Assembly (NCBI GenBank): GCA_041674285.1 | Contig: JBAYVZ010000005.1 | Span: forward strand, 5,176 to 69,175 | Direction of reading: 5' to 3' | DNA: 64,000 bases | Origin: Minisyncoccota bacterium | GTDB lineage: Bacteria; Patescibacteriota; Minisyncoccia; Phycocordibacterales; UBA9973 | In this document: positions 1 to 64,000 of the stretch, one piece after another | Numbering within the stretch: the stretch's first letter is position 1 | Layout of the letters: every line of letters begins with the position of its first letter | Position numbers and translations under genes: made by a program | Notes under the pieces: generated by a model | The model's input: only the letters and a program-made list of their open reading frames with translations | Database searches by the model: none | What the model was told of the DNA's origin: nothing

Positions 1-813
1 CTGCACAGATCGGATATCAGCACCATTGGATAGTAAATCTGTGGCAAAGCTGTGGCGGATCACGTGAGGGGTGACCTTTTTAGATATACCTGCTTTGATG
101 GCATAGTATTTCACGATACGCTCGATCGATCGGGGAGTGAGGCGACCAGAATCTGAACGATTGCGAGAGTTCTTCACAAATAGTGGCTCGTCTAGATCCT
201 TTCTATTTTTTAAATATACTTTGATTGCCTCCTTGGCTGTAGGAGATAGGAATACTACTCGCACCTTTTCACCCTTTCCGCGGATAGAGAATTCGTCTTT
301 TGACAGATCCAGATCCCGATTCAATGAACATAATTCAGACAGACGGAGCCCAGTGGAGAAGAATAGTTCCAGTATCGCCTTGTCGCGAAGACCCTTTGGT
401 GTAGTCATTTCAGGTGCATTCATCAGGCGAGACAGTTCCTCGACTGATATCAGATCCAGATGTCGCTCTTTTATCTTGGCTAGTTCGATCTTGTCGGGGG
501 ATAGGGATGTGACACTGCGTTTCATCATGTATTTGAGGAATGCGCGCAATGCTATCAGATGATAGTTCTGTGTATTTTTCTTTAGTGTCGCCGAGGACTG
601 TCCACGGACTTTCATGCCTGGGAGTCTATTTATATGCAATCTGAATTCACGAATCATATCGTCGGTGATATCAATGGGATCTTTTGCTTTTGAAATTTCT
701 AAAAAGCGCGAGATATAGTGATCATAATTGCGCACAGTCAGTAGACTATTGCCCTTTTCTATCTCTACGTGCTCGAGGAATTCTCTTTTTAATTGTTCTA
801 ATCGTGTCGCCAT
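1..813 (-). CDS. tyrosine site-specific recombinase, XerC/XerD-like (3' end runs off the window)
   Basis: Absent from the ORF track (no stop in window). Reverse-strand translation starts MATRLEQLKREFLEHVEIEKG at 813 and reaches ...VTPHVIRHSFATDLLSNGADIRSVQ at base 1, the HxxR catalytic C-terminal box of tyrosine recombinases. Confidence 0.8.
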   Translation of the reverse strand, partial: MATRLEQLKREFLEHVEIEKGNSLLTVRNYDHYISRFLEISKAKDPIDITDDMIREFRLHINRLPGMKVRGQSSATLKKNTQNYHLIALRAFLKYMMKRSVTSLSPDKIELAKIKERHLDLISVEELSRLMNAPEMTTPKGLRDKAILELFFSTGLRLSELCSLNRDLDLSKDEFSIRGKGEKVRVVFLSPTAKEAIKVYLKNRKDLDEPLFVKNSRNRSDSGRLTPRSIERIVKYYAIKAGISKKVTPHVIRHSFATDLLSNGADIRSVQ

Positions 814-851
814 AGTCGTACAATAATTTTACCACATATCTACGGATATTA

Positions 852-859
852 TGTATAAT
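852..859 (+). promoter_or_regulatory. -10 box (TG-TATAAT) placed 6 nt before ATG 866
   Basis: TATAAT at 854-859 preceded by TG. Predicted +1 coincides with the ATG at 866. Confidence 0.45.
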
Positions 860-865
860 AAATAT

Positions 866-1423
866 ATGAGAGAAATAGAAGTTAAAGCAAAAATAAAAGA
901 TAAGGAAAAATTACTCAAAAAGTTAGCGGACCTTGGCTTTGTTTTTGATTCAGAAAAACATCAACACGATAGAGTATACTTTCCAAATGGAGTAGAATTC
1001 ACCGGTTCAAATATTATTGGGCAAAATATCCTCAGAATTCGCACAGAAGAAAAAGACGGCAAGAAAAAATCAATGTTTGCATTGAAGTATTCTGCGAGTG
1101 CCGCCCTCGACAAGATAGAGAAGGAATTCGAGATAGGGGATACAGATCAGATGCATGAGGTAATAAAAATGCTAGGCCACTACCTATTCATCGAGATAAA
1201 GAAACACAGAAGGACAGGCAAGTATGGAGATTACGAGATATGCATAGATGAAGTAGAAGATCTCGGATCATTCATAGAAGTAGAAAAGATAGTAGAGGAG
1301 GACATCGCCGGAGACCAGATCCTAATAGAACTAGACGAATTCTTAAATACTCTCGATATCGACCATTCCGACAAGACAATCCACGGCTACGATATACTGA
1401 TGGGACAAAGAAAAAACATGTAA
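866..1423 (+). CDS. CYTH-domain protein (class IV adenylate cyclase / triphosphatase-like)
   Basis: ORF 851..1423 trimmed to the second ATG. N-terminus MREIEVKAKI carries the ExExK CYTH signature, and the promoter geometry favours 866. Confidence 0.6.
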   Translation: MREIEVKAKIKDKEKLLKKLADLGFVFDSEKHQHDRVYFPNGVEFTGSNIIGQNILRIRTEEKDGKKKSMFALKYSASAALDKIEKEFEIGDTDQMHEVIKMLGHYLFIEIKKHRRTGKYGDYEICIDEVEDLGSFIEVEKIVEEDIAGDQILIELDEFLNTLDIDHSDKTIHGYDILMGQRKNM

Positions 1424-1444
1424 TAAACACATAGGTATAGGCCC

Positions 1445-1473
1445 TTGCAATTCTTTTTAATATGTGATACTAT
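1445..1473 (+). promoter_or_regulatory. sigma70-type promoter TTGCAA-17-TACTAT (TGn extended)
   Basis: TTGCAA 1445-1450, 17 nt spacer, TGaTACTAT ending at 1473. ATG 1480 lies 7 nt downstream, giving a leaderless geometry. Confidence 0.6.
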
Positions 1474-1479
1474 ATGCAC

Positions 1480-1740
1480 ATGTTAACAACGAAGAAAAAG
1501 GCAAATATAATCAAGAAAAATCAGATTCACGACAAGGACACTGGCTCTCCAGAAGTTCAGATCGCTGTTATTACTGAGAAAATTGATGAACTTGCATCAC
1601 ATTTAAAGAAGCACAAGAAGGACAATCACTCTCGTCGTGGACTTATACAGATGGTTGCTGACCGTCGCAAGCACCTCAAGTACCTTGAGAAGACAGACAA
1701 GACTCGTCACGAGACAGTAGCTAAAAAATTAAAAGCATAA
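1480..1740 (+). CDS. rpsO: 30S ribosomal protein S15
   Basis: MLTTKKKANIIKK...GSPEVQIAVITEKIDELASHLKKHKKDNHSRRGLIQMVADRRKHLKYL is typical uS15. Start moved from 1474 to 1480 on the promoter spacing. Confidence 0.93.
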   Translation: MLTTKKKANIIKKNQIHDKDTGSPEVQIAVITEKIDELASHLKKHKKDNHSRRGLIQMVADRRKHLKYLEKTDKTRHETVAKKLKA

Positions 1741-1742
1741 TT

Positions 1743-1772
1743 AAAACATCTCGACTAACCTCGAGATGTTTT
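1743..1772 (+). terminator. intrinsic terminator after rpsO
   Basis: 12-bp stem AAAACATCTCGA / TCGAGATGTTTT with loop CTAACC, followed by a T-rich tract. Confidence 0.7.
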
Positions 1773-1779
1773 AATTTGG

Positions 1780-1896
1780 TCCCGTTAGAGATGCGTTGTT
1801 GTAAATTTACGGGATAGTGTAAAATAAGAAGAGGAACATATTATTAACAATAATTAACAAGATACGGAAGTCTTTGGACTTCCTATCTCTAACGGG
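1780..1896 (+). repeat. start-codon-abutting structured element (family 1), copy 1
   Basis: 5' arm TCCCGTTAGAGAT (1780-1792) and 3' arm ATCTCTAACGGG (1885-1896). Inner hairpin GATACGGAAGTC-TTTG-GACTTCCTATC. ATG follows at 1897. Confidence 0.85.
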
Positions 1897-2400
1897 ATGA
1901 TAATCAAACATAAAGAACAAAGAGTTGGAGTGTTTATTGACACAGCCAATCTATATCACAGCGCAAAAAACCTCTATAAGAGAAAGGTAAACTTTGGTGC
2001 TGTACTAAAAGACGCAGTAGCAGGACGTAAACTAGTCCGTGCAACAGCATACGTGATCACTAGTGAGGGAGGCGACGAAAAGAGTTTCTTTGAAGCTCTC
2101 ACAAAGCTAGGCATAGAGACAAAGACAAAAGACCTCCAAGTATTTTCAGGTGGAGCAAAGAAGGGCGACTGGGATGTAGGTATAGCAGTAGATGCTATGA
2201 AGATGGCACCCCGTCTCGATGCAGTAGTACTAGTAGCAGGAGATGGGGACTTTATCCCTCTCGTAGAGTACCTCCGAAATACATATGGCACACAAGTAGA
2301 AGTGGTTTCATTTGGGAAATCTGCTTCTATGAAACTAAAAGAAGCTGCCGATGACTTCCTAGACTTATCAGTGAGTCCTCAAAAATACCTAATGAGATAA
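1897..2400 (+). CDS. NYN-domain (LabA/DUF88-like, PIN-like nuclease fold) protein
   Basis: RVGVFIDTANLYHS...GDWDVGIAVDAM...VLVAGDGDFIPLVEYLR pattern of NYN/LabA proteins. Confidence 0.75.
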   Translation: MIIKHKEQRVGVFIDTANLYHSAKNLYKRKVNFGAVLKDAVAGRKLVRATAYVITSEGGDEKSFFEALTKLGIETKTKDLQVFSGGAKKGDWDVGIAVDAMKMAPRLDAVVLVAGDGDFIPLVEYLRNTYGTQVEVVSFGKSASMKLKEAADDFLDLSVSPQKYLMR

Positions 2401-2405
2401 ATTGT

Positions 2406-3320
2406 ATGGAAAAGCTTTGGCCAATCACATTAACGAGGAAAATATCTGATATACACTGCGGTGGTTTCACCATGGCAGAGGAAGAGAGTCTCGGCTTCAA
2501 AGCAGGTGAATTATTTGAGGCACCGAATGAGCTTTTTGAACTAGTGACATTTCACAAGAAAAATCTTTCAACAAATTTACATAAATACAAAGAGGTAATA
2601 ATAAAAAATAACGATTACACCGAGGTCAGACCTGGGGTTTTTGCTCATGCAGGTGCAGTTATAGATGAGCAAGTGGTCTTTAATACAAAAAATGGCTTGG
2701 TCATAGTAGAAAAAGGGGCGCATATAAATCCATTTAATTATATAGCTGGGCCAGTACGTATAGACGAGAGTGCGACAATTAACCCGCATTCAAATATTTC
2801 AAATTCTTATATAGGTAAATACTGCAAAGTGGGAGGTGAAGTCTCAAATTCTATAATAGAGTCATACAGCAACAAAGGTCATCATGGATACCTGGGTGAT
2901 AGTTATGTAGGCTCATGGGTAAATATCGGTGGGGGCGCGTCAACATCAAATCTTAAAAATACATACGGAAAGATAAAGCTAGGTGGGGTAGAGACCGGGG
3001 AGCAATTCCTAGGATCAGTCATCGCCGACCATGCAAAAATAGCCATAAATGTATCTATATATACAGGAAAAGTAATCGGCGTGGCCGCTCACGTATATGA
3101 CACAGTCACAATAGATGTGCCCTCATTTACAAATTATATTTCAAAAGAAAATATGACTATTTTACCCGTTGATATAGCAGTAAAAATAGCAGGACGAATG
3201 CAAGAACGTCGGGGTATAAATACTATAGAGGAGGACAAAGCTATGCTATCATATGCTTATAATGCCACCGAAGGTGAACGAAAGAGTGCTGGCGTTACAG
3301 AAGGTAAATTAGCATTTTAA
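2406..3320 (+). CDS. left-handed beta-helix (hexapeptide-repeat) transferase-like protein
   Basis: Repeated [LIV]-G-x4 hexapeptide pattern (IGKYCKVGGEVSNSIIESYSNKGHHGYLGDSYVGSWVNIGGGASTSN). The start codon is uncertain. Confidence 0.55.
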   Translation: MEKLWPITLTRKISDIHCGGFTMAEEESLGFKAGELFEAPNELFELVTFHKKNLSTNLHKYKEVIIKNNDYTEVRPGVFAHAGAVIDEQVVFNTKNGLVIVEKGAHINPFNYIAGPVRIDESATINPHSNISNSYIGKYCKVGGEVSNSIIESYSNKGHHGYLGDSYVGSWVNIGGGASTSNLKNTYGKIKLGGVETGEQFLGSVIADHAKIAINVSIYTGKVIGVAAHVYDTVTIDVPSFTNYISKENMTILPVDIAVKIAGRMQERRGINTIEEDKAMLSYAYNATEGERKSAGVTEGKLAF

Positions 3321-3324
3321 ACCA

Positions 3325-3459
3325 AAAAATTGCAAATTTTTTCTTCGCATATCTTTTCTAGGGTACACAAATTTTTTGCTAAAAATTTGTGAGAGTCTAG
3401 CGCCGGTCGCGCTGTAGAAGCCCCTAAAAAAGATAAGCGTGCGACAATTTGCAATTTTT
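3325..3459 (+). repeat. palindromic intergenic element (family 2), copy A
   Basis: TTCTTCGCATATCTTTTCTAGGG...CCCCTAAAAAAGATAAGCGTGCGAC with inner hairpins GTAAATTTTT/AAAAATTTAC-like and a GC-rich hairpin. Outer arms AAAAATTGCAAATT / AATTTGCAATTTTT. Ends 10 nt before the tdh ATG. Confidence 0.8.
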
Positions 3460-3468
3460 AATAAAACT

Positions 3469-4416
3469 ATGTCAAAAATTTTAATTATTGGGGCGTGCGG
3501 TCAGATAGGGGTAGAGCTTACTTTGGCCCTACGAAAGATTCATGGTAATGAAAATGTAATAGCATCTGATATCCGTGGAGAGCATGCCATGCTCGCAGGT
3601 ACTGGACCATATTACACACTAGATGCTACTGACGCAGAGGGGACTCGAGCGATAGTAGAAAAAGAAGGAGTCACAGATATATACTTACTCGCTGCATTAC
3701 TATCTGCAACAGGGGAGAAGAATCCAAAGCTATGCTGGGATTTGAACATGAATAGTCTCAGACAAATTCTAGATCTAGGGGTAGAAAAGAAATTAAAAAT
3801 CTTTTGGCCTAGCTCTATCGCAGTATTCGGACCGACAACACCTAGAGAAAATACACAACTTCACACTATCATCGAGCCTACTACTATGTACGGAGTGACA
3901 AAGTACGCAGGTGAGATGCTCTGCCAATACTATGCAAATAAATTCGGACTAGATGTCCGCTCTGTGCGATACCCGGGCCTCATCAGCTGGAAGAGTGAAC
4001 CAGGTGGTGGAACTACAGACTATGCAGTAGAGATATTTTATGAAGCTATCAAGAATAAAAAATATTCTTGCTTCCTCTCAGAAAATACTTATCTACCGAT
4101 GATGTATATGGATGATGCGATCCGTGCGACGATCGAGCTGATGCAGGCGCCACTTGAAAATATAAAGACTCGAATGTCATACAACTTATCTGCAATTAGC
4201 TTTTCTCCTACTGAGATAGCAGGTGAATTGAAAAAGCACATGCCAGAATTTGAGATATCTTATGCTCCGGATCACCGCCAAGCTATCGCCAACTCTTGGC
4301 CTGCATCTATCGATGATTCTGATGCACGTGCAGACTGGGGATGGAAGCATGAATTTGATCTAGAAAAAATGACAGAGGTAATGCTTGAGAATTTAAAAAA
4401 TAAATTAGCCAAATAG
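3469..4416 (+). CDS. tdh: L-threonine 3-dehydrogenase, extended-SDR (UDP-galactose-4-epimerase-like) type
   Basis: MSKILIIGACGQIG NAD-binding motif, NVIASDIR and a YGVTK (YxxxK) catalytic motif. Adjacent to kbl. The track ORF from GTG 3439 lies inside repeat A, so the ATG at 3469 is preferred. Confidence 0.72.
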   Translation: MSKILIIGACGQIGVELTLALRKIHGNENVIASDIRGEHAMLAGTGPYYTLDATDAEGTRAIVEKEGVTDIYLLAALLSATGEKNPKLCWDLNMNSLRQILDLGVEKKLKIFWPSSIAVFGPTTPRENTQLHTIIEPTTMYGVTKYAGEMLCQYYANKFGLDVRSVRYPGLISWKSEPGGGTTDYAVEIFYEAIKNKKYSCFLSENTYLPMMYMDDAIRATIELMQAPLENIKTRMSYNLSAISFSPTEIAGELKKHMPEFEISYAPDHRQAIANSWPASIDDSDARADWGWKHEFDLEKMTEVMLENLKNKLAK

Positions 4417-4420
4417 ATAC

Positions 4421-4546
4421 TATAAATTCGTCGCACGTGTATCTTTTTTAAGGGCTTCTGCAGCGCGACTGGCGCGAAGCCTGAGTAAATTTTTAGCAAA
4501 AAATTTACGTACCTTAAAAAAGATATACGAAGAAAGAATTTATAAA
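4421..4546 (-). repeat. palindromic intergenic element (family 2), copy B (inverted relative to A and C)
   Basis: Its reverse complement aligns almost base for base with copy C (…CTTCGTATATCTTTTTTAAGGTACGTAAATTTTTTGCTAAAAATTTACTCAGGCTTCGCGCCAGTCGCGCTGCAGAAGCCC…). Ends 9 nt before the kbl ATG. Confidence 0.8.
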
Positions 4547-4554
4547 TTATTCAT

Positions 4555-5763
4555 ATGTACACAAAAAAATTTACAGAGTCACTCTCTCTTGATTTGAAAA
4601 ATATCGAAGAGAGTGGAAAGTTCAAAAAAGAAAAGATGATCGAGAGAGTTCAAGGTTCTCATATCAAGATAGGGGAGCAGGATTTTATCATGTACGCCTC
4701 AAACAATTATCTCGGACTAGCAGGTAGTAAATTCTCAACAGATGCAAACAAAGAGGGATTGGAGAAATACGGTTTTGGTATGGCATCGGTCAGATTCCTA
4801 TCCGGCACTCAGACTATACATAGACAACTAGAGGAGAGGATAGCAAAATTCATCGGCACAGAAGATGCGATCATATATTCTACAGGATTCATGGCCAACC
4901 TTGGATTGTTTGCTACGATAATAAATGAACCTCGTGGAAGTGAAGCTCCCTACAAAGATGTTATATATAGCGATGCAAACAATCATGCTTCAATCATCGA
5001 TGCATTCAAGCTCTGCAAAAAAGAAAATCTAGACAAGAGAATCTACAAGGGTGGGGACCTAGCGATGCTTGAGCAATTCCTGTCAGAAGATAAAGATAAA
5101 AATTACAGAACAAAGATTATCGCTACGGACGGGATATTCAGCATGGAGGGGAATTCTGCTGATTTGAAAAAGCTTGTAGATCTAGCTGAAAAGTACGAGG
5201 CCCTACTATTTGTAGACGACGCACACGGTATAGGAGTGATGGGTGATCTCGGAAGAGGTACACCAGAGAGCTGTGATGCACTCGGGAAAGTGGACATCGT
5301 ATCTGGTACATTTGGCAAGGCGCTCGGTGGAGCAGTCGGTGGGTATATAGGAGGTAGTAGAGAGCTCGTAGAATATCTGCGACAAAAATCTCGCACATAC
5401 CTATTCTCAAATGCGATGCCAGCATCGATAGCATACACGGGGATAAAGACACTTGACCTACTAGAGAGCGATGATACACCAATCAAAAAAGTAAAAGAAA
5501 ATGCATTATACTTCAGACAGAAACTCGAAGAGAACAATCTGCCGACACTGCACGGCAATCATGCTATCGTCCCACTGATGATAGGTGATGCGAACAAAGC
5601 AGCCGAGATGTCTAGAAAACTTTTTGATGATGGTATCTATGCAGTCTCACTATCATTCCCAGTAGTACCAGAGGGCGAAGCACGAATCAGATTCCAACTT
5701 TCTGCACTACATACAAAAGAGGACATAGACGAGACAATAGAAAAAATAAAGAAACTATACTAA
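4555..5763 (+). CDS. kbl: glycine C-acetyltransferase (2-amino-3-ketobutyrate CoA ligase)
   Basis: Alpha-oxoamine synthase pattern with PLP-lysine motif SGTFGKALGG and DDAHG. Paired with tdh. Confidence 0.85.
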   Translation: MYTKKFTESLSLDLKNIEESGKFKKEKMIERVQGSHIKIGEQDFIMYASNNYLGLAGSKFSTDANKEGLEKYGFGMASVRFLSGTQTIHRQLEERIAKFIGTEDAIIYSTGFMANLGLFATIINEPRGSEAPYKDVIYSDANNHASIIDAFKLCKKENLDKRIYKGGDLAMLEQFLSEDKDKNYRTKIIATDGIFSMEGNSADLKKLVDLAEKYEALLFVDDAHGIGVMGDLGRGTPESCDALGKVDIVSGTFGKALGGAVGGYIGGSRELVEYLRQKSRTYLFSNAMPASIAYTGIKTLDLLESDDTPIKKVKENALYFRQKLEENNLPTLHGNHAIVPLMIGDANKAAEMSRKLFDDGIYAVSLSFPVVPEGEARIRFQLSALHTKEDIDETIEKIKKLY

Positions 5764-5767
5764 AAAA

Positions 5768-5793
5768 ATAAAAGCCACAATTGTGGCTTTTAT
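5768..5793. terminator. bidirectional hairpin terminator between kbl and glmS
   Basis: ATAAAAGCCACAA/TTGTGGCTTTTAT palindrome flanked by A and T runs, between convergent genes. Confidence 0.7.
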
Positions 5794-5797
5794 TTTT

Positions 5798-7633
5798 TTA
5801 TTCTACTGTTACGCTCTTTGCTAAATTACGAGGCTTGTCTACATCTGCTCCACGTAGTACTGCCGTATGATATGCCAGTAGCTGTAGTGGTATCACAGAT
5901 AGTATCGGTATCCACTCATCAGGAACATTTGGAATCTCGACAATGTGATCAAAAATATTTTTCAATTCTTCGTTGCCACTGCGTACTATACCGATAGTCA
6001 GCGCTCCACGAGCTTTGACCTCTTGGACATTTGATATTACTTTTTCAATCAATGCATTATTTGTAGCGACTACAATAACAGGGAAATCTTTTTCTACTAG
6101 TGCTATAGGACCATGCTTCATCTCTGCTGCTGGATAACCCTCAGCATGGATATAAGAAATCTCTTTTAATTTCAACGCCCCCTCGAGTGCGACAGGGAAT
6201 AGTACTCCGCGCCCCAGGAACAATGCATTATCTTTTTCTTTTAAAATCTCGGCGATCTTTTTAACCTTTCCTTCTTCTTTCAATACTTGCTCTACCTTGT
6301 CTCCGATAGTAGACAATTCTTGAACCAAGAATACATATTCATCATGGCCTAGAGTGTCGCGATCTTTTGCTAGTAGTAGAGAGAGTAGTGATAGTATCAC
6401 AGCCTGACCAGTAAAAGCTTTTGTCGATGCTACTCCGATCTCGGGACCGACGTGGATATATGAACCTGCGTCAGTGATACGTGCGATAGATGAGCCGACT
6501 ACATTTGATATACCATATGTCATAGCACCGGATTCACGAGCGATCTGTAGTGCAGCTAGTGTATCTGCTGTCTCTCCGGATTGTGATATAGCTATTACGA
6601 TATCGTCTTTGTAAATTATCGGATTGCGATAACGGAACTCTGATGCATACTCTACTTCTACTGGAATCCTAGCTAGAGTCTCTATCAGATATTCACCGAC
6701 GAGCCCTGCGATCCAAGATGTGCCACAAGCAGTGATGATGATCCTCTTTGCATTTTTAAATTTATCAGCCATCTCTTCTATTCCACGTAGATGCACAGTA
6801 TTATCGGGCAGTATGTGGCCACGGAGTGCGTCGTGTATAGTACGAGCCTGCTCAAAAATTTCTTTTTGCATATAGTGATCGTATCCACCTTTTTCCAGCA
6901 TCTCAGCTTCGATATTCAGCTCCTCTATGAATGGAGTATGAGCTACACCATCGATAGACTTTACATAGAATTCACCATTACGCATTACTTTTGCCATATG
7001 ACCATCTTCTAGGTAGATCACACTCTTTGTGTACTCTACGATAGGGGACGCATCCGAAGCGATAAAAAATTCTTTTTCTCCGATGCCGATCACGAGTGGG
7101 CTACCCTTGCGTGCTACGATCAATGTATCGGGATCTTTTTCGTCTAGCACTACGATCGCATAAGCTCCTACTACCTGAGATAGGGCCTCGCGAACAGCCT
7201 CTTCGGTACTTAGATTGTCCTTTATTTTTACTTTTTCTATCAGACGGGCAAGGACTTCTGTATCAGTGTCACTCTTGAAAGTATCTCCATCTTTGAGGAG
7301 GGCAGTCTTTAAAGTAAGATAATTTTCTATAATACCGTTATGTATCAAGGCTATAGACCCAGATTCTGAGAGGTGGGGGTGAGCATTGCGATCCTCTGGT
7401 GCACCATGGGTGGCCCAGCGAGTATGACCTATGCCTATATTCCCAGCAGGATTATGGTCTTTTGCATACTTAAAAAGCTCGGCAACCTTGCCTTTCTTCT
7501 TGAAAACATTCATTTTTCCATCTAGAAGTGCAACTCCAGCTGAATCATACCCTCTATATTCGAGCCTTTCTAAACCCTTTATAATAATGGGAAAGGCTTC
7601 TCTTTTTCCTATGTATCCGATTATTCCACACAT
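5798..7633 (-). CDS. glmS: glutamine--fructose-6-phosphate aminotransferase
   Basis: MCGIIGYIG Ntn-amidotransferase N-terminus (Cys must follow the initiator Met, so the start is trimmed from 7660), two SIS domains, C-terminal ...KPRNLAKSVTVE. Confidence 0.95.
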   Translation of the reverse strand: MCGIIGYIGKREAFPIIIKGLERLEYRGYDSAGVALLDGKMNVFKKKGKVAELFKYAKDHNPAGNIGIGHTRWATHGAPEDRNAHPHLSESGSIALIHNGIIENYLTLKTALLKDGDTFKSDTDTEVLARLIEKVKIKDNLSTEEAVREALSQVVGAYAIVVLDEKDPDTLIVARKGSPLVIGIGEKEFFIASDASPIVEYTKSVIYLEDGHMAKVMRNGEFYVKSIDGVAHTPFIEELNIEAEMLEKGGYDHYMQKEIFEQARTIHDALRGHILPDNTVHLRGIEEMADKFKNAKRIIITACGTSWIAGLVGEYLIETLARIPVEVEYASEFRYRNPIIYKDDIVIAISQSGETADTLAALQIARESGAMTYGISNVVGSSIARITDAGSYIHVGPEIGVASTKAFTGQAVILSLLSLLLAKDRDTLGHDEYVFLVQELSTIGDKVEQVLKEEGKVKKIAEILKEKDNALFLGRGVLFPVALEGALKLKEISYIHAEGYPAAEMKHGPIALVEKDFPVIVVATNNALIEKVISNVQEVKARGALTIGIVRSGNEELKNIFDHIVEIPNVPDEWIPILSVIPLQLLAYHTAVLRGADVDKPRNLAKSVTVE

Positions 7634-7785
7634 ATAATATAATAAGCGGGCCAAATCCATCTGCTTTGTTGTCGATTCCGTTTACTCCCGCAATGTAGAT
7701 AACTACATCTTGGTCATAATACTCATCGACGCCTCGCATCTGCATTCGTCCGGCTGATTATATGATTATACATTTAAACCATTTA

Positions 7786-7917
7786 TTTTAAAAATCCTTT
7801 CTTCGCATATCTTTTCTAGGGTACGTAAATTTTTTGCTAAAAATTTACTCAGGCTTCGCGCCAGTTGCGCTGTAGAAGCCCCTAAAAAAGATACGCGTGC
7901 GACAGATTTTGCAAAAT
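7786..7917 (+). repeat. palindromic intergenic element (family 2), copy C
   Basis: CTTCGCATATCTTTTCTAGGGTACGTAAATTTTTTGCTAAAAATTTACTCAGGCTTCGCGCCAGTTGCGCTGTAGAAGCCCCTAAAAAAGATACGCGTGCGAC. Near-identical to A and to rc(B). Confidence 0.8.
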
Positions 7918-7935
7918 GATAAAATATAAAGAAGG

Positions 7936-8054
7936 TCCCGTTAGAAGTCATATATGTCATTCAAGCTACGGAGACTGTTTAAATAAATTATTTATATTCG
8001 ATATTATTAGTTAAATTATGTACGATAATCTAAAGATTATCTACTTCTAACGGG
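7936..8054 (+). repeat. start-codon-abutting structured element (family 1), copy 2
   Basis: Arms CCCGTTAGAAGT (7937-7948) / ACTTCTAACGGG (8043-8054). Inner hairpin GATAATC-TAAA-GATTATC. ATG at 8055. Confidence 0.8.
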
Positions 8055-16327: not shown

Positions 16328-18013
16328 ATGACAAAGCAAAATTGTAAAACATGTAGTAGCGAGTTTGAGATAAGAGACGAGGATCTTGTTTTTTATGAGC
16401 AGATGAAAACAGTCCCGCCCACATACTGCCCAAATTGCCGAATGGCAAAAAGATTGACCTTCCGAAATGAAAGAACTTTTTACAAGCGCCCTTGTGACAT
16501 GTGCAAAAAGGATATCATCACAGTTTACTCTCCGGACTCACCATACACTGTATACTGCCACGATTGCTGGTGGGGTGACGCTTGGGACCCAAAAAGTTTC
16601 GGCAAAGATTATGATTTTAGTAAATCATTTTTCGAACAATACAAAGAACTACAACACGAAGTACCCCGAATTGGCCTCATGGCTTTCAATAATGTCCGAA
16701 GTGAGTATACAAATGGTTCAGCAGAAAATAAAGATTGCTATCTAATATTTGCTGCCGATTACAATGAAGATTGTATGTACGGGCGACTATTACAACGTGA
16801 CAAGCAGTGTGTGGATTGTGCATTCCTGCACGAATCAGAGCTCTGTTATGAATGTATCGACTGCCGACAATGCTTTAAAACAATGTACAGTGAGCAATGC
16901 CAGTCTAGCAGTGACCTACTATTCTGCTACAACATGCGTGATTCACAAAATTGTATTTTGTGTACCAATGGTCGCCATATGTCGAACTCTATTTTAAACA
17001 TAAAATATGACAAGGCCACATTCGAAGAAAAGAAAAAAGAAATACTTTCAAGTTATGAAAATATAGAAAATGCCAAAAAAAGTTTTGAAGAAATAAAAAA
17101 ACAGGCTATAAAAAAATACGCATCCCGCACAAAATGTCACAATGTGACAGGAGACTACCTACACAATTGCTATGATGGGGTAATGCTTTTTGACACATAT
17201 GATGCAAAAAATTGTTCTTATATGACTGACTGTGAAAGCCCGATAGATAGTATGGATTGCAATAACTACTACTACAAACCAGAACTAGGCTACAACATAA
17301 TGGGTGCACTAGAAGGAAGTAAGTTAAAAAATTCAGCTTTTGTATTCTACTGCAACGATGTCGAATATTGTGAGAGTTGTCATCATTTATCAGATTCAAT
17401 TGGATGTATTGGAATCCGAAAAGGAAAGTATCTGATTCTAAATAGAGAATATTCAAAAGAAGAATATCTAGATATTAGAAAAAAAATTGATGAACAAATG
17501 AAAGGGGATGAAAATTATGGACAATTTTTCCCGACAGATATTGCGCCTTTCGGATACAACGAAACACTCTCGCAAGATTTCTTTCCTCTAACACGTGAAG
17601 AGGCTCTGGCTAGAGGTTATCATTGGCAAGAAAAAAATACAGGTACATTTGGCAAGGAGACAATGGGCGAAGAAAATATTCCGAGCTCCATAGAAAAGAC
17701 ACAGGACACGATAATATCAGAGATCCTAGCCTGCAATGAATGTGGCAAGAATTATAAAATCACACAAGCAGAATTGGATTTTTATAAACGACTAAACATC
17801 CCGATCCCGCACAAAGATTTTGAATGTCGCCACCAAGACAGGATGAGAAAAAGAAATCCGAGAAAATTATATGATGGTCACTGTATGTGTGAGGCAGAAA
17901 ATCATATCAATCACGAGGGCTCAAAGTGTAGCGAGATATTCAAGACGACATACAGCCCCGACAGAGGCGAGACAGTATACTGTGAATCATGTTATCAGCA
18001 AGAAGTATCATAA
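16328..18013 (+). CDS. cysteine-rich protein with duplicated zinc-ribbon modules
   Basis: 561 aa with more than 40 Cys. The N- and C-terminal modules share a C-x2-C ... FY ... C-x2-C-R ... RN-x-R-x-[FL]Y ... YSPD ... VYC-x2-C pattern. Confidence 0.65.
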   Translation: MTKQNCKTCSSEFEIRDEDLVFYEQMKTVPPTYCPNCRMAKRLTFRNERTFYKRPCDMCKKDIITVYSPDSPYTVYCHDCWWGDAWDPKSFGKDYDFSKSFFEQYKELQHEVPRIGLMAFNNVRSEYTNGSAENKDCYLIFAADYNEDCMYGRLLQRDKQCVDCAFLHESELCYECIDCRQCFKTMYSEQCQSSSDLLFCYNMRDSQNCILCTNGRHMSNSILNIKYDKATFEEKKKEILSSYENIENAKKSFEEIKKQAIKKYASRTKCHNVTGDYLHNCYDGVMLFDTYDAKNCSYMTDCESPIDSMDCNNYYYKPELGYNIMGALEGSKLKNSAFVFYCNDVEYCESCHHLSDSIGCIGIRKGKYLILNREYSKEEYLDIRKKIDEQMKGDENYGQFFPTDIAPFGYNETLSQDFFPLTREEALARGYHWQEKNTGTFGKETMGEENIPSSIEKTQDTIISEILACNECGKNYKITQAELDFYKRLNIPIPHKDFECRHQDRMRKRNPRKLYDGHCMCEAENHINHEGSKCSEIFKTTYSPDRGETVYCESCYQQEVS

Positions 18014-18046
18014 ATTAAAATCACCCCATATTGGGGTGATTTTAAT
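18014..18046. terminator. bidirectional hairpin terminator
   Basis: ATTAAAATCACCCCA-TAT-TGGGGTGATTTTAAT between convergent genes. Confidence 0.7.
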
Positions 18047-18049
18047 TTA

Positions 18050-18442
18050 TTATTTATTGTACTGAGCTCTGATCTGTGCGCCGGCGACACCGTCGACTAT
18101 CAGACCCTTTGACGCTTGGAATTCACGGAGAGCTTTATCTGTCAGTGGGCCAAAGTTGCTTGTCGCCTTGTGAGTCGCTAGTTCTTTTGCAGCAGGACCT
18201 ACTGATTTCTTTATTAAAAATTTCTGGAGAGTCATAACATCTGAACCCTTCATACCTAGCTTCAAATTACGGACAGTAGCCTTTTTTGATTTAGCTTTTG
18301 CTTTTGGCTTGGCTGAATACGGAGCAGTACCTACTGTGAATTTGGTAGGAGTAGGGATAAATCTTTCCGCTGAAACAAAAAGAGGTGAAACTCCAGCTAA
18401 AAATGAAGCGAATATAAAAATTGTAAATATTTTTTTAATCAT
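18050..18442 (-). CDS. secreted peptidoglycan-binding-domain protein
   Basis: Signal-like MIKKIFTIFIFASFLAG. C-terminal PG_binding_1-like GMKGSDVMTLQKFL...GPLTDKALREFQASKGLIVDGVAG. Start trimmed to the ATG overlapping the upstream stop (ATGATTAA). Confidence 0.7.
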   Translation of the reverse strand: MIKKIFTIFIFASFLAGVSPLFVSAERFIPTPTKFTVGTAPYSAKPKAKAKSKKATVRNLKLGMKGSDVMTLQKFLIKKSVGPAAKELATHKATSNFGPLTDKALREFQASKGLIVDGVAGAQIRAQYNK

Positions 18443-19535
18443 TTGGTTGGAAGTCACGTGCATTTACTTTTAATCCTAGGTACGGGTTGCTCTGTGGGCC
18501 ATGGAAACCGATATGAGTATGTGGGCCTGTAGATTTACCAGTATTACCTACATAACCAATAATCTGACCTCTTTTTACCTTATCCCCAGGCTGTACAAGA
18601 ACTTTGCTCATATGACCAAATATGGCTTGTCTACCATCTGTAAAGTCGATAACCACATAAAGACCATATCCTCCATTGTATCCAGTAGGGCGGGCAATCA
18701 AGACAGATCCATCATATATAGCGTATATAGGTGTACCCTTTGGTGCGGCAAAGTCATAAGCATTGTCTCCATGTAGACCTTGGGATATACGCCCTATACC
18801 CCTTGGGAATGGCCAGATATAGCTACTTGAGATTGAGCCGTCTGGCTGACCACTAGAAGCAGGATCTTCTTTAGGCTCTTCGACTATATTTTTAACCTCT
18901 TTTACAGGGACAGCTTCTACTACGACGGGAGCTGGGGCAGGAGTCGGAGCTTGTGCTACTAGCTTTTTAGGCTGTTCGATTAACTTTTCTGAAGAAGTAG
19001 TCTTTTTCTCTGGTGTTTTTGAAGTCACCTTGATTTCTGGAGCTTTTTCGGCCTTTTCAGTCACCTTTGGTACATTCACAGGGATGATAGATAGGACTTG
19101 ACCCACTTTTAGGACTTCGCCCTTCTTTAAGCTGGCAGCATAAACTACTGAATCCTTGGAAACCTTTAATTTTCGAGCGATACCATCTATTGTATCTCCC
19201 TTTTTAACTATATAATTACTGATTTTCTCTGTTGTAGCGTATTTTTGGACGTCATTGTTGCCTAGGAAGCCCTCTGTGGCCTCTATAGCCTGCTCACCGA
19301 CAGTCCCTTGACTTAAATCTATAACTGTATTCTTTAGTTCTGGGGTTAGATTTGATTCAAGAAGAGGGACTGTTTGCGAGTTGTGGGGCATATCTCCGGT
19401 AGACTCGGGAACAACAGAGGCATAGGTATCTGACCCTACAATAGCGCTAAATACATCCCCAAAAAAACTAGCAGAAGCAGTACTAGGAGCCAGTGATACC
19501 GACAAAACAAGGACCAAAGAAAAACAAGCTTTCAT
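18435..19535 (-). CDS. LysM-domain M23 family metallopeptidase
   Basis: Signal peptide MKACFSLVLVLSVSLAPSTASA, a LysM domain (YIVKKGDTIDGIARKLKV), and M23 motifs HGDNAYDF (HxxxD) and GPHTHIGF (HxH). Confidence 0.85.
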   Translation of the reverse strand: MKACFSLVLVLSVSLAPSTASASFFGDVFSAIVGSDTYASVVPESTGDMPHNSQTVPLLESNLTPELKNTVIDLSQGTVGEQAIEATEGFLGNNDVQKYATTEKISNYIVKKGDTIDGIARKLKVSKDSVVYAASLKKGEVLKVGQVLSIIPVNVPKVTEKAEKAPEIKVTSKTPEKKTTSSEKLIEQPKKLVAQAPTPAPAPVVVEAVPVKEVKNIVEEPKEDPASSGQPDGSISSSYIWPFPRGIGRISQGLHGDNAYDFAAPKGTPIYAIYDGSVLIARPTGYNGGYGLYVVIDFTDGRQAIFGHMSKVLVQPGDKVKRGQIIGYVGNTGKSTGPHTHIGFHGPQSNPYLGLKVNARDFQPND

Positions 19536-19750
19536 AGTAAAAGCTTTATTTTGCAAGGCTATTTTTGGAAAACTGGCTTTCTGCTCTAGGAGCTCGTGGC
19601 GCAGATTTTCCTTTTTAAAGAAAAATGATTGCATAAGAAATGTGGGCGTACGGACAGGCGGTCATCTGAGGGAAACTATCCACTATTCTGTATTGCAGGG
19701 GTATATTCCCCCTGTCTATATATGGTACCGCAGGGGGTATATGTAGTCAA

Positions 19751-19782
19751 CCATAGTTATGCACATATGTGCATAACTATGG
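19751..19782. promoter_or_regulatory. perfect 32-bp palindrome (candidate operator)
   Basis: CCATAGTTATGCACAT|ATGTGCATAACTATGG, 16+16 nt with no mismatch, in the divergent region between the M23 gene and the 19883 gene. Confidence 0.6.
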
Positions 19783-19816
19783 GAAAACATAGGCACCGAG
19801 AATGGGGGTATTTTCT

Positions 19817-19846
19817 TTGACAACACACAACTTAATATTGTAAAAT
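19817..19846 (+). promoter_or_regulatory. sigma70-type promoter TTGACA-18-TAAAAT
   Basis: TTGACA 19817-19822 and TAAAAT 19841-19846. A second TATAAA (19871-19876) lies 6 nt before ATG 19883. Confidence 0.5.
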
Positions 19847-19882
19847 ATAGGTACTTTTAACAATAAAACTTATAAATATATT

Positions 19883-22882
19883 ATGTCAGGACACGAATCA
19901 CATGGGCACGAAAAAAAAGTTGTCATCCGAAAACCTATCAAAAAATATGAAAAGGAGGAAAATATAACTGATGAATATATAGAAAACCTGGGGGCAGAAC
20001 TCATAATAATAAGAGACCAGCTGGCAGATCTAGAGGAGAGAATGCACGGGAAACTGAGCTCAAAGGATAAACACGACATAGAACACCTAATACATGAAAA
20101 AACAGAGAGGGAAATACATCTCTTAAATGAACAGGCTCGTGCTTTTATTTATTCCATAAAAGAAGAAGAGGCACTAACAAAAGCAAGAGAGAGGGTAAAT
20201 TTTTTAAAAAAAGACATTCCCCATGAGAAAATCCCAGAACTAAAAAAGAAAAAAGAGAATGAGCTTACTGAACTAGAAGAAAACATAATTACACAAAGCT
20301 TAAAAGCAGAAAAGAACAAGGAAAATATTGAGGATGCAAAAATACAAATTCAATTAAATAGAACTCGATCTGAGTATGCAAAAGAATTCAAAAAGCACAA
20401 TAAAGGAATTAAAACGAGGAAGGCAATAGACTCTGTATCTACTTATTTAAAAAATATCGGAATAAAGACAAAGAACAAATTAAACTCAATAAGACCATCC
20501 TCTTGGGATTGGACACGGGATGATTTTGCAAAGGGGAATAATGGACAAAAAAACCTTTTAAAGAAAAAAGATATTTCAGAGTATGAGACACCTGAGCTAA
20601 AAGCAAAGAGGGGAGCCTATGATGCAGCTCGTCTTGCTTTTGCAGATAGAATGTACGAGAAGAGAAAAAACGAGCTCGCAAGCGCAAGCTCAATAACAGA
20701 AGAAGCAGCAGTGGAAGAACTCAGAGAAAAAGAACTTCACAAAGCAGAAGCAAGTGGTGTGAATATGAGCCTGGACGACATAAAAGAATGGGAAGAAATA
20801 TTTAAGCGTAAAGTAAAATCCGGTGAATACAAAGATGAAATAGAAGAAATAAAAAACAGAGGAAAGATAGATTCTACAGAACAGATAAGGAGATTACAAC
20901 AATTTAAGGCAAAAGAAATACTTCAAAAAACTTTCTTTGATGAAAGAAGGAGGGTATATGAGGAGAGTGGTGTACCAGAGAGGGGTGCAGTTTTGAAATT
21001 GATGCATGGGTATGCGAGCCTGCCAAGATGGAAAAGAATCACACTGTCTACAATACTATTCACTGCTGGTGGAGTAACAGGGGCAATCCCATTCGCCCCT
21101 TTTGCTGGAGCAATGATAGCAAAATACGGCATAATATCTTACGCCGGGATGAGATTTGGTTTAAGTGCTTTTACAGCAGGAGTAGCAACAGAGGGCGCAA
21201 GGGGAGCAGATCGGTGGAATCACAAAAAAGATGAAGAATTTAAAAAAGAACAAGCGAGAAAAAGAAAAGAATCAGAGGATCAATTTGCAAATGGAGAGAT
21301 AAGCAAAGAAACACATGAAAAAAATCTTATTTCCATAGAAATAGATGAAAATGAAGATAGAAAAAAAAGAATGAGAATAAAGGCTGTAGTTGGAACACTA
21401 CTAGGTGTTGGAGCGGGAGCTGGGGCTTATCAATTAATAGGTGGAATGATGACCCCAGAAAATGAACACATAACACCACCAATGACAAAAGGAGAGCACT
21501 TTACTAAAGCGCCTGCACCAGTTCAACTAGAAAAAACCCTCGATGAATTTGCAGTGAAAGCAGACAGGGTAGAGGCAGTACCTACACCCCCAGCACCGAT
21601 TAGTACAGGAGGAGATCCAGTAATGTTAAAATACCCAGATCTAAATATCGACCAGACAGAGTTTAAAAATATGGAAGGGGGGCTAGCTACTACATCAGAT
21701 TTCACTCCACATACTACAGCAGATGAATTCAACCCAGGTAATTCAAATGCAGACCAAACACCTGCAGTAGAAAAACCAAAATACAATTTTGGAGATTATA
21801 ATCCAGATGAAAGGAATCTCAACCAAGAGAATCCTGAATCCGGGGAGAGATTAGAACTACCAAAGACCCCAGCCCCAGAGGGGCAAGAGAACCCTGAATC
21901 TGGAGAAAGGTTAGATATACCAGAGACTCCAGATCCAACTGGCCAAGAGAACCCTGAATCTGGAGAAAGGTTAGATATACCAGAGACTACAGGGGATGCA
22001 ACAGAGCCAAAAATAGAGAGTCCTACATCTACAGAAAATACAAATACTGAATCTGATATAAATAATAGTACTGAAAAGCCTAAACTTAAAATAAATTTTG
22101 AAGAGACTCAGAAGATCCAAGAAAATCAATTGACTGAACTTAAAAATGAACTAGGCGAAAAAGAATACAACAAGATAATTAAAGATCTAGAATCTAAAAA
22201 CATTCCCTACAAATCAGACTCAACGGCATTCCGAACAATTTCAATAGGAGAAAGTACTAATGAAAATTTTGCGAGAACTATTGCTAGAAATTATGCTGGT
22301 TCTCAGGTTCTAGAACAAACAGGTCAAACACAAGCAACAATAGGTAGTAGCCGAATCTTAGATTCACACATGTACAAACTTCCTAACGGGGAATACCGAA
22401 GTGTGATAATATTTGAAACAGAAAAAGTAAACGGGCAAGATGTTGGCGAGCTTTTAAACACAGAAAAAAGCCCAATAACAGAAGTCCCAGAGAGCACTGG
22501 AAATGGGGAAGAAATGAAAATCAACCCTCAGGAGACAAAAGGAAGTATGGAGGCTCCAAACATAGAAAGTGAGACTAACCTTGCCATTGAAAATATAATA
22601 AAGGAAGGGAAATACAAGGATATAGTTAAAAACGTAGAAATGCTTGGTTATAAATTTGAAGGGTCTCGCAGTGCAGATGTTACTGTTCTAAAATTCCTAG
22701 AATCTTACAAGTCTGGTGAATACACATTAGCAATAGACTCAGCAGATGCTCCTACACACAATCTTGCGTCTCAAGCAATTAGCCAGAGACAAGACCTCGT
22801 AAACACAGCAGAAAAAATGAATCTATGGAAAAAAACTGACAGTGGATATCATATGATTTCTATTCGTTTAATCAAAAAATAA
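19883..22882 (+). CDS. large membrane protein with N-terminal coiled-coil and repeat-bearing C-terminal ectodomain
   Basis: 999 aa. Has a K/E-rich N-terminal third, hydrophobic segments (ITLSTILFTAGGVTGAIPFAPFAGAMIA, AVVGTLLGVGAGAGAYQLIGGMM) and three QENPESGERL(D/E)(I/L)P repeats. Confidence 0.7.
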   Translation: MSGHESHGHEKKVVIRKPIKKYEKEENITDEYIENLGAELIIIRDQLADLEERMHGKLSSKDKHDIEHLIHEKTEREIHLLNEQARAFIYSIKEEEALTKARERVNFLKKDIPHEKIPELKKKKENELTELEENIITQSLKAEKNKENIEDAKIQIQLNRTRSEYAKEFKKHNKGIKTRKAIDSVSTYLKNIGIKTKNKLNSIRPSSWDWTRDDFAKGNNGQKNLLKKKDISEYETPELKAKRGAYDAARLAFADRMYEKRKNELASASSITEEAAVEELREKELHKAEASGVNMSLDDIKEWEEIFKRKVKSGEYKDEIEEIKNRGKIDSTEQIRRLQQFKAKEILQKTFFDERRRVYEESGVPERGAVLKLMHGYASLPRWKRITLSTILFTAGGVTGAIPFAPFAGAMIAKYGIISYAGMRFGLSAFTAGVATEGARGADRWNHKKDEEFKKEQARKRKESEDQFANGEISKETHEKNLISIEIDENEDRKKRMRIKAVVGTLLGVGAGAGAYQLIGGMMTPENEHITPPMTKGEHFTKAPAPVQLEKTLDEFAVKADRVEAVPTPPAPISTGGDPVMLKYPDLNIDQTEFKNMEGGLATTSDFTPHTTADEFNPGNSNADQTPAVEKPKYNFGDYNPDERNLNQENPESGERLELPKTPAPEGQENPESGERLDIPETPDPTGQENPESGERLDIPETTGDATEPKIESPTSTENTNTESDINNSTEKPKLKINFEETQKIQENQLTELKNELGEKEYNKIIKDLESKNIPYKSDSTAFRTISIGESTNENFARTIARNYAGSQVLEQTGQTQATIGSSRILDSHMYKLPNGEYRSVIIFETEKVNGQDVGELLNTEKSPITEVPESTGNGEEMKINPQETKGSMEAPNIESETNLAIENIIKEGKYKDIVKNVEMLGYKFEGSRSADVTVLKFLESYKSGEYTLAIDSADAPTHNLASQAISQRQDLVNTAEKMNLWKKTDSGYHMISIRLIKK
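21824..21990 (+). repeat. 60-bp in-frame tandem repeat, about 2.8 copies
   Basis: Units start at 21824, 21884 and 21944 (CAAGAGAAYCCTGAATC...). Units 2 and 3 are identical over about 46 nt. Confidence 0.85.
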
Positions 22883-22902
22883 TTATTAATTAATAAAAAT
22901 AT

Positions 22903-23211
22903 ATGGATACAAAAATAAAAAATGATATAGTTTCTATCCTTGGTATAGATTCACTACCAAAAGAAGAACAGGAGGAAGTGTACATGCAGTTCGGTGCGAT
23001 CATCTATATGGAGGTCATGACTCGTGCTATGGATATACTATCCGAAGATGATCAAAATATCCTGGATAAATTAATCCAAGAGAATCCTGATCCAGAAGTA
23101 ATGTTCACATTTCTAGCAGAAAAAATCCCAAACCTAGATGAGATAGTTCGGGAAGAAGCAGAAAAGGTTCACAAAGAAGCAGGAGATCTGATGAGTAAAG
23201 TAGGTCAATAA
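22903..23211 (+). CDS. small helical hypothetical protein
   Basis: 102 aa, LPKEEQEEVYMQFGAIIYMEVMTRAMDILSEDDQ... I associate this pattern with small conserved CPR proteins (recalled from memory, not searched). Confidence 0.55.
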   Translation: MDTKIKNDIVSILGIDSLPKEEQEEVYMQFGAIIYMEVMTRAMDILSEDDQNILDKLIQENPDPEVMFTFLAEKIPNLDEIVREEAEKVHKEAGDLMSKVGQ

Positions 23212-23219
23212 TACAAAAG

Positions 23220-23240
23220 AAAAACGCCTTTGGCGTTTTT
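23220..23240 (+). terminator. intrinsic terminator
   Basis: AAAAACGCC-TTT-GGCGTTTTT. Confidence 0.7.
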
Positions 23241-23251
23241 CTTTTGTTCTG

Positions 23252-23257
23252 TATAAT
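23252..23257 (+). promoter_or_regulatory. -10 box TATAAT (TG immediately upstream)
   Basis: TGTATAAT at 23250-23257. The ATG of the copy-4 mini-ORF (23265) is 8 nt downstream. Confidence 0.5.
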
Positions 23258-23269
23258 AGAACCAATGTC

Positions 23270-23388
23270 TCCCGTTAGAGATTCGCTTGTTATATTTCTA
23301 ATTTGAGGTGATTTGCAAAATGAATGTCGTATTATTTACTATATATTAACAAAGGGCGGTAATGTAAACATTACCTATCTCTAACGGG
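23270..23388 (+). repeat. start-codon-abutting structured element (family 1), copy 4
   Basis: Arms TCCCGTTAGAGAT (23270-23282) / ATCTCTAACGGGA (23377-23389). Inner hairpin GGTAATGT-AAA-CATTACC. ATG at 23389. Confidence 0.85.
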
Positions 23389-25320
23389 ATGGATTATCTA
23401 AATACACTAAATGAAAAGCAGAAAGAAGCGGTCCTTCAGACAGAGGGGCCGCTTCTGATTGTAGCAGGGGCCGGAGCAGGAAAGACCAAGACTCTAACAC
23501 ATCGAATCGTACATATAGTACATGGTGGAGTGAAGCCAGAGAATATACTAGCAGTTACTTTTACCAATAAAGCCGCAAAAGAGATGAGAGAAAGAGTGAT
23601 AGGACTACTTTCACAGAGGGAAAACGGTGCCCCCGCTGGTGGACATAGTGGTTATCCATTTGTTTCTACATTTCACGCACTCGGAGTAAGAATTATAAAG
23701 GAGAATGCGCACTTACTAGGCCTGACAAAGCACTTTGTCATAGCAGATGACGATGACTGCATGAAGATTATCAAGGAATCTCTCAAGACCCGCGACATAG
23801 ACCCAAAGCAGTATGAGCCGAGAAAGATCAAGAGTATCATTTCTCGAGCAAAGGGGGATTTTATAAACATAGATAAATTCTCAAATGAAGTAAAATCAGG
23901 ATTTGAAAGTGTGGTCGCTACTATCTGGCGTGACTATGAAAGAACTCTTAAATCAGAAAAGGCTCTAGACTTTGATGACCTATTGATCGAGACTGTGATG
24001 ATTTTGAAAAAGTATCCAGAAGTAAAACTACACTATCAAAATCAATGGCAGTATATCCATGTGGATGAATATCAGGATACCAATGAGGTACAGTATGAGA
24101 TGGTAAAGCTACTCGTAGGACCCAGGGAGAATATCTGTGTAGTGGGTGATACAGATCAGAATATCTATAGTTGGCGCGGAGCAAATATAAAGAACATGCT
24201 TCATTTTGAAAAAGATTATCCGAAAACTGTGATTGTGATGCTCGAACAGAATTACCGATCCACAAAGAATATAATCGAGGCAGCAAACAATGTGATAAAT
24301 AAAAATGTATTCCGAGTGCCAAAGACGCTCTTCACAGAAAAGGAGACAGGGGAGGATATCACAATATACGAGGCCTTCGACGAGATATATGAGGGGCAGT
24401 ATGTAGCAAATCAGATCCATGAATTGCTCCGTGAAAATAAACCCGAAGATATAGCTATACTCTATCGTGCGAATTTCCAATCCCGCGTATTAGAGGAAGC
24501 GATGCTTTCAAAAAATATCCCATACCAAGTCCTCGGTACAAAGTTCTTTGACCGAAAAGAAATTAAAGATGTCCTATCTTATCTACGTGCAGCATTGAAT
24601 CGTGATAGTCTGTCAGACATCAAGAGGGTGATCAATACTCCCGCTCGAGGTATCGGAAAAGTGACTCTAGTAAAACTATTCTCCGGAGGAATCAATGACT
24701 TGCCAGCTAGTATGCAGATGAAGATCAGTAACTTCTACAATTTACTAGATGAGATCCATGAATACGCCATGGTGAACAAGCCAAGTGAAATAATAAAATT
24801 CATCATTGAGCGTAGTGGACTAGAAGAAGAACTTAAAAAGGGCACTAGCGATGACCTAGAGAGACTAGAAAACATGAAGGAACTAGTGACACTCGCCATC
24901 CGATACGATGGTTTCGATATCGAGGAGGGTATAGATAAAATACTCGAAGACGCAGCACTATCTAGTGATCAAGACAGCCTGATAAACAAGCCAAAACCAG
25001 GAGGAGTACGCCTGATGACTGTGCACGCATCCAAAGGCCTTGAATTCAAATACGTATTTATCACAGGCCTTGAAAAAGATTTATTCCCGCACTCACGCCC
25101 CGGTGGAGGCAAGAAGGAGGATAGCGAGGAGGAGCGCAGACTATTCTATGTAGCACTGACTCGCGCCGAGAAAAAGCTATATCTATGCTATGCATCACTA
25201 CGAACAATATTCGGTATGAAGCAGGTAAATACCCCTAGTGAATTCCTAGAAGACATACCATCACACCTAGTAGAGTATGATAGGGGTGGCGGAAATGGAG
25301 AAAGGATTGTGTATATTTAA
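23389..25320 (+). CDS. pcrA: UvrD/PcrA-family ATP-dependent DNA helicase
   Basis: Walker A AGAGAGKTKTLTHR, a DEYQDTN motif, and TVHASKGLEF and LFYVALTRA motifs. Confidence 0.9.
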   Translation: MDYLNTLNEKQKEAVLQTEGPLLIVAGAGAGKTKTLTHRIVHIVHGGVKPENILAVTFTNKAAKEMRERVIGLLSQRENGAPAGGHSGYPFVSTFHALGVRIIKENAHLLGLTKHFVIADDDDCMKIIKESLKTRDIDPKQYEPRKIKSIISRAKGDFINIDKFSNEVKSGFESVVATIWRDYERTLKSEKALDFDDLLIETVMILKKYPEVKLHYQNQWQYIHVDEYQDTNEVQYEMVKLLVGPRENICVVGDTDQNIYSWRGANIKNMLHFEKDYPKTVIVMLEQNYRSTKNIIEAANNVINKNVFRVPKTLFTEKETGEDITIYEAFDEIYEGQYVANQIHELLRENKPEDIAILYRANFQSRVLEEAMLSKNIPYQVLGTKFFDRKEIKDVLSYLRAALNRDSLSDIKRVINTPARGIGKVTLVKLFSGGINDLPASMQMKISNFYNLLDEIHEYAMVNKPSEIIKFIIERSGLEEELKKGTSDDLERLENMKELVTLAIRYDGFDIEEGIDKILEDAALSSDQDSLINKPKPGGVRLMTVHASKGLEFKYVFITGLEKDLFPHSRPGGGKKEDSEEERRLFYVALTRAEKKLYLCYASLRTIFGMKQVNTPSEFLEDIPSHLVEYDRGGGNGERIVYI

Positions 25321-25540
25321 CTGCTTCGTAGATTAATTCTCGGACTCAGCACGAATATTTTTCTGTTGAAAAATTTTTTCCTATGGTCTGCTATGCAACG
25401 ACCATTTCGCTTCACGAACCGGATGAAATGAAAAGAAGTTTTCATTTCATTACCCGCGCTCAAGAAAATAATATTCGTCAACTCATTTATTTTCTAAGCT
25501 CCTGCGCAAGACTTCGCTCGAGAACAAATCTACTTCGCAA
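25321..25540 (+). repeat. about 220-nt long imperfect palindrome (candidate structured RNA or element)
   Basis: Nested pairings: GTAGATT..TTCTCG / CGAGAA..AATCTAC, ACGAATATT-TTTCT / AGAAAATAATATTCGT, and an apical 12-bp hairpin ATGAAATGAAAA-GAAG-TTTTCATTTCAT. Begins at the base after the pcrA stop. Confidence 0.6.
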
Positions 25541-25560
25541 AAATATGGTAGTATAAAAAC

Positions 25561-26340
25561 ATGATTCATAAAGCTAAAAAATCACTAGGGCAAAACTTTC
25601 TCAAGAGCAAACCAGCATTGAATATGATGATTAGTGCCGGCGAGGTAGGGAATGCAGATACTATAGTAGAGATCGGTCCGGGTAAAGGCGCTCTCACAGA
25701 GAAACTCCTTGAAAATGCGGGACATGTCATTGCGATTGAAAAAGATCGTGATCTTATAGACTTTCTGAAAGAAAAGTTCGCGACAGAAATAGAAAACGGG
25801 AAATTTGAATTAGTGCAAGGGGATTGTCTGGAGTGGAATCCGAGTGCACTAAAAGCAAAAAGCTACAAGCTAATAGCAAATATCCCATATAATATAACCG
25901 GTGCAATACTAAAAAAATTCCTCTCTGAAGAAAATCAGCCAGAGCGCATGGTGCTATTAGTCCAAAAGGAAGTAGCCGAGAGGATAGTGGCCCGAGACGG
26001 CAAGGAGAGCATACTGTCTATCAGCGTAAAAGCATATGGTACACCTAAATACATGATGAAAGTAGAAAAAAGATTCTTTTCTCCGGCACCAAAGGTAGAT
26101 TCTGCCATTATCGCTATAACAGCTATATCAAAAAAGAATTTCAAGGATCAGGAACAAGAAAATAAATTCTTTGAAATACTAAAATCTGGATTTGCCCACA
26201 AGAGAAAGGTGCTAAAGAAAAATCTAGAGGACACCCTACTAAAAGAAAAGATATCTGAATTATTCAAAACATACAATATAAATGAAAAAGTTAGAGCAGA
26301 GGACATAAAACTCCAAAACTGGCTTGATTTCGTAAAATAA
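25561..26340 (+). CDS. rsmA: 16S rRNA (adenine1518/1519-N6)-dimethyltransferase
   Basis: N-terminal KSLGQNFL motif, SAM-binding VEIGPGKGALT, and ANIPYNIT. Confidence 0.9.
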   Translation: MIHKAKKSLGQNFLKSKPALNMMISAGEVGNADTIVEIGPGKGALTEKLLENAGHVIAIEKDRDLIDFLKEKFATEIENGKFELVQGDCLEWNPSALKAKSYKLIANIPYNITGAILKKFLSEENQPERMVLLVQKEVAERIVARDGKESILSISVKAYGTPKYMMKVEKRFFSPAPKVDSAIIAITAISKKNFKDQEQENKFFEILKSGFAHKRKVLKKNLEDTLLKEKISELFKTYNINEKVRAEDIKLQNWLDFVK

Positions 26341-26369
26341 AAACCTTACAGGTCCGACCTGTAAGGTTT
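26341..26369. terminator. hairpin terminator between rsmA and the convergent small gene
   Basis: AAACCTTACAGG-TCCGA-CCTGTAAGGTTT followed by T-rich sequence. Confidence 0.7.
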
Positions 26370-26382
26370 TTATTTTATTTAA

Positions 26383-26763
26383 TTAGAAAGATGTACCTAC
26401 AAATTTGATAGTGCCCTTTGATGCTGTAATTGGCTCGCAGGGAGTACCCAACATAAGACATGACCCACCAGAACTATACTGACCCAAGAGATAGCTACCT
26501 TGTTTTACGGTACCCCGAGAATAAGTCTTTGTTCCGGCCAGAGGAGAATACAGATATGTACCACTACTGCCCTTGGGTCCACTGATGGTCAACAGATAAT
26601 CCCCTGGACTACAAGTACAAGACTCTTTTACCATCACTTTTCCTCCAAAATAACTTCCACTATAAGAAGCCTCTGTCTCTGTGTATGGGAATAGTGGTGA
26701 CATAAACAAACAAATTAAAATTAACAACCCGAGTTTTTTCAAATCTACTAGAATATTTTGCAT
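26383..26763 (-). CDS. small secreted Cys-containing hypothetical protein
   Basis: 126 aa with a hydrophobic N-terminal segment (LGLLILICLFMSPLF) and a G/S/T/Y-rich, beta-like body with 4 Cys. Confidence 0.5.
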   Translation of the reverse strand: MQNILVDLKKLGLLILICLFMSPLFPYTETEASYSGSYFGGKVMVKESCTCSPGDYLLTISGPKGSSGTYLYSPLAGTKTYSRGTVKQGSYLLGQYSSGGSCLMLGTPCEPITASKGTIKFVGTSF

Positions 26764-26770
26764 ACATATA

Positions 26771-26779
26771 TGATATAAT
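26771..26779 (+). promoter_or_regulatory. extended -10 box TGATATAAT, 6 nt before GTG 26786
   Basis: TGATATAAT at 26771-26779, start codon GTG at 26786. The same box recurs at 31598, 36442 and 53082. Confidence 0.55.
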
Positions 26780-26785
26780 ATTTTT

Positions 26786-27733
26786 GTGAATAAAGAAAAT
26801 AAAAAATCTTATCTCCCTAGTCACGAATTCGTGGCCAGAGTCATCATCCTCGTCCTACTACTAGGGGCTGCAGTAGGGGGCAATGCTCTATATAAATACT
26901 TTAAAAACAAAAAAGACAATAAATCCACCTCTATCCCCACAGACACCATCAGACTCGAGAGTGGGCTGACTGTTTCAGATGTGATGTCAAAGGATTCAAA
27001 TAAAAATGGAATAGCAGATTGGGAGGAATCTCTATGGGGCCTAGATCCTAAATCTGATGGTTTTTCAAATAAAACAATAATAGACAATAAAAAGAAAGCC
27101 CTAAATACACAAAATGGGACAATGGACACAAATACAGAAGAAAAAGAGGACGAAACAAAAAAATTAGCTATAGAATTCTTCTCTTCTTTTATGTCTCTCA
27201 AGGAATCTGGAGCTTTAAATACAAATGCCGTCGAGAACTTAACTTCAGTTATAGGGCAAGAAGTAGGGAATACAGAAACACCAGATACATACATAGGTAA
27301 TAGTATAAAAACAACCAAATCAAACAAAGAAAATCTTGCAAAATACCAAAAAGACCTCGAAAATATAATAACAAAGCACGAAAACAGATTGCCAGGCACA
27401 GAACTCGAAATAATGGCTCGCGCCATGGAAAATGAAGATAGTGCTCTCATCGGAGATCTAGCTCAGATATCAAACGAATACAGGAGCCTGGCAAAAGACA
27501 TGACCACAATAACAGCGCCGATGAATGTGGCGCAAAATCATCTTTTGCTTATAAATGCTTATGACAAGATTGGTATATCTATAATCAAAATGTCCGACGC
27601 ATTAACAAATCCTGTAGCTGCAGCCACAGGCACCGCAATGTATACAAGATATACAAATGAGATCAACCAAATAGTAGAAGAAATGAAGACAACATTTATA
27701 GATAATGGTATACTTGAAAAAGATGCGAACTAG
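26786..27733 (+). CDS. membrane-anchored hypothetical protein (first gene of the T4SS-like locus)
   Basis: 315 aa, GTG start, one TM helix (VARVIILVLLLGAAVGG). Confidence 0.55.
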   Translation: MNKENKKSYLPSHEFVARVIILVLLLGAAVGGNALYKYFKNKKDNKSTSIPTDTIRLESGLTVSDVMSKDSNKNGIADWEESLWGLDPKSDGFSNKTIIDNKKKALNTQNGTMDTNTEEKEDETKKLAIEFFSSFMSLKESGALNTNAVENLTSVIGQEVGNTETPDTYIGNSIKTTKSNKENLAKYQKDLENIITKHENRLPGTELEIMARAMENEDSALIGDLAQISNEYRSLAKDMTTITAPMNVAQNHLLLINAYDKIGISIIKMSDALTNPVAAATGTAMYTRYTNEINQIVEEMKTTFIDNGILEKDAN

Positions 27734-29873
27734 ATTTTATACACAATTTATATCGTTGTTTATTATCTTGCAATTAGTATTTGCTCCTATTGTTACAGTT
27801 GCAGCCGAGACCGCAGGAGCGGATGCATTTGGAGGATTCGGGTCACTCATAGGATGCTCTAGTAGCACGGCTCGAGGTATGGGTGGAGCACTGAGCTCTA
27901 TATCTGGATTATTTACTAAAAAATCAGACTCAACAAAAGCTAAAAATATAACAGATGGATTCCTAAAATCTCAGACAACTAGCGAGTCCTTGGGTGCTTC
28001 TGCTATACCAGTAGAAAACAAAGATCTAGTAAAAACAGCAGAGAACACTGCAAAGACTGCAGAGATAAATGAACGGGTAAACCAAAGAGAGGAGTGTCTA
28101 AATGGTCTAGCATACAGAGTAGCAAAATTCGCACTAGCGAAACTAACAGAGCAGACAGTGAACTGGATAAACACTGGATTTAATGGTGATCCGTTCTTTA
28201 TACGTGACCCACAATCATATTTCAAGAGTATCGTAGATAGTGAAGTAAATTCAATTCTAGGACCAATCAGCAAATACCAAGACAAAGAAACATACCCATA
28301 TGGCAGAGATTTTGCCAGGGCTTTTCTTCAAAATAGAACAAATAGCTACAACAGCTATTCACAGTCAAATCTGAATAGATATATGATGAAAAACACCACC
28401 CCGGAGCAATACTCACGTAATTTTGCAAACGGTGGATGGGATGGGTGGCTAGGAATGACTCAAAATCCAGCAAACAATCCACTAGGATTCGGATTGATAA
28501 CATCCCAAGAAATAGCTGACAGGAGTGCTAGATCAACACAAGACACACTAAATGAACTAAACTGGGGGGATGGATTTCTCAGTCAGAAAAAATGTGCAGA
28601 ACCAAAAGACTACACACCAGCAAATGCAAAAGAAAAACCTTGTCAAAAGTGGGAGACAGTCACACCAGGTATAGCAATATCCGGACAGCTATCAAGAGTG
28701 ATGGGTACATCATACAATCAACTAGAGATGGCTGACCAGATAAATGAATCAATGAGCCTAATATTTGATGCTCTAATAAACAAAGCAATGGTAGACGGAG
28801 TGAGCAAGCTCTCTAGTAAAAGAGATAATTCATATACTACATTTGGAGGACTCGGGTCAAACAGAGTATACAACAGCACTGGAGAAGATATAACTAGCCT
28901 GACAAATATGGGAATTAGTGGGAACAATTCAATGAATTCTCCTCAAGCATCGGGATGGTTTAATCAAAATGAAGAATTCGACATAACAGGAAAGAAAAAC
29001 AGTTCAAATAATCTAGGGGTAGTATTAAAAAATCAAAGAGATTACAAAACAGAACTAACTAAAACAGTAGAGATCATCCCAAAAATTCTACCGAGCGTAG
29101 GGGAGCTAGACTACTGCATACCAGGACCAAATCCAAACTGGACCACAGACGTGGAATACATATTATCAAATATTGATTCATTGCAAGCAAAAGGAGTAAA
29201 TCTTGCAGATCCAGATTTTCAAGAGGTGTCCAAGGGGTGGGGAGTAGCAGGCAATATATTGATGGTGACTGGAGGTGTGATATCTATGACAGGCATAGGA
29301 GCTCCTATCGGTCTAGCTGTAGCTGGTATCGGTATGTTAGTAAGCTCAATATCAAGCTGGGTAGGTAGTAAAAAGCAAGATGTATACAATGCCAACAAAA
29401 CAATACTAGAAAATACCCAAGAAGCTGAGATCAATATGCAGAACAATTTAATAGAAGAGACTGCGGGGTTAGACAGAGAAGAATACAAAAAATACAAAGC
29501 TGCAATTGAGAAATATTATGCAAAAAATATTCCAGTAGCAGAAAAAGCTCTAGGGATAGCATCAAATCTAAACAGCTACAAAGAATCGGTACCCGATGCT
29601 ATAGATATATATAGCCAGACGATAAACGAGACGACTGTAAACATAAATGAGCTTGTTGACATAAAGAGGCAAGTGGATGAGATAATGAAACAAGATTATA
29701 TCCAAAAACAAATAGACCGATGTGGTACACAGGCAGCACCTGCAGATCTAGGGTCATATAGTGGTGGTGGATTTATAAATGTAGGTGGTGGTACTGGTCC
29801 TAGCACGGGAGGGAATAGTGGATCTGCCGGATCAGTGGGCAACAATGGTGGTGGATTTATACAATTCCCATAA
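27723..29873 (+). CDS. secreted/membrane hypothetical protein with Gly-rich C-terminus
   Basis: Signal-like MRTRFYTQFISLFIILQLVFAPIVTVAAE, a late TM pair (GNILMVTGGVISMTGIGAPIGLAVAGIGMLVSSISSWVG) and a C-terminal GGGFINVGGGTG...GGGFIQFP. Confidence 0.6.
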   Translation: MRTRFYTQFISLFIILQLVFAPIVTVAAETAGADAFGGFGSLIGCSSSTARGMGGALSSISGLFTKKSDSTKAKNITDGFLKSQTTSESLGASAIPVENKDLVKTAENTAKTAEINERVNQREECLNGLAYRVAKFALAKLTEQTVNWINTGFNGDPFFIRDPQSYFKSIVDSEVNSILGPISKYQDKETYPYGRDFARAFLQNRTNSYNSYSQSNLNRYMMKNTTPEQYSRNFANGGWDGWLGMTQNPANNPLGFGLITSQEIADRSARSTQDTLNELNWGDGFLSQKKCAEPKDYTPANAKEKPCQKWETVTPGIAISGQLSRVMGTSYNQLEMADQINESMSLIFDALINKAMVDGVSKLSSKRDNSYTTFGGLGSNRVYNSTGEDITSLTNMGISGNNSMNSPQASGWFNQNEEFDITGKKNSSNNLGVVLKNQRDYKTELTKTVEIIPKILPSVGELDYCIPGPNPNWTTDVEYILSNIDSLQAKGVNLADPDFQEVSKGWGVAGNILMVTGGVISMTGIGAPIGLAVAGIGMLVSSISSWVGSKKQDVYNANKTILENTQEAEINMQNNLIEETAGLDREEYKKYKAAIEKYYAKNIPVAEKALGIASNLNSYKESVPDAIDIYSQTINETTVNINELVDIKRQVDEIMKQDYIQKQIDRCGTQAAPADLGSYSGGGFINVGGGTGPSTGGNSGSAGSVGNNGGGFIQFP

Positions 29874-29893
29874 TAAATAATTAAGTATAAAAT

Positions 29894-31522
29894 ATGCAAA
29901 ACAATGGAAACAAATTAAGAGCATTCATCATAACATTCATCGTAATGGGTATTTTGATTGCTATAGGATATTTTATATTTAAAAATGCAGGCACTGACAA
30001 CACAACACGAGGAGAAAGCATCGGGAAAAAATTCACGTCTCTGTTCGGACAATCAAAACAATTACCAGCCGACAAGATAGACGACGTAGACACACAAAAT
30101 AACACAAACAATACGGACCCCAACCAAACGGACCAAACTGCCGGGAATGGATCAACAGGATCAAACACTGACGGGACAAGCAACACAGGCAGCACGGGGT
30201 CACAGAACAATGGACAGAGCACGGCGAACAATGGATTATCAAACACAATAATACCTAAACTTAATCCATTCCCATACGGCGGTAGTGGAACTTATGGGGG
30301 TGGACTTATCAGTGGGGGAGGTGTCACTGGTGGTGGATTTATAGGAGGGGGTGGTTTTACAGGTGGTGATAGTGGCTTTACGGGAGGGGGTACGAATGGT
30401 GGAGGTGATACATTTGACTACGGTGACCTAATAACATCAAAACCAGAGTGTAGCGATGGCATAGACAATGACGGTGACGGCAAAAAAGATAGCGCCGATT
30501 CAGGGTGTCACACAGACTTGAAAGCATCAAATGCCTATTCATATTTCCCTGGATGGGACGATGAACAGTCAGAAAATGATATCACAGTCGATGACAAGAA
30601 AAATATGTGCGAAGTAAACATAATATTCAACGACACAGACAAGAAGAGGATGGAGGAGCTAACTAGGCTTTTCTATAGACTTGCGCCGAATCTAGCCACA
30701 GCAGAAGATATCAAACTAGAAGTAGCCAATCAGAAGACATACGAAAATGTAATAAATAAATCAAAAGAATACACCGCTCAGTGCTACAAGGAAAGAGAGA
30801 CTCTAGGGCCGAGCAGAGCTCTGTCGAACGGCAAAGACTACATGCTAGAATCTAGAGACAATGGATATGCAAATCTTTCAAAAATAAAACCATCAGAGAC
30901 ATTCCTACCAGGGGACAAAGGTGCGTCGTTTGAAACTCCATACATAACAGTCACAGACTCATACAGAAATAGATATTTCCAAGAGCACGGAGATGATCTA
31001 ATTATAAATACAGCCATTACAAAGCAAAAAGATAGAGGCGGAGCGGCAGGTGCAGTAGCTGCTCATATCCTACAAAATATGCATGATTATGGAATAATAA
31101 AAAGATATATACCAGACCAACTAGCAGTCCCAATGACATTTGAAAATGCAAATATCAAAAACCCTGATGGTATATATAACTACAAAGGAGATGAAAATTA
31201 CCAAAAAGTCCTAGATATACTACTCCGAGAAACGGGCCAATACCTAGATGCCCTCGAACCAGGCAGGAGAGAGTGGTCTGATAGAAGTGGGAGGAATGAG
31301 ACACTCGAGACATTTATAGGATTTGTACAAGTAGTAGGATCAGATTACTGGGGATACATAAATACAAAAGAAGCCCTGAATCTATATCTAATATCAGGAG
31401 CCACCGACGATACTAGAAAGGTAGATTTTGGTAAGATCACATGGTTCTCTGGTGCATCAGAATTTGAAAATAAACCAAAGAATGCATACAAAAATTTTGA
31501 GGATGCTTTTATGATTTGGTAA
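29894..31522 (+). CDS. membrane-anchored hypothetical protein with T/N/G-rich and GGGF-repeat linker and a DNDGDG motif
   Basis: N-terminal TM (AFIITFIVMGILIAIGYFIF), GGGLISGGGVTGGGFIGGGGFTGG, and CSDGIDNDGDGKKDSADSGCH (calcium-binding-like). Confidence 0.6.
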   Translation: MQNNGNKLRAFIITFIVMGILIAIGYFIFKNAGTDNTTRGESIGKKFTSLFGQSKQLPADKIDDVDTQNNTNNTDPNQTDQTAGNGSTGSNTDGTSNTGSTGSQNNGQSTANNGLSNTIIPKLNPFPYGGSGTYGGGLISGGGVTGGGFIGGGGFTGGDSGFTGGGTNGGGDTFDYGDLITSKPECSDGIDNDGDGKKDSADSGCHTDLKASNAYSYFPGWDDEQSENDITVDDKKNMCEVNIIFNDTDKKRMEELTRLFYRLAPNLATAEDIKLEVANQKTYENVINKSKEYTAQCYKERETLGPSRALSNGKDYMLESRDNGYANLSKIKPSETFLPGDKGASFETPYITVTDSYRNRYFQEHGDDLIINTAITKQKDRGGAAGAVAAHILQNMHDYGIIKRYIPDQLAVPMTFENANIKNPDGIYNYKGDENYQKVLDILLRETGQYLDALEPGRREWSDRSGRNETLETFIGFVQVVGSDYWGYINTKEALNLYLISGATDDTRKVDFGKITWFSGASEFENKPKNAYKNFEDAFMIW

Positions 31523-31526
31523 CAAT

Positions 31527-31553
31527 AAAACTCGCCACAAAATGGCGAGTTTT
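31527..31553 (+). terminator. intrinsic terminator inside the locus
   Basis: AAAACTCGCCA-CAAAA-TGGCGAGTTTT. Confidence 0.7.
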
Positions 31554-31597
31554 ATTAACATATTTTCATAAAAAAATAATGTTATTTTTTTATGAAG

Positions 31598-31606
31598 TGA
31601 TATAAT
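31598..31606 (+). promoter_or_regulatory. extended -10 box TGATATAAT, 6 nt before GTG 31613
   Basis: TGATATAAT at 31598-31606, GTG at 31613. Confidence 0.55.
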
Positions 31607-31612
31607 ATAATT

Positions 31613-34600
31613 GTGAAAAAATTTGGTAGCTATCTTTTGCTTTTTCTAATTATCGCGAACCTCTTCGCGCCTATTTCATTGCAGAAAAATAGTCAAGGTA
31701 ACCATGCAATAAAGACAAACATAGCCTCAGCTGAAAATGAGGCAGATACTGAAATAATAGACAATTGTAAAAAAAGTAGAGTCCAGTACTGCATCAGTAT
31801 TCGACCTACATCTGCTTCTAGCTCTACAAAAACAGTATCGATCCTCAGAATAAACATATACACCACAGAAAGCTGGTCTACGACCGAGAATCTTTCTGTT
31901 CACCTAACAATGAAAGAACAACTTTCTGGTCTAAGTGTTTTAGATAAAACTATACTTAGCTCAGAAATGCAAAAAGTAGATAGTCCATATTCAAAATCAA
32001 ATGGATTTGGTCAATACACAATACCAGTACTAGTAAATAAAGAATTAAACCCAGACACTGATTATGTGACGACAGTTGACTCGATGAGCATAGTAAAAGT
32101 AAACAATGTCGGTGGTGTGACTACAGTCCTAGCTACATCTCTAGCTACAGCTATAACAATTAAAATGTCGACAGCTTGTCTTGTTTTTCTTATACCTGGA
32201 ATTGGGCAAGTGGCTCTTGCCACATTAGCTGCAGCAACGCTAGCAGCTGGGGCTGTATATGTCTACTCAGCACTAATTGATCCAGTCACCAACAAAGAAA
32301 AGTTTGACATTCAGTTTAAAACTCCACCAGCAGCGAAGGACGGAGAGGGTCCGAATATAACAGTAGGGGATAAGACATATAGAGGTTCTACGGGTGACAC
32401 GATCATGCCGGGGTGCTCTATGATGCCAGCGATCTTAGATGAGGTAGCAAACACGAGCGGTACTTTTATGGGATGTGTAGCTCAGTTATTCTACTACGCA
32501 GTTTTTGTCCCTACATCTTTCCTATTTGCACTAGGTGGCAAATTCTTTGACTTTGCATTGCACTATTCTATACAGGACTCTTCATACAGGACACCTTTTG
32601 TCACAGAAGGGTGGAAGATCGTACGTGATCTATGTAATATATTCTTTATATTCCTGCTACTCTCTGCTGCTGTAAAGATGATCCTAGATATTGGGCACGG
32701 AGCAAAGGATATGATAGTAAAGGTAGTCATCATCGGACTATTGATAAACTTTAGCCTATTTACCACACAGATAGTAATCGACGCATCCAATATACTGACT
32801 AGATTGTTCTACAATTCAGATGCGATAAATATAGTAGTTAAAAATGGCCAAAACTCAAACGGAAACGGCAGTGTATCTAGCTATGTATACGGACAAAATG
32901 GTCAGCTACCATTGTCAGCAGCTCTAGTAGACAAGGTAGATCCCCAAGCGATAATATTGAATGCGAAAAATATAAATATCCAGAGTGTAGACAATGGAAA
33001 AGTGACAAATCCAAATGCAGCAGACATGGAAGCTGCCAATCAGGGTATCGGAGTGGGGCCATTCTTCCTAGTCACACTGCTAGCTGTAGCTATAAACTTG
33101 ATAGGATTCTTTGTGTTTATATCTGTAGCCTTAATCTTTGTGGGTAGGGTAGTAGGACTATGGTTCTCTATGATTTTTGTGCCACTCGCATTCTTCTCTT
33201 ATGCGGCACCAGACCTCCCAGAGGGATTAAAGAGATTTGGATGGAAGGGTTGGTGGGCAGAGCTGATCGGTACTGCGATGCTAGCTCCAGTATTTATGTT
33301 TATGATGTATCTGATACTCCTATTCCTATCAAAGGGATTCATGGGGTTATTCTACTCAAATGCACAAGGAGCAGAATTCGTATTGCAGACCCTCGTACCA
33401 TTCATCGTGATAATGATACTACTATGGCAAGCAAAAAGTGTGGCATCCGATATGTCAAAAGGGGTAGCTAGCTCTGTGACTACAGGCCTAAAGGTGGCTG
33501 GTGGTGCGGCTCTAGCACTAGGTGGTGCAGGCGTAGGATGGGCAGGAAGAAGTGTAATCAGAAAAATTTCATCAAAAGCTTCAGCTGGAACTACGTCAAC
33601 CCAAGAATACGAAGCAGCATCGAGAGCTGAGAAGGATTTTGGTGACTCGAGCCTGATGCAAGCATATAACAAAAAACGTGGTTTTGTCGGCCGTAATTTA
33701 GGCAAGTTAGGAACCAAAATCGGAATGCATAAAGTTTTTGGGCAAAGCACTATTGGTGGAGGAAAGGACCCTACAACAGGCCAGATATTACCTACAGAGG
33801 TTGGTGGAGTTATGAATGGCATAGGAGGTAGAATAAACAAGGCGCAGAAAAAAGTTGGAGATATTGTCCACGCAAATCATGAATACGAAAAAATTGCAAA
33901 AGAATTACATCTTGATCCTAAAATACCATACAAAGATCTTGGGGCAGTAGACAAGGCAGCGGTGGATAAAAAATTCAGAGATTCAAAGAGAGCGGATACT
34001 GAGAATAATATTAAAAAAGGTCTTGTTTCTGGAGTACCGGGAGAAAATGACTACATCAAAGATCAGGGTAATCTAGCCCGTGCAACCAGCGAATACAGTG
34101 CAGACAGAAAAGCAGAAATTACACAAGACTTCTTACTTAAAAACAATGCGACAAGCGTAGCTGGATTATCTACAGACAAAAAAGATGCCTTGGCAGCAAA
34201 AATCGCAGCCCCACTCACAGAATCAGACAATAACAAGATTAAGAACAAGCTGACAACAGAATACAAAGAAACAGTCCTAAAACACGAGACAGATCACAAA
34301 CTAGATTACGACCTGGATCATATGGCAGAAAATTCAGCAAAGAGCATATCGATAAAGGACAGGCTTTCTGCAGATTCTACTCGCGGTACATACAACCCGC
34401 TCAACCTCTCAAAACTTGACTCTATCAAGAACGACGCCTTTGCTACAAAACTAATCTTTGGTATCACCAGTGCAGTAGCAGTGGGTATGAGGACTGGTAT
34501 GAAGAATATACCTCAGGTTAATATGGGTACAGGTTCTGGGGAATTCAAAGATGACTTCAAGAACGCATTTGCAGAAGCGATAAAGGGTGCAAACTTCAAA

Positions 34601-34690
34601 ATGGAATCTGCGGGAGGTGGAGGAGGCCACGGTGGTGGACATGACGATCATGGTGGAGGGCACGACGATCATGGACATGGAGGTCACTAG
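31613..34690 (+). CDS. VirB6/TrbL-like polytopic membrane protein with large N-terminal ectodomain and His/Gly-rich tail
   Basis: 1025 aa with a signal-like N-terminus and at least 6 hydrophobic helices between about residues 290 and 640 (e.g. FYYAVFVPTSFLFALGGKFFDF, IFFIFLLLSAAVKMIL, FFLVTLLAVAINLIGFFVFISVALIFVG). Ends GGGGGHGGGHDDHGGGHDDHGHGGH. Confidence 0.62.
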   Translation: MKKFGSYLLLFLIIANLFAPISLQKNSQGNHAIKTNIASAENEADTEIIDNCKKSRVQYCISIRPTSASSSTKTVSILRINIYTTESWSTTENLSVHLTMKEQLSGLSVLDKTILSSEMQKVDSPYSKSNGFGQYTIPVLVNKELNPDTDYVTTVDSMSIVKVNNVGGVTTVLATSLATAITIKMSTACLVFLIPGIGQVALATLAAATLAAGAVYVYSALIDPVTNKEKFDIQFKTPPAAKDGEGPNITVGDKTYRGSTGDTIMPGCSMMPAILDEVANTSGTFMGCVAQLFYYAVFVPTSFLFALGGKFFDFALHYSIQDSSYRTPFVTEGWKIVRDLCNIFFIFLLLSAAVKMILDIGHGAKDMIVKVVIIGLLINFSLFTTQIVIDASNILTRLFYNSDAINIVVKNGQNSNGNGSVSSYVYGQNGQLPLSAALVDKVDPQAIILNAKNINIQSVDNGKVTNPNAADMEAANQGIGVGPFFLVTLLAVAINLIGFFVFISVALIFVGRVVGLWFSMIFVPLAFFSYAAPDLPEGLKRFGWKGWWAELIGTAMLAPVFMFMMYLILLFLSKGFMGLFYSNAQGAEFVLQTLVPFIVIMILLWQAKSVASDMSKGVASSVTTGLKVAGGAALALGGAGVGWAGRSVIRKISSKASAGTTSTQEYEAASRAEKDFGDSSLMQAYNKKRGFVGRNLGKLGTKIGMHKVFGQSTIGGGKDPTTGQILPTEVGGVMNGIGGRINKAQKKVGDIVHANHEYEKIAKELHLDPKIPYKDLGAVDKAAVDKKFRDSKRADTENNIKKGLVSGVPGENDYIKDQGNLARATSEYSADRKAEITQDFLLKNNATSVAGLSTDKKDALAAKIAAPLTESDNNKIKNKLTTEYKETVLKHETDHKLDYDLDHMAENSAKSISIKDRLSADSTRGTYNPLNLSKLDSIKNDAFATKLIFGITSAVAVGMRTGMKNIPQVNMGTGSGEFKDDFKNAFAEAIKGANFKMESAGGGGGHGGGHDDHGGGHDDHGHGGH

Positions 34691-34701
34691 AAAATAGATG
34701 G

Positions 34702-34821
34702 ATCCCGTTAGAGATGTGTTGTTAATAAAATAAAATATAAGTTAAAATTAAGTATAAAATAATATTACATAATAAAAATTAATAAGATACGGAAATGTAA
34801 ACATTTCCTATCTCTAATGGG
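34702..34821 (+). repeat. start-codon-abutting structured element (family 1), copy 5
   Basis: Arms ATCCCGTTAGAGAT (34702-34715) / ATCTCTAATGGGAT (34810-34823, one G-U wobble). Inner hairpin GATACGGAAATGT-AAA-CATTTCCTATC. The upstream stop lies 11 nt before the arm. Confidence 0.85.
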
Positions 34822-35979
34822 ATGGACAAAACAGAACTACAAAAACAAATAGCAGAATACTTTTCAAAGCTACCACCAGAAGCTGCTGCTATTTTTAGTA
34901 GCATGGCCTGGATAGATCAGACAGAAGAAATAGGCAATAGGTATAATCTGACAGAGGACCAATTAAAAGCCCTAATAACAGAGACTAGCCTGGCTCTCCT
35001 AGGAGTCATACACTTGAATCAATATGAGGATATATTAATCCAAGAACTCGCTCTCCCTAAAGAAAAGATAGCACCCATGATATCTGAAATAGATAGGGAA
35101 GTATTCGCATCTATCCGCCCAGCCCTAGAAAATACATTTGAATCAAACATAGAGAACATAGCAAAAAACAAATACGGTGGAGCTCAGAATATGGACGACA
35201 GATTCAAAGGGTTGCCACCTGCTGTCCAAGAGGCTATAACAAATTCCAACTACAAAAAGAACCTATACAATATAGCCAGTAAGTACAAATTGAACATGCC
35301 GAGCATGAGCACCCTAGATGAAGTAACCACAAAAGTCATGCTAGGGATAATCCCCAGTGAAAACTACAAAAATGAACTGTCAGCAGGGGTCCAAGCTTCG
35401 CCAGAAAATATAGATCTCATAGTATCAGAAGTCAATGAACAGGTTTTTAAAAACATAAGGTCATTCCTAATTCAAAATACAAAAAGAGATGACGCTGAAA
35501 AAGAAAAAATAGAGATACCGATACCTCCATATAAGAAATCAAATATCCCGACACCCCCATACAAGAAAACAGAGCCATTCGTTCCAGTAAATTTACCAAT
35601 CGCAGAATTTGAAAAAAAAGAGACGGATGATGGCATGAAAATATCGGGGATAGAGATACTAGCAGACGAGAATACAGAAGAAAAAGTAGACGAAGAAAAA
35701 GTTACAATAAAAGAAGACAATATAATGGTAAAATCTGGGGTCTCGGTAGTAGAAGAGGGTAACAATCCCCAGGAATCACACATTATACCGAGCAAGGAAA
35801 CACAAAAATCAGTATTGTACGGTATAGAGAACCCCCAATCAACAAAATCAATACTAAATATGAAGCTCCAGGGAGCAACATCAAGTGGAGTATCCAAAAG
35901 CAATCAACCAATATCAAATATACCTCCACAAAACACAACAAAGTCAGTGATTCATGATCCATATCATGAGCAAATATAA
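34822..35979 (+). CDS. hypothetical protein of the T4SS-like locus
   Basis: 385 aa with a short internal repeat IPIPPYKKSNIPTPPYKKTEP. No recognised domain. Confidence 0.55.
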   Translation: MDKTELQKQIAEYFSKLPPEAAAIFSSMAWIDQTEEIGNRYNLTEDQLKALITETSLALLGVIHLNQYEDILIQELALPKEKIAPMISEIDREVFASIRPALENTFESNIENIAKNKYGGAQNMDDRFKGLPPAVQEAITNSNYKKNLYNIASKYKLNMPSMSTLDEVTTKVMLGIIPSENYKNELSAGVQASPENIDLIVSEVNEQVFKNIRSFLIQNTKRDDAEKEKIEIPIPPYKKSNIPTPPYKKTEPFVPVNLPIAEFEKKETDDGMKISGIEILADENTEEKVDEEKVTIKEDNIMVKSGVSVVEEGNNPQESHIIPSKETQKSVLYGIENPQSTKSILNMKLQGATSSGVSKSNQPISNIPPQNTTKSVIHDPYHEQI

Positions 35980-35994
35980 ACACCAATCATATAC

Positions 35995-44807: not shown

Positions 44808-44924
44808 CCCATTAGAGATAGGAAATGCTTACATTTCCGTTTCTTTTTAATTTAAATTAATAAATACAACCTTATTTATAAGCAAACCTACATAAAAAAC
44901 ACAAACAACATATCTCTAACGGGA
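44808..44924 (-). repeat. start-codon-abutting structured element (family 1), copy 8
   Basis: Read in minus sense: arms TCCCGTTAGAGAT / ATCTCTAATGGG (G-U wobble). Inner hairpin ACGGAAATG-TAAG-CATTTCCT. The rnpA TAG stop (44916-44918) lies inside the 5' arm. Confidence 0.85.
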
Positions 44925-45251
44925 CAAGTATAATCCTGCTTTTTTAAATAAATAGACAATATTTTCAGATATTTGATCATTTTCAGCTTTTAAAGCCTCC
45001 TTTTTAAAGAAAAGAGCGCCGATAAAAGGCTTTGCCAGTAATGGGCCAGCCATACGATAACCCTTTCTCCTGAGAGAATTCCTTAAAACAGCTGTTTTTG
45101 CAACGCTTTTCGGGGCAACTACAGCAAAATGAACCACACCATCAGTGGAGGGTATATACCGGAAAGTAAAAAGAGGGCTTGAGACCATTTTTCCTTCTTT
45201 CATAATGGCTTCAAAAACCCCCTTATTAACACGATGCTTTTTGGAAAGCAT
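44916..45251 (-). CDS. rnpA: ribonuclease P protein component
   Basis: 111 aa basic protein (FAVVAPKSVAKTAVLRNSLRRKGYR), immediately downstream of rpmH. Confidence 0.85.
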   Translation of the reverse strand: MLSKKHRVNKGVFEAIMKEGKMVSSPLFTFRYIPSTDGVVHFAVVAPKSVAKTAVLRNSLRRKGYRMAGPLLAKPFIGALFFKKEALKAENDQISENIVYLFKKAGLYLSR

Positions 45252-45252
45252 G

Positions 45253-45393
45253 TTATTTCTTTATAGATACACTAGCGCGACCTTTTTGGCGTCGGCGGGC
45301 AGTGACCTTTCGGCCATTTTTTGTCTTTGTACGTACAAGAAAACCGTGTGTTTTAGCTCTTTTACGTTTGTTTGGTTGATATGTTTGAGACAT
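45253..45393 (-). CDS. rpmH: 50S ribosomal protein L34
   Basis: Below the ORF-track cutoff. Minus-strand translation gives [46 protein letters not shown]. The stop is 1 nt before the rnpA ATG. Confidence 0.9.
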
Positions 45394-45438
45394 AATGTCT
45401 AATATATACTATAATGGTGCATTATGCAACCCATAAAG

Positions 45439-45447
45439 TTATCCACA
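45439..45447 (+). promoter_or_regulatory. perfect DnaA box upstream of dnaA
   Basis: TTATCCACA at 45439-45447 in the rpmH-dnaA divergent spacer. Confidence 0.7.
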
Positions 45448-45515
45448 CGATATACACAGGATTGCACACAATTCAAACAGGACGATTATAAATCTTAACT
45501 AGTATAATAGGAACT

Positions 45516-46868
45516 ATGGTATCAGATACAAAAAAATTATGGGAAAGCTGTTTGGCGGAAATCGAATTATCCATTTCAAAAGCAAATTTTACAACCTGGT
45601 TTAAAAATACACAGATAGTAAAAGAAGAGGAGGGAGTACTATTTATAGGAGTACCAAATGAATTCGTAAAAGACTGGTTGAATAATAAATTTCACAAGCT
45701 AATCCTTAAAACTCTAATGAATTATGAGGATAGTGTACGCAATATAGAATACATAATCACAAAACACGAAGTAGTAAAACCAAAAACAGAAAATGAACAA
45801 GCCCCTATATCTATAAACAAAGAACTGCCACTAGCTGATCTCTATGTAAACAAGGACGACAACTTAAATCCTAAATATACATTCAATAATTTTATTGTTG
45901 GACCATTCAACGAGCTTGCATATGCAGTTTCCCAAGCTATCATCACCACACCAGGGGAAACATATAATCCATTCTTTGTATATGGAGGTACAGGTCTTGG
46001 TAAGACACATATGATCCAATCGATAGGGAATAGTATCAAGAATAAATTTCCAAATAAAAAGATTTATTATGTGAGTCTTGAAAAATTTGCTATTGACTAC
46101 ATAAACTCAATTCAAAACAAAAATCCAAATGGATTTAAAGAGAAGTATAGAAAATACGATGTGATAATTATGGATGACATCCAATTCATATCAGGAAAAG
46201 AAAAGACTCAAGAAGAATTATTCCATTTGTTCAATATATTCCACGAAAACAATAAGCAAATTGTTTTTTCTTCAGATAAACATCCAAACTTTATCCAAGG
46301 ATTAGAAGAACGTCTACAATCTAGATTCGCTTCTGGTATGACAGTACAGATAACAGAGCCTGACTATGAATCACGCGTAGCGATCATCAAAGCTAAGCTA
46401 CAGAAGACAAATATAATAGTGGATGAACCAGTCATCTCCTACCTTGCAGAGGTACTAGAGGGTAATATACGAGAATTGGAGGGTAGTTTAAATACAATCA
46501 TCTGCCAATCTCAACTCAAAGATAAATCACTCTCTTTAAATGAGACAAAAAATTTAATTAAAAATAATATCCGACCAAAGAAAAATGTAGCTATCAAAGA
46601 TATTATTAAAATAATTGCTGATTATTACAATATCCCCGAAGCTCACGTATATGAGAAGACCAGGAGAAAGGAGATAGTCCAAGCTCGCCAAGTAGCGATG
46701 TACCTACTCCGAGAAGATTTCAATATTTCATACCCACTAATAGGTCAAAAGTTTGGGGGTAGGGATCACACCACAGTCATACACTCACACCTCAAAATAA
46801 AAGAAGATTTAAAGACGAATCCAAGCCTACTCCAAGAGATAGAGAGGATCAGAATCATGTTCAAATAG
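45516..46868 (+). CDS. dnaA: chromosomal replication initiator protein DnaA
   Basis: 450 aa, Walker A GGTGLGKTH, a sensor region and a C-terminal DNA-binding helix RQVAMYLLRE. TATAAT (45503-45508) lies 7 nt before the ATG. Confidence 0.95.
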   Translation: MVSDTKKLWESCLAEIELSISKANFTTWFKNTQIVKEEEGVLFIGVPNEFVKDWLNNKFHKLILKTLMNYEDSVRNIEYIITKHEVVKPKTENEQAPISINKELPLADLYVNKDDNLNPKYTFNNFIVGPFNELAYAVSQAIITTPGETYNPFFVYGGTGLGKTHMIQSIGNSIKNKFPNKKIYYVSLEKFAIDYINSIQNKNPNGFKEKYRKYDVIIMDDIQFISGKEKTQEELFHLFNIFHENNKQIVFSSDKHPNFIQGLEERLQSRFASGMTVQITEPDYESRVAIIKAKLQKTNIIVDEPVISYLAEVLEGNIRELEGSLNTIICQSQLKDKSLSLNETKNLIKNNIRPKKNVAIKDIIKIIADYYNIPEAHVYEKTRRKEIVQARQVAMYLLREDFNISYPLIGQKFGGRDHTTVIHSHLKIKEDLKTNPSLLQEIERIRIMFK

Positions 46869-47092
46869 CTGTGGATAAAACTGTTAATAACTAGGGGGCT
46901 AGAATTTAACAAGATGTTCACAAAAACATAAACAAAACTAATCCACAGCAAAGTATACAGATGACATGTTTTATAAGAATTTTAAAAAAGAGATAAAAAG
47001 CTTACTTTATATAGTCGAAAAAAGTAATCCACATATCCACAGGAATAGTATTAGTAATAGAGTTTATTTAATAATTAATTAAGAAAGAATAT
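46869..47092. other. candidate oriC (DnaA-box cluster plus AT-rich tract)
   Basis: TGTGGATAA 46870-46878 (perfect, reverse orientation), TAATCCACA 46939-46947, TAATCCACA 47025-47033 and ATATCCACA 47033-47041. An AT-rich stretch lies at about 46965-47020. Confidence 0.65.
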
Positions 47093-48193
47093 ATGAAACT
47101 AGAATGTTCAATAGAAAAGATAAAAGATGCACTAATAACAGCAGAAAGAATTACAGGAAAGAACCTCACTCTTCCAGTACTAGGATCTGTACTTTGGGTA
47201 GCTTCAAATAAAGTTTTAAAACTTCGAGCTACAAATTTAAACATTGGTATTGAGATTGAGATACCGGCAAAGATAGAGACTGAGGGTGTAGTGGCTGTGA
47301 AGGGTGATATTCTTTCTTCTTTGTTTTCTCTACTACACGGAGATTCTACTGTAAAGTTTGAATTAATTGATTCTAATTTTTCTGTTAAAACAAAATCAAA
47401 TAATATTTTATTAAATACAATTCCTTATGAAGACTTTCCAACTATTCCGATACTCTCCGGTGAAGAGATTACAGTACCCTCTGTAAAGCTCGTAGAGGGC
47501 CTCAAGGCGGTTTATTATAGCGCAGCGGTATCAGACATCAAACCAGAGATTGGAAGTGTCTACATCTACCCACAGGACGATATGCTGGTGTTCGTGGCGA
47601 CAGACTCTTTCCGTCTCGCAGAAAAGAAAGTTAAGATTAAAAAAGAACTTAATTTTGATGGAATATTATTACCTTTAAAAAATGCAACAGAGATAATTCG
47701 TATTTTAGATGGGGTGGATGATGATGTAAAAATAATCTTACACAAAAATCAGATATCTCTATCTGTGAATGGTATATATATCACATCTAGAGTTGTAGAT
47801 GGAACATTCCCAGATTACAAACAAATTATTCCAAGAGAATCAAAAACTCAAGCTACACTTCTCAAGCAAGATTTGTTGTATGCAATAAAAGTTTCAAATA
47901 TTTTATCTGATAAATTTAATCAAATAACATTTAATCTGAAACCTAATGAAAAAGTTTTTGAAGTTGATTCAAAAAATAATGATATAGGTGAGAACACTAC
48001 ACACATAGAAAGTTCTCTGTCTGGGGAAGAGGTGAGTGTAAATATAAATTATAAATACATTGTGGATTGTTTTCAGTCTATAAATGGCGATAGTGTGACA
48101 CTGGAATTCAATGGTAGTAATAGACCTATTATAATTCGTGTAGTAGGAGATTCATCTTTTATGTATCTCGTGATGCCTATGAACCGTCAGTAA
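47093..48193 (+). CDS. dnaN: DNA polymerase III beta sliding clamp
   Basis: 366 aa with three-domain clamp pattern and a C-terminal ...MYLVMPMNRQ. Follows dnaA. Confidence 0.93.
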   Translation: MKLECSIEKIKDALITAERITGKNLTLPVLGSVLWVASNKVLKLRATNLNIGIEIEIPAKIETEGVVAVKGDILSSLFSLLHGDSTVKFELIDSNFSVKTKSNNILLNTIPYEDFPTIPILSGEEITVPSVKLVEGLKAVYYSAAVSDIKPEIGSVYIYPQDDMLVFVATDSFRLAEKKVKIKKELNFDGILLPLKNATEIIRILDGVDDDVKIILHKNQISLSVNGIYITSRVVDGTFPDYKQIIPRESKTQATLLKQDLLYAIKVSNILSDKFNQITFNLKPNEKVFEVDSKNNDIGENTTHIESSLSGEEVSVNINYKYIVDCFQSINGDSVTLEFNGSNRPIIIRVVGDSSFMYLVMPMNRQ

Positions 48194-48197
48194 AATT

Positions 48198-48461
48198 ATG
48201 GATTATAATCACATAAATAAATTTTTAGAGAAATTTGTAAAGATGGTGTCTAAGGGTGATCTAGTCCTCAGTGAGATATCTTCAGTAATATATAAACACA
48301 CAAATCTTAAAATAGAAAAAGAAAATATAAATTTTAAGGGTGGGTATATCAAGATAAACACAACACCACTTGCAAAAGGGGAGTTGCTCATGAGTAAGGA
48401 AAAGATTTTGCTTGAATTGCGTACAAATATGCCCGGTACAAATTTCTTGGATATAAAATAA
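48198..48461 (+). CDS. small protein, possibly DUF721/DciA-like
   Basis: 87 aa directly after dnaN. The weak pattern (...GGYIKINTTPLAKGELLMSKEKILLEL) resembles DUF721, but the assignment is tentative. Confidence 0.4.
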   Translation: MDYNHINKFLEKFVKMVSKGDLVLSEISSVIYKHTNLKIEKENINFKGGYIKINTTPLAKGELLMSKEKILLELRTNMPGTNFLDIK

Positions 48462-48485
48462 AAACCTCGATAATATCGAGGTTTT
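48461..48485. terminator. bidirectional hairpin terminator
   Basis: AAAACCTCGAT-AAT-ATCGAGGTTTT between convergent genes. Confidence 0.7.
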
Positions 48486-48491
48486 TATTTT

Positions 48492-51005
48492 TTACTTTAC
48501 GTAAAAGTTTAATTTTTGCTGACTTGTACCACCATCCATATCGTATATTTTTACCAGTATTGTATTTCCTCCACCGTCTATACCTAGCTCACTAGGGATA
48601 AATGATACACCATAAGGATCATTTTTTAAGGAAGTTAGATAATTGTTGTTTACAAATATATCTATTTTTTGTATTGGACTCTGGCTCTTTACCTCTACTT
48701 TAAAAGATATTGTCTCATCTTTATTGTAGGGTGTGTTTAGTAGGTTTTTAATTGTAAAACTCGGTTTTGTCGATGAGTTGTGGATATTGTCATAAAACAG
48801 TGGTTTATCTTTTAGACTCACGTATTTATATTTGTAAGAATTTTTTGACCACCAGTTCTGTACACTTATCTCAAAGTGATCATACAGGGAATCACTCGAA
48901 GGTCCAGGAGTCTTTTCATTCTTTGGGTCTTTTTTGTCTACCCAGTACAAGATAGTATGAACATTTGTTAGTGATTTTTCTTCAATACTTTCTTTTGGGG
49001 TGAACTCTGTCGCTAATCCTCCAGATTTTTTATCAACCTTGAAAGTATCACCACCTTGCCAGTATCCTCGGAGTAGGGGATTCAAATTTGAATCTACTTC
49101 ATCTGGCTTGTTAAATGTTTCATCTTTGGGTAGTTTTGTTAATGCTTGCATCATTATTTGGTTCCAGATTGGTCCAGCGAGAGATACACCACCTTTTTTC
49201 ATTGGTATATTATCATTGTTACCCACCCATACACCCACCACCACAGATGGGGTATATCCTATAGTCCAAGCATCTTTGTTGTCATTTGTTGTTCCAGTCT
49301 TTACTGCAGCCTGGATACCTTCTGGTAGTACTAGAGCTGAGTTTGCTCCGTATGTAGGGATACGAGCATTGTTGTCGGTAAGAATGTCTGCCAAAATTCT
49401 TGTTGAATTTGGATTCAATATTTGTTCTGGTCTGTCTTTGTATTCTTCTAATATATTCCCTGTACCATCTGATATTGAAAGAACTCCTGTATTTGGATGT
49501 CTGATACCTTCTGTGGCGAATACGCTATATACAGAAGTCATATCTAAGAGCTTTGTCTCTCCACCTCCGATCACTAGAGACAATCCATATCTATTTGCAT
49601 CATTGAGTGTAGTCACACCCAGGTCGTGAGCCATCTTTATAGCATCTTGTACTCCTACTAGGTATAGAAGTTTTACTGCTATTACGTTTATGGACTGAGC
49701 TAGAGCATCTTTGAGTGTCATCGGTCCATGGAATGCATTGTCGTAATTGTCTGGATTATAACAATCTGTTTTTTTGTTTTTACCTTTTGGGTTGCTATAT
49801 GCATCACAACTTGTAGAAAATTCTGTAGGTACGTCGAATAGTACTGTATCTTTTGTGTATCCCTTTTCAAATGCGGCTGCATAGACTATAGGCTTGAATG
49901 ATGATCCCGGCTGTCTCTCTGCTGTAGCTACATTGAAATTCCCATCTATACTTTTATCAAAATAATTTCGTGATCCAACCATAGATAGTATTTGACCTGT
50001 CTTTGGATCCATTACCACTGCGGCTGCATTTTTTCCATCCCAGTTTTTTTCATTATCCAGAGCTCTTTCTAGGACTATAGCTTCTGCTTTTTTCTGTAAT
50101 TCAAAATCAAGAGTTGTGGTAACTTTTAATCCGCCGTTCTCTACCATCTCTACTCCATATTTCTTTTCCAAGTAATCTTTTATGAAGAATACAAAGTGTG
50201 GAGCTGCTATATACATCGGTTGCGCAGGTAGGAATTCTACTTTTTCTGCCACAGCTTCATTGTATTGATTTTCTGTGATGAATTTTAAATCCAGCATCCT
50301 TTTTAATACTAGATTTTTCCTTGTATCTAGGCGTGCGCGACCCTTATAAGGGGAGTAGTATGTAGGACCATTTGGTATCGCTGCTAGGTATGCAGATTCA
50401 GCGAGTGTCAGATCTATTGGTGCTTTACCAAAGAATGCTTTTGAAGCTTCCTCTATTCCGTAAATATTTCCACCATAAGGGGCTTCGTTTAGATACAGAG
50501 CTAGAATTTCGTCCTTGTTCATTACTTTTTCAAGCTTGATTGCCAGGATCCATTCTTTTATCTTTCTGGTCACAGTCCTCTCTGATGTCAGTAATGTCTG
50601 CTTTATGATCTGCTGAGTGATAGTCGATCCACCTTGGATTTTTCCACCTGTCATATTTGCCCACACAGCACGAATCAGTGACTTTAATCTAACTCCGTGA
50701 TGTTGGTAGAATTCAGAATCTTCTATAGCAACAGTGGCATTCTTGCTATATGTACCCATAGACTCATAGGGGATGACAGTACGTTTTATGTTGCTGTGTA
50801 CGTCATATAATATGATGGTTCCAGTCCTGTCATATATCTTTGTAGAGCTGGCTATTTTGCGCTCGGTAAAGAGTTTAAAGTCTGGTAATTGTAATGTGCT
50901 AGTCCAGATTGCTAATATACCTACGACCAATAGTCCAAAACCAAAAATACCCAAAATCCAATTTTTGAGCTGGTGTTTATTAAATTTAAACTTAATTTTC
51001 TTCAT
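48492..51005 (-). CDS. class A penicillin-binding protein (glycosyltransferase + transpeptidase)
   Basis: GT51 motifs EDSEFYQHHG and GGSTITQQ. Transpeptidase motifs SSFKP (SxxK), SIN and KTGTT. N-terminal TM anchor. TGtTATTAT -10 box 6 nt before the ATG. Confidence 0.9.
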   Translation of the reverse strand: MKKIKFKFNKHQLKNWILGIFGFGLLVVGILAIWTSTLQLPDFKLFTERKIASSTKIYDRTGTIILYDVHSNIKRTVIPYESMGTYSKNATVAIEDSEFYQHHGVRLKSLIRAVWANMTGGKIQGGSTITQQIIKQTLLTSERTVTRKIKEWILAIKLEKVMNKDEILALYLNEAPYGGNIYGIEEASKAFFGKAPIDLTLAESAYLAAIPNGPTYYSPYKGRARLDTRKNLVLKRMLDLKFITENQYNEAVAEKVEFLPAQPMYIAAPHFVFFIKDYLEKKYGVEMVENGGLKVTTTLDFELQKKAEAIVLERALDNEKNWDGKNAAAVVMDPKTGQILSMVGSRNYFDKSIDGNFNVATAERQPGSSFKPIVYAAAFEKGYTKDTVLFDVPTEFSTSCDAYSNPKGKNKKTDCYNPDNYDNAFHGPMTLKDALAQSINVIAVKLLYLVGVQDAIKMAHDLGVTTLNDANRYGLSLVIGGGETKLLDMTSVYSVFATEGIRHPNTGVLSISDGTGNILEEYKDRPEQILNPNSTRILADILTDNNARIPTYGANSALVLPEGIQAAVKTGTTNDNKDAWTIGYTPSVVVGVWVGNNDNIPMKKGGVSLAGPIWNQIMMQALTKLPKDETFNKPDEVDSNLNPLLRGYWQGGDTFKVDKKSGGLATEFTPKESIEEKSLTNVHTILYWVDKKDPKNEKTPGPSSDSLYDHFEISVQNWWSKNSYKYKYVSLKDKPLFYDNIHNSSTKPSFTIKNLLNTPYNKDETISFKVEVKSQSPIQKIDIFVNNNYLTSLKNDPYGVSFIPSELGIDGGGNTILVKIYDMDGGTSQQKLNFYVK

Positions 51006-51077
51006 AAGTTAATAATAACATACTATATTCTATAAATATGGCAATTGTGGGATAATTTAATTATGAGAAAAAAATCA

Positions 51078-51192
51078 TCAACCCCGTCCTCTGATTACAG
51101 AGTCCACCCCTCAAGAGGGGAATTAAATATGAATACAAAAAATACATCCACCCCACCTTTTGATTACAAAAGGCACCCCTCAAGAGGGGAAT
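51078..51192 (+). repeat. two direct family-3 units
   Basis: TCAACCCCGTCCTCTGATTACAGAGTCCACCCCTCAAGAGGGGAAT (51078-51123) and TCCACCCCACCTTTTGATTACAAAAGGCACCCCTCAAGAGGGGAAT (51147-51192). Confidence 0.8.
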
Positions 51193-51599
51193 TTTGGGAT
51201 ACAGGTTCTTTGTATCCATATTGGGAAATTCCTAAAAATAAACTTTTAATCTCACGAGCAAAAGAATTAAGAAAAGCTGGCAATTTAGCGGAAGTTATTT
51301 TTTGGAAAACTTTCAATGATAAAAATAAAATAGGTTTTGATATTGATCGGCAAGTTATAGTAGGGAACTATATTGTCGATTTTTTTATCCCGGAATTGGG
51401 TTTAGTTTTTGAAATAGACGGATCGAGTCACGATAATAAAATAGATTATGATGCCGAACGGGATGCATTTATGAATGACCTTGGATTGTTTGTTATTCGA
51501 ATTCCTGATGTAGATGTGAAGAAAAATATGGAAAGTGTCTATAATTTTGTAACTAATATAATTTTAGAAAGAACAAATAAACTCAAGGGTTTTTCTTAG
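51129..51599 (+). CDS. DUF559 (Vsr-like) endonuclease-domain protein
   Basis: C-terminal ...AEVIFWKTFNDKNKIGFDIDRQVIVGNYIVDFFIPELGLVFEIDGSSHD...RDAFMNDLGLFVIRIP matches the DUF559 pattern. The true start is uncertain because the 5' end overlaps repeat DNA. Confidence 0.65.
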   Translation: MNTKNTSTPPFDYKRHPSRGEFWDTGSLYPYWEIPKNKLLISRAKELRKAGNLAEVIFWKTFNDKNKIGFDIDRQVIVGNYIVDFFIPELGLVFEIDGSSHDNKIDYDAERDAFMNDLGLFVIRIPDVDVKKNMESVYNFVTNIILERTNKLKGFS

Positions 51600-51680
51600 A
51601 AACACTTGCAATAAACAACCTTGTATGGTATAGTTTATCTAATGGAATCTTCTTTGCTCTTTGTTAGGTTCCAGATTTAT

Positions 51681-51719
51681 ATGCTCTCGGAGGGTCCAAT
51701 CTCCGGGGGCATTTTTTTA
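51681..51719 (+). terminator. intrinsic terminator after the DUF559 gene
   Basis: ATGCTCTCGGAG-GGTCCAAT-CTCCGGGGGCAT followed by TTTTTTT. Confidence 0.65.
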
Positions 51720-51780
51720 TTGGTTCATAACTCCAATCAAAATACCCACGACATATGTCTGAAAACATTAATTTTTTAAA

Positions 51781-51826
51781 ATTCCCCTCTTGAGGGGTGG
51801 CATTTGTACTCAAATGACGGGGTGGA
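51781..51826 (-). repeat. family-3 unit in inverted orientation
   Basis: ATTCCCCTCTTGAGGGGTGGCATTTGTACTCAAATGACGGGGTGGA is the reverse complement of the unit consensus. Confidence 0.8.
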
Positions 51827-51857
51827 TGTATTGAATTTGGTGTGGTAAAGTATAAAT

Positions 51858-53051
51858 ATGATAAAGAATGATACAAATGAATTGCTAAATCGGGGAATAG
51901 AGAATATCTACCCTTCAAAAGCATACCTAGAATCTCGTATTGCAAAGGGTGAAAAGCTCACTATCTATCTAGGAGTAGATCCTACTGGTCCGACACTACA
52001 CCTCGGGCATGCTATACCACTACTCAAACTTTCAGAATTTCAAAAAGCTGGCCATAAGATCATCCTTCTTATGGGTGATTTTACTGCGATGATCGGTGAC
52101 CCGACAGACAAGGGTACTGCTCGTGTGCCTCTAACCCACAAGCAAGTGATGGCGAATTTGAAAAATTACAAAAAGCAGGCAAGCTCAATTATTTCATTTT
52201 CTGGCAAGAATGCAGCTCAAATAAAATTCAATTCAAAGTGGCTCGGTAAGATGAACTTTGAAGACGTGCTGAGTCTCGCATCAAATATGACAGTACAGCA
52301 GATGCTAGAACGTGATATGTTCTCAAAGAGAATGGAAGAGGGCAAGCCAATATTTATTCATGAATTTATGTATCCACTCATGCAGGGATACGACTCTGTA
52401 GCTATGGATATAGATGGAGAGATCGGGGGCAATGATCAGACATTCAACATGCTCCAAGGTCGCAACTTGATGAAGACTCTCAAGAATAAAGAAAAATTTG
52501 TCATTACCGTAAAACTCCTCGAAGATAGTAGTGGTAAAAAGATGGGCAAGACAGAGGGTAATATGGTCGCCTTATCAGACACCCCAGAGGAGATGTATGG
52601 CAAGGTCATGAGCTGGACTGACGGCATGATCCTCCCAGGATTTGAATTGTGTACTACTGTATCCCTCGAAGATATGGAAGCTATGGCTACCGATATTGCC
52701 AAGGGTATGAATCCTCGCGATCTGAAGATGCGCCTAGCTCGTGCGGTTGTGAATACTTTTTACGGAGAAAAGAAAGCATTGGATGCAGAAAATAATTTTA
52801 TCTCTACATTCCAAAAATCTGAAATACCAGAAGATCTGCCTGAGGTAAAAGTAGGGGATGGGACACTACTAGTAGATGTACTCCTCGCAAACAAGATAAT
52901 TGCTTCAAAGACAGAATTCCGCAGGCTCGTAGATGAGGGTGCTATTACCAATCTGGATACTGATAAAAAGGTGGATAGTCATACGGCACATGCTGTATCA
53001 GCTGTATACCGCATAGGTAAAAAGCGCTTTTGTAAAATTAAAATAGGATAG
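51858..53051 (+). CDS. tyrS: tyrosine--tRNA ligase
   Basis: HIGH-type motif PTGPTLHLGH, KMSKS-type motif KMGKT and a C-terminal S4-like domain. Confidence 0.93.
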   Translation: MIKNDTNELLNRGIENIYPSKAYLESRIAKGEKLTIYLGVDPTGPTLHLGHAIPLLKLSEFQKAGHKIILLMGDFTAMIGDPTDKGTARVPLTHKQVMANLKNYKKQASSIISFSGKNAAQIKFNSKWLGKMNFEDVLSLASNMTVQQMLERDMFSKRMEEGKPIFIHEFMYPLMQGYDSVAMDIDGEIGGNDQTFNMLQGRNLMKTLKNKEKFVITVKLLEDSSGKKMGKTEGNMVALSDTPEEMYGKVMSWTDGMILPGFELCTTVSLEDMEAMATDIAKGMNPRDLKMRLARAVVNTFYGEKKALDAENNFISTFQKSEIPEDLPEVKVGDGTLLVDVLLANKIIASKTEFRRLVDEGAITNLDTDKKVDSHTAHAVSAVYRIGKKRFCKIKIG

Positions 53052-53053
53052 TT

Positions 53054-53081
53054 AAAACACGAGGTTCATTCCTCGTGTTTT
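53054..53081 (+). terminator. intrinsic terminator
   Basis: AAAACACGAGG-TTCATT-CCTCGTGTTTT. Confidence 0.75.
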
Positions 53082-53090
53082 TGATATAAT
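53082..53090 (+). promoter_or_regulatory. extended -10 box TGATATAAT, 6 nt before ATG 53097
   Basis: TGATATAAT at 53082-53090, ATG at 53097. Confidence 0.55.
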
Positions 53091-53096
53091 AAATAT

Positions 53097-53693
53097 ATGA
53101 ATAAAATTACACTCAATAATGAATTTTACAATGCTACAGAAAATGATTTTCCTTATTTAGTTGTCTATGGAGAAAAGTCTGGTGGGTCACACTTTTCTGT
53201 GACTTTGATGGCAGAGCTTTTTTCCTCTGGTTCTAAAATATTATTTTTTACAGCCTTTCCGATGGCTACCGATAATTTTTTAGGGCAAATTGGGTCTGAC
53301 AATTCAAATGTCGCAATTGTTAAAAATATGGAAGATTTAAAACAATACGAAAACAGCCAGGCTATTATCTTGGATAGTGGAAATGAAATCTTGTTTTTAC
53401 AGGCGATAAAAGAATTGAAAGATATAAATGAGAGAATAATACTCGTGAAAAATATAGAGGCATCTAGTGACGAGTTATTGGGTTCTTGCTTGAGTTTCAA
53501 GAATATTATTTTATCTGGTGATATTGATACTTGTGTGTCAAAAGAAAAGATTATCAAAAAAACTTTTAAGAGTGTTGTTGTTTTTACAAAGCCAGAGACT
53601 TCACTTTCGATAGATGTTCCAGAACTAGAAAAATGGACTGGGTATTTAAATGGGGGAGATAAAAAAGGAATTATTAAAGTTAAAGTAAGTTAA
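53097..53693 (+). CDS. hypothetical protein
   Basis: 198 aa ORF with its own promoter and terminator. No recognised domain. Confidence 0.5.
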   Translation: MNKITLNNEFYNATENDFPYLVVYGEKSGGSHFSVTLMAELFSSGSKILFFTAFPMATDNFLGQIGSDNSNVAIVKNMEDLKQYENSQAIILDSGNEILFLQAIKELKDINERIILVKNIEASSDELLGSCLSFKNIILSGDIDTCVSKEKIIKKTFKSVVVFTKPETSLSIDVPELEKWTGYLNGGDKKGIIKVKVS

Positions 53694-53724
53694 AAATTTT
53701 TGGAGGAATTGTGATAAGTGTGAT

Positions 53725-53751
53725 AAAAAATCCCCACACGGGGGATTTTTT
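53725..53751. terminator. bidirectional hairpin terminator
   Basis: AAAAAATCCCC-ACAC-GGGGATTTTTT between convergent genes. Confidence 0.7.
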
Positions 53752-53753
53752 AT

Positions 53754-53939
53754 TTATATAGCGTCTACATCATCTGAAGAGAATTCATCTTCGAATCCCT
53801 CTTCGTCATCTTCATCGATTATCTCACCATCATCATCTAGTAGGGCATCATCTAGATCTAGATCTGCATCTTCACTAAAAGCAGAATCATCGTCTTCGTT
53901 TCCAAACCCTATTTTGAATTCTTCTTCATCAATACTCAT
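53754..53939 (-). CDS. small extremely acidic protein (61 aa)
   Basis: MSIDEEEFKIGFGNEDDDSAFSEDADLDLDDALLDDDGEIIDEDDEEGFEDEFSSDDVDAI. Roughly half the residues are D or E by eye. A terminator follows. Confidence 0.4.
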   Translation of the reverse strand: MSIDEEEFKIGFGNEDDDSAFSEDADLDLDDALLDDDGEIIDEDDEEGFEDEFSSDDVDAI

Positions 53940-54025
53940 ATTGTATTATCGATAATTTAAATTATTAAACGACTCATTTTTGTAATAGATTATTTGTAAC
54001 AAAATCTATTTTTCTTTGCAAGGGG

Positions 54026-54511
54026 TCAAATCTGTGGAAATCTTTCGCAGGCAAAACAGGTCAATCCTATGGCTATGGCGTCTAGCTCGTCGTCTGATTT
54101 TATGGTTCTCTCTATCTTGATCAATTTAGGTACCATACTCATCACTGCACTCTTGTCTGACTTGCCGTAGCCCGTCACAGCTATCTTGATCTGAGGGGGA
54201 GTGTATTCAAATACTTGTAGCCCGTACTTCATGGCAGAGTATATGATCACCCCACGAGCTTCGGCTACGCCCATGACGGTCTTTTGGTTGTTTGTAAAAA
54301 AAAGTTTTTCTATGGCTAATGCTTTTGGTTTGTATTCTTTTGATATACTTTCTATTTTTTCACCTATCAGTAGTATTCTCTCATAAAAGGGGAGCTTTGC
54401 ACTTGTCTTGAAGCACTCTGAATACAATAGCGTCTCCTTGCTCTTGCCGTCCTTTTCTATTATCGCGATTCCGATTCTCTCGAATCCCGGGTCTATGCCA
54501 AGTATGATCAT
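54026..54511 (-). CDS. ruvC: crossover junction endodeoxyribonuclease RuvC
   Basis: MIILGIDPGFERIGIAIIEK N-terminus. Start trimmed from 54556 because TACAAT lies 6 nt before this ATG. Ends with TGA. Confidence 0.88.
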   Translation of the reverse strand: MIILGIDPGFERIGIAIIEKDGKSKETLLYSECFKTSAKLPFYERILLIGEKIESISKEYKPKALAIEKLFFTNNQKTVMGVAEARGVIIYSAMKYGLQVFEYTPPQIKIAVTGYGKSDKSAVMSMVPKLIKIERTIKSDDELDAIAIGLTCFACERFPQI

Positions 54512-54615
54512 AGTATGATTGTATTTTGTATGGAAGTGTTTTGCAAATTTTGCCAAAATAGTTTTTTTGTGTTATCTTGAAGAAAAAAACTTTCCACAAT
54601 TTAAATTTTTAACTC

Positions 54616-55203
54616 ATGCCAGAACAAGTAGCCCAAGAGGCACCAAAGAAGCTTAGCTTCGAAAACGATTTCACATTGATTCGTCGTTACAGGATACTCT
54701 ATGTAGACCATGGTTCTATTGCCGATGCCACAAAACAAGAAGAAAAGAAAGAGGGTAAACCCACAAAAGAAATTATGATTAATTCTGTGACCAATCTTTC
54801 TGGAATTGATTTAAAGATGAAGCAGGCATCTAGAAAATCTGAAATTAGTATCGACGTAAGAATGATGCAAAAGGTGGATATAACACTCCTCCAAGCCTAC
54901 CACTCGATTGGAAAAACAAGGGAAATAATTATCCCCGAGGATCGGATTATGCAGATCATTCATTCTCTAAGTAGAAGCTGCTTGGATTTTAGGGGTGATA
55001 TTTATAAATCTCCCACTCGGACAGTTAATTTTTTTGTAAAACAAAAGGTTAAAAAATTAGACGAAAAGAGAACTATTGTTTACAGAGTCATTATGACAAA
55101 AGGGAAAAAATTCGACATTGTAATCCTTTCCTTGCAGGACCCAGAAATTATAAAAGGGGAAGCAGGGCACCTTTTTGCAATTGACTACTCATTAAAACAT
55201 TAG
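54616..55203 (+). CDS. hypothetical protein
   Basis: 195 aa ORF between ruvC and ruvB. No recognised domain. Confidence 0.5.
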   Translation: MPEQVAQEAPKKLSFENDFTLIRRYRILYVDHGSIADATKQEEKKEGKPTKEIMINSVTNLSGIDLKMKQASRKSEISIDVRMMQKVDITLLQAYHSIGKTREIIIPEDRIMQIIHSLSRSCLDFRGDIYKSPTRTVNFFVKQKVKKLDEKRTIVYRVIMTKGKKFDIVILSLQDPEIIKGEAGHLFAIDYSLKH

Positions 55204-55221
55204 ACCTTTCATCAAAGATAT

Positions 55222-55255
55222 AAAAAACAGCAAATACAAAGTTTGCTGTTTTTTT
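55222..55255. terminator. bidirectional hairpin terminator
   Basis: AAAAAACAGCAAA-TACAAAG-TTTGCTGTTTTTTT, overlapping the end of ruvB. Confidence 0.7.
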
Positions 55256-56249
55256 ATATCTCTTCTGGAAAATCAAACCCCAAGTGTGCGTAACCCTTTT
55301 TTGTGACAGTACGCCCACGTGCCCCACGCTCTATTAATCCGAGCTGTATGAGGTAGGGCTCGATGACTTCCTCTATGGTAGCCTCCTCTTCACTAGTAGC
55401 AGCAGCGATAGTCTTGAGACCTACTGGACCACCGTTGAATTTTGAAATTATGATCTCTAGTACTCTACGGTCAGAAGCAGAGAGTCCTAGCTCGTCAATT
55501 TCTAGTAGTGCCAGAGCCTTCTTTACCGCATCCTTGTCCATCATAGTCTTGTGGACTTGGGCATAGTCACGGCAACGCTTCAAAAAGTAGTTTGCTGTGC
55601 GGGGTGTGAATCGTGCACGCTTTGCGATCTCGTCTAGTGCGCCATCATCTAGTGTGACACCTAGAATCTTTGCAGAGCGAGCGAGAATTTTTTTTATCTC
55701 TTCATGATTGTAGAATTCTAGTCGGAATACTCCACCAGAGAATCGTGATCGGAGGGGGGATGATAGTAGTGCGATACGAGTAGTCGCAGCGATCAATGTG
55801 AATGGTGGTAGCTCGAGCTGGATAGTACGAGCAGATGGTCCCTTGCCGATGATGATGTCGAGCACTCCAGACTCCATAGCAGGGTACAGGACCTCCTCTA
55901 CCATTTTATTTAATCTGTGTATCTCATCGATAAATACTATATCTCCAGGTGCGAGATTTGTTAGGATGGATGCGAGGTCACCGACCTTTTCTATTGCAGG
56001 ACCGGAGGTAATCTTGATCTGCCTCCTGGTCTCGTGCGCTACGAGGTGAGCGAGAGTGGTCTTGCCTAGTCCTGGAGGACCGTAGAATAGTATATGCTCT
56101 GCTGGGTGAGAGCGCTCTTCGGCTGCCTGGAGGAGAATTTTAAGGTTGGCCTTGATGTTTTCCTGACCAATGTATTCATCCCACACACTTGGACGGAGTG
56201 TCTGGTCTAAAAAGCCTTCATCTTTGGTTGTATCTTTGGGACTTGACAT
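55254..56249 (-). CDS. ruvB: Holliday junction branch migration helicase RuvB
   Basis: AAA+ Walker A GPPGLGKTTLA, Walker B IVFIDEIHR and a C-terminal winged helix. Confidence 0.95.
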   Translation of the reverse strand: MSSPKDTTKDEGFLDQTLRPSVWDEYIGQENIKANLKILLQAAEERSHPAEHILFYGPPGLGKTTLAHLVAHETRRQIKITSGPAIEKVGDLASILTNLAPGDIVFIDEIHRLNKMVEEVLYPAMESGVLDIIIGKGPSARTIQLELPPFTLIAATTRIALLSSPLRSRFSGGVFRLEFYNHEEIKKILARSAKILGVTLDDGALDEIAKRARFTPRTANYFLKRCRDYAQVHKTMMDKDAVKKALALLEIDELGLSASDRRVLEIIISKFNGGPVGLKTIAAATSEEEATIEEVIEPYLIQLGLIERGARGRTVTKKGYAHLGFDFPEEI

Positions 56250-56271
56250 TATTTTTTGTTTATGATATACT
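56243..56271 (+). promoter_or_regulatory. consensus sigma70 promoter TTGACA-17-TATACT with TGn
   Basis: TTGACA 56243-56248 (overlapping the ruvB start on the other strand), 17 nt, then TGaTATACT ending at 56271. Confidence 0.65.
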
Positions 56272-56317
56272 CTGTGTAGATTCAGTTACAACAGTATTAT
56301 AGCATCAAAGCAAAGAG

Positions 56318-56460
56318 GACATAAATCTCTAAGCAATCAGCCCCGTGCTCTATGTGTGCGCGTAGGACATTCTGGTTTATTTTTAATATTACTGGGGTTA
56401 TCCTTCAACCACTCATTACTTTAGGACTTGTTTTTAAAGGATTGTTTAGAGATTTATGTC
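56318..56460 (+). ncRNA. candidate structured small RNA or leader (unknown family)
   Basis: 21-bp closing helix GACATAAATCTCTAAGCAATC / GATTGTTTAGAGATTTATGTC. Its one G-T pair is compatible only with a plus-strand RNA. The helix can extend with G-U pairs, is followed by TTTTTCT, and lies about 40 nt downstream of a consensus promoter. Confidence 0.5.
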
Positions 56461-56503
56461 TTTTTCTATGGGTAGATGTTTTGTTTTGTGTTAAAATAAA
56501 AAT

Positions 56504-56659
56504 ATGAAAATCAATCTTCATATACCTGTAAATTTTCCATTTGCAGCAGTAGTCATCACTATTATCGGGGCAATGTTTACATTTTATATATATAAAGTCG
56601 CAGATGGGGCTATCACTCAGGTCGCATCCAATGGAATAGTCTCTACTCCTATGGAATAA
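56504..56659 (+). CDS. possible small (51 aa) membrane protein
   Basis: MKINLHIPVNFPFAAVVITIIGAMFTFYIYKV... Below the ORF-track cutoff and followed by a terminator. May equally be non-coding. Confidence 0.3.
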   Translation: MKINLHIPVNFPFAAVVITIIGAMFTFYIYKVADGAITQVASNGIVSTPME

Positions 56660-56694
56660 AAAAACAATCCTAATTTTATTAGGATTGTTTTTTT
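56660..56694. terminator. bidirectional hairpin terminator
   Basis: AAAACAATCCTAAT-TTT-ATTAGGATTGTTTT with flanking A and T runs. Confidence 0.7.
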
Positions 56695-56695
56695 A

Positions 56696-58396
56696 TTACT
56701 CTGCGTAGAAATCTACTACACTTGCAACTTCTTCAAAAGATGTAGCACCGGTGAGGATCTTTACCACACCATCTTCTTCCATATTTAGATTGCCCTGATT
56801 GCTGGCCACCTCTTTAATCTCGCGTTCACTAGGATTGTTTGGGATTATGGCTTCGATTTCTGCATTGTTGTGCACAGCTTCGAATATTCCCATGCGACCC
56901 TTGTATCCAGTAAAGTTACATTTTTCGCAACCGACGGGTTCATATGTTTTGAATGGATTTGTCATGTCGACTCCGTAATTTGCCAAATCTTTTTTGTGAG
57001 CCACTGCTCCGGCTATCACTTTATCGATTATAATTTTTTCACTGTCTGAAATTTGTTTTTCTTTTTTACATTCTACGCACAGCTTGCGCACTAGACGCTG
57101 AGCGATAGATAGAGATAGTGCAGATACTAATATCTTTGGATTTACCTCTAGGTCTATCAGGCGGGGGATTACTCCAGCGGCATTGTTCGTGTGTAGTGTC
57201 GAGAATACAAGGTGACCAGTGAGGGCTGATTCGACTGCAATCTTTGCAGTCTCGCTGTCACGGATTTCTCCGACCATGATCACATCCGGGTCCTGGCGGA
57301 GTGCTGATCGTAGGCCCTCTAGGAATGTATAGCCCTTTTCTGTATCTACCTGCGTCTGCGTGATGCCGGGTAGATGATATTCTACTGGGTCCTCGATCGT
57401 GATGATCTTTATCTCGCTAGAATATATCTTTTGTAGGAATGAGTATAGTGTAGTAGTCTTTCCAGATCCAGTAGGTCCAGTCAGGAGGATCAGTCCATTT
57501 GGTTTTTTGATCTCGCGCATGAATACTTCAAAAAGTTTTGGCTCGATACCCATATCCTCGAGCTCTACTCTGATAGATTTTGGATTGAGTAGTCTCATCA
57601 CTATGGATTCACCGTATGCCCCAGGGATGAGTGATACACGGAGAGATATCTCATCGCCATTTATCACTACACTGAATCTGCCGTCTTGGGCTATAGAGTG
57701 AGATGTGATTTTTAATCCAGAGAGTAATTTGATTCTAGAATTTATGAACTTGTGGATCTCGATAGGGATGTCGGCTACCTCTTGGAGGATACCGTCTAGT
57801 CTGTATCGTAGGCGAACTATATTCTCCTCTGGCTCGATGTGTACGTCAGAAGCATTCACTGCGATAGCTCCGGCCATGATCACCTCGAGCATGTGTGATG
57901 TAGTGTGGGTCTTTTCTTTTTCTATCTTTTCAATCTCGGCTTTGATGTCTACTATGTTTTTTATATTACCGGCGATTTTTTCTAGCACGTCACCAGAGAT
58001 ATCGATACTACCTGCTTTTGATTCTGATGCATAGGAGATCTCGGCATACCTATCCCAGGCCTTTTCTAGTGATGCAGTAGAAGCCATATAGAAATGTGGT
58101 TCATATCCATGAGAAGTAAAATATTCTGTAGCCATCTGTATGTTGTCTGGCTGAGGAGACTTGATTGCTATGTGGAGATTCTTGCCTAGTATTTTGAAAG
58201 GAGCCAATTCTTTCTCCCTGGCTTCTGCCTCGGGGATAGTACGTAGGGCATCGTTCTCGATAGGGAGGTTTGCTAGGTTTACATGAGGCATATTGTACTT
58301 TGATTCTGCTAGCATAGCCACTAGATTCTCTTCCTCTTGTTTATGTATATCTGCCAAGTCTTTATTCTCTTTTTCGTCATCAAAAATGATAGTCAT
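56696..58396 (-). CDS. pilB: GspE/PilB-family type II/IV secretion (type IV pilus assembly) ATPase
   Basis: Walker A GPTGSGKTTTLYS, VGEIRD, His-box TGHLVFSTLHTN, and a tetracysteine motif CVECKK...CEKCNFTGYKGRMGIFE. Confidence 0.9.
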   Translation of the reverse strand: MTIIFDDEKENKDLADIHKQEEENLVAMLAESKYNMPHVNLANLPIENDALRTIPEAEAREKELAPFKILGKNLHIAIKSPQPDNIQMATEYFTSHGYEPHFYMASTASLEKAWDRYAEISYASESKAGSIDISGDVLEKIAGNIKNIVDIKAEIEKIEKEKTHTTSHMLEVIMAGAIAVNASDVHIEPEENIVRLRYRLDGILQEVADIPIEIHKFINSRIKLLSGLKITSHSIAQDGRFSVVINGDEISLRVSLIPGAYGESIVMRLLNPKSIRVELEDMGIEPKLFEVFMREIKKPNGLILLTGPTGSGKTTTLYSFLQKIYSSEIKIITIEDPVEYHLPGITQTQVDTEKGYTFLEGLRSALRQDPDVIMVGEIRDSETAKIAVESALTGHLVFSTLHTNNAAGVIPRLIDLEVNPKILVSALSLSIAQRLVRKLCVECKKEKQISDSEKIIIDKVIAGAVAHKKDLANYGVDMTNPFKTYEPVGCEKCNFTGYKGRMGIFEAVHNNAEIEAIIPNNPSEREIKEVASNQGNLNMEEDGVVKILTGATSFEEVASVVDFYAE

Positions 58397-58447
58397 AATA
58401 CGCTTATTATACTTGATTTTTAAAGGTAAAAATAGGGGTAATACCCC

Positions 58448-58476
58448 TTGACTTTTATATCCAAATATGATACAAT
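58448..58476 (+). promoter_or_regulatory. sigma70-type promoter TTGACT-17-TACAAT (TGn)
   Basis: TTGACT 58448-58453, 17 nt, TGaTACAAT ending at 58476. Confidence 0.6.
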
Positions 58477-58495
58477 ATGTGTAAATAAAAAAACT

Positions 58496-59539
58496 TTGAA
58501 AAAATTACTTTTCGTAGTGATGGTACTAGGTGCCTTAGCTACAACAAGCGCAATCGCGCAAAATTACTTGCCTTTGTTGCCAGTATGCAACTACAAGCCT
58601 GGAACTCTTGAATATCGTCAGCATTTTTATAACGAGATCAAGAGTGACTCTGCTTATGAGTCACAGCTTCTTCTTTTTGTTAACACTGCATTGAAAAATG
58701 CAGGCGAAGACAAAAATCTGAACAATGGTAAACCACTTGGGCCTAAGCATCTTTGGTGGATAACGGGTCAGATCTATTATGGTAATGTACGGTTAGGTAA
58801 GTATGAAAGTTTTATTAACACTAGAAAATTAAGAAGTGGTAAAACTGAGTACTACGAAGACTCAATTCAAAAAGATTTTACCGCAGGTACTTTTAAGTAC
58901 AAAGAATGCAGTTTAACTTTTTTGAAAGGTGATTGCTTTAACTTCATCACACTACCTCTTTCTGACCAAGTTAACCCTGAAGAAGGATTGGCAACTCTTC
59001 CTGTGGAGCGTATCCGTGACACAGTCTATCTTCCTGGAGAAGTAAAGATTGAGTACAGGGACAGGGATGTAGAAAGAGGAAAAGTTGCCGCTGAAGCTCA
59101 TGCTAGAAACATGAGCGGAAGTACAAGTAGCTCTAGCTCGTGGAACCATCAATCATCTGAAGATATCTCCCAAGTAGATTATCATCGGAGTGCTGGTGTT
59201 TCCATAAATGCAGGAGCATTGTTTCAGACTGTTTGTGCTATTGCCGGTATCGGTAATGGTAGTTATCAGTCTAGTAATTCTGGTGGTAATTTAGGGGTTA
59301 CTGTTATCCCAAGTGAGACCTACAGTGCTTACTCAAACAAAAGAAGTTTAAGTGGAGGAGCATCTTCTTCAAATTCTACTTCTGTTAATCTGGGTGGTAA
59401 TGCTGGAAATCAGAATCAAAACCAACAGGCTCAAACACAAGGTACAAACAGCAAGTGCCGTTATTGTAATTACAATAACAACCTGGTTGGGCAAAAACCA
59501 GTACAGCAGGGCTACAATATAGCCACAACTGCAGAGTAG
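58496..59539 (+). CDS. secreted hypothetical protein with S/N/G/Q-rich C-terminus
   Basis: The track ORF starts inside the promoter at 58448. An in-frame TTG at 58496 gives the signal peptide (M)KKLLFVVMVLGALATTSAIAQ. Confidence 0.5.
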   Translation: MKKLLFVVMVLGALATTSAIAQNYLPLLPVCNYKPGTLEYRQHFYNEIKSDSAYESQLLLFVNTALKNAGEDKNLNNGKPLGPKHLWWITGQIYYGNVRLGKYESFINTRKLRSGKTEYYEDSIQKDFTAGTFKYKECSLTFLKGDCFNFITLPLSDQVNPEEGLATLPVERIRDTVYLPGEVKIEYRDRDVERGKVAAEAHARNMSGSTSSSSSWNHQSSEDISQVDYHRSAGVSINAGALFQTVCAIAGIGNGSYQSSNSGGNLGVTVIPSETYSAYSNKRSLSGGASSSNSTSVNLGGNAGNQNQNQQAQTQGTNSKCRYCNYNNNLVGQKPVQQGYNIATTAE

Positions 59540-59655
59540 TTCTTGTGTCGAAATTTATTGCTCGGGAGGGTTTTTTATGAAAACTCCTCCCTTGCTTTTT
59601 TAAGTTTTCAATATATTATCAGGTAACCCTATTGAAGATTTAAAATTGCAAATAT

Positions 59656-61077
59656 ATGAAAAAATTATTTATAACAATGTTTATAGTTGGTGCATTCCTA
59701 TTTGTAGGGGATGTTGTTTCTGCTGTCACAGTGCCAGGTTGTAATATCTATTGTCACAACGCTCCGCAAGTGCCAGTAGTACAACCTACACCTTGCTGTG
59801 CTCCACAGCAACCAGTTTATTATCCACCAACAAATCCTTGTTGTGTGCCTGCTCCACAGCCACAGCCTCCATGTTCACAGTATCCATGTGGTGGTTTTCC
59901 TGTTCCTACACCTGAGCCGGTAGTAGACAATTGTCGTATCTCTAGTTTTACATCAAATCGAAATTATGTGACTTCTGGTGAAGCGGTCACTCTACGATGG
60001 ACTACTACAGGGGATTGTTATAAAGCCAATCTCTCTGACTATGGATCAGTGAATACTTATGGTAGTAGGACTATATATCCTACTGTCAGTGATAGCTACA
60101 CTCTACGTGCATACGGATACAACAATACAGATTCTGAGGATCTGTATATCACAGTTAACGGAGGTAATACAAACATCCTCCCTAATGTATCTACATACAA
60201 TCCTTCATATTTGGGCACAGGCTCTGCAGTTTTAAATGGTTATGCTAGTATCTCATCTGGTACTATGAATGCATGGATAGAATTCCCATGTTACTCTACA
60301 AATTATGGTAATCGATATAGTGTCTCTAGTACAAATCTTTCTGGTACTGTATACAATCTAAAGCCAAACACTACATACTCATACTGTGCTGCAGGACAGA
60401 GTACATATGGTAGTCAGATCGTGAGGGGTAATATCGTATCATTTACCACTATCGCACTATCAAATCCAGTAGATACTGATTCTTCTGTACGCACAAATGC
60501 TCCTACTTATGTATCTAGGAATTCTGGTACTATGAACGGTACTATCAGTAATCCAAACAATTATTCTCTCAATGGATATTTTGAATATGGTACAAGCGTA
60601 GGTTTGGGGTCTCGTACAAGTTCAAAGACTCTAGGGAATAGCAATACTATAAACTTTAGCGAGACACTAACAGGTCTGTCAGAGGGTACTATATACTACT
60701 ACCGCGCAGTCTCTGAAGGTTCAAATGGTACACAGAGAGGATTGATAGAAGTATTCGGTACGACATCACCTACAAAGACAGTGGTGATAAACAAACAGCC
60801 AACAGTGCAAAAGAGATACAAGACTATATATGTACCTACTATCGTAGAGGATACTAGTCCTATAGTAGATGAAGCCCCAGTTATCCAACCAGTTCAAAAT
60901 AATCTCGGGGCCAATGCTTTCTGGAGTGCTATGTGGCTACAGTACGGACCATACTTCTGGTTATTGATAATCATCATAATCTTGCTTATAATTCTATTGG
61001 CTCGTACATATCGAAACGATGGGAATACAAAAACAAAAACTACAACAGTAGTAACTCATGACAACAATATTCACTAA
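59656..61077 (+). CDS. cell-surface protein with signal peptide, Pro/Cys-rich segment, Ig/Fn3-like repeats and C-terminal TM anchor
   Basis: MKKLFITMFIVGAFLFVGDVVSA, then PCCAPQQPVYYPPTNPCCVPAPQPQPPC, repeated beta-rich modules and a C-terminal YFWLLIIIIILLIILLARTY. Confidence 0.6.
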   Translation: MKKLFITMFIVGAFLFVGDVVSAVTVPGCNIYCHNAPQVPVVQPTPCCAPQQPVYYPPTNPCCVPAPQPQPPCSQYPCGGFPVPTPEPVVDNCRISSFTSNRNYVTSGEAVTLRWTTTGDCYKANLSDYGSVNTYGSRTIYPTVSDSYTLRAYGYNNTDSEDLYITVNGGNTNILPNVSTYNPSYLGTGSAVLNGYASISSGTMNAWIEFPCYSTNYGNRYSVSSTNLSGTVYNLKPNTTYSYCAAGQSTYGSQIVRGNIVSFTTIALSNPVDTDSSVRTNAPTYVSRNSGTMNGTISNPNNYSLNGYFEYGTSVGLGSRTSSKTLGNSNTINFSETLTGLSEGTIYYYRAVSEGSNGTQRGLIEVFGTTSPTKTVVINKQPTVQKRYKTIYVPTIVEDTSPIVDEAPVIQPVQNNLGANAFWSAMWLQYGPYFWLLIIIIILLIILLARTYRNDGNTKTKTTTVVTHDNNIH

Positions 61078-61504
61078 AAATGAATTAGGAGACATCGCAA
61101 AAAAGATACTTGAAAAAGTATCTTTTTTGGCTTCATCTCGTGCAGATGTAGTCACGCTATCTGGTGACCTAGGTGCAGGCAAGACTACGCTCTCTCAGTC
61201 TGCAGCAAAAGAATTGGGTGTGGTAGAAAATGTAATCTCTCCGACTTTTGTAATAATGAAAAGTTACGAGATTAAAAATAAAAATTATAAGTGGAAAAAT
61301 CTAGTTCACATAGATGCGTACAGATTAGCAAAGAGTGAAGAACTTTTAAAACTCGGATGGGAAAAAATATTATCTGATAAAAATAATTTAATTCTGATAG
61401 AGTGGTCCGAGCTAGTTCCTGAGTGCATACCAGATGGGGGAGTGTGCAGGGTGAATCTAAAACATGTAGATGAAGAAAGAAGAGAGTTGGAAATAATGTT
61501 ATAA
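61058..61504 (+). CDS. tsaE: tRNA threonylcarbamoyladenosine biosynthesis ATPase TsaE
   Basis: P-loop LSGDLGAGKTTLSQ, SPTFVIM, HIDAYRL and IEW motifs. Confidence 0.85.
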   Translation: MTTIFTKNELGDIAKKILEKVSFLASSRADVVTLSGDLGAGKTTLSQSAAKELGVVENVISPTFVIMKSYEIKNKNYKWKNLVHIDAYRLAKSEELLKLGWEKILSDKNNLILIEWSELVPECIPDGGVCRVNLKHVDEERRELEIML

Positions 61505-61519
61505 TTAATTTTTTAAATT

Positions 61520-64000: not shown

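Follow-up and report, generated by a model that had tools for sequence, protein, structure and literature searches.

Start-proximal −10 boxes and their start codons

The window (the whole stretch of DNA analysed, 64,000 nt) contains many genes, rpsO, yidC, rpmH, dnaA and ruvC among them, in which a −10 box ends 6–7 nt before the start codon. The original prediction described this geometry as widespread and as lacking visible Shine-Dalgarno (SD) motifs, and all of the box/start pairs that it named (13/13) were found in place. On the plus strand the spacing between box and start is 6 nt, except at dnaA (45516), where it is 7 nt. Four boxes had been called identical, and the nonamer TGATATAAT does precede the starts at 26786, 31613, 36457 and 53097; likewise, the TTGAAT proposed for the 13202 start lies 17 nt 5′ of its box. 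The pairs, and the terminators beside them, are as follows; those marked "additional" were absent from the original list.

854–868, plus: CYTH/class IV adenylate cyclase; TATAAT (854–859), 6 nt, ATG 866
1465–1482, plus: rpsO (S15); TGaTACTAT (1465–1473), 6 nt, ATG 1480
12637–12654, plus: DksA/TraR-type zinc-finger protein; TGaTAAAAT (12637–12645), 6 nt, ATG 12652
13167–13204, plus: YifB/ComM; TTGAAT (13167–13172), 17-nt spacer, TATAAT (13190–13195), 6 nt, ATG 13202
25546–25563, plus: rsmA/ksgA; TGgTAGTAT (25546–25554), 6 nt, ATG 25561; additional
26761–26775, minus: conserved 126-aa ORF; TATCAT (26770–26775), 6 nt, ATG 26763; additional
26771–26788, plus: 315-aa membrane-anchored protein; TGaTATAAT (26771–26779), 6 nt, GTG 26786
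31524–31615, plus: 1025-aa protein, apparently with a signal peptide at its N terminus; TGaTATAAT (31598–31606), 6 nt, GTG 31613
31524–31556, plus: intrinsic terminator 5′ of the 31613 box
36397–36459, plus: TrsD/VirB4-N-like protein; TGaTATAAT (36442–36450), 6 nt, ATG 36457
36397–36421, plus: terminator-like hairpin 5′ of the 36457 box
39092–39106, plus: 328-aa protein; TATAAT (39092–39097), 6 nt, GTG 39104
44457–44474, minus: yidC; TGcTACAAT (44466–44474), 6 nt, ATG 44459
45391–45406, minus: rpmH (L34), divergent from dnaA; TATATT (45401–45406), 7 nt, ATG 45393; additional
45503–45518, plus: dnaA; TATAAT (45503–45508), 7 nt, ATG 45516
51003–51020, minus: 837-aa ORF, penicillin-binding protein according to the original prediction; TGtTATTAT (51012–51020), 6 nt, ATG 51005
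51843–51860, plus: class I Tyr/Trp-type tRNA synthetase; TGgTAAAGT (51843–51851), 6 nt, ATG 51858; additional
53054–53099, plus: 198-aa protein; TGaTATAAT (53082–53090), 6 nt, ATG 53097
53054–53081, plus: terminator hairpin adjoining the 53097 box
54509–54523, minus: ruvC; TACAAT (54518–54523), 6 nt, ATG 54511
4543–4557, plus: aminotransferase, weak candidate; TAAATT, 6 nt, ATG 4555; additional
7631–7644, minus: glmS, weak candidate; TATTAT, 5 nt, ATG 7633; additional

The boxes precede valid ATG or GTG starts. Start-codon corrections made with the original prediction were borne out for CYTH (866), GlmS (7633) and RuvC (54511). Started at 866, the CYTH alignment begins at profile position 1; the GlmS protein must open with MCG, which sets its start at 7633; and RuvC from 54511 begins MIIL, as read off the window sequence, an N terminus similar to that of E. 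coli RuvC. The three GTG starts among the predicted cases (26786, 31613 and 39104), which had been flagged for checking, are all real and backed by orthologues. Residues 2–15 of the 26786 protein are conserved in homologues of 45–79% identity, V is the first residue of two database entries, and the same position carries GTG in one relative (L090) and ATG in another (L092). For the 31613 gene, TGnTATAAT-N6-GTG is retained in both of these relatives, and in the window an upstream ATG-AAG is followed in frame by TGA. Leaderless GUG is no anomaly, as it is robust in mycobacteria (PMC4633059).

Spacing and conservation of the boxes

In the window, 7 of 21 TGnTAnAAT sites were followed by ATG or GTG exactly 6 nt on, and the remaining offsets between 0 and 30 held 0–2 each. 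Intergenic TGnTAnnnT boxes facing a gene lay at a spacing of exactly 6 in 11 of 23 cases. Such a pattern could arise by chance from the composition of AT-rich intergenic DNA, where TAnnnT is common, aided by starts picked to fit the box, and the starts at 866, 1480 and 54511 had indeed been shifted to suit it. However, with starts assigned mechanically and independently of the prediction (longest ORF or first ATG), TAnnnT still stood at spacing 6 in 13–14 of 57 genes compared with 2.5±1.5 (mean and sd; maximum 9) in 2000 shuffles of the upstream regions, in agreement with the widespread spacing originally claimed. Neighbouring offsets showed no spike, and the geometry was found in only 2 of 55 genes of an E. 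coli control. TAnnnT by itself is weakly informative, the 60 nt upstream of genes being 28% G+C.

The distance statistic in related genomes likewise favoured the prediction. Among 78 other, related genomes, TGnTAnAAT followed by an ATG or GTG that opens an ORF 80 or more codons long was found at spacing 6 in 54 of 524 cases and at other offsets in 0–12. Split by gene class, the genes with TAnAAT at spacing 6 numbered 74 of 298 where the codirectional upstream gap was long, 22/64 where it was of middle length and only 24/301 where genes were tightly coupled. Counts from the related loci include the same orthologous sites many times over and are not independent.

The layout is common to dozens of these related genomes. 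The DnaA search matches are Paceibacterota/Nomurabacteria MAGs, one of which (L001) represents a related strain (DnaA identity 100% over the best tblastn segment, nucleotide identity 84–96%). Orthologous genes keep the geometry across genomes with 45–95% protein identity, while the sequence of the 6–7 nt spacer drifts. The box was kept in 73/73 yidC orthologues (68 at 6 nt), in 66/78 for dnaA (55 at 7 nt), in 59/66 for the 51858 tRNA synthetase and in 39/60 for the 837-aa ORF at 51005 (spacing 5–8 nt). For the 39104 gene, TAnnnT-N6/7-GTG was present in 33 of 44 orthologues and the ATG form in 6 more (39/44 in all). A minority kept it at the TrsD-like 36457 gene (22/47), and ruvC has the geometry in only 13 of 64 relatives, being mostly coupled to an upstream gene elsewhere. 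In L090 and L092 the rsmA orthologues retain TGcTAnTAT-N6-ATG and the divergent 26763/26786 arrangement recurs. These orthologue counts, the shuffles and the spike in the 78 genomes refute an artefact of chance or composition, which we rejected as vanishingly improbable. A −10 box 6–7 nt before ATG or GTG without a ribosome-binding site is found in about one third of the genes in the genome; among first cistrons the share is about 40%, roughly one third to one half and not all.

Promoter character and translation starts

Of the 246 genes that show this geometry, 57% have G at −14, 50% have T at −15 and approximately 50% have TTG at −35 to −33, with a 17-nt spacer. These hallmarks support a role for the boxes as sigma-70-type extended −10 promoters, rather than a composition artefact. 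A generic −35/−10 scanner returned 50 sites compared with 64.8 in shuffles, fewer than by chance, and because of this the promoter call is based on the extended −10.

The same boxes might act as A/U-rich, SD-independent translation signals (S1-dependent or Bacteroidetes-type) on longer mRNAs started upstream, and not, or not only, as promoters. Sequence upstream of starts is very A/T-rich (28% G+C), and some SD-less leadered and internal cistrons are clearly translated in the lineage. For approximately half of the extended −10 boxes between genes, the gene follows only 12–130 nt downstream. SD-less leadered mRNAs must therefore be translated too, so that leaderless entry cannot be the sole route. 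Nevertheless, the motif fits the sigma-70 −10 consensus with the TG and TTG elements described above, and first cistrons are enriched in it whereas tightly coupled genes are not. Terminators end 1–40 nt upstream of the boxes at 31613, 36457 and 53097. Only 22 bp separate the divergent start codons at 26763 and 26786, whose boxes overlap, so that no room is left for a leader. The nonamer also stands 19 nt away from one start (63911) and 14 nt away from another (61520), positions unlike those of a fixed ribosome-binding signal. Finally, the codons at 6–7 nt are purine-initial only (ATG far more often than GTG, with TTG essentially absent), as a transcription start predicts. We consider a translation signal decidedly unlikely on these grounds.

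Transcription might alternatively start 1–3 nt 5′ of the start codon and give very short leaders, and further promoters may lie upstream. Relatives often have a spacing of 7 nt (dnaA, rpmH) or 8 nt, and in other bacteria the start site varies by 1–2 nt relative to the −10 box. With the main spacing of exactly 6 nt, however, the canonical +1 (the seventh base past the hexamer) coincides with the codon's A or G, which makes short leaders unlikely; they would in any case be too short for an SD and would functionally enter the same pathway.

The claim that SD motifs are not visible was correct. SD-like 4-mers (GGAG, GAGG or AGGA at −18 to −4) precede 2 of 50 window genes compared with 36 of 55 annotated E. 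coli starts scored by the same script; overall, about 3–4% of genes have one, against 65% in the E. coli control. They are essentially absent whatever the gene class, and no GGAGG-like sequence was found at any of the internal genes named in the original prediction (2406, 35995, 40092, 48198 and 61520). Between codirectional genes the commonest stop-start gaps are +1 (73 cases) and +2 to +8, and few genes overlap. Internal cistrons thus begin 1–8 nt past the preceding stop codon, which fits reinitiation. Of the 16S genes of Parcubacteria, only 48% were found to carry the anti-SD CCTCCT (PMC9297842), and the 16S rRNA of this organism may have lost it.

The leaderless reading of first cistrons is supported by every sequence-level test (promoter hallmarks, conservation, terminators and SD absence), and mRNAs with a box 6–7 nt before the start codon probably begin at that codon. 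The extended −10 (consensus TGnTAtAAT, weak −35) would set the RNA polymerase start on the start-codon purine, or within 1–2 nt of it. The mRNA would then begin with AUG or GUG and enter the leaderless pathway, with its 5′-terminal start codon bound by the ribosome together with initiator tRNA; internal cistrons would most likely be served by termination-reinitiation. Judged from its sequence, the window belongs to the Candidatus Nomurabacteria/Paceibacterota (Parcubacteria, CPR) genome of an ultra-small bacterium, one that very probably does without SD pairing and has many leaderless first cistrons and reinitiated internal cistrons.

Several start codons carry a family-1 element, a 116-nt mobile insertion that duplicates ATGNN at start codons.

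37117–37232, plus: 116 nt; direct repeat ATGGG at 37112–37116 and 37233–37237; absent from L001
23270–23388, plus: ends at the real ATG 23389 (UvrD-like helicase)
23252–23257, plus: promoter feeding the 23270 element, leaderless-type; TATAAT, 7 nt, upstream ATG 23265
1780–1896, plus: ends at ATG 1897 (NYN-domain protein)
7936–8054, plus: ends at ATG 8055 (SIS/PGI); TGATAAAAT upstream at 7917–7925
11618–11735, plus: ends at ATG 11736; upstream ATG 11613, 5 nt past the stop of the preceding 713-aa PNPase-like gene
34703–34821, plus: ends at ATG 34822; upstream ATG 34698; orthologous sites in L090 and L092 without the element
43584–43700, minus: ends at ATG 43583 (R3H/Jag-like); upstream ATG 43705; absent from L002
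44808–44924, minus: ends at ATG 44807 (yidD); absent from L002

Every two-armed copy ends exactly at a start codon, and the real AUG contributes its A and U to a 14-bp RNA helix in which sense-strand G-U pairs and compensatory changes occur. A transposase partner was not found. Orthologues of the UvrD-like helicase in L090 and L091 have plain leaderless-type starts without the element. In the 44808–44924 copy the upstream 111-aa ORF, a putative rnpA by its gene order after rpmH, ends at a TAG inside the 5′ arm.

Comparison with known systems

Co-transcribed MITEs are known from Neisseria (Correia/NEMIS) and enterobacteria (ERIC). Family-1 elements share with them a length of ~76–120 nt, terminal inverted repeats, a target-site duplication, presence or absence that differs between strains, a location in transcribed spacers and a long mRNA hairpin. 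Unlike them, family-1 copies end at the start codon, duplicate ATGNN, draw the A and U of the AUG into the helix and show its sense-strand G-U pairs and compensatory changes.

The gene organisation is of a known kind and the lineage is new for it; in the literature searched, no paper was found that puts Parcubacteria/Paceibacteria in a leaderless genome class. Deinococcus-Thermus and haloarchaea have leaderless-dominated genomes, and GeneMarkS-2 has "leaderless" genome classes. As here, a promoter signal replaces the ribosome-binding signal at a fixed short distance in many genes, although the archaeal signal is TATA/BRE at about −27. Bacteroidetes lack SD motifs genome-wide and have a TAnnTTTG −7 promoter element and leadered mRNAs with A-rich 5′ UTRs, whereas the box described here is TAtAAT with a TG extension, at the start codon.

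Leaderless transcripts of mycobacteria were reportedly described by Cortes et al. in 2013. Mycobacterial leaderless mRNAs start with AUG or GUG, an RTG-only rule shown experimentally (Shell et al. 2015, PMC4633059); about a quarter of mRNAs are leaderless, leadered genes use SD and the canonical anti-SD is kept (PMC4633059). Here, as in mycobacteria and other Actinobacteria, the −10 box stands immediately before the start codon and such genes lack SD. Further likenesses to mycobacteria are the use of GUG and not TTG or CTG (TTG is essentially absent here), geometry kept between related species and starts that gene callers often misplace. The differences are that SD is lacking here in all gene classes, that the promoters are AT-rich extended −10 elements and that the leaderless starts are predicted from sequence. 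Within the same phylum, Tsurumaki et al. (2022, PMC9297842) reported that a subgroup of Parcubacteria has lost the anti-SD motif; their study dealt with rRNA and ribosomal proteins and not with mRNA start contexts, and its predicted lack of SD helices agrees with the SD depletion found here.

Promoter-to-start spacing and its conservation

The original prediction listed 13 pairs of a -10 hexamer (TAnnnT, here called the box; TGnTAnnnT in its extended form) and a start codon 6–7 nt downstream, and all 13 were found where they had been placed. Four of the boxes had been described as identical, and each is indeed TGATATAAT. The proposed statistic of the spacing between box and start codon was run and proved to be enriched at 6 nt, in the window and in 78 other genomes.

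We examined spacing in three ways that are independent of the original choice of starts: anchored on the motif, anchored on genes with mechanically called starts, and from intergenic boxes. ATG or GTG follows after exactly 6 nt at 7 of the 21 TGnTAnAAT sites in the window (0–2 at other offsets), and 9 of 92 TATAAT sites lie 6 nt from such a codon, against about 2–3 at other offsets. With mechanical starts, TAnnnT was found at spacing 6 in 13–14 of 57 window genes; shuffled upstream regions gave 2.5 ± 1.5 genes, and never more than 9 in 2000 shuffles. Nearly half of the gene-facing intergenic TGnTAnnnT boxes in the window (11/23) stand at spacing 6. The arrangement expected of leaderless genes, a box some 6–7 nt before the start codon, is therefore enriched over other offsets, with 17 solid cases and 2 weak ones in a set of about 58 window genes.

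Cases in the window beyond the original list
25561, start of rsmA
26763, minus strand, start of a gene for a 126-aa protein
45393, minus strand, start of rpmH (spacing 7 nt)
51858, start of a class I tRNA synthetase gene
4555 and 7633 (glmS), weaker cases

The window has a G+C content of 33–41% and carries rpmH, yidD-yidC-jag, dnaA, rpsO, a PNPase-like gene, glmS, ruvC and a T4SS-like block; by gene order we take two further ORFs to be rnpA and dnaN. Its relatives were 80 loci from a DnaA-based scan with one genome per species. They are all MAGs of Candidatus Paceibacterota, Nomurabacteria or Parcubacteria, some labelled Saccharibacteria by their submitters. DnaA identity to the window, from the best tblastn segment, is 100% for locus L001, a related strain with about 84–96% nucleotide identity, and 95% for locus L002. 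In the 78 other genomes, 54 of 524 TGnTAnAAT sites are followed after 6 nt by an ATG or GTG at the head of an ORF of 80 or more codons, compared with 0–12 at other offsets. TAnnnT at 6–7 nt precedes about 33–43% of first-cistron-like genes, roughly four times background, in every tier down to 65% DnaA identity; the spike was absent from the three most distant loci (L078–L080). Box and spacing are kept at orthologous genes and the spacer sequence drifts.

Orthologues in related loci with a box 5–8 nt before the start (the same sites re-sampled, so that counts are not independent)
yidC, 73 of 73 (68 at 6 nt)
dnaA, 66 of 78 (55 at 7 nt)
51858 tRNA synthetase gene, 59 of 66
39104 gene, 39 of 44
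51005 ORF, originally called a PBP, 39 of 60
TrsD-like gene, 22 of 47
ruvC, 13 of 64 (relatives mostly couple ruvC to the upstream gene)

As far as these non-independent counts can, they show that purifying selection acts on the geometry.

Promoter features were read from an alignment of the 246 genes with this geometry in the window and related loci, using features on which the genes had not been selected. The TGn extension shows as G at -14 in 57% and T at -15 in 50%; T is present at -17 in 70%, TTG at -35 to -33 in about half, corresponding to a 17-nt spacer, and the discriminator is A-rich. The signal concentrates where a promoter has room: TAnAAT stands 6 nt before the start at 74 of the 298 genes that follow a long codirectional gap and at 22 of the 64 with a gap of middle length, but at only 24 of 301 tightly coupled genes. 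Read from these alignments, the boxes are promoters and not an effect of base composition. They have the form of extended -10 sigma-70 promoters, with TG at -15/-14 before TAnnnT and a weak or dispensable -35; the TGn extension is present in 10 of the 19 window cases. A generic sigma-70 -35/-10 scanner found no enrichment in the window (50 sites, 64.8 in shuffles) and called only the yidC promoter. The window promoters rely on the extended -10. The Bacteroidetes-type TAnnTTTG -7 element with leadered mRNAs was not found in the 246-gene alignment; unlike that promoter, the box here is TAtAAT, with A at hexamer positions 4–5, and is placed at the start codon.

Strong intrinsic terminators end 1–40 nt upstream of the boxes at 31613, 36457 and 53097. 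Only 22 bp (26764–26785) separate the divergent starts 26763 and 26786, and within them boxes on opposite strands, TATCAT and TGATATAAT, overlap; a leader fits on neither side, and the arrangement is kept in two related loci, L090 and L092. With a spacing of 6 nt the canonical +1 coincides with the codon's first base, A or G. Transcription probably begins at this base, as suggested by the canonical rule of the 7th base and by codons that begin with a purine.

Other motifs were observed in these upstream regions. Between the divergent rpmH and dnaA promoters (45394–45515) lie DnaA-box-like repeats, TTATCCACA/TTATCAACA and TTAATCCAG/TTAATTAAG, which are conserved and also occur upstream of dnaA in most loci; this is likely an oriC-proximal regulatory region. 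The -35 region of the divergent promoters of the tRNA-synthetase and 51005-gene orthologues carries a conserved CGGACAAAG/CTTTGTCCG in many loci (e.g. L016, L018, L021, L024–L026). The window lacks this motif and has an additional gene (51063–51599) between the two. Upstream of the 36457 orthologue in L002, L013, L015, L018, L029 and L030, tandem GTAATTA/TAATTAGTAATT repeats replace the TGATATAAT promoter directly before the ATG.

Start codons, Shine-Dalgarno signals and internal cistrons

The start codons of the 246 genes were 230 ATG, 15 GTG and 1 TTG, from calls that favoured a nearby downstream ATG over an upstream GTG or TTG. TTG was not among the commonest triplets at the leaderless position, and the 5'-terminal ATG/GTG rule of leaderless genes, which leaves out TTG and CTG, was recovered. 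In M. smegmatis a leaderless GUG works as efficiently as AUG, and TTG and CTG do not work; in E. coli, by contrast, it is weak (PMC4633059). The mycobacteria and the lineage studied here share the same codon rule, with ATG far ahead of GTG and TTG near zero.

Three GTG starts had been flagged for checking, and conservation in orthologues and homologues indicates that they are genuine. At 39104, TAnnnT-N6/7-GTG was found in 33 of 44 orthologues and ATG in 6. Residues 2–15 of the 26786 protein (NKENKKSYLPS.EF) are conserved in homologues of 45–79% identity, which rules out the next in-frame GTG (codon 16) as the start; V is the first residue in two database entries. In the orthologous DNA, L090 has TGATATAAT-N6-GTG and L092 has the same box with ATG. 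At 31613, TGnTATAAT-N6-GTG is kept in L090 and L092. An ATG upstream of 31613 is closed in the window by an in-frame TGA, and the gene call in L092 (11844–11867) begins wrongly at the corresponding ATG, inside the -10 box.

All three GTG starts lie in the block 26786–43078, which encodes large secreted or membrane proteins together with TrsD-like and VirB4/TraG-like ATPases (T4SS-like). The block is kept beside dnaA in many relatives and is therefore probably a core feature, not a recent island. A metagenome scan with a T4SS-like gene returned a single locus, L081, nearly identical to the window; at 88% identity overall, with almost no change around both GTG starts, it is too near to be informative as a comparison.

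The originally chosen starts also held as probable true N-termini, by profile and homologue alignments (CYTH, DnaA, YifB and the 26786 protein) and by conservation of orthologue starts; the RuvC N-terminus was judged by direct reading of the window sequence. The mechanically longest ORFs begin 6–45 nt upstream of the supported starts (851 for 866, 1474 for 1480 and 54556 for 54511). As a rule, annotated starts in these MAGs are probably shifted upstream, to positions inside or before the -10 box.

The reported lack of visible Shine-Dalgarno (SD) motifs was borne out, with no general GGAGG-like sequence 5–10 nt upstream of starts. Among 1131 genes, GGAGG was found at -20 to -4 in 5 and GGAG in 13. 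SD-like 4-mers at -18 to -4 precede 2 of 50 window genes and 3–4% of genes in relatives. As a control, the same script applied to 55 annotated E. coli starts found SD-like 4-mers at 36 and TAnnnT at 6–7 nt at 2. Only 48% of the 16S genes of Parcubacteria were found to carry the anti-SD motif, and SD helices were inferred to be absent in the anti-SD-less subgroup (PMC9297842). Conserved 16S/23S motifs were found neither in the window nor in the 80 related loci, and a viral-contig scan for the 16S 1492 region gave 7 matches, all unrelated. Scans of the window with Rfam at gathering score and for tRNAs gave no match.

The -4/-1 gene overlaps typical of most bacteria are rare among codirectional pairs here. 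Instead, stop-to-start gaps in the window and the 80 loci peak sharply at +1 (73 cases, TAAnATG), followed by +2 to +8. The stop codon thus lies within a few nucleotides of the next start, and the distribution fits SD-less termination-reinitiation at internal cistrons. As a by-product, TAAnATG and the short gaps create an apparent TAnnnT peak before internal genes at spacing 0, which is spurious. Some extended -10 boxes, a minority, are 12–130 nt away from the gene (15826, 61520, 63911, 54616 and 56249), from which it follows that some SD-less leadered mRNAs are also translated. These mRNAs are the main limit on the leaderless claim.

A mobile element that ends at start codons

Eight window genes are preceded by a family-1 element, an insertion of about 116 nt (76–120 nt in relatives) that ends exactly at the ATG.

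Family-1 copies in the window
1780–1896, plus strand
7936–8054, plus strand
11618–11735, plus strand
23270–23388, plus strand
34703–34821, plus strand
37117–37232, plus strand
43584–43700, minus strand
44808–44924, minus strand

The ends are conserved inverted repeats, (T)CCCGTTAGAGAT ... ATCTCTAACGGG(A). When two-armed copies were sought without requiring an ATG, with arm pairs up to 220 nt, every one still ended at ATG. The arms form a 14-bp helix (CCCGUUAG.../...CUAACGGG) that takes in two bases of the start codon, A and U. Pairing at positions -1 to +10 holds in 16 of 16 distinct copies, with compensatory double changes at five positions. The 12 G-U pairs and the lack of A-C pairs point to a helix in sense-strand RNA. 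All eight window copies fold into it (z-scores -3.6 to -5.4), and in every case the real AUG is predicted to be half-buried in a stable helix.

Like a MITE, family-1 has terminal inverted repeats, many copies, a target-site duplication, and empty as well as filled sites. L001 has an empty site, TAAtATGGGAATT (1283–1287), where the window (37112–37237) has ATGGG, 116 nt and ATGGGAATT; the two are about 91–96% identical across this site, and the 5-bp duplication contains the start codon. Of the 11 copies with an upstream ATG, 10 have the same ATGNN on both sides; the target duplication is lacking in 5 of 16 copies. The sites of yidD, jag and 34822 are empty in L002, L090 and L092, and the 23389 gene has a plain leaderless start in L090 and in another related locus, L091. 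Judged from these sites and the duplication, family-1 is a mobile element. At dnaA in L029 (about 9880–10000), L037 (about 380–500) and L042 (about 9880–10000), the order is TATAAT-N7-ATGNAT, family-1, ATGNAT, with the element directly behind the conserved leaderless promoter. The copies are of different subtypes, a hint that this start codon was hit more than once.

In the yidD copy, the upstream ORF (rnpA by gene order) stops at a TAG in the 5' arm (44916–44924, minus strand; ..TAC TTG TCC CGT TAG). This arrangement was also found in L029 and L033, and L030 has a similar flank in front of another gene. In L002, which has no family-1 before yidD, the ORF at the rnpA position ends ..TAC TAG. 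The insertion pattern indicates that the element sits where ribosomes arrive, at a 5'-terminal AUG or 1–10 nt after an upstream stop. The gene behind it might be expressed through unmasking of the AUG by upstream ribosomes, RNase III processing, an internal promoter or shunting.

Other identities were considered for the element. No Rfam family matched, and a permissive scan of one copy gave chance-level matches (E of 0.47 or worse). An integron attC was rejected because the core order is wrong and the flanking genes are housekeeping genes, and a hammerhead or other small ribozyme because the core motifs are absent and no Rfam match was found. A palindromic operator does not agree with a hairpin sequence that varies with compensatory changes. 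Bypass rejoining of a split VirB4 gene was discarded since separate TrsD-like and VirB4-like proteins are normal in Gram-positive systems. A literature search found no description of MITEs in CPR.

Implications for translation initiation

The leaderless reading of the window is supported as far as sequence allows. A much broader reading, which we regard as unlikely, is that the lineage abandoned SD/anti-SD pairing entirely, with family-1 adapted to that regime. In that case 5'-terminal RTG codons would be the main entry point of ribosomes on mRNAs, and reinitiation would carry them from one cistron to the next. Family-1 would insert after the fifth base of an ORF and duplicate ATGNN, its conserved 14-bp helix pairing two bases, A and U, of the real AUG, and a ribosome arriving at the old AUG or at an upstream stop would be handed to the new AUG. 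This handover might occur in three ways: melting of the helix could unmask the AUG, RNase III processing could restore a leaderless or near-leaderless end, or the ribosome could cross the base of the helix by a transfer resembling shunting in CaMV or bypassing in T4 gene 60.

The CPR/Patescibacteria are a large share of bacterial diversity, nearly all uncultured, with reduced ribosomes, and we know of no established account of how they initiate translation. A clade-wide layout of leaderless starts and reinitiation without SD would explain gene expression in a phylum where the anti-SD is often undetectable. It would offer a practical rule to correct start codons in thousands of MAGs, and would tell builders of genetic tools which promoter and start architecture suits these organisms. 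It would also add an independent lineage to the case for leaderless initiation as a mode that is stable and sufficient in itself, rather than a relic. In the literature on leaderless genes in CPR, Patescibacteria, Parcubacteria and Saccharibacteria, we did not find this architecture described. The leaderless organisation is itself of a known kind, as in Actinobacteria, Deinococcus and archaea, but here it is accompanied by a complete lack of SD signals.

Follow-up and report, generated by a model that had tools for sequence, protein, structure and literature searches.

REPs are G+C-rich hairpins of 20-40 nt that carry a conserved 5' tetranucleotide, have a cognate RAYT (Y1) transposase and, in REPINs, form inverted doublets with conserved ends. 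ERICs, which are considerably longer, are imperfect palindromes of ~127 bp located in transcribed intergenic regions in either orientation, and the long RNA hairpins that they form at gene ends can alter mRNA fate (PMC3184786). Repeats of the ERIC type are bounded by terminal inverted repeats and show target duplications together with a TA motif in the flank (PMC3184786). Correia elements and bacterial MITEs are non-coding sequences of 100-160 bp that form a long stem-loop, are polymorphic in close strains and are often co-transcribed at gene ends; by definition, a MITE has a core enclosed by conserved terminal inverted repeats, with target-site duplications on the flanks (PMC3184786). Some small dispersed repeats, furthermore, have a predicted RNA structure resembling a terminator and are found at the 3' ends of genes (PMC3184786).

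We here report a family of structured palindromic intergenic repeats, apparently undescribed, in Patescibacteria of the Paceibacteria/Nomurabacteria type, five copies of which lie in the 64 kb stretch of DNA analysed in this study (the window). The element resembles ERICs in its size, imperfect palindromy, intergenic location and occurrence in either orientation, whereas it shows neither target duplications nor a flanking TA motif nor conserved termini, occurs in another taxon, bears no known sequence relation to them and has as its centre a three-way junction with two distinct hairpins. Hulton et al. in 1991 reportedly described a conserved central region as an ERIC feature. In contrast to REPs, the element is 105-150 nt long (typically ~125 nt), A/T-rich and branched at its tip; its conservation pattern also differs from that of REP/REPIN-RAYT systems, and a scan of the 50 window ORFs revealed neither a RAYT-type gene nor a Y1 transposase domain. 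It is comparable to the terminator-like dispersed repeats in the A-tract/T-tract layout of its outer stem and in taking the position of a terminator at one site described below, although termination by the element is only putative. Size, non-coding nature, long stem-loop and polymorphic insertion are shared with Correia elements and MITEs, but the conservation of the element, highest in the centre, falls off outwards, and no signal of target duplication is seen.

Copies in the window and their anatomy

The initial annotation of the window proposed three copies (A to C) and a diverged relative (D), and the present analysis bears out all four as one family at the positions first given (7786-7917 in the case of copy C; Table 1). 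The proposed arrangement, with A and C as direct repeats and B inverted, was confirmed by alignment: A and C match as direct repeats over 76 nt (82%) and 47 nt (94%), and A and B as inverted repeats over 65 nt (85%) and 51 nt (86%). The near-identity noticed between C and the reverse complement of B extends over 126 nt, which are 90% complementary as inverted repeats. Copies A, B and C are 78-89% alike within the window, the B/C pair being the 89% one, and A is nearest to C (81% over the model span). Copy D had been taken for a diverged relative, and its model score identifies it as a true one, except that it matches only in the orientation of B, inverted with respect to A and C. The similarity is not limited to A/T runs, as the G+C hairpin and both arms align. 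A 28-nt core, AAATTYTTAGCAAARAATTTNCGTACCC, has four occurrences in the window against 0.00 expected (up to three mismatches were permitted in the search, and at most one was needed).

Table 1. Copies of the element in the window and the parts of copy B
Feature	Position	Strand and context	Basis
Copy A	3325-3459	(-)	covariance model, 86.4 bits, E 2e-17
Copy B	4421-4546	(+), sense to tdh and kbl	covariance model, 102.2 bits
Copy B, P1 5' arm	4421-4453	(+)	fold
Copy B, P2 (G+C hairpin)	4454-4480	(+)	fold
Copy B, junction CTGA	4481-4484	(+)	fold
Copy B, P3 (A/T hairpin, loop AGCA)	4485-4508	(+)	fold
Copy B, junction GTA	4509-4511	(+)	fold
Copy B, P1 3' arm	4512-4544	(+)	fold
Copy C	7781-7917	(-), between divergent PGI-like and glmS genes	covariance model, 98.5 bits
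Copy D, diverged subfamily	13038-13158	(+)	covariance model, 105.1 bits
Fifth copy, second subfamily	25328-25533	(-), between uvrD and ksgA	both ends align to copies of relatives

Folding reproduced what was initially drawn on paper, with the A/T and G+C hairpins and the long outer stem. This stem (P1) has a 5' arm rich in A and a 3' arm rich in T, the sequences of which differ between sites and remain complementary to each other. P1 is capped by a three-way junction bearing the G+C hairpin (P2) and the A/T hairpin (P3), followed by CGUACCC. P3 (AAAUUUUU-AGCA-AAAAAUUU) is nearly invariant. P2 contains an internal GA/GA loop and a loop of the GNCG type, and can have its tip replaced or expanded. 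Conservation peaks at the centre of the element and fades outwards, the termini being least conserved. The minimum free energies of the main copies as RNA range from -38.9 to -52.6 kcal/mol (z -4.4 to -8.7 against dinucleotide shuffles), with -52.6 kcal/mol (z -8.7) for the minus strand of copy A and -48.6 kcal/mol (z -7.7) for copy B. Two known motifs were considered and rejected. The junction strands and the GA/GA loop, compared by eye with the hammerhead core (CUGANGA...GAAA), fit neither in order nor in sequence, and the 5' bulge of P2 varies from 0 to 5 nt across subfamilies, leaving no consistent K-turn.

Besides the four copies of the initial annotation, we observed a fifth, more diverged one, the ends of which align to L056:1521-1643 and L021:3059-3183 (L numbers denote loci outside the window), and both its site and its orientation are as in the L021 copy. 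It keeps the arms, the base of P2, P3 and the junction, while the tip of P2 is enlarged by ~105 nt; because of this insertion, it was missed by the covariance model. Its fold has a free energy of -62.1 kcal/mol (z about -4.5 against mononucleotide shuffles).

Gene context

The element is always intergenic, starting or ending within ~0-20 nt of stop or start codons, and occurs in all four arrangements of neighbouring genes. Among the 52 copies with both neighbours defined, tandem genes flank 22 copies in sense (+,+) and 14 in antisense (-,-), and convergent (+,-) and divergent (-,+) pairs flank eight each. As noted initially, copy A stops 10 nt 5' of the tdh ATG (3469) and copy B 9 nt 5' of the kbl ATG (4555). 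With the strand that reads the G+C hairpin first and the A/T hairpin second taken as sense, copy A is antisense to both of its neighbours, a hexapeptide-transferase gene and tdh.

A structured 5' leader had been offered as one explanation of such positions; the element would then be a riboswitch-like, cis-regulatory sequence controlling the downstream gene. Copies B, C and D agree with this idea in being directed each at the next gene (kbl, glmS and comM, respectively) and ending 9-150 nt 5' of it. Nevertheless, the downstream gene is on the same strand in only 30 of the 52 copies, and the neighbours are housekeeping genes without a functional relation to each other (dnaK/dnaJ, rpsT, fusA, ftsZ, clpP, ruvB, lysS and others). 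Moreover, copy C is situated just upstream of the -10 box of glmS (TGTATAAT), and copy D between the own terminator of a dksA-type gene (12996-13025) and a promoter-like TTGAAT-17-TATAAT of comM (13167-13195), so that neither is inside a leader. The leader explanation is already contradicted by the gene-context counts, and we consider it extremely improbable.

In its A-tract/T-tract layout, P1 matches the plain terminators of this genome, and its distal 5' and 3' arms contain 45% A and 41% T, respectively, against 34% and 27% in the genome. With filters off, the covariance model gave weak whole-model matches to the plain bidirectional terminators of this genome. The site just 3' of the stop codon of the T2SSE gene (for a type II/IV secretion ATPase) is occupied by a plain terminator in the window and by the element in L007, L015 and L027. 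A simple terminator scan did not call the elements, because their stems and loops exceed its limits. We also considered insertion into existing terminator loops as a general rule, which the T2SSE site fits, but the empty A, C and D sites (L073, L074, L072 and L004) have short spacers that lack a hairpin, and the rule was rejected. Two of the four main copies are found at places that require no terminator, C being flanked by divergent genes and D preceded by a canonical terminator, and a boundary function therefore cannot explain every copy.

Distribution and turnover of the family

Counting beyond the window, the covariance model detected ~75 distinct copies in ~70 loci, so that the family is not restricted to this region, and all copies found belong to Patescibacteria (Paceibacteria/Nomurabacteria-like). 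An exact 21-nt core was found in 21 genome loci and 44 metagenome loci, the named genome records being all from Patescibacteria; the model confirmed these loci and added copies without the exact core. No match was obtained with Rfam 15 for the whole window at gathering thresholds. When E values up to 10 were allowed for positions 3200-8100, the sole overlap was with a model of a plant microRNA precursor, which scored 25.6 bits where its threshold is 139.7, and no element of 16 further loci was overlapped by a match at E up to 5. The IS605-type RNA models of Rfam did not match the element either, and the idea of a known RNA family was rejected. Full-text searches of the literature revealed no account of such repeats for Patescibacteria or Parcubacteria.

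The empty sites looked for in relatives do exist, as occupation of sites A to D varies among L001, L004, L069, L072, L073 and L074. Site A has no element in L001, L073 and L074, a C-like antisense copy in the window and a D-like sense copy in L069. Site B is filled in L069 and L073, and L001 has a GNAT gene instead. Site C is filled in L001-L003, L069 and L072 and empty in L073, L074 and L004, and site D has an element in L001 and is empty in L072 and L004. This patchiness is seen among relatives with GlmS identities of 82-98%. Copy B is only 67% identical to its positional counterpart in L073, against 89% to copy C within the window, and the B copy of L073 and the C copy of L072 are 83% alike. 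P2 was replaced in L069. In the outermost arms, each site keeps a sequence of its own (ATAAATTCG for B and CAAAATCTG for C). Judging from these alignments, the interiors of the elements appear to be homogenised within a lineage.

The same comparisons bear on the proposal that tdh, or tdh-kbl, was mobilised as a composite unit by the inverted A/B pair. The location of tdh, at the hexapeptide-transferase/kbl locus, is the same in relatives with zero, one or two flanking elements: L001 and L074 have no flanking element, L073 has B only, and L069 has two elements in the same orientation. The composite-transposon idea therefore fails, and the inverted A/B pair is particular to this genome, as the tdh flanks differ in relatives. 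The window kbl and the tail of the hexapeptide-transferase gene are of the L004/L073 type, and L001 is the odd one, with its GNAT gene and a divergent kbl. Thus, tdh was not moved by these repeats.

The initial suggestion of a MITE stands in a loose sense, in that the element is dispersed, structured, non-coding, polymorphic between close relatives and well under the ~200-400 bp of such elements, with no ORF conserved. The classical features are absent. Terminal inverted repeats are not shared, as the arms are inverted within a copy and the outermost arms differ between copies. In 70 copies, the hairpin ends of which were estimated, the longest match between flanks was 0-3 nt, as with shuffled partners, and comparison of the empty and filled A sites showed no duplication. 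Neither a transposase, reverse transcriptase or HUH nuclease nor a parent insertion sequence was found among the 50 window ORFs. The element also differs from IS200/IS605 derivatives, as the strand-specific insertion tied to replication is absent (the four copies are -,+,-,+ in 10 kb on the same side of dnaA) and the window ORFs revealed neither TnpA nor TnpB. Integron attC sites, in which the R/L boxes at the hairpin base are conserved and the centre is variable, show the reverse pattern (conserved centre and variable base in the element), and the element has mixed orientations and no adjacent integron integrase. Six IMG/VR matches to the 21-nt core, which could have suggested a phage or plasmid vector, were all in one conserved ORF without a model match, and were set aside as a coding-sequence coincidence.

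A purely selfish, non-autonomous element without a host role (a derivative of a MITE or single-strand DNA transposon), with the core as the recognition site of a transposase encoded elsewhere, would account for the variable presence among close relatives, the similarity of copies within the genome, the strictly intergenic location, and the tandem inverted pairs of elements in five loci together with one nested expansion. On the other hand, besides the unconserved termini, the lack of excess flanking direct repeats, the ORF survey, the alternating orientations and the lack of genuine copies in IMG/VR, the copy number is low (five in 64 kb, and one to four exact-core matches per representative genome), and orthologous copies are far more similar than neutral sites. 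Between the window and L001, copy C is 95.6% identical, against 79% at four-fold degenerate sites of glmS, and copy D 96.9%, against 68-72% at those of dksA and comM. As orthologous copies are thus 96-97% identical, arms included, and the four-fold sites of seven flanking genes are 68-86% identical (neutral ~77%), the element is under purifying selection. We therefore regard the selfish explanation as rather improbable, and nothing points to cut-and-paste transposition.

Covariation, strand asymmetry and possible function

The covariance model, construction of which had been suggested at the outset, showed that the structure is conserved across copies. In 62 distinct copies, 90.9% of cells were paired against 69.4% in shuffles, and the covariation score was 0.572, compared with 0.181 for shuffles and no more than 0.164 when partners were slid. 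Compensatory changes were found in 35 of 37 pairs, and covariation in all helices. G.U pairs outnumbered A.C mismatches on the sense strand (117 vs 37, or 82 vs 37 without one conserved U.G present in 35 of the 62 copies), as they did in copies lying antisense to the transcription expected from the flanking genes (24 vs 11, or 17 vs 11 without that pair), although these counts are not independent because many were inherited within subfamilies. The asymmetry is easier to reconcile with a sense-specific RNA or a single-stranded intermediate than with passive co-transcription. In long DNA palindromes, template switching between the arms can also generate compensatory changes without selection on RNA.

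These data favour in part a free-standing small non-coding RNA gene with its own promoter, in which P1 would be the processing or terminator stem and the three-way junction the functional, protein-binding or catalytic, part. Conservation is strand-specific (~100 bits on the sense strand and ~20 on the antisense strand), the excess of G.U holds in every gene context, orientation is independent of the neighbours as it is for tRNA genes, and all helices covary. The conserved junction, the compensatory changes and a P2 that is replaced or expanded are also reminiscent of the peripheral helices of structured RNAs (RNase P, group I intron extensions). RNAs of that type are single-copy, essential and of known function, whereas the element is multi-copy, patchy in relatives, where it has been lost at orthologous sites, and matches no Rfam family. 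Furthermore, we detected no -10-like box at a fixed upstream distance in either orientation, and many copies are packed 0-10 nt from the neighbouring stop and start codons, leaving no room for a promoter. Free-standing RNA genes are thus unlikely.

Alternatively, the element could act as DNA, by cruciform extrusion or as an A/T palindrome bound as a duplex by a dimeric protein (a nucleoid, recombination or uptake factor). Function would then be independent of orientation, P3 is a perfect DNA palindrome of A-tracts and T-tracts, the DNA folds are similar to the RNA folds and as significant (z -6.5 for copy D), and the interiors appear to be homogenised by recombination. Nevertheless, the tolerance of G.U is biased to one strand, including the conserved U.G, and in a cruciform such pairs would correspond to A.C mismatches in the complementary strand; conservation includes P2 and the junction, which are not palindromic, and covariation reaches pairs that a duplex-binding protein does not require. 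A site acting as DNA is therefore very unlikely.

In our view, the best explanation, to which we assign a probability of roughly one half, is a structured palindromic intergenic repeat acting at gene boundaries, similar to REP, ERIC and SPRITE, and spread and renewed by recombination between copies. The element would be co-transcribed with its neighbours, whichever its orientation, and a very stable hairpin would form at the gene boundary. By analogy with what was reported for REP, ERIC and SPRITE, this hairpin may serve as a 3'-end, terminator or insulating/processing module, with the conserved junction as a handle for a hypothetical protein partner. The insulator mentioned as an alternative in the initial annotation comes near to this explanation, with a mechanism that we infer. 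The comparisons among relatives suggest that colonisation of a site is rare, that the interiors may then be overwritten by recombination or gene conversion between copies, with the arms providing homology, and that orientation could flip by the same route.

A generic hairpin role does not explain why P3 and CGUACCC are nearly invariant across distant genomes. We tentatively consider, as a possible though less probable explanation, that the three-way junction represents a new class of functional RNA module (specifically protein-binding or catalytic), common to an entire class of bacteria of the candidate phyla radiation, which sits on a self-complementary stalk and spreads from one gene boundary to another by arm-guided gene conversion. 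We entertain it because of the strand-asymmetric G.U pairs, the covariation in every helix, the purifying selection, the expandable tip of P2 and the lack of an Rfam match. The element would then be a 'mobile structured RNA' and not a decayed transposon, and, should the junction indeed prove to be catalytic or to bind a specific protein, a new RNA class would be defined.

The genomes of Patescibacteria are tiny and contain hardly any non-coding DNA, and an element of 125 nt that is kept at gene boundaries in many genera, under clear purifying selection, is unlikely to be junk. Within the searchable literature, the family would be the first dispersed structured repeat described for Patescibacteria. 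It could serve to mark variation at the strain level, shows clearly how a palindromic element can undergo concerted evolution without a transposase, and offers a handle on how Patescibacteria end or separate their transcripts.

Copies in the window and their fold

The initial annotation described three palindromic copies (A, B and C) around tdh, and our reading of positions 3100-8200, a four-way alignment and a repeat search confirmed that these are real repeats. The search recovered B and C as inverted repeats (126 nt, 90% complementary), A and C as direct repeats (76 nt at 82% and 47 nt at 94%), and A and B as inverted repeats (65 nt at 85% and 51 nt at 86%). Copy D, proposed as a diverged relative, aligned well in the orientation of B, where it has TAGGGG and AAATTYTTAGCAAARAATTTNCGTACCC in common with the family, but not in that of A and C. 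The window contains four occurrences of the latter, a 28-nt core, against 0.00 expected (up to three mismatches allowed, at most one needed).

The hairpins drawn in the initial annotation were reproduced by folding in each copy, with a long outer stem (P1) around a G+C hairpin (P2) and an A/T hairpin (P3). The RNA fold energies ranged from -38.9 to -52.6 kcal/mol with z-scores of -4.4 to -8.7, and the DNA folds resemble the RNA folds. The strand on which the order is 5' arm, GGGG, P2, P3 (loop AGCA), CGUACCC and 3' arm is termed 'sense' here. A further copy with an enlarged P2 lies at a position equivalent to that of the uvrD-proximal copy of L021, one of the loci of relatives (L-numbers) compared with the window.

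Features of the window and of loci in relatives
Feature	Position	Strand	Remarks
Hexapeptide-repeat transferase	2406-3320
Copy A	3325-3459	minus (sense)
tdh	3469-4416		epimerase-type threonine dehydrogenase
Copy B	4421-4546	plus (sense)
kbl	4555-5763
glmS	near 7633	minus	true start, MCGIIGY
Copy C	7786-7917	minus (sense)
Copy D	13038-13158	plus (sense)
Further copy	25328-25533		arms, P2 base, P3 and junction retained; ~105 extra nt in P2
Other ORFs near copies			PGI-like SIS (sugar isomerase domain) protein, PNPase, DksA-type zinc-finger protein, comM
Genes elsewhere in window			uvrD, ksgA, conjugation-like cluster, jag-yidC-rnpA, dnaA-dnaN, ruvC, ruvB, T2SSE (type II/IV secretion) ATPase
More copies of the 7935-8057 family	near 1780-1912, 11603-11751, 23255-23404, 34695-34837, 43562-43721, 44792-44924
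Short box-to-ATG sites	13167-13204, 7765-7792
Adjacent-pair loci	L019:34-303, L021:2937-3183, L034:7675-7928, L045:307-558, L056:1521-1794
Relative L001			~92% nucleotide identity; C and D at same sites; without A and B
Relative L069			92.8% nucleotide identity; B and C; A site with D-like copy in opposite (sense) orientation
Relative L073			85% GlmS identity; B only; A site a 10-nt spacer, TTTTAA-TAAAAATATT-ATG
Relative L072			86% GlmS identity; C only
Relative L074			82% GlmS identity; 0 of 4 sites filled; tdh present
Relative L004			84% GlmS identity; without tdh; 15 nt from hexapeptide-transferase gene to kbl

Other repeats are also present. One, at 7935-8057, is a 123-nt member of another family, with the ends TCCCGTTAGA and TCTAACGGGA; it is cleanly inserted at a point where AAAGA and TGTTAAAA adjoin in L001, L002 and L003, and its last base helps to restore the ATG of the PGI-like gene. 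A third family, with the palindrome CACCCCTCAAGAGGGGAAT, is found at 44476-44599, 51068-51193 and 51763-51832, and its copies flank an ORF (51063-51599) for a DUF559 protein (Vsr-like endonuclease fold). The C site of L073 (2300-2460) holds an unrelated insert of ~130 nt with the palindrome CCTCTCCTTACCAAGGAGAGG and G/C-rich runs, which may represent yet another small repeat family. On the minus strand jag-yidC-rnpA and on the plus strand dnaA-dnaN (43119-48190) likely mark the replication origin near 45.3 kb, and the cumulative GC skew showed no turning point within the window. The 23 kb to the left of the origin (19883-43078) are coded entirely on the plus strand, with products that include PrgI-like and TraG/VirB4-like proteins as well as numerous large ones lacking a Pfam match, and are possibly an integrated conjugative region.

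A structured family of Patescibacteria

The repeat family is real, and its distribution is wide within, and restricted to, Patescibacteria. With one genome per species, the exact 21-nt core was found at 21 loci, up to four per genome, all labelled Patescibacteria (Nomura-, Taylor-, Adler- or Paceibacteria); metagenomes yielded 44 loci. The best relatives of the GlmS of the window likewise belong to Patescibacteria and Candidatus Nomurabacteria assemblages. Carriage on viral contigs was rejected, as the six core matches there all fell within a single conserved ORF and were not matched by the model.

In true core matches, the outer arms are very unlike in sequence yet complementary, and the core is almost invariant. 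A covariance model, R1, gave scores of 77-129 bits on the sense strand and ~20 bits on the antisense, and picked up extra copies without the exact core (~75 distinct copies in total). The three-way-junction fold that caps P1 is supported by covariation. Among 62 distinct sequences, RNAalifold predicted 37 pairs, 35 of them with compensatory changes; 90.9% of the cells were paired (69.4% in shuffles), and the covariation score, 0.572, fell to 0.181 in shuffles and to 0.164 or less with slid partners. By our own reading of the alignment, P2 consists of a lower stem of 3-5 bp, an internal loop with GA on each side, an upper stem of 4 bp and a GNCG-type loop. A second subfamily has the same outer arms and architecture with a different core sequence. 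Nothing comparable to the element was found in Rfam.

G.U pairs are more frequent than A.C mismatches on the sense strand (117 to 37, or 82 to 37 if a single conserved U.G is left out), which is suggestive of this strand folding as RNA or single-stranded DNA, and no more than suggestive because shared descent inflates the counts. The excess is present in every gene arrangement, (-,-) included, and appears not to be fully accounted for by passive co-transcription. One rival explanation is that the element serves as a binding site at the DNA level.

Site occupancy, selection and turnover in relatives

The initial annotation suggested that tdh, or tdh-kbl, was mobilised as a composite unit. The sites in relatives (table) do not bear this out: tdh keeps to a single locus whether it is flanked by no element, by one or by two, and the inverted A/B pair is thus no mobile unit. 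In L001 the order is hexapeptide-transferase, tdh, GNAT gene and divergent kbl, separated by 7-11 nt, and the kbl and hexapeptide-transferase tail of the window are of the L004/L073 type.

The tdh-kbl junction itself looks like a hotspot of gene gain. A 179-aa GNAT acetyltransferase is encoded between tdh and kbl in L001 (11897-14620, compared with window 3262-4760), where the first ~200 nt of the kbl allele are unalignable and the hexapeptide-transferase tail is shorter, though tdh retains 94% identity. In L074, an oppositely oriented ORF of 155 aa lies at this junction.

Orthologous copies are under purifying selection. Between the window and L001, copies C and D, arms included, are 95.6% and 96.9% identical, and the four-fold degenerate sites of seven genes 68-86%. 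Copy B differs from that of L069 by few substitutions and by a 22-nt stretch of P2 swapped for a different hairpin.

Occupancy is patchy and evolution concerted. In the identity matrix, B and C of the window are 89% identical and B of L073 and C of L072 83%, as against 67% between the two B copies and 63% between the two C copies. The outermost arms go with the site (ATAAATTCG at B; CAAAATCTG or CAAAATTCG at C), as would result if interiors were homogenised within each lineage at sites that are themselves old; this points to gene conversion between copies. The palindromic arms may supply the homology, and conversion through them would let the centre be installed either way round, as at the A site. 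Spread and renewal would then proceed by recombination between copies. The patchy occupancy also raises the alternative of a purely selfish transposon derivative. Classical transposon hallmarks are absent: no transposase, reverse transcriptase or HUH nuclease was found in the rest of the window, and flanking direct repeats were no commoner than with shuffled partners, contrary to the target-site duplications of the MITEs initially proposed.

Gene boundaries and possible role

The copies nearly fill intergenic spacers, ending ~0-20 nt from stop or start codons, and have no fixed orientation, since the neighbouring genes relative to the element sense are (+,+) in 22 cases, (-,-) in 14, convergent in eight and divergent in eight. 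A riboswitch-type 5' leader, one form of the structured leaders also put forward initially, is ruled out because the adjacent genes have ordinary housekeeping functions (dnaK/dnaJ, rpsT, fusA, efp, ftsZ, tig/clpP, ruvB, lysS, ksgA). A further rival explanation is a free-standing small-RNA family; no -10-like box was found at a constant distance upstream of the elements in either orientation. The distal 5' arm is 45% A and the distal 3' arm 41% T, which is the layout of the plain bidirectional terminators of the window, and these gave weak model matches with filters off. In the window, a plain terminator (AAAAAAACAATCCTAAT-AAA-ATTAGGATTGTTTTTTT) immediately follows the stop codon of the T2SSE gene; in L007, L015 and L027 this place is taken by the element. 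All five loci with two adjacent copies are arranged antisense-then-sense, usually with one copy from each subfamily.

In the window, glmS has a leader of ~125 nt from the TGTATAAT box to the ATG (7634-7765, minus), also present in L001 (98.6% identical) and L069. Rfam called no glmS ribozyme in it, and gave a weak, sub-threshold match to RF02840 (Ref68/Lacto-3 RNA; 15.5 bits, E 0.19) extending into AUGUGUGGA. In L072, L073 and L004, the box and the ATG are 6-10 nt apart. That several genes have a -10-like box just 5-7 nt before the ATG, namely comM (TATAAT-TATTTT-ATG), glmS in L072, L073 and L004, and PGI in L001, suggests that leaderless mRNAs are common in the lineage.

ERIC, REP and SPRITE (properties reviewed in PMC3184786) offer an analogy by which the element may act as a stable hairpin at gene boundaries, i.e., a terminator, an insulator or a processing site, and the invariant junction may be a handle for a protein. 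Full-text literature searches found no published description of such repeats in Patescibacteria. We regard the element as an addition to a known kind, the small structured intergenic repeats, unusual in that the branched centre is conserved with the arms variable and that it is selectively maintained in very small genomes.

Follow-up and report, generated by a model that had tools for sequence, protein, structure and literature searches.

Matched inverted ends of a small mobile DNA element that inserts at gene start codons in Patescibacteria

The closing helix of a repeated ~116-nt sequence, previously read as a selected RNA structure, is the pair of matched inverted ends of a small mobile DNA element that inserts exactly at gene start codons in Patescibacteria. 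Relatives of the element at full length have the same ends and encode a GIY-YIG nuclease of 84 residues, so the sequence is not a conserved regulatory RNA of the genes downstream of it. I put the probability of this reading at about three in four. The element came to notice through a first-pass annotation of 64,000 nucleotides from a Minisyncoccota bacterium (the window; contig JBAYVZ010000005.1 of GCA_041674285.1, positions 5,176 to 69,175, 38.5% G+C). That annotation held that the closing helix shows only compensatory changes, that its wobble pairs fit only the sense transcript, and that selection on RNA secondary structure is responsible, with a DNA element having matched terminal inverted repeats as the alternative. 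What it observed proved to be correct. The interpretation it preferred is only partly supported by what follows, while the alternative it set aside is essentially what the evidence shows, with the qualification that the matching of the arms still needs a structural or copying explanation.

The window holds eight copies of 115-118 nt and a truncated ninth:
1781-1896 (+): copy 1, downstream of rpsO, abutting the ATG of the NYN-domain gene 1897-2400.
7937-8054 (+): copy 2, the subject of the annotation, a 118-nt non-autonomous element with 5' arm 7937-7948, inner hairpin 8024-8030/8035-8041 and 3' arm 8043-8054, abutting the ATG of the PGI-like gene 8055-9080.
11613-11735 (+): copy 3 (element 11619-11735) with the duplicated start ATGGAT at 11613-11618, between the pnp stop (11607) and the ATG of gene 11736-12617.
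23265-23388 (+): copy 4 (element 23271-23388) with an upstream ATGTCT at 23265-23270, that ATG preceded by TATAAT plus 7 nt; it abuts the uvrD-like ATG at 23389.
34698-34821 (+): copy 5 (element 34704-34821) with a duplicated ATGGA at 34698-34702 and 3' arm CTAATGGG (G·T). L120 to L124 denote loci from relatives; the site is empty in L120 and L121, and a related copy sits at the same site in L122.
37112-37232 (+): copy 6 (element 37118-37232), of the extended-helix type, CGCGATC.../GATCGCG with an ATCT bulge, and a duplicated ATGGG at 37112-37116; the site is empty in L120, L121 and L122, which read TATAATATGGGAAT.
43584-43705 (-): copy 7 (element 43584-43699) with a duplicated ATGGAT at 43700-43705, between yidC and jag/khpB; the site is empty in L120-L123, which read ...ATGGATAAAG.
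44808-44923 (-): copy 8, between rnpA and yidD, with 3' arm CTAATGGG and 5' junction ACTTGT-CCCG; the site is empty in L120, L121 and L124.
15595-15658 (-): truncated remnant upstream of the TrmB-like gene 14821-15594, keeping the 5' arm CCCGTTAGAAAA and the interior ACGGGA box but with no 3' arm.

The arm pairs are exactly as annotated: GAGAT/ATCTC in copies 1, 3 and 4, GAAGT/ACTTC in copy 2, GAAGC/GCTTC in copy 6 and CCCGTATGAAAT/ATTTCATACGGG in copy 7, with the 3' arm ending in CTAATGGG in copies 5 and 8. All 8 substituted arm positions are compensated in the partner arm, and the four inner stems (GGAAGTC/GACTTCC, GGTAATG/CATTACC, GGAAATG/CATTTCC and GATAATC/GATTATC) are present. Each copy folds with the closing helix and a 7-bp hairpin just 5' of the 3' arm, with z = -3.5 to -5.4 against shuffles. 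The repeats are not due to chance, since CCCGTTAGA with up to 1 mismatch occurs 18 times against 8.1±3.1 expected. The annotation missed the ninth copy and three other features: every copy ends exactly at the ATG of a co-oriented gene, the helix continues for two more pairs (U-A and A/G-U) into that ATG, and the 5' flank usually reads ATGNRT, repeating the first five bases of the gene.

A covariation test on a larger alignment had been proposed as the way to check the helix, and the pairing stood up to a comparison with shuffled alignments. A scan of one genome per species with CCCGTTAGA-N90-106-TCTAAYGGGATG found at least 119 loci in many CPR lineages, and from these and the window I extracted 135 copies that precede an ORF. 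Positions 1-9 of the arms were fixed by the search pattern, but positions 10-12, which were free, show only transitions, occur in all eight R-R-Y combinations and are 94% Watson-Crick. In 113 distinct copies, from the window and about 100 other genomes, the 14-bp helix is 98.6% paired, while slid controls fall to 36-45%. Five pairs change on both sides, positions 10-12 doing so in 49, 53 and 46 sequences, and 0/500 shuffles reach the observed values. The inner hairpin has 34 distinct complementary stems among 50 scored. Pairing is therefore maintained and not accidental, and the covariation implies selection for base pairing in a single-stranded nucleic acid.

One might suppose instead that the matched arms reflect only the common descent of subfamilies, with no constraint on pairing. 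The copies are indeed related and recent, some arm variants, such as CTAATGGG, are subfamily markers, and the shuffle controls ignore relatedness. But all eight combinations at positions 10-12 occur with matched partners, further double changes occur at positions 1, 2 and 8, and the inner hairpin has its 34 stems. Each new matched variant needs two changes, so without constraint or copying mismatches would dominate, whereas 94-99% of pairs are Watson-Crick. I regard descent alone as very unlikely.

The wobble argument does not survive. If the sense RNA were the selected molecule, then G·U should far outnumber A·C on that strand, and equality of the two was the outcome that the annotation itself had agreed would refute it. 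At arm positions not fixed by the search pattern the counts of G·U and A·C are 10 and 11 in the 135 short copies (positions 10-12) and 2 and 6 in 60 full-length elements, which were found through their protein so that their arms are unbiased between the two mismatch types; in the inner hairpin they are 13 and 7. The total is 25 against 24. Moreover, the two G·U arms of the window (copies 5 and 8) share the same inner stem, GGAAATGTAA(A/G)CATTTCC, and the same T variant is present in a related copy in L122, so they mark one subfamily and are not two independent events. Both DNA strands fold into the same architecture (copy 2: -16.4 and -16.8 kcal/mol), and a same-sense bias would in any case not separate RNA from single-stranded DNA of that strand.

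Then there is the evidence that the element moves. Through YidC homologues, syntenic loci were found in relatives at 93%, 81%, 80% and 71% identity. All lack the element at the jag, yidD and traG starts, and those at 93% and 81% also lack it at the start of the 385-aa gene, so that four of the window's insertion points are empty in close relatives. Empty and filled sites differ by the element plus a duplication: at jag, ...TTT ATGGA TAAAG (empty) against ...ATGGA T[CCCG...CGGG] ATGGA TAAAG (filled), and at traG, TATAAT ATGGG AAT against TATAAT ATGGG T[CCCG...CGGG] ATGGG AAT. Across the 135 copies, 86 have a perfect 5-nt repeat (ATGNR), 8 a 4-nt repeat and 4 a 6-nt repeat, and about 28% have mismatched or decayed flanks; the NR positions match in 97 copies against 40.4±4.2 when permuted. 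Tandem copies are separated by ATGAAT.

The copy in L122 at the site of copy 5 is clearly related to it, with about 80% identity in the interior. It has A-T where the window has G·T, and it has an A·C mismatch at position 10. Since L120 and L121 are empty at this site, either the same site was hit twice or the element can be lost precisely, and the comparison does not tell the two apart. Where the same gene carries a copy in two genomes, the copies mostly belong to different subfamilies or orientations, so such recurrence does not inform on descent.

The reading of the sequence as a conserved cis-regulatory RNA (riboswitch or leader) of the downstream genes draws support from covariation in two helices and from the position in front of genes in the sense orientation. 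It is nonetheless contradicted by the empty orthologous sites, the duplications flanking the copies and the nuclease encoded in full-length versions also weigh against it, and I consider it highly improbable. The interior is poorly conserved. The genes downstream have no common function: in the window they are NYN, PGI-like, UvrD, a VirB4/TraG-like ATPase, Jag/KhpB, YidD and two unknowns, and overall they form 119 clusters among 135. Rfam 15 gives no hits at gathering thresholds and, at E ≤ 1, nothing that falls on the elements.

Other identities were considered and set aside. No tRNA-like sequence or tmRNA was found. An integron attC site is ruled out, by inspection, because the GTT...AAC order is the reverse of R''/R' and the flanking genes are housekeeping genes. 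An archaeal-type bulge-helix-bulge intron or a group I/II intron is ruled out because there are no bulges, the element is too small and an ORF runs through it. An outward -10 promoter that would give a leaderless host mRNA is ruled out because the bases at -12 to -7 are arm sequence (ATCTCT/TCTAAC), not TATAAT-like. RNase P or RNase Z style processing was rejected by reasoning only, in that the predicted cut positions do not give a 5'-AUG.

The coding partner appeared among arm pairs with unusual spacing. The locus L074 carries a 278-nt version whose interior is an 84-aa ORF with a GIY-YIG domain (Pfam, E = 3.6e-16, covering residues 3-68), and 374 protein clusters match it. All 120 of those examined end in the residues encoded by the 3' arm (107 LGASYL, 9 LGASYF and 4 single-residue variants, or, as also tallied, 117 LGASYL/F and 3 single-residue variants), read from GCT TCC TAT CTC TAA-CGGG-ATG. 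The 91-92-aa forms, 16 of the 120, begin MxPVRD, which is the duplicated ATG read through the 5' arm. A metagenome scan gave 80 loci and 60 unique elements of 272-282 nt with both arms, the 5' arm TCCCGTTAGAGAT and the 3' arm ATCTCTAACGGGA, bracketing an intact ORF for a single-domain nuclease of 84-87 aa (UPF0213/Ssn-like). Most lie directly next to a host ATG and carry the same flank repeats, and their downstream sequences differ.

Two reading frames are in use. In one the stop is the TAA inside the arm, 4 nt before the host ATG, and in the other the ORF ends ...FLSLTG and its TGA overlaps the host ATG (ATGA). The terminal ~22 nt are the same DNA in both frames and are therefore conserved as nucleic acid and not as protein. 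The protein itself is under purifying selection: pairwise differences at codon positions 1/2/3 are 0.116/0.074/0.322, and 21/21 ORFs are intact. Its closest solved relative is UPF0213 BH0048 (E = 8e-9), which belongs to the YhbQ/YazA/Slx1 group (PMC7017083). That this protein mobilises the element has not been shown, nor is GIY-YIG a known transposase class in bacteria, so whether the long form is the mobilising partner of the short ones is left undecided.

The window's copies are best seen as MITE-like deletion derivatives of this longer form. They are short, have terminal inverted repeats of 12 bp plus T/A, contain no conserved ORF, are flanked by target duplications and differ in presence between orthologous sites. 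The full-length element has a second inverted pair, GGAAGCGCCTAA...TTAGGCGCTTCC, which encloses the middle of the ORF, and in the short copies these two strands are adjacent (ACGG-stem-loop-stem-CCT), so that the inner hairpin next to the 3' arm is what remains after loss of the ORF segment between them. A 192-nt intermediate (at the locus L071) and minimal forms of 55-95 nt also exist. An nhmmer model of the full-length element matches the window copies only at model positions 1 to ~20 (to 53 in one copy) and 254-277, and homology of their interior to the N-terminal coding region, though suggestive by eye, is not significant; the derivative relationship therefore rests on the ends, the inner stem and the intermediate forms. 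No full-length copy was found by tblastn in the 64-kb window. About 95% of short copies keep the CCT side next to the gene, but six have the interior inverted and still precede intact genes.

How might insertion at a start codon be tolerated? The host, a Patescibacteria (Paceibacteria/Nomurabacteria-like) bacterium, has genes that lack Shine-Dalgarno motifs (2/42), and 18/42 have a strong -10 hexamer within 2-12 nt of the start, with a sharp peak at 6 nt (10/42), while random positions score 8% over all spacings. I infer that leaderless mRNAs are common in this organism. A -10 box at the 6-nt spacing stands upstream of the duplicated ATG in 17/94 copies (33/94 at any of the tested spacings, 2-12 nt), the same peak as for ordinary genes. 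Transcription and initiation should therefore begin at the upstream copy of the start codon, which keeps the host's initiation signal, and run into the element. The stop of the nuclease ORF, on or next to the host ATG, is the classical arrangement for termination-reinitiation. In the short copies the frame opened by the duplicated ATG runs through the whole element to that stop in 27/94 cases, against 7.4±2.5 after shuffling the interiors, and some ORF of ≥16 codons ends at the host ATG in 76/135 copies, against 32.4±4.6. The encoded peptides share only the residues specified by the arms, so what is kept is the openness of the frame. Most of the AT-rich window copies, however, have early stops in the upstream frame, and their host genes must be reached in another way; this is the main gap in the account, and it is here that a role for the helix as RNA remains possible.

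The comparison of sequences shows directly that the element inserts at start codons with duplication of ATGNR, that it lies co-oriented with the host gene, that many genes in these genomes have a -10 box in place of a Shine-Dalgarno sequence, and that the nuclease ORF ends in one of the two ways described. It is inference that the host protein is made by termination-reinitiation, and inference also that the arms and inner stem stay complementary because the element is handled as a folded single strand. Arm positions 1-9 are almost invariant across the phylum, which suggests recognition by a protein, while positions 10-12 and the inner stem vary freely but remain paired, which suggests a folded strand. 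The most likely form is a DNA hairpin bound or cut by the GIY-YIG nuclease, by analogy to the Ssn nucleases, which recognise hairpin repeats only as ssDNA. The analogy is indirect, because by sequence the protein is nearer UPF0213 than the characterised Ssn clade, and no experiment shows what it cuts. An alternative that also fits the near-perfect pairing and the equal G·T and A·C counts is that one end is copied from the other during mobilisation, mismatches being simply mutations after insertion. By either route, selection acts on element lineages and not on each locus.

It is possible, though doubtful, that the helix acts as RNA in the mRNA, in addition to being the ends of a transposon or instead of that role. 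Pairing of the arms might sequester the AU of the host start codon, opened only when ribosomes that start at the duplicated AUG translate through the 5' arm, or the ~21-bp coaxial stack of arms and inner hairpin might be cut, for example by RNase III, to release a near-leaderless mRNA. In favor of this view, the helix always ends at the ATG and covers its first two bases, copies are co-transcribed inside operons (pnp, yidC, rnpA), the hosts appear to use leaderless mRNAs, the RNA folds are significantly stable, and the ~95% fixed orientation of the interior could reflect selection at the RNA level. Furthermore, in the pair formed by copy 5 and the L122 copy, the 31 nt next to the ATG are identical while the interior is about 20% diverged. 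Weighing on the other side are the absence of an excess of G·U over A·C, the six inverted interiors before intact genes, the near invariance of positions 1-9, which points to protein recognition and not to mere pairing, and the lack of an Rfam match. Finally, the sites are recent insertions, so the matched arm variants were inherited from source elements and not selected at each locus. A role in translational coupling is not excluded.

It is much less likely that the element is bypassed, the ribosome carrying initiator tRNA from the upstream AUG over the folded element to the identical AUGNR downstream, as in T4 gene 60 and the mitochondrial byp elements. Matched 5-nt take-off and landing sequences do flank a stable hairpin, and the elements are mobile, like byps. 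But the duplication is explained by insertion, the nuclease ORF and the enriched through-ORFs show that the element is read and not skipped, and elements occur only at starts and never inside ORFs.

A bolder view, somewhat less likely than not, is that the ~276-bp form is an autonomous mobile element, smaller than any known insertion sequence, encoding only an 84-aa GIY-YIG nuclease. It would specifically invade the start codons of leaderless genes, duplicate the start codon so as to be transcribed and translated from the host's own initiation signal, and hand the ribosome on to the host gene by placing its stop on or next to the host ATG. Its ends would have to fold into a hairpin to be propagated, and its 116-bp derivatives would have spread to about one gene in seven in some Patescibacteria genomes. 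Single-domain GIY-YIG proteins would then join the enzymes that move DNA in bacteria, and the recently described architecture of GIY-YIG gene plus hairpin repeat would gain direct comparative evidence of mobility. Start-codon duplication plus termination-reinitiation would be a way for a parasite to sit at the most sensitive position of a gene without killing it. The findings also point to widespread leaderless expression in CPR bacteria. In practice, the elements cause mis-called gene starts (the 92-aa MNPVRD... nuclease forms and short upstream ORFs are examples) and inflate apparent structured-RNA signals in CPR genomes, and the nuclease and hairpin pairs could extend the toolbox of sequence-specific single-strand nucleases.

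A search of the literature found no description of a start-codon-targeting GIY-YIG element with MITE-like derivatives, although nuclease-plus-hairpin-repeat systems and MITEs are both familiar. The closest published system is that of the Ssn nucleases with their Ssn-related hairpin motifs (NTS/dRS3 of Neisseria; Chenal et al., Nat Commun 2025, PMC11893778). Ssn proteins are ~94-aa single-domain GIY-YIG enzymes whose genes are flanked by hairpin repeats scattered also in hundreds of copies; they bind the folded repeat only as ssDNA, on one strand only, with both sequence and structure required, and cut a few bases outside it. The two systems share a single-domain protein of about 90 aa with the catalytic tyrosines at positions 6 and 17, a gene bracketed by inverted-repeat sequences that also occur in many gene-less copies, an IS-like architecture, a hairpin whose sequence and structure both matter, and an oriented repeat. 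Here, however, the flanks are half-sites that pair with each other across the gene and are not each a local hairpin of 20-50 nt, so the likeness of the flanking repeats, present on both sides and abundantly dispersed, does not settle whether this is the Ssn arrangement. Membership of CDD family cd10448 was not examined (the best solved relative suggests the YhbQ/YazA group instead), and the activity of the enzyme, including cleavage of single-stranded DNA next to the folded repeat, was not assayed. Copies here sit exactly at start codons with an ATGNR duplication, the ORF stop is coupled to the host ATG, and mobility is shown directly by empty sites, whereas the Ssn paper only hypothesised it. 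That paper does not mention Patescibacteria.

Bacterial MITEs that fold as RNA hairpins, such as the Correia elements of Neisseria and ERIC/RUP, are likewise elements of about 100-150 bp with terminal inverted repeats and a target duplication, present in many copies, co-transcribed with neighboring genes and polymorphic in presence between strains. Correia elements, however, duplicate TA and insert in either orientation in intergenic DNA, their presumed transposase is a classical IS enzyme, and none is known to target start codons or to derive from a GIY-YIG gene. REP/REPIN elements with RAYT transposases, and IS200/IS605 (PMC2817692), offer non-autonomous hairpin repeats maintained by compensatory change and thought to be mobilised as single-stranded DNA hairpins by a small nuclease encoded by a gene flanked by the same repeats. 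The enzyme there is an HUH/Y1 transposase, while the gene associated with the present element is GIY-YIG; in addition, no target duplication is made, REPs lie mostly at 3' ends of genes, and a REPIN pairs along its whole length. Free-standing GIY-YIG homing endonuclease genes (T4 seg genes, I-TevI) are also selfish nuclease genes inserted between host genes, but homing enzymes have a separate DNA-binding domain and home to one cognate site by recombination, with no inverted ends, no duplication, no hundreds of sites and no non-coding derivatives, whereas the present element occupies many unrelated sites with duplications.

Of the window's genes, only 2 of 42 have a Shine-Dalgarno motif, while a TATAAT-like box often ends 6 nt before the start codon (10 of 42; for example at the gene starts 26786, 31613, 36457, 45516, and 53097, with others throughout the window). 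This implies that leaderless mRNAs are the norm in this organism.

Then there are the copies of the start-codon element that depart from the usual form, and GIY-YIG pseudogenes that lie outside its arms. The instances considered here, in the window and in loci outside it (designated by L numbers), are these:

Window 15595-15658 (-): a truncated copy, with the 5' arm and about 50 nt but no 3' arm, upstream of a gene encoding a TrmB-like regulator.
Window 44924-44932 and 15659-15667, and loci L019, L064, L148, and L159: an alternative 5' junction.
L184 390-668 and L070 2263-2344: an arm variant with a compensated change at arm position 2.
L066 5107-5274 (-) and 22-259 (+), and L033 3578-3688 (-): frameshifted or truncated GIY-YIG pseudogenes outside the arms.

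The truncated copy has the 5' junction TATACTTGT|CCCG, the same as that of the copy between rnpA and yidD (copy 8). A junction of this kind, (A)CTTGT|CCCG, replaces ATGNRT|CCCG in a minority of copies, 3 of 135 short copies and several full-length ones. It is not a duplicate of the host start and I have no explanation for it, though it may be an element-borne extension or a promoter (TATACT).

The arm variant is TCACGTTAG.../...CTAACGTGA. In the full-length copy (L184), the change at position 2 creates a TGA stop for the nuclease ORF in front of an ATGG host start. The arm sequence and the coding needs of the ORF therefore co-evolve. One of the GIY-YIG pseudogenes outside the arms lies directly upstream of a short element copy.

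Two coding regions of the window deserve mention:

Window 34822-43078: a type IV secretion or competence-like cluster (PrgI-like, TraC-like, VirB4/TraG-like ATPase, and others).
Window 21824-22003: three tandem 60-nt repeats inside the 999-aa ORF at 19883-22882.

The cluster is syntenic in all relatives examined, and two of its genes carry element insertions only in the window's lineage. The three tandem repeats are 67-75% identical to one another and are coding repeats, in a protein that has no Pfam match.

The start-codon element is not the only repeat with the capacity to fold. Two other families occur in the window, and a different repeat is associated with a nuclease gene elsewhere:

Window 44487-44599, 51068-51195, and 51778-51832: a second repeat family.
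Window 3313-3450 (+), 4421-4551 (-), and 7771-7909 (+): a third repeat, of about 125-135 nt, in three copies.
L011 2150-2560 (-): a different small GIY-YIG gene, flanked on both sides by direct copies of another palindromic repeat.

The copies of the third repeat are 82-94% identical, with an outer helix (CGCATATCTTTTCTAGGG / CCCTAAAAAAGATACGCG) and two inner hairpins. They lie next to genes of sugar metabolism (epimerase, aminotransferase, glmS/pgi), one copy in the opposite orientation. The repeat has no match in Rfam and its nature is unknown.

The second family has the unit ...CCACCCC-hairpin-CACCCCTCAAGAGGGGAAT. Between yidD and yidC, two inverted units form a 107-nt hairpin (-65 kcal/mol as RNA). 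Relatives have only about 36 nt there, so this is probably another insertion. The ATTCCCC...GGGGAAT core of the unit resembles ATTCCC-N8-GGGAAT, the core of the Neisseria dRS3/NTS repeat. The palindromic repeat that flanks the small GIY-YIG gene of L011 (CTCTCCGCCAGCTGGCGGAGGGAG) is different again, but the arrangement is the repeat-gene-repeat layout described for Ssn nucleases, and it shows that several such pairs of nuclease and repeat coexist in CPR genomes.

Follow-up and report, generated by a model that had tools for sequence, protein, structure and literature searches.

The analysed window is a 64-kb stretch covering the origin region of an AT-rich Patescibacteria (Paceibacteria) genome. 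On the minus strand it carries jag, yidC, yidD and rnpA, followed by dnaA, dnaN, a class A PBP (minus strand), a DUF559 gene and tyrS, with the names of the small genes taken from their sequence motifs and from two syntenic loci whose gene tables carry Pfam labels. The closest tyrS and DUF559 homologues are annotated as Candidatus Paceibacterota or Nomurabacteria. Between the PBP and tyrS genes, the DUF559 gene is bracketed by inverted copies of a short two-hairpin unit, and a gene-free pair of the same unit lies between yidD and yidC. The features are as follows.

51047..51845 (+): the whole inserted cassette (right boundary uncertain, 51840-51845), consisting of a leader, two [ATG + unit] modules, the DUF559 gene, a 180-bp spacer with a terminator, an inverted unit and the short outer sequence atgtattgaattt...
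51078..51123 (+): unit copy 1 (TCAACCCC, hairpin CTCTG/CAGAG, CCACCCCTCAAGAGGGGAAT), part of the first 69-nt [ATG 51064 + leader + unit] module; covariance model score 57.3 bits, E 1e-16
51147..51192 (+): unit copy 2, directly abutting the conserved protein core and preceded by ATG 51129, the start that matches the ~156-aa homologues; 56.7 bits
51129..51599 (+): DUF559 / EDxHD-type nuclease ORF (156 aa from ATG 51129, 178 aa from ATG 51064), with the conserved core starting at W51 (51195) and the catalytic motif E-I-D-G-S-S-H-D at 51411-51434
51681..51718 (+): intrinsic-terminator-like hairpin with a T-run (13-pair stem followed by TTTTTTT) inside the 180-bp spacer between the ORF and the right unit
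51781..51826 (-): inverted unit forming the right end of the cassette, with the inverted repeat continuing outward to about 51832; 62.6 bits
44494..44531 (-): left (reverse) unit of the gene-free head-to-head pair, with a short first hairpin, between the yidD stop and the yidC start; 46.8 bits
44553..44598 (+): right (forward) unit of the gene-free pair; 62.7 bits

The 19-nt core CACCCCTCAAGAGGGGAAT occurs 5 times in the window (44494-, 44580+, 51105+, 51174+, 51781-), against 0.01 expected by chance. A covariance model built from 41 units and run with filters off over all 64 kb finds exactly the five units listed above and nothing else above 15 bits, which confirms the repeat copies of the preliminary description and places its coordinates within 1 nt. 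Four details, however, should be added. The minus copy of the gene-free pair is only 38 nt long, because its first hairpin is short (CCC-TATC-GGG). The inverted repeat around DUF559 extends to 55 nt (51141-51195 / 51778-51832, 89% complementary). The two upstream copies belong to a 69-nt tandem duplication, in which each copy has its own ATG (51064 and 51129). Finally, the gene-free pair is head-to-head with the GGGGAAT ends facing outward, while in the DUF559 cassette these ends face inward, so the pair is not simply an empty cassette. The two units of the pair together can fold into a ~40-bp hairpin (-63 kcal/mol, z = -8.3).

The unit consists of a head, (T)CCACCCCG-YC, a first hairpin of free sequence, and a tail, (C/G)CACCCC-TC-AA-GA-GGGG-AAT, which contains the second hairpin. 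In a scan of one genome per species for the tail only, 139 of 153 tail matches also have the head within 70 nt, although the head was not part of the search pattern, and 113 different hairpin-1 sequences are observed. On 41 distinct units, hairpin 1 has a covariation score of 0.353, compared with 0.083 for shuffled controls (0 of 500 reach the observed value) and 0.04-0.06 for slid registers. The central pairs use three or four Watson-Crick pair types, and only 1 of 41 sequences is unpaired there. Hairpin 2 never varies in this set, which, however, follows from how the set was collected. Hairpin-1 loops are strand-asymmetric, with C(TTC/TAC/TGC)G occurring about 30 times and its reverse complement about twice, which suggests that one strand is the one under selection for folding. 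The hosts include Patescibacteria, Gracilibacteria, Bacteroidota (among them cultured Pedobacter, Flavobacterium and Parasediminibacterium), Kapabacteria/Ignavibacteria, Thermotogota (a Thermotogaceae MAG), Bacillota, Nitrospirota and others. Rfam 15 searches at gathering score on the whole window and on 15 loci from other phyla, as well as at E<=10 on 51000-51900, give no match to the unit; the only near-matches in the latter region are terminator-driven.

Comparison with related loci shows that the cassette is an insertion. Loci L128 and L129, in which tyrS is 90% and 83% identical, respectively, keep the order rnpA, rpmH, dnaA, dnaN, an 87-aa ORF, PBP(-), tyrS(+), but have only ~57 bp between PBP and tyrS, where the window has ~800 bp. 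The empty sites read ...tataaatatggcaatt-atgc-taaagtataaatATG and contain no unit, while the window reads ...tataaatatggcaatt-[insert]-(tg)tggtaaagtataaatATG. Locus L126 (tyrS 96% identical) has an unrelated 3.6-kb insertion at the same spot. An independent case is provided by L120 and L121, two close relatives that share one pilus operon and differ at three of its junctions: the cassette lies after pilB only in L121, whereas a pair + small ORF + cassette after pilM and a pair with a 67-nt spacer after pilC are found only in L120.

The association between gene and units is specific to a DUF559 clade. At the protein level, 114 of 116 homologues of the window protein have a unit-encoded N-terminus, of which 109 have at least one tail-encoded module (...HPSRGE) just before the conserved core and five more have the module in another frame. 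In addition, 67 of 120 end in FPS*, which is AA-TTC-CCC-TCT-TGA-GGGG read in frame, with the stop codon in the loop of hairpin 2. The preliminary description regarded in-frame translation of the upstream copies as a probable artefact of the repeat. However, the conserved protein begins at W51, right at the unit boundary, with no internal start codon, and thus at least one unit must be translated, although AlphaFold predicts residues 1-63 to be disordered and residues 66-181 to form a confident fold.

At the DNA level, among 80 metagenome loci, 36 of 41 with both sides available and identity of 62% or more have the layout (+)gene(-). In contrast, a sister group at roughly 52-63% identity is (-)gene(+) (12 complete loci and 7 partial), and in 14 more distant loci no A- or B-type unit is detected. 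Other subfamilies behave differently: a 44%-identity DUF559 in locus L052 has its own perfect 28-nt inverted repeat of a different sequence, and a 37%-identity DUF559 in locus L123 has no units, which only shows that the association is specific to the clade. Among 33 window-clade cassettes there are 21 different flanking contexts, and the upstream gene is co-oriented in 28 of 29 cases. The window is the exception, since its cassette lies in the divergent PBP/tyrS promoter region.

While the window clade forms stand-alone ORFs of 156-172 aa, because the reverse unit closes the frame, the sister clade mostly lies inside long open frames. In HsdS the insert is located between the central conserved helix and the second target-recognition domain, with empty RFP-GATG-EMQDSELG against filled RFP-H-[unit(s)-DUF559-unit]-KY..-EMQDSELG, as checked at the DNA level. 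In CysRS it lies just after the KMSKS loop, and the host alignment resumes exactly across the insert (query 381→657 aligns to 3sp1 residues 311→317), so no host residues are lost. Further examples are a class I aaRS, a MiaB-like gene in a genome that appears to read UGA as Gly, the PriA C-terminal region and a Type III methylase. According to Pfam, ten host-embedded proteins contain only the host domains plus DUF559, and no intron or intein domains were found. A homing-endonuclease-type gene can persist in-frame within tRNA synthetases and R-M specificity subunits without an intron or an intein. Gene-free units or pairs also lie in-frame inside PheT, PurD, arginase, KsgA (three genomes), TatD and ribosomal protein L10 of related genomes, although in the window itself the gene-free pair is intergenic.

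As for the enzyme, the ORF matches PF04480 with E 2e-22 (79.5 bits against a cut-off of 20.6, aa 70-169). The search yielded 421 homologues, and E123, D125 and H129 of the motif FEIDGSSHD (residues 122-130) are invariant in 32 aligned homologues. The core of the AlphaFold model has pLDDT mostly 75-95, and its closest solved structures according to Foldseek are NGO0050 (3hrl, TM 0.84) and the catalytic domain of the homing endonuclease I-Bth0305I (3r3p, TM 0.80, rmsd 2.7 A). DUF559 genes are assigned to the EDxHD homing-endonuclease family of Taylor et al. 2011 in PMC9403480. Unlike I-Bth0305I, however, the protein lacks a long N-terminal DNA-binding region, and its cassette is bracketed by structured inverted repeats, occupies many unrelated sites and is not inside an intron or an intein.

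Homologues are annotated by JGI as 'very-short-patch-repair endonuclease', and the unit-encoded segments explain the odd N- and C-terminal tails and fused ORFs of such genes, a widespread annotation artefact. Similarity to Vsr itself, which shares the PD-(D/E)XK fold of the Vsr type, is nevertheless weak (Foldseek E 0.26). NCBIfam reports only a sub-threshold DUF559 model (50 bits against 218) and no Vsr equivalog, and no Dcm-type cytosine-methyltransferase domain appears among the Pfam-annotated neighbour genes of the four related loci examined (L120, L121, L123 and L125), while in the window only PBP, tyrS and one ORF with no Pfam match were checked. PADLOC gives only weak domain-level hits. 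A phage vector is not supported either, with one exact hit in 2.9 million viral contigs and only four weak protein hits in phages.

Based on these results, the reading of the preliminary description, a small selfish or mobile cassette carrying a Vsr-like nuclease, is supported, and the opposite case, in which other DUF559 genes are not associated with the repeat and the repeat is distributed as a generic REP-like terminator, is not borne out. The explanation favoured here, with moderate confidence, is that window 51047-~51845 is a compact selfish DNA element, in which an EDxHD/Vsr-fold (DUF559) nuclease gene is bracketed by inverted copies of a two-hairpin unit and which moves as a whole, units included, into new sites. 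In this view the element has no promoter of its own (promoter-like hits are no more frequent than chance) and relies on host transcription, and its repeats can be read through by the ribosome, being open in five of six frames and encoding Pro/Ser/Gly/Arg/Glu peptides predicted to be disordered. In the window's clade the left unit forms the N-terminal leader of the nuclease, and the right unit, read in its one closed frame, supplies the stop codon (..K-F-P-S-TGA), whereas in the sister clade the units face the other way and stay open, so the cassette can sit in-frame inside host genes. Gene-free units and pairs, such as 44494-44598, are then the non-autonomous members of the same family.

How the element moves is inferred. 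It is only tentatively suggested that the nuclease recognises the conserved palindromic tail (TTCCCC..GGGGAA) or the structure formed by the units and makes the breaks that mobilise both cassettes and gene-free units, with host repair completing integration. Clustering of 843 ORFs within 1.5 kb of units reveals only housekeeping families and DUF559, with no transposase or other recurrent gene family. Homing into a pre-existing gene-free pair is rejected for the sites that could be tested, since the empty alleles at PBP/tyrS, pilB/RR and HsdS contain no unit and none of 120 HsdS relatives has a pair only. A further hint, although from a single site, is that the HsdS target TTCCCCGGTG-C-CACCGGTGAA (palindrome TTCCCCGGTGCCACCGGTGAA) is a near-palindrome whose ends resemble the unit tail. 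On the other hand, no biochemical or direct genetic evidence links the nuclease to the units, a nuclease alone cannot join DNA strands, and no transposon is known whose only enzyme is a PD-(D/E)XK nuclease. Target-site duplication could not be defined, with only a possible 4-nt AATT flanking the window insert and the HsdS junction showing replacement of 12 nt. Apart from HsdS, the insertion sites share no obvious target. In addition, about 110 of 119 fetched 8-kb unit loci have no DUF559 nearby, so action in trans has to be assumed, and the gene-free pair in the window has the opposite unit topology to the cassette.

Among the alternatives, a classical free-standing homing endonuclease gene, which cuts cassette-free alleles at specific host sequences and is copied in by double-strand-break repair, with the units acting as passive adaptors (linkers, insulators, start and stop providers), seems unlikely but is the strongest. 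It agrees with the fold and motif, with the same HsdS position being occupied by two DUF559 subfamilies and with eight cassettes sharing the pilB context. However, it is at odds with the 21 contexts among 33 cassettes and with empty sites that are unrelated in sequence, and it explains neither the many gene-free units and pairs nor why the unit type co-varies with the nuclease clade. Even less likely, the units may be an independent RPE/MITE-like family spread by an unseen transposase or recombination, with DUF559 genes as frequent passengers or preferred landing sites. Indeed, units greatly outnumber DUF559 genes and also flank other small genes, such as hicA/hicB-like ORFs and small unknown ORFs. 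In contrast, the bracketing of DUF559 is near-universal and precisely in register, with the start through one unit and the stop inside the other, across hundreds of homologues at different sites, and the whole cassette arrives at sites that had no units.

Two further readings appear very improbable. A host-serving REP-like element (terminator, mRNA stabiliser or processing site) next to an ordinary repair nuclease would fit the stable hairpins, the common UNCG- and GNRA-type loops and the position of the pair inside the rnpA-yidD-yidC-jag operon, but units lie antisense (40), sense (22) or between convergent genes (17) relative to their neighbours, often inside ORFs, and their presence varies between close relatives. 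The lack of Rfam and Vsr equivalog matches also speaks against it. As for a genuine functional N-terminal repeat domain, with the DNA similarity being merely its consequence, the conserved HPSRGE frame (109/116) is in its favour, but the segment is predicted to be disordered, and the same DNA unit is used in other frames (PLKRGI, TPQEGN), on the opposite strand and in non-coding DNA. Moreover, the 42 different hairpin-1-encoded pentapeptides are consistent with the base-pair covariation measured on the DNA units. The non-coding and antisense copies effectively refute this reading.

No description of this unit, or of DUF559 genes bracketed by repeats, was found in the literature searched, which did not cover subscription journals. 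The element combines features of a free-standing homing-endonuclease gene, REP/RAYT-like bracketing and in-frame repeats similar to Rickettsia palindromic elements (RPEs; Ogata et al. 2000). RPEs are likewise short palindromic repeats, apparently found both in intergenic DNA and in-frame inside conserved protein-coding genes, where they are translated as extra peptide, and they seem to have no known enzyme. The units described here (38-46 nt per unit, ~85-105 nt per pair) are shorter than RPEs appear to be, occur across many phyla and have a candidate autonomous partner (DUF559). As in REP/RAYT (REPIN) systems, a single enzyme gene is flanked by inverted copies of a hairpin repeat that also occurs as dispersed gene-free inverted doublets. 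The enzyme, however, is a PD-(D/E)XK (Vsr/EDxHD fold) nuclease and not an HUH Y1 (IS200/IS605-like) transposase, the cassette itself is insertion-polymorphic and can lie inside genes, and the core sequence is conserved across phyla, whereas REPs are lineage-specific. Bacterial MITEs and their autonomous TIR transposons (for example, Correia elements) also have terminal inverted repeats, short non-autonomous derivatives and insertion polymorphism, but here no DDE or serine transposase is encoded, no target-site duplication could be demonstrated, and the inverted repeats are translated as part of the gene.

It remains possible, though doubtful, that this is a previously unrecognised class of mobile DNA whose only enzyme is a roughly 130-residue Vsr/EDxHD-fold nuclease, which would mobilise both its own cassette and a pan-bacterial family of RPE-like hairpin units. 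The ends of such an element would be built to be transcribed and translated through, allowing it to live inside operons and even in-frame inside essential genes (CysRS, a class I aaRS, MiaB-like, HsdS) without any intron or intein splicing. In that case it would supply the missing autonomous partner for in-frame palindromic elements.

The window copy is atypical and may be decaying. In contrast to its relatives, it has 180 bp between the stop codon and the right unit, including the strong terminator-like hairpin, and this spacer has no relatives among the fetched loci. The ORF ends in KGFS* instead of KFPS*, which may represent a decayed right unit (AAGGGTTTTTCTTAGAAAC against AAATTCCCCTCTTGAGGGG), but this is suggestive only, since the covariance model does not detect it. 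The ORF itself is intact and keeps all invariant residues.

The closest relative (L126, with tyrS 96% identical) carries a different 3.6-kb insertion at exactly the PBP/tyrS spot where the window has the DUF559 cassette. This insertion (L126:2391-6000, the equivalent of window 51047-51845) contains a 191-aa ORF, a TrmB-like gene, and a 593-aa ORF. The divergent promoter gap is therefore an insertion hot spot.

In addition to the A-type unit, many Patescibacteria loci contain a second unit subtype (B), which consists of TCCACCTCC, a hairpin, and TACTCCTCAAGAGGAGAAT, and is represented by positions 9598-9635 and 10509-10554 of the pilus operon locus L120 and by positions 9531-9568 of locus L125. 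The B-type unit is usually paired head-to-head with an A-type unit 6-9 nt away. Folded as a hairpin, an A/B pair would contain G-T and C-A mismatches, which is notable given that the nuclease has a Vsr-type fold. In the same 2 loci small unrelated ORFs (95 aa, membrane-like, and 119 aa; L120:9663-9950 and L125:9636-9995, respectively) lie between a unit pair and the DUF559 cassette and are part of the inserted block. These ORFs may represent cargo.

Units also flank other genes. In the Bacteroidota locus L001 (Ca. Brachybacter, positions 2400-4060) they surround ORFs that, judging from their sequence alone, look like a hicA/hicB toxin-antitoxin pair, with the HicA-like ORF reading into a unit. 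In the Kapabacteria chromosome OY761611.1 (locus L050, positions 2612-7068), unit pairs recur every 2126 bp three times, which suggests a tandemly repeated ~2.1-kb block bounded by units. As for the loci L189 (positions 3203-4504) and L193, a DUF559 cassette lies inside an ORF that appears to be MiaB-like according to its radical-SAM motif, in a genome where in-frame TGA falls at conserved Gly positions (apparently code 25, Gracilibacteria/Absconditabacteria). The element, thus, also lives in recoded lineages.

The window contains further repeats:
1897, 8055, 11736, 23389, and 34822 (+), and 43583 and 44807 (-): ATGs preceded by the 7 copies of a second, unrelated repeat family, each element spanning ~120 nt upstream of the ATG.
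3313-3450, 4421-4551, and 7771-7909: repeats of 126 nt at ~90% identity, in direct and inverted orientation.
21824-22003: three tandem 60-nt repeats (67-75% identity).

Each of the 7 copies of the second family has a left arm CCCGTTAGAGAT at a constant -116 to -118, followed by a covarying hairpin (GGAAATG-TAAA-CATTTCC and variants) and then by TATCTCTAACGGG, which ends exactly at the start codon of unrelated genes (jag, yidD, a UvrD-like helicase, an NYN-like protein, and others). The two arms can pair and would sequester the start region. This family is not in Rfam. The 126-nt repeats, in turn, contain a GC-rich segment (GCGCCGGTCGCGCTGTAGAAGCCCC...), while the tandem 60-nt repeats are probably a coding repeat within a large ORF.

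Follow-up and report, generated by a model that had tools for sequence, protein, structure and literature searches.

The intergenic region considered here lies between ruvB, which encodes the recombination motor RuvB, and pilB, which encodes a PilB/T2SSE ATPase, within a 64-kb stretch of DNA that was analysed as a whole and will be referred to as the window. Both genes are located on the minus strand, and besides the small-RNA element described below the region contains a 51-amino-acid open reading frame (orf51) and a bidirectional terminator (Table 1). The open reading frame, which belongs to no Pfam family, starts 37 nt past the U-run of the element on the same strand. The window belongs to a Candidatus Nomurabacteria / Paceibacterota (CPR) genome. 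Judged by RuvB, the genomes closest to it are metagenome-assembled genomes (MAGs) of Nomurabacteria, and one Paceibacterota MAG at NCBI carries an annotated RuvB of identical sequence; the relatives returned by a RuvB homologue search were all at least 85% identical. For the comparative analyses, 80 species-level genomes representing the closest RuvB relatives (72-91% amino-acid identity) were fetched. A ruvA homologue is present in the clade and was found in one of the loci (L190).

A sequence-only reading of the region had proposed that the ends of a plus-strand segment form a 21-nt helix (56318-56338 with 56440-56460) interrupted by one G-T pair at 56333/56445, and both the coordinates and the single G-T pair were confirmed. 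The helix had also been called extensible; a repeat search lengthened the arms to 26 nt (56313-56338 with 56440-56465), and the TTTTTCT said to follow it is present at 56461-56467. The plus strand folded with -54.1 kcal/mol (z = -4.25) and the minus strand with -41.9 kcal/mol (z = -2.8). Searching for further copies of the 21-nt arm yielded none elsewhere in the window at up to three mismatches (0.01 expected). From the comparative data presented below we conclude that the hairpin in question marks a genuine small-RNA gene, predicted to be transcribed from the plus strand and away from ruvB, with a conserved core of ~155 nt and a predicted transcript of ~190 nt.

Table 1: Features of the sRNA gene and its neighbourhood (positions in the window).
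Feature	Position	Strand	Remarks
ruvC	54026-54556		
ruvB	55254-56249	minus	
sRNA promoter (predicted)	56243-56271	plus	-35 TTGACA 56243-56248, 17-nt spacer, extended -10 TGaTATACT 56263-56271
5' leader of primary transcript (predicted)	56278-56312	plus	outside conserved fold, possibly trimmed
ruvB promoter (predicted)	56296-56304	minus	extended -10 TGCTATAAT; plus strand reads ATTATAGCA
P1 5' arm, 26 nt	56313-56338	plus	26 pairs, of which 15 have double changes; 98.1% of cells paired
P2 hairpin	56339-56349	plus	helix 2; 3-4 bp, stacked on P1, variable loop
P3 long irregular arm	56352-56416	plus	
P3a	56352-56358/56410-56416	plus	covaries
P3b	56364-56367/56401-56404	plus	invariant AGGA/UCCU
P3c	56369-56376/56391-56398	plus	conserved tandem G-U pairs
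P3 apical loop	56377-56390	plus	variable in length and sequence
Junction UA and P4 hairpin	56417-56439	plus	UA within near-invariant UUAC motif, 56415-56419
P4 hairpin	56419-56439	plus	conserved base CUUUA/UAAAG 56419-56423/56435-56439, tip variable
P1 3' arm into U-run	56440-56465, U-run 56461-56467	plus	predicted intrinsic terminator / 3' end
orf51 (51-aa ORF)	56504-56659	plus	
Bidirectional terminator	56655-56697		
pilB (PilB/T2SSE ATPase)	56696-58396	minus	

BLAST comparison with the fetched relatives showed that the segment from 56312 to 56467 is conserved (70-85% identity) just upstream of ruvB in most of the 80 genomes; the flanking spacer and orf51 were not conserved. Across the relatives, the element proved to be conserved with extensive compensatory changes. 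The covariance model R1 detected a single copy per locus, always in sense orientation, in 78 of the 80 ruvB loci, with scores ranging from 170 bits down to 35 bits, and the two loci lacking a copy are contigs of ~1.5 kb that hold no upstream DNA. One copy was likewise found by R1 in the 64-kb window. A metagenome scan performed with the two helix arms alone, and hence independent of ruvB, matched at least 120 contigs of up to 357 kb, each with one copy; many of these contigs stem from Hainich groundwater (0.1-0.2 um fractions). The RNA is single-copy throughout the window, in all fetched loci and in the metagenome contigs up to that length. A scan of viral contigs for the RNA pattern gave 0 matches.

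The position of the RNA relative to ruvB is nearly constant. Among the metagenome matches listed, ruvB was found divergently oriented and 55-303 nt away in every one of the 112 contigs that contain 300 nt or more of upstream sequence, and this linkage holds down to ~62-64% RuvB identity. The sole exception to ruvB adjacency is locus L040, in which the RNA, together with its promoter and remains of the spacer, is located ~2 kb from ruvB beside an unrelated gene. On the other side, the 3' end of the RNA reaches the stop codon of the convergent pilB gene in most loci, in some with an overlap; pilB is the usual neighbour there, though not in every case. Taken by itself, the near-absolute linkage to ruvB could mean that the locus matters mainly in cis.

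The promoter motif proposed from the letters alone was confirmed at 56243-56271, with its TTGACA overlapping the ATG of ruvB (CAT, 56247-56249). It matches the consensus in 11 of 12 positions, carries the TG extension and represents the sole strong sigma-70-like site between 55900 and 56900, placing the predicted start of the sRNA transcript near 56278. The TTGACAT-N17-TGnTATACT block is conserved in close relatives, and the same block accompanies the RNA in L040; there, its conservation cannot be explained by the ruvB start codon. A second conserved block in the relatives, ATTATAGCAT, is the reverse complement of ATGCTATAAT and also of TGCTATAAT, the extended -10 directed toward ruvB. The ruvB transcript is predicted to start near 56289, so that the two transcripts of the window would overlap head-on by ~12 nt.

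This arrangement was observed throughout the 184 loci analysed. A plus-strand extended -10 (TGnTAnnnT) is present in the spacer of all 184 and a minus-strand counterpart in 175, as compared to ~0.3 motifs of this type that, estimated from base composition, would occur by chance on each strand of a spacer. In 172 of the 184 loci the motifs on both strands are arranged face-to-face, and the predicted 5' ends therefore overlap, by a median of 11 nt. Many of the more distant genomes contain a second -10 (TAGTATAAT) nearer to P1, which makes the 5' leader variable: the distance from the -10 to P1 ranges from ~7 to ~130 nt among loci, and the leader length differs between genomes accordingly. Conservation of the RNA itself starts at P1, and the mature RNA probably starts at or near this helix.

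For structure prediction, a MAFFT alignment of 62 sequences was submitted to RNAalifold, which predicted 48 pairs, 31 of them with compensatory changes. In a refined structure of 55 pairs, 94.1% of the cells were paired compared to 84.3% in column shuffles and 39-54% with slid partners, and double-sided changes were found in 37 of the 55 pairs, the covariation having been measured on an alignment not fitted to this structure. None of 500 shuffles reached any of the observed measures. Compensatory changes are present in each helix, the top pairs by mutual information are helix pairs, and a mutual-information search for pseudoknot or tertiary covariation revealed nothing convincing beyond the nested helices. 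The consensus fold predicted from these data is a four-way junction of the helices P1 to P4, which is closed by the 26-bp helix P1 and has linkers of 0 and 2 nt.

The individual helices differ in what is conserved. Within P1, the subclade shows almost no variation in the inner 15 nt (AAUCUCUAAGCAAUC), whereas the outer 11 nt covary; the G-U pair at 56333/56445 is conserved. P2 is paired in 82% of the cells with compensatory changes in three of its four pairs, and in P4 (helix 5) all eight pairs show such changes. In the most distant members the inner part of P1 is altered as well, with compensation, and the P3 core AGGA...CUGG / ACUGG...UCCUU persists. Invariant positions are located in helices, junction and P3 internal loops and not in an exposed seed; short conserved unpaired stretches exist in UUAC and these internal loops. 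The GCCCC and GGGGT segments and the TAGGAC direct repeat, which had been pointed out in the interior, are indeed present, but the consensus structure supports neither the pairing nor the repeat: GCCCC is part of the P2 hairpin, GGGGU pairs within P3, and the second TAGGAC, located at the variable P4 tip, lacks conservation.

The alignment also fixes the strand. G-U or U-G combinations occupy 476 cells and A-C or C-A combinations 32, which together with the conserved U-run (alignment columns 172-177 are T in 49-61 of the 62 sequences) identifies the plus strand as the RNA, as had been proposed from the single G-T pair. The anatomy of P1 followed by the U-run suggests that transcription would terminate there. 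For a terminator, a perfect helix of 26 bp around ~100 nt of sequence is unusual. Coding potential within the RNA was rejected, as no conserved ORF was found and the longest ORF has a median length of 25 amino acids. The element thus shows the features of a stand-alone sRNA gene, namely a promoter and a U-run or terminator (both predicted), a covarying structure, the lack of coding capacity and the lack of a cis target. The proposal of a promoter-driven sRNA ending at the U-run is backed by conservation, covariation, strand and promoter, with the transcript ends predicted.

The arms of P1 contain an octamer (ATCTCTAA/TTAGAGAT) in common with the arms of a repeat called family-1, as the sequence-only reading had noted. 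In this genome both indeed have it in common. ATCTCTAA occurs in the window more often than expected (14 copies compared to 5.2) because family-1, a separate repeat of ~125 nt with the form [ATGGA]TCCCGT-N7...N7-ACGGG[ATGGA], occurs there in eight copies; the downstream gene has its start codon precisely where the 3' arm of the repeat ends. In other genomes with an identical sRNA helix, however, the family-1 arms read TAGAAGT, TAGAAGC, TAGAAAT and others. Since these arms vary while P1 stays the same, the common octamer is a coincidence of this genome.

Comparison with known RNA families gave no match. The entire 64-kb window was searched against Rfam 15 at gathering score with no hit, and at E <= 10 nothing relevant was obtained with a 701-nt query, a 176-nt query or the distant homologue L034; even at permissive thresholds, no described family matched. 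ARAGORN detected no tRNA or tmRNA in the window. Our literature searches revealed neither a published sRNA of CPR/Patescibacteria, be it regulatory or housekeeping, nor an RNA motif associated with ruvB. That the RNA represents a stand-alone structured sRNA of a new, apparently undescribed family in Nomurabacteria-type CPR bacteria is, on comparative grounds, well supported.

Several known systems resemble the RNA in part. Bacterial Y RNAs of the YrlA type, which act by binding a protein, share with it a long stem in which the two ends pair, a multi-branched module above this stem and a U-rich 3' tail. In contrast to them, the RNA has no Rfam match and no conserved hairpin loops resembling T-loops or D-loops, the loops of P2 and P4 being variable. 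Furthermore, rsr (Ro60) was not noted among the annotated neighbours in the window and L040 (the other loci were screened for ruvB, ruvC, pilB and ruvA only), and the constant neighbour is ruvB. The orphan structured RNAs raiA, OLE and ROOL are comparable in having a complex covarying fold, a lineage-restricted distribution and no function or ligand at the time of discovery. The RNA described here is smaller, shows no Rfam match to them, and occurs in CPR/Patescibacteria with a fixed divergent partner gene. In oxyS-oxyR and gcvB-gcvA, an sRNA gene and its constant protein-coding partner are likewise transcribed divergently, and their promoter regions overlap; the neighbour in the present case is a recombination motor and not a transcription factor, and the promoters are face-to-face with a predicted 5' overlap. 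Two further candidates were rejected. For SRP RNA (4.5S), which is characterized by helix 8 with a GNRA tetraloop and conserved loops of symmetric and asymmetric type, no Rfam match was obtained and the apical loop of P3 is variable. For retron ncRNA, the adjacent genes identified in the window and the related loci are ruvB and pilB with no reverse transcriptase at the adjacent position, and no msr model of Rfam matched.

Regarding its function, we consider it probable, though well short of certain, that the RNA is an independent single-copy structured sRNA which acts in trans by binding a protein (RNP-type) and is coupled to ruvB by the face-to-face promoters. The closing helix P1 would join both ends of the RNA and, together with the U-run, serve as terminator; it may also act as a stabilising clamp, and its 26-bp perfect duplex is possibly a processing site for RNase III. 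The sRNA itself would work in trans as a stable and abundant RNP-type RNA recognised by its shape, most plausibly by a protein (RNP or sponge). Invariance in helices, junction and P3 loops, a single-copy gene, lineage-wide occurrence and a strong promoter are the signature of such a shape-recognised RNA, and the protein-binding mode is suggested by this conservation pattern and by analogy with 6S, Y and SRP RNAs. An action in trans is favoured by L040, where the RNA keeps its promoter at a distance of ~2 kb from ruvB.

As the strong sRNA promoter faces the ruvB promoter, RNA polymerase on one would exclude polymerase on the other, and probably only one of the two is occupied at a time. Such promoter exclusion would couple the expression of the sRNA and of ruvB inversely, and the interlocked promoters probably account for the fixed synteny of both genes. 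Like the transcript ends and termination, this interference is predicted from the arrangement of the motifs.

Three other modes of action were considered, each of which appears unlikely though not far-fetched. The RNA might resemble 6S RNA (SsrS) and sequester the RNA polymerase holoenzyme as an open-promoter mimic, with P1 and P3 corresponding to the downstream and upstream duplexes and the junction strands with P2 and P4 to the bubble. 6S RNA is likewise a stand-alone, single-copy RNA of ~150-200 nt with a strong promoter that occurs lineage-wide as a housekeeping RNA, its 5' and 3' ends lie in a long closing helix, and two helical arms surround a central non-helical region; the ~155 nt of the present RNA, with paired ends and two arms of roughly 25 bp around the central junction, agree with this layout. 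No paper was found mentioning both 6S RNA and the candidate phyla radiation. On the other hand, the Rfam 6S models matched neither the 176-nt query nor the distant homologue at E <= 10. Moreover, the centre is not an open bubble: the four-way junction is tightly stacked, its linkers have a length of zero nucleotides, P2 and P4 covary, and G-C clamps flanking the junction are absent. P1 is perfectly paired and lacks the bulges typical of 6S closing stems, and its inner 15 bp are conserved in sequence.

It is comparably doubtful that the locus acts mainly in cis. The plus-strand promoter would then throttle the facing ruvB promoter or give rise to a short antisense RNA against the ruvB 5' end, P1 would terminate transcription in both directions between pilB and ruvB, and the RNA product would have no function in trans. 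The facing extended -10 elements with their overlapping predicted 5' ends fit this explanation, as do the ruvB linkage in all informative metagenome contigs among the matches listed, the pilB stop codon abutting or overlapping the RNA 3' end in many loci, and the combination of an A-rich 5' flank with a 3' U-run that is typical of bidirectional terminators. Nevertheless, it leaves unexplained why the interior of ~100 nt (P2-P4) is kept by compensatory change and why the P3 loops are invariant. In addition, the RNA persists in L040 ~2 kb from ruvB beside another gene, and a minus-strand transcript would have several A-C mismatches in the helix.

We attach similarly little probability to a base-pairing sRNA that regulates mRNAs in trans via a conserved single-stranded segment. 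Its stand-alone anatomy with a predicted terminator and U-tail would suit such a role, short conserved unpaired segments exist in UUAC and the P3 internal loops, and the RNA adjoins ruvB, just as some bacterial sRNAs adjoin genes related to their function. However, the invariant positions are mostly paired or situated in internal loops, and the octamer common to family-1 leaders does not covary with them across genomes. Interaction of the sRNA interior with the cognate ruvB translation-initiation region was calculated at -21.6 kcal/mol, which is no better than the -21.8 and -23.0 kcal/mol obtained with shuffled and non-cognate sequences.

Very unlikely in our opinion is a role of the junction as a Holliday-junction-shaped decoy or regulator of RuvA, RuvB or RuvC, or of the RNA as another cofactor in recombination or repair. 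The interlocked promoters would in that case set the ratio of RNA to RuvB. Two observations speak for it, the four-way geometry and the near-absolute ruvB linkage. A missing ruvA had been considered as additional support for a Holliday-junction mimic; the ruvA homologue found in L190 deprives this argument of its value.

Less probable still is that the RNA, as a riboswitch or leader, controls a gene downstream of it, for instance orf51 at 56504. The distance of 37 nt between the U-run and this ORF on the same strand would suit a leader, but orf51 has no homologue in any other locus and no Pfam family. The next gene is the convergent pilB in most loci and an unrelated neighbour in the others, and where a same-strand ORF follows the RNA it differs from genome to genome; a conserved same-strand downstream gene, as would be characteristic of a riboswitch, was therefore not found. 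Furthermore, the 26-bp P1 leaves no plausible switching partner, and no riboswitch family of Rfam matched. Despite its terminal inverted repeats and the octamer common to family-1 arms, an origin as a MITE or as another mobile element with inverted repeats, related to family-1, can practically be dismissed. The window, each locus and each contig contain one copy, at a syntenic position fixed down to ~62% RuvB identity to that of the window, compensatory substitutions extend to the interior helices, genomes with identical P1 have family-1 arms of other sequence (such as TAGAAGT and TAGAAGC), the covariance model does not match the family-1 copies, and viral copies of the pattern were not found.

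An independent, protein-binding sRNA coupled to ruvB is hence the explanation we prefer. CPR/Patescibacteria have genomes of ~0.7 Mb, and the structural selection acting on this RNA across the Nomurabacteria-like clade indicates that it is likely important to these organisms. With its predicted strong promoter and fixed partner gene, the sRNA represents a concrete and easily testable target, and the covariance model R1 can be used for annotating this sRNA family. Its study could reveal the way in which ruvB is controlled and whether an RNP resembling those of 6S or Y RNA exists in CPR bacteria.

Among the loci fetched, L040, a ruvB-bearing neighbourhood of a related genome, was the only one in which the predicted four-way-junction small RNA did not adjoin ruvB. 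Here, a family-1 inverted-repeat element lies directly on top of the ruvB start codon, and the sRNA is found approximately 2 kb downstream, beside a gene encoding a PD40-repeat protein. The sRNA there retains its promoter, TTGACA-17-TGCTACACT, and, in degenerate form, what is left of the ruvB -10 block, the conserved, predicted extended -10 on the ruvB strand facing that promoter. The arrangement suggests that a rearrangement separated the sRNA/ruvB pair.

Family-1 elements are approximately 115-125 nt long and are bounded by terminal inverted repeats of the form CCCGT+N7 ... N7+ACGGG, the arm sequences of which differ among copies and among genomes while complementarity is kept. In most copies the 3′ arm is followed directly by an ATG with which the downstream ORF begins, and around most copies this start codon plus about 2 nt is directly duplicated (e.g., ATGGA...ATGGA). 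The ORFs starting in this way include those for an NYN RNase and KhpB/Jag and, in L040, ruvB itself. Besides the copies in the window, the family was detected in the related loci L002, L003, L040, L050, L130, L148, L164, L165 and L193. Family-1 looks like a start-codon-associated hairpin, either mobile or regulatory.

Family-1 copies, replication-origin genes and L040 features
Feature	Sequence	Position	Strand	Remark
family-1	window	1781-1896		
family-1	window	7937-8054		
family-1	window	11619-11735		
family-1	window	23271-23388		
family-1	window	34704-34821		
family-1	window	37118-37232		
family-1	window	43584-43699	minus	
family-1	window	44808-44923		no ATG after 3′ arm; yidC-dnaA spacer
jag/khpB	window	43116-43583	minus	
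yidC	window	43716-44459	minus	
dnaA	window	45516-46868	plus	
family-1	L040	5840-5955		
sRNA	L040	8727-9042		with promoter and -10 remnant, not next to ruvB

The region 43116-46868 is a replication-origin neighbourhood. Within its spacer of approximately 1 kb, which harbours the family-1 copy lacking a downstream ATG, the G+C-rich segments 44494-44512 and 44580-44598 form a perfect inverted repeat of 19 nt.

Between the sRNA and pilB, a 51-aa ORF (56504-56659) encodes a hydrophobic product and shares with pilB a perfect 20-nt bidirectional terminator at its 3′ side (56655-56697). It matched no Pfam family, and no counterpart was found outside the window's genome among the related loci compared; the ORF may be a recent insertion separating the sRNA from pilB. 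Across the window (1-64000), neither tRNA nor tmRNA genes were found, nor any Rfam family at gathering score. Several further intergenic inverted repeats, enclosing 58-92 nt, are present (e.g., 4421-4544 and 13029-13168).

A ruvA homologue was detected only once in the approximately 200 neighbourhoods fetched (L190, 11273-11827). Whereas a ruvAB operon is the usual bacterial arrangement, ruvA and ruvB are not in one operon in this clade.
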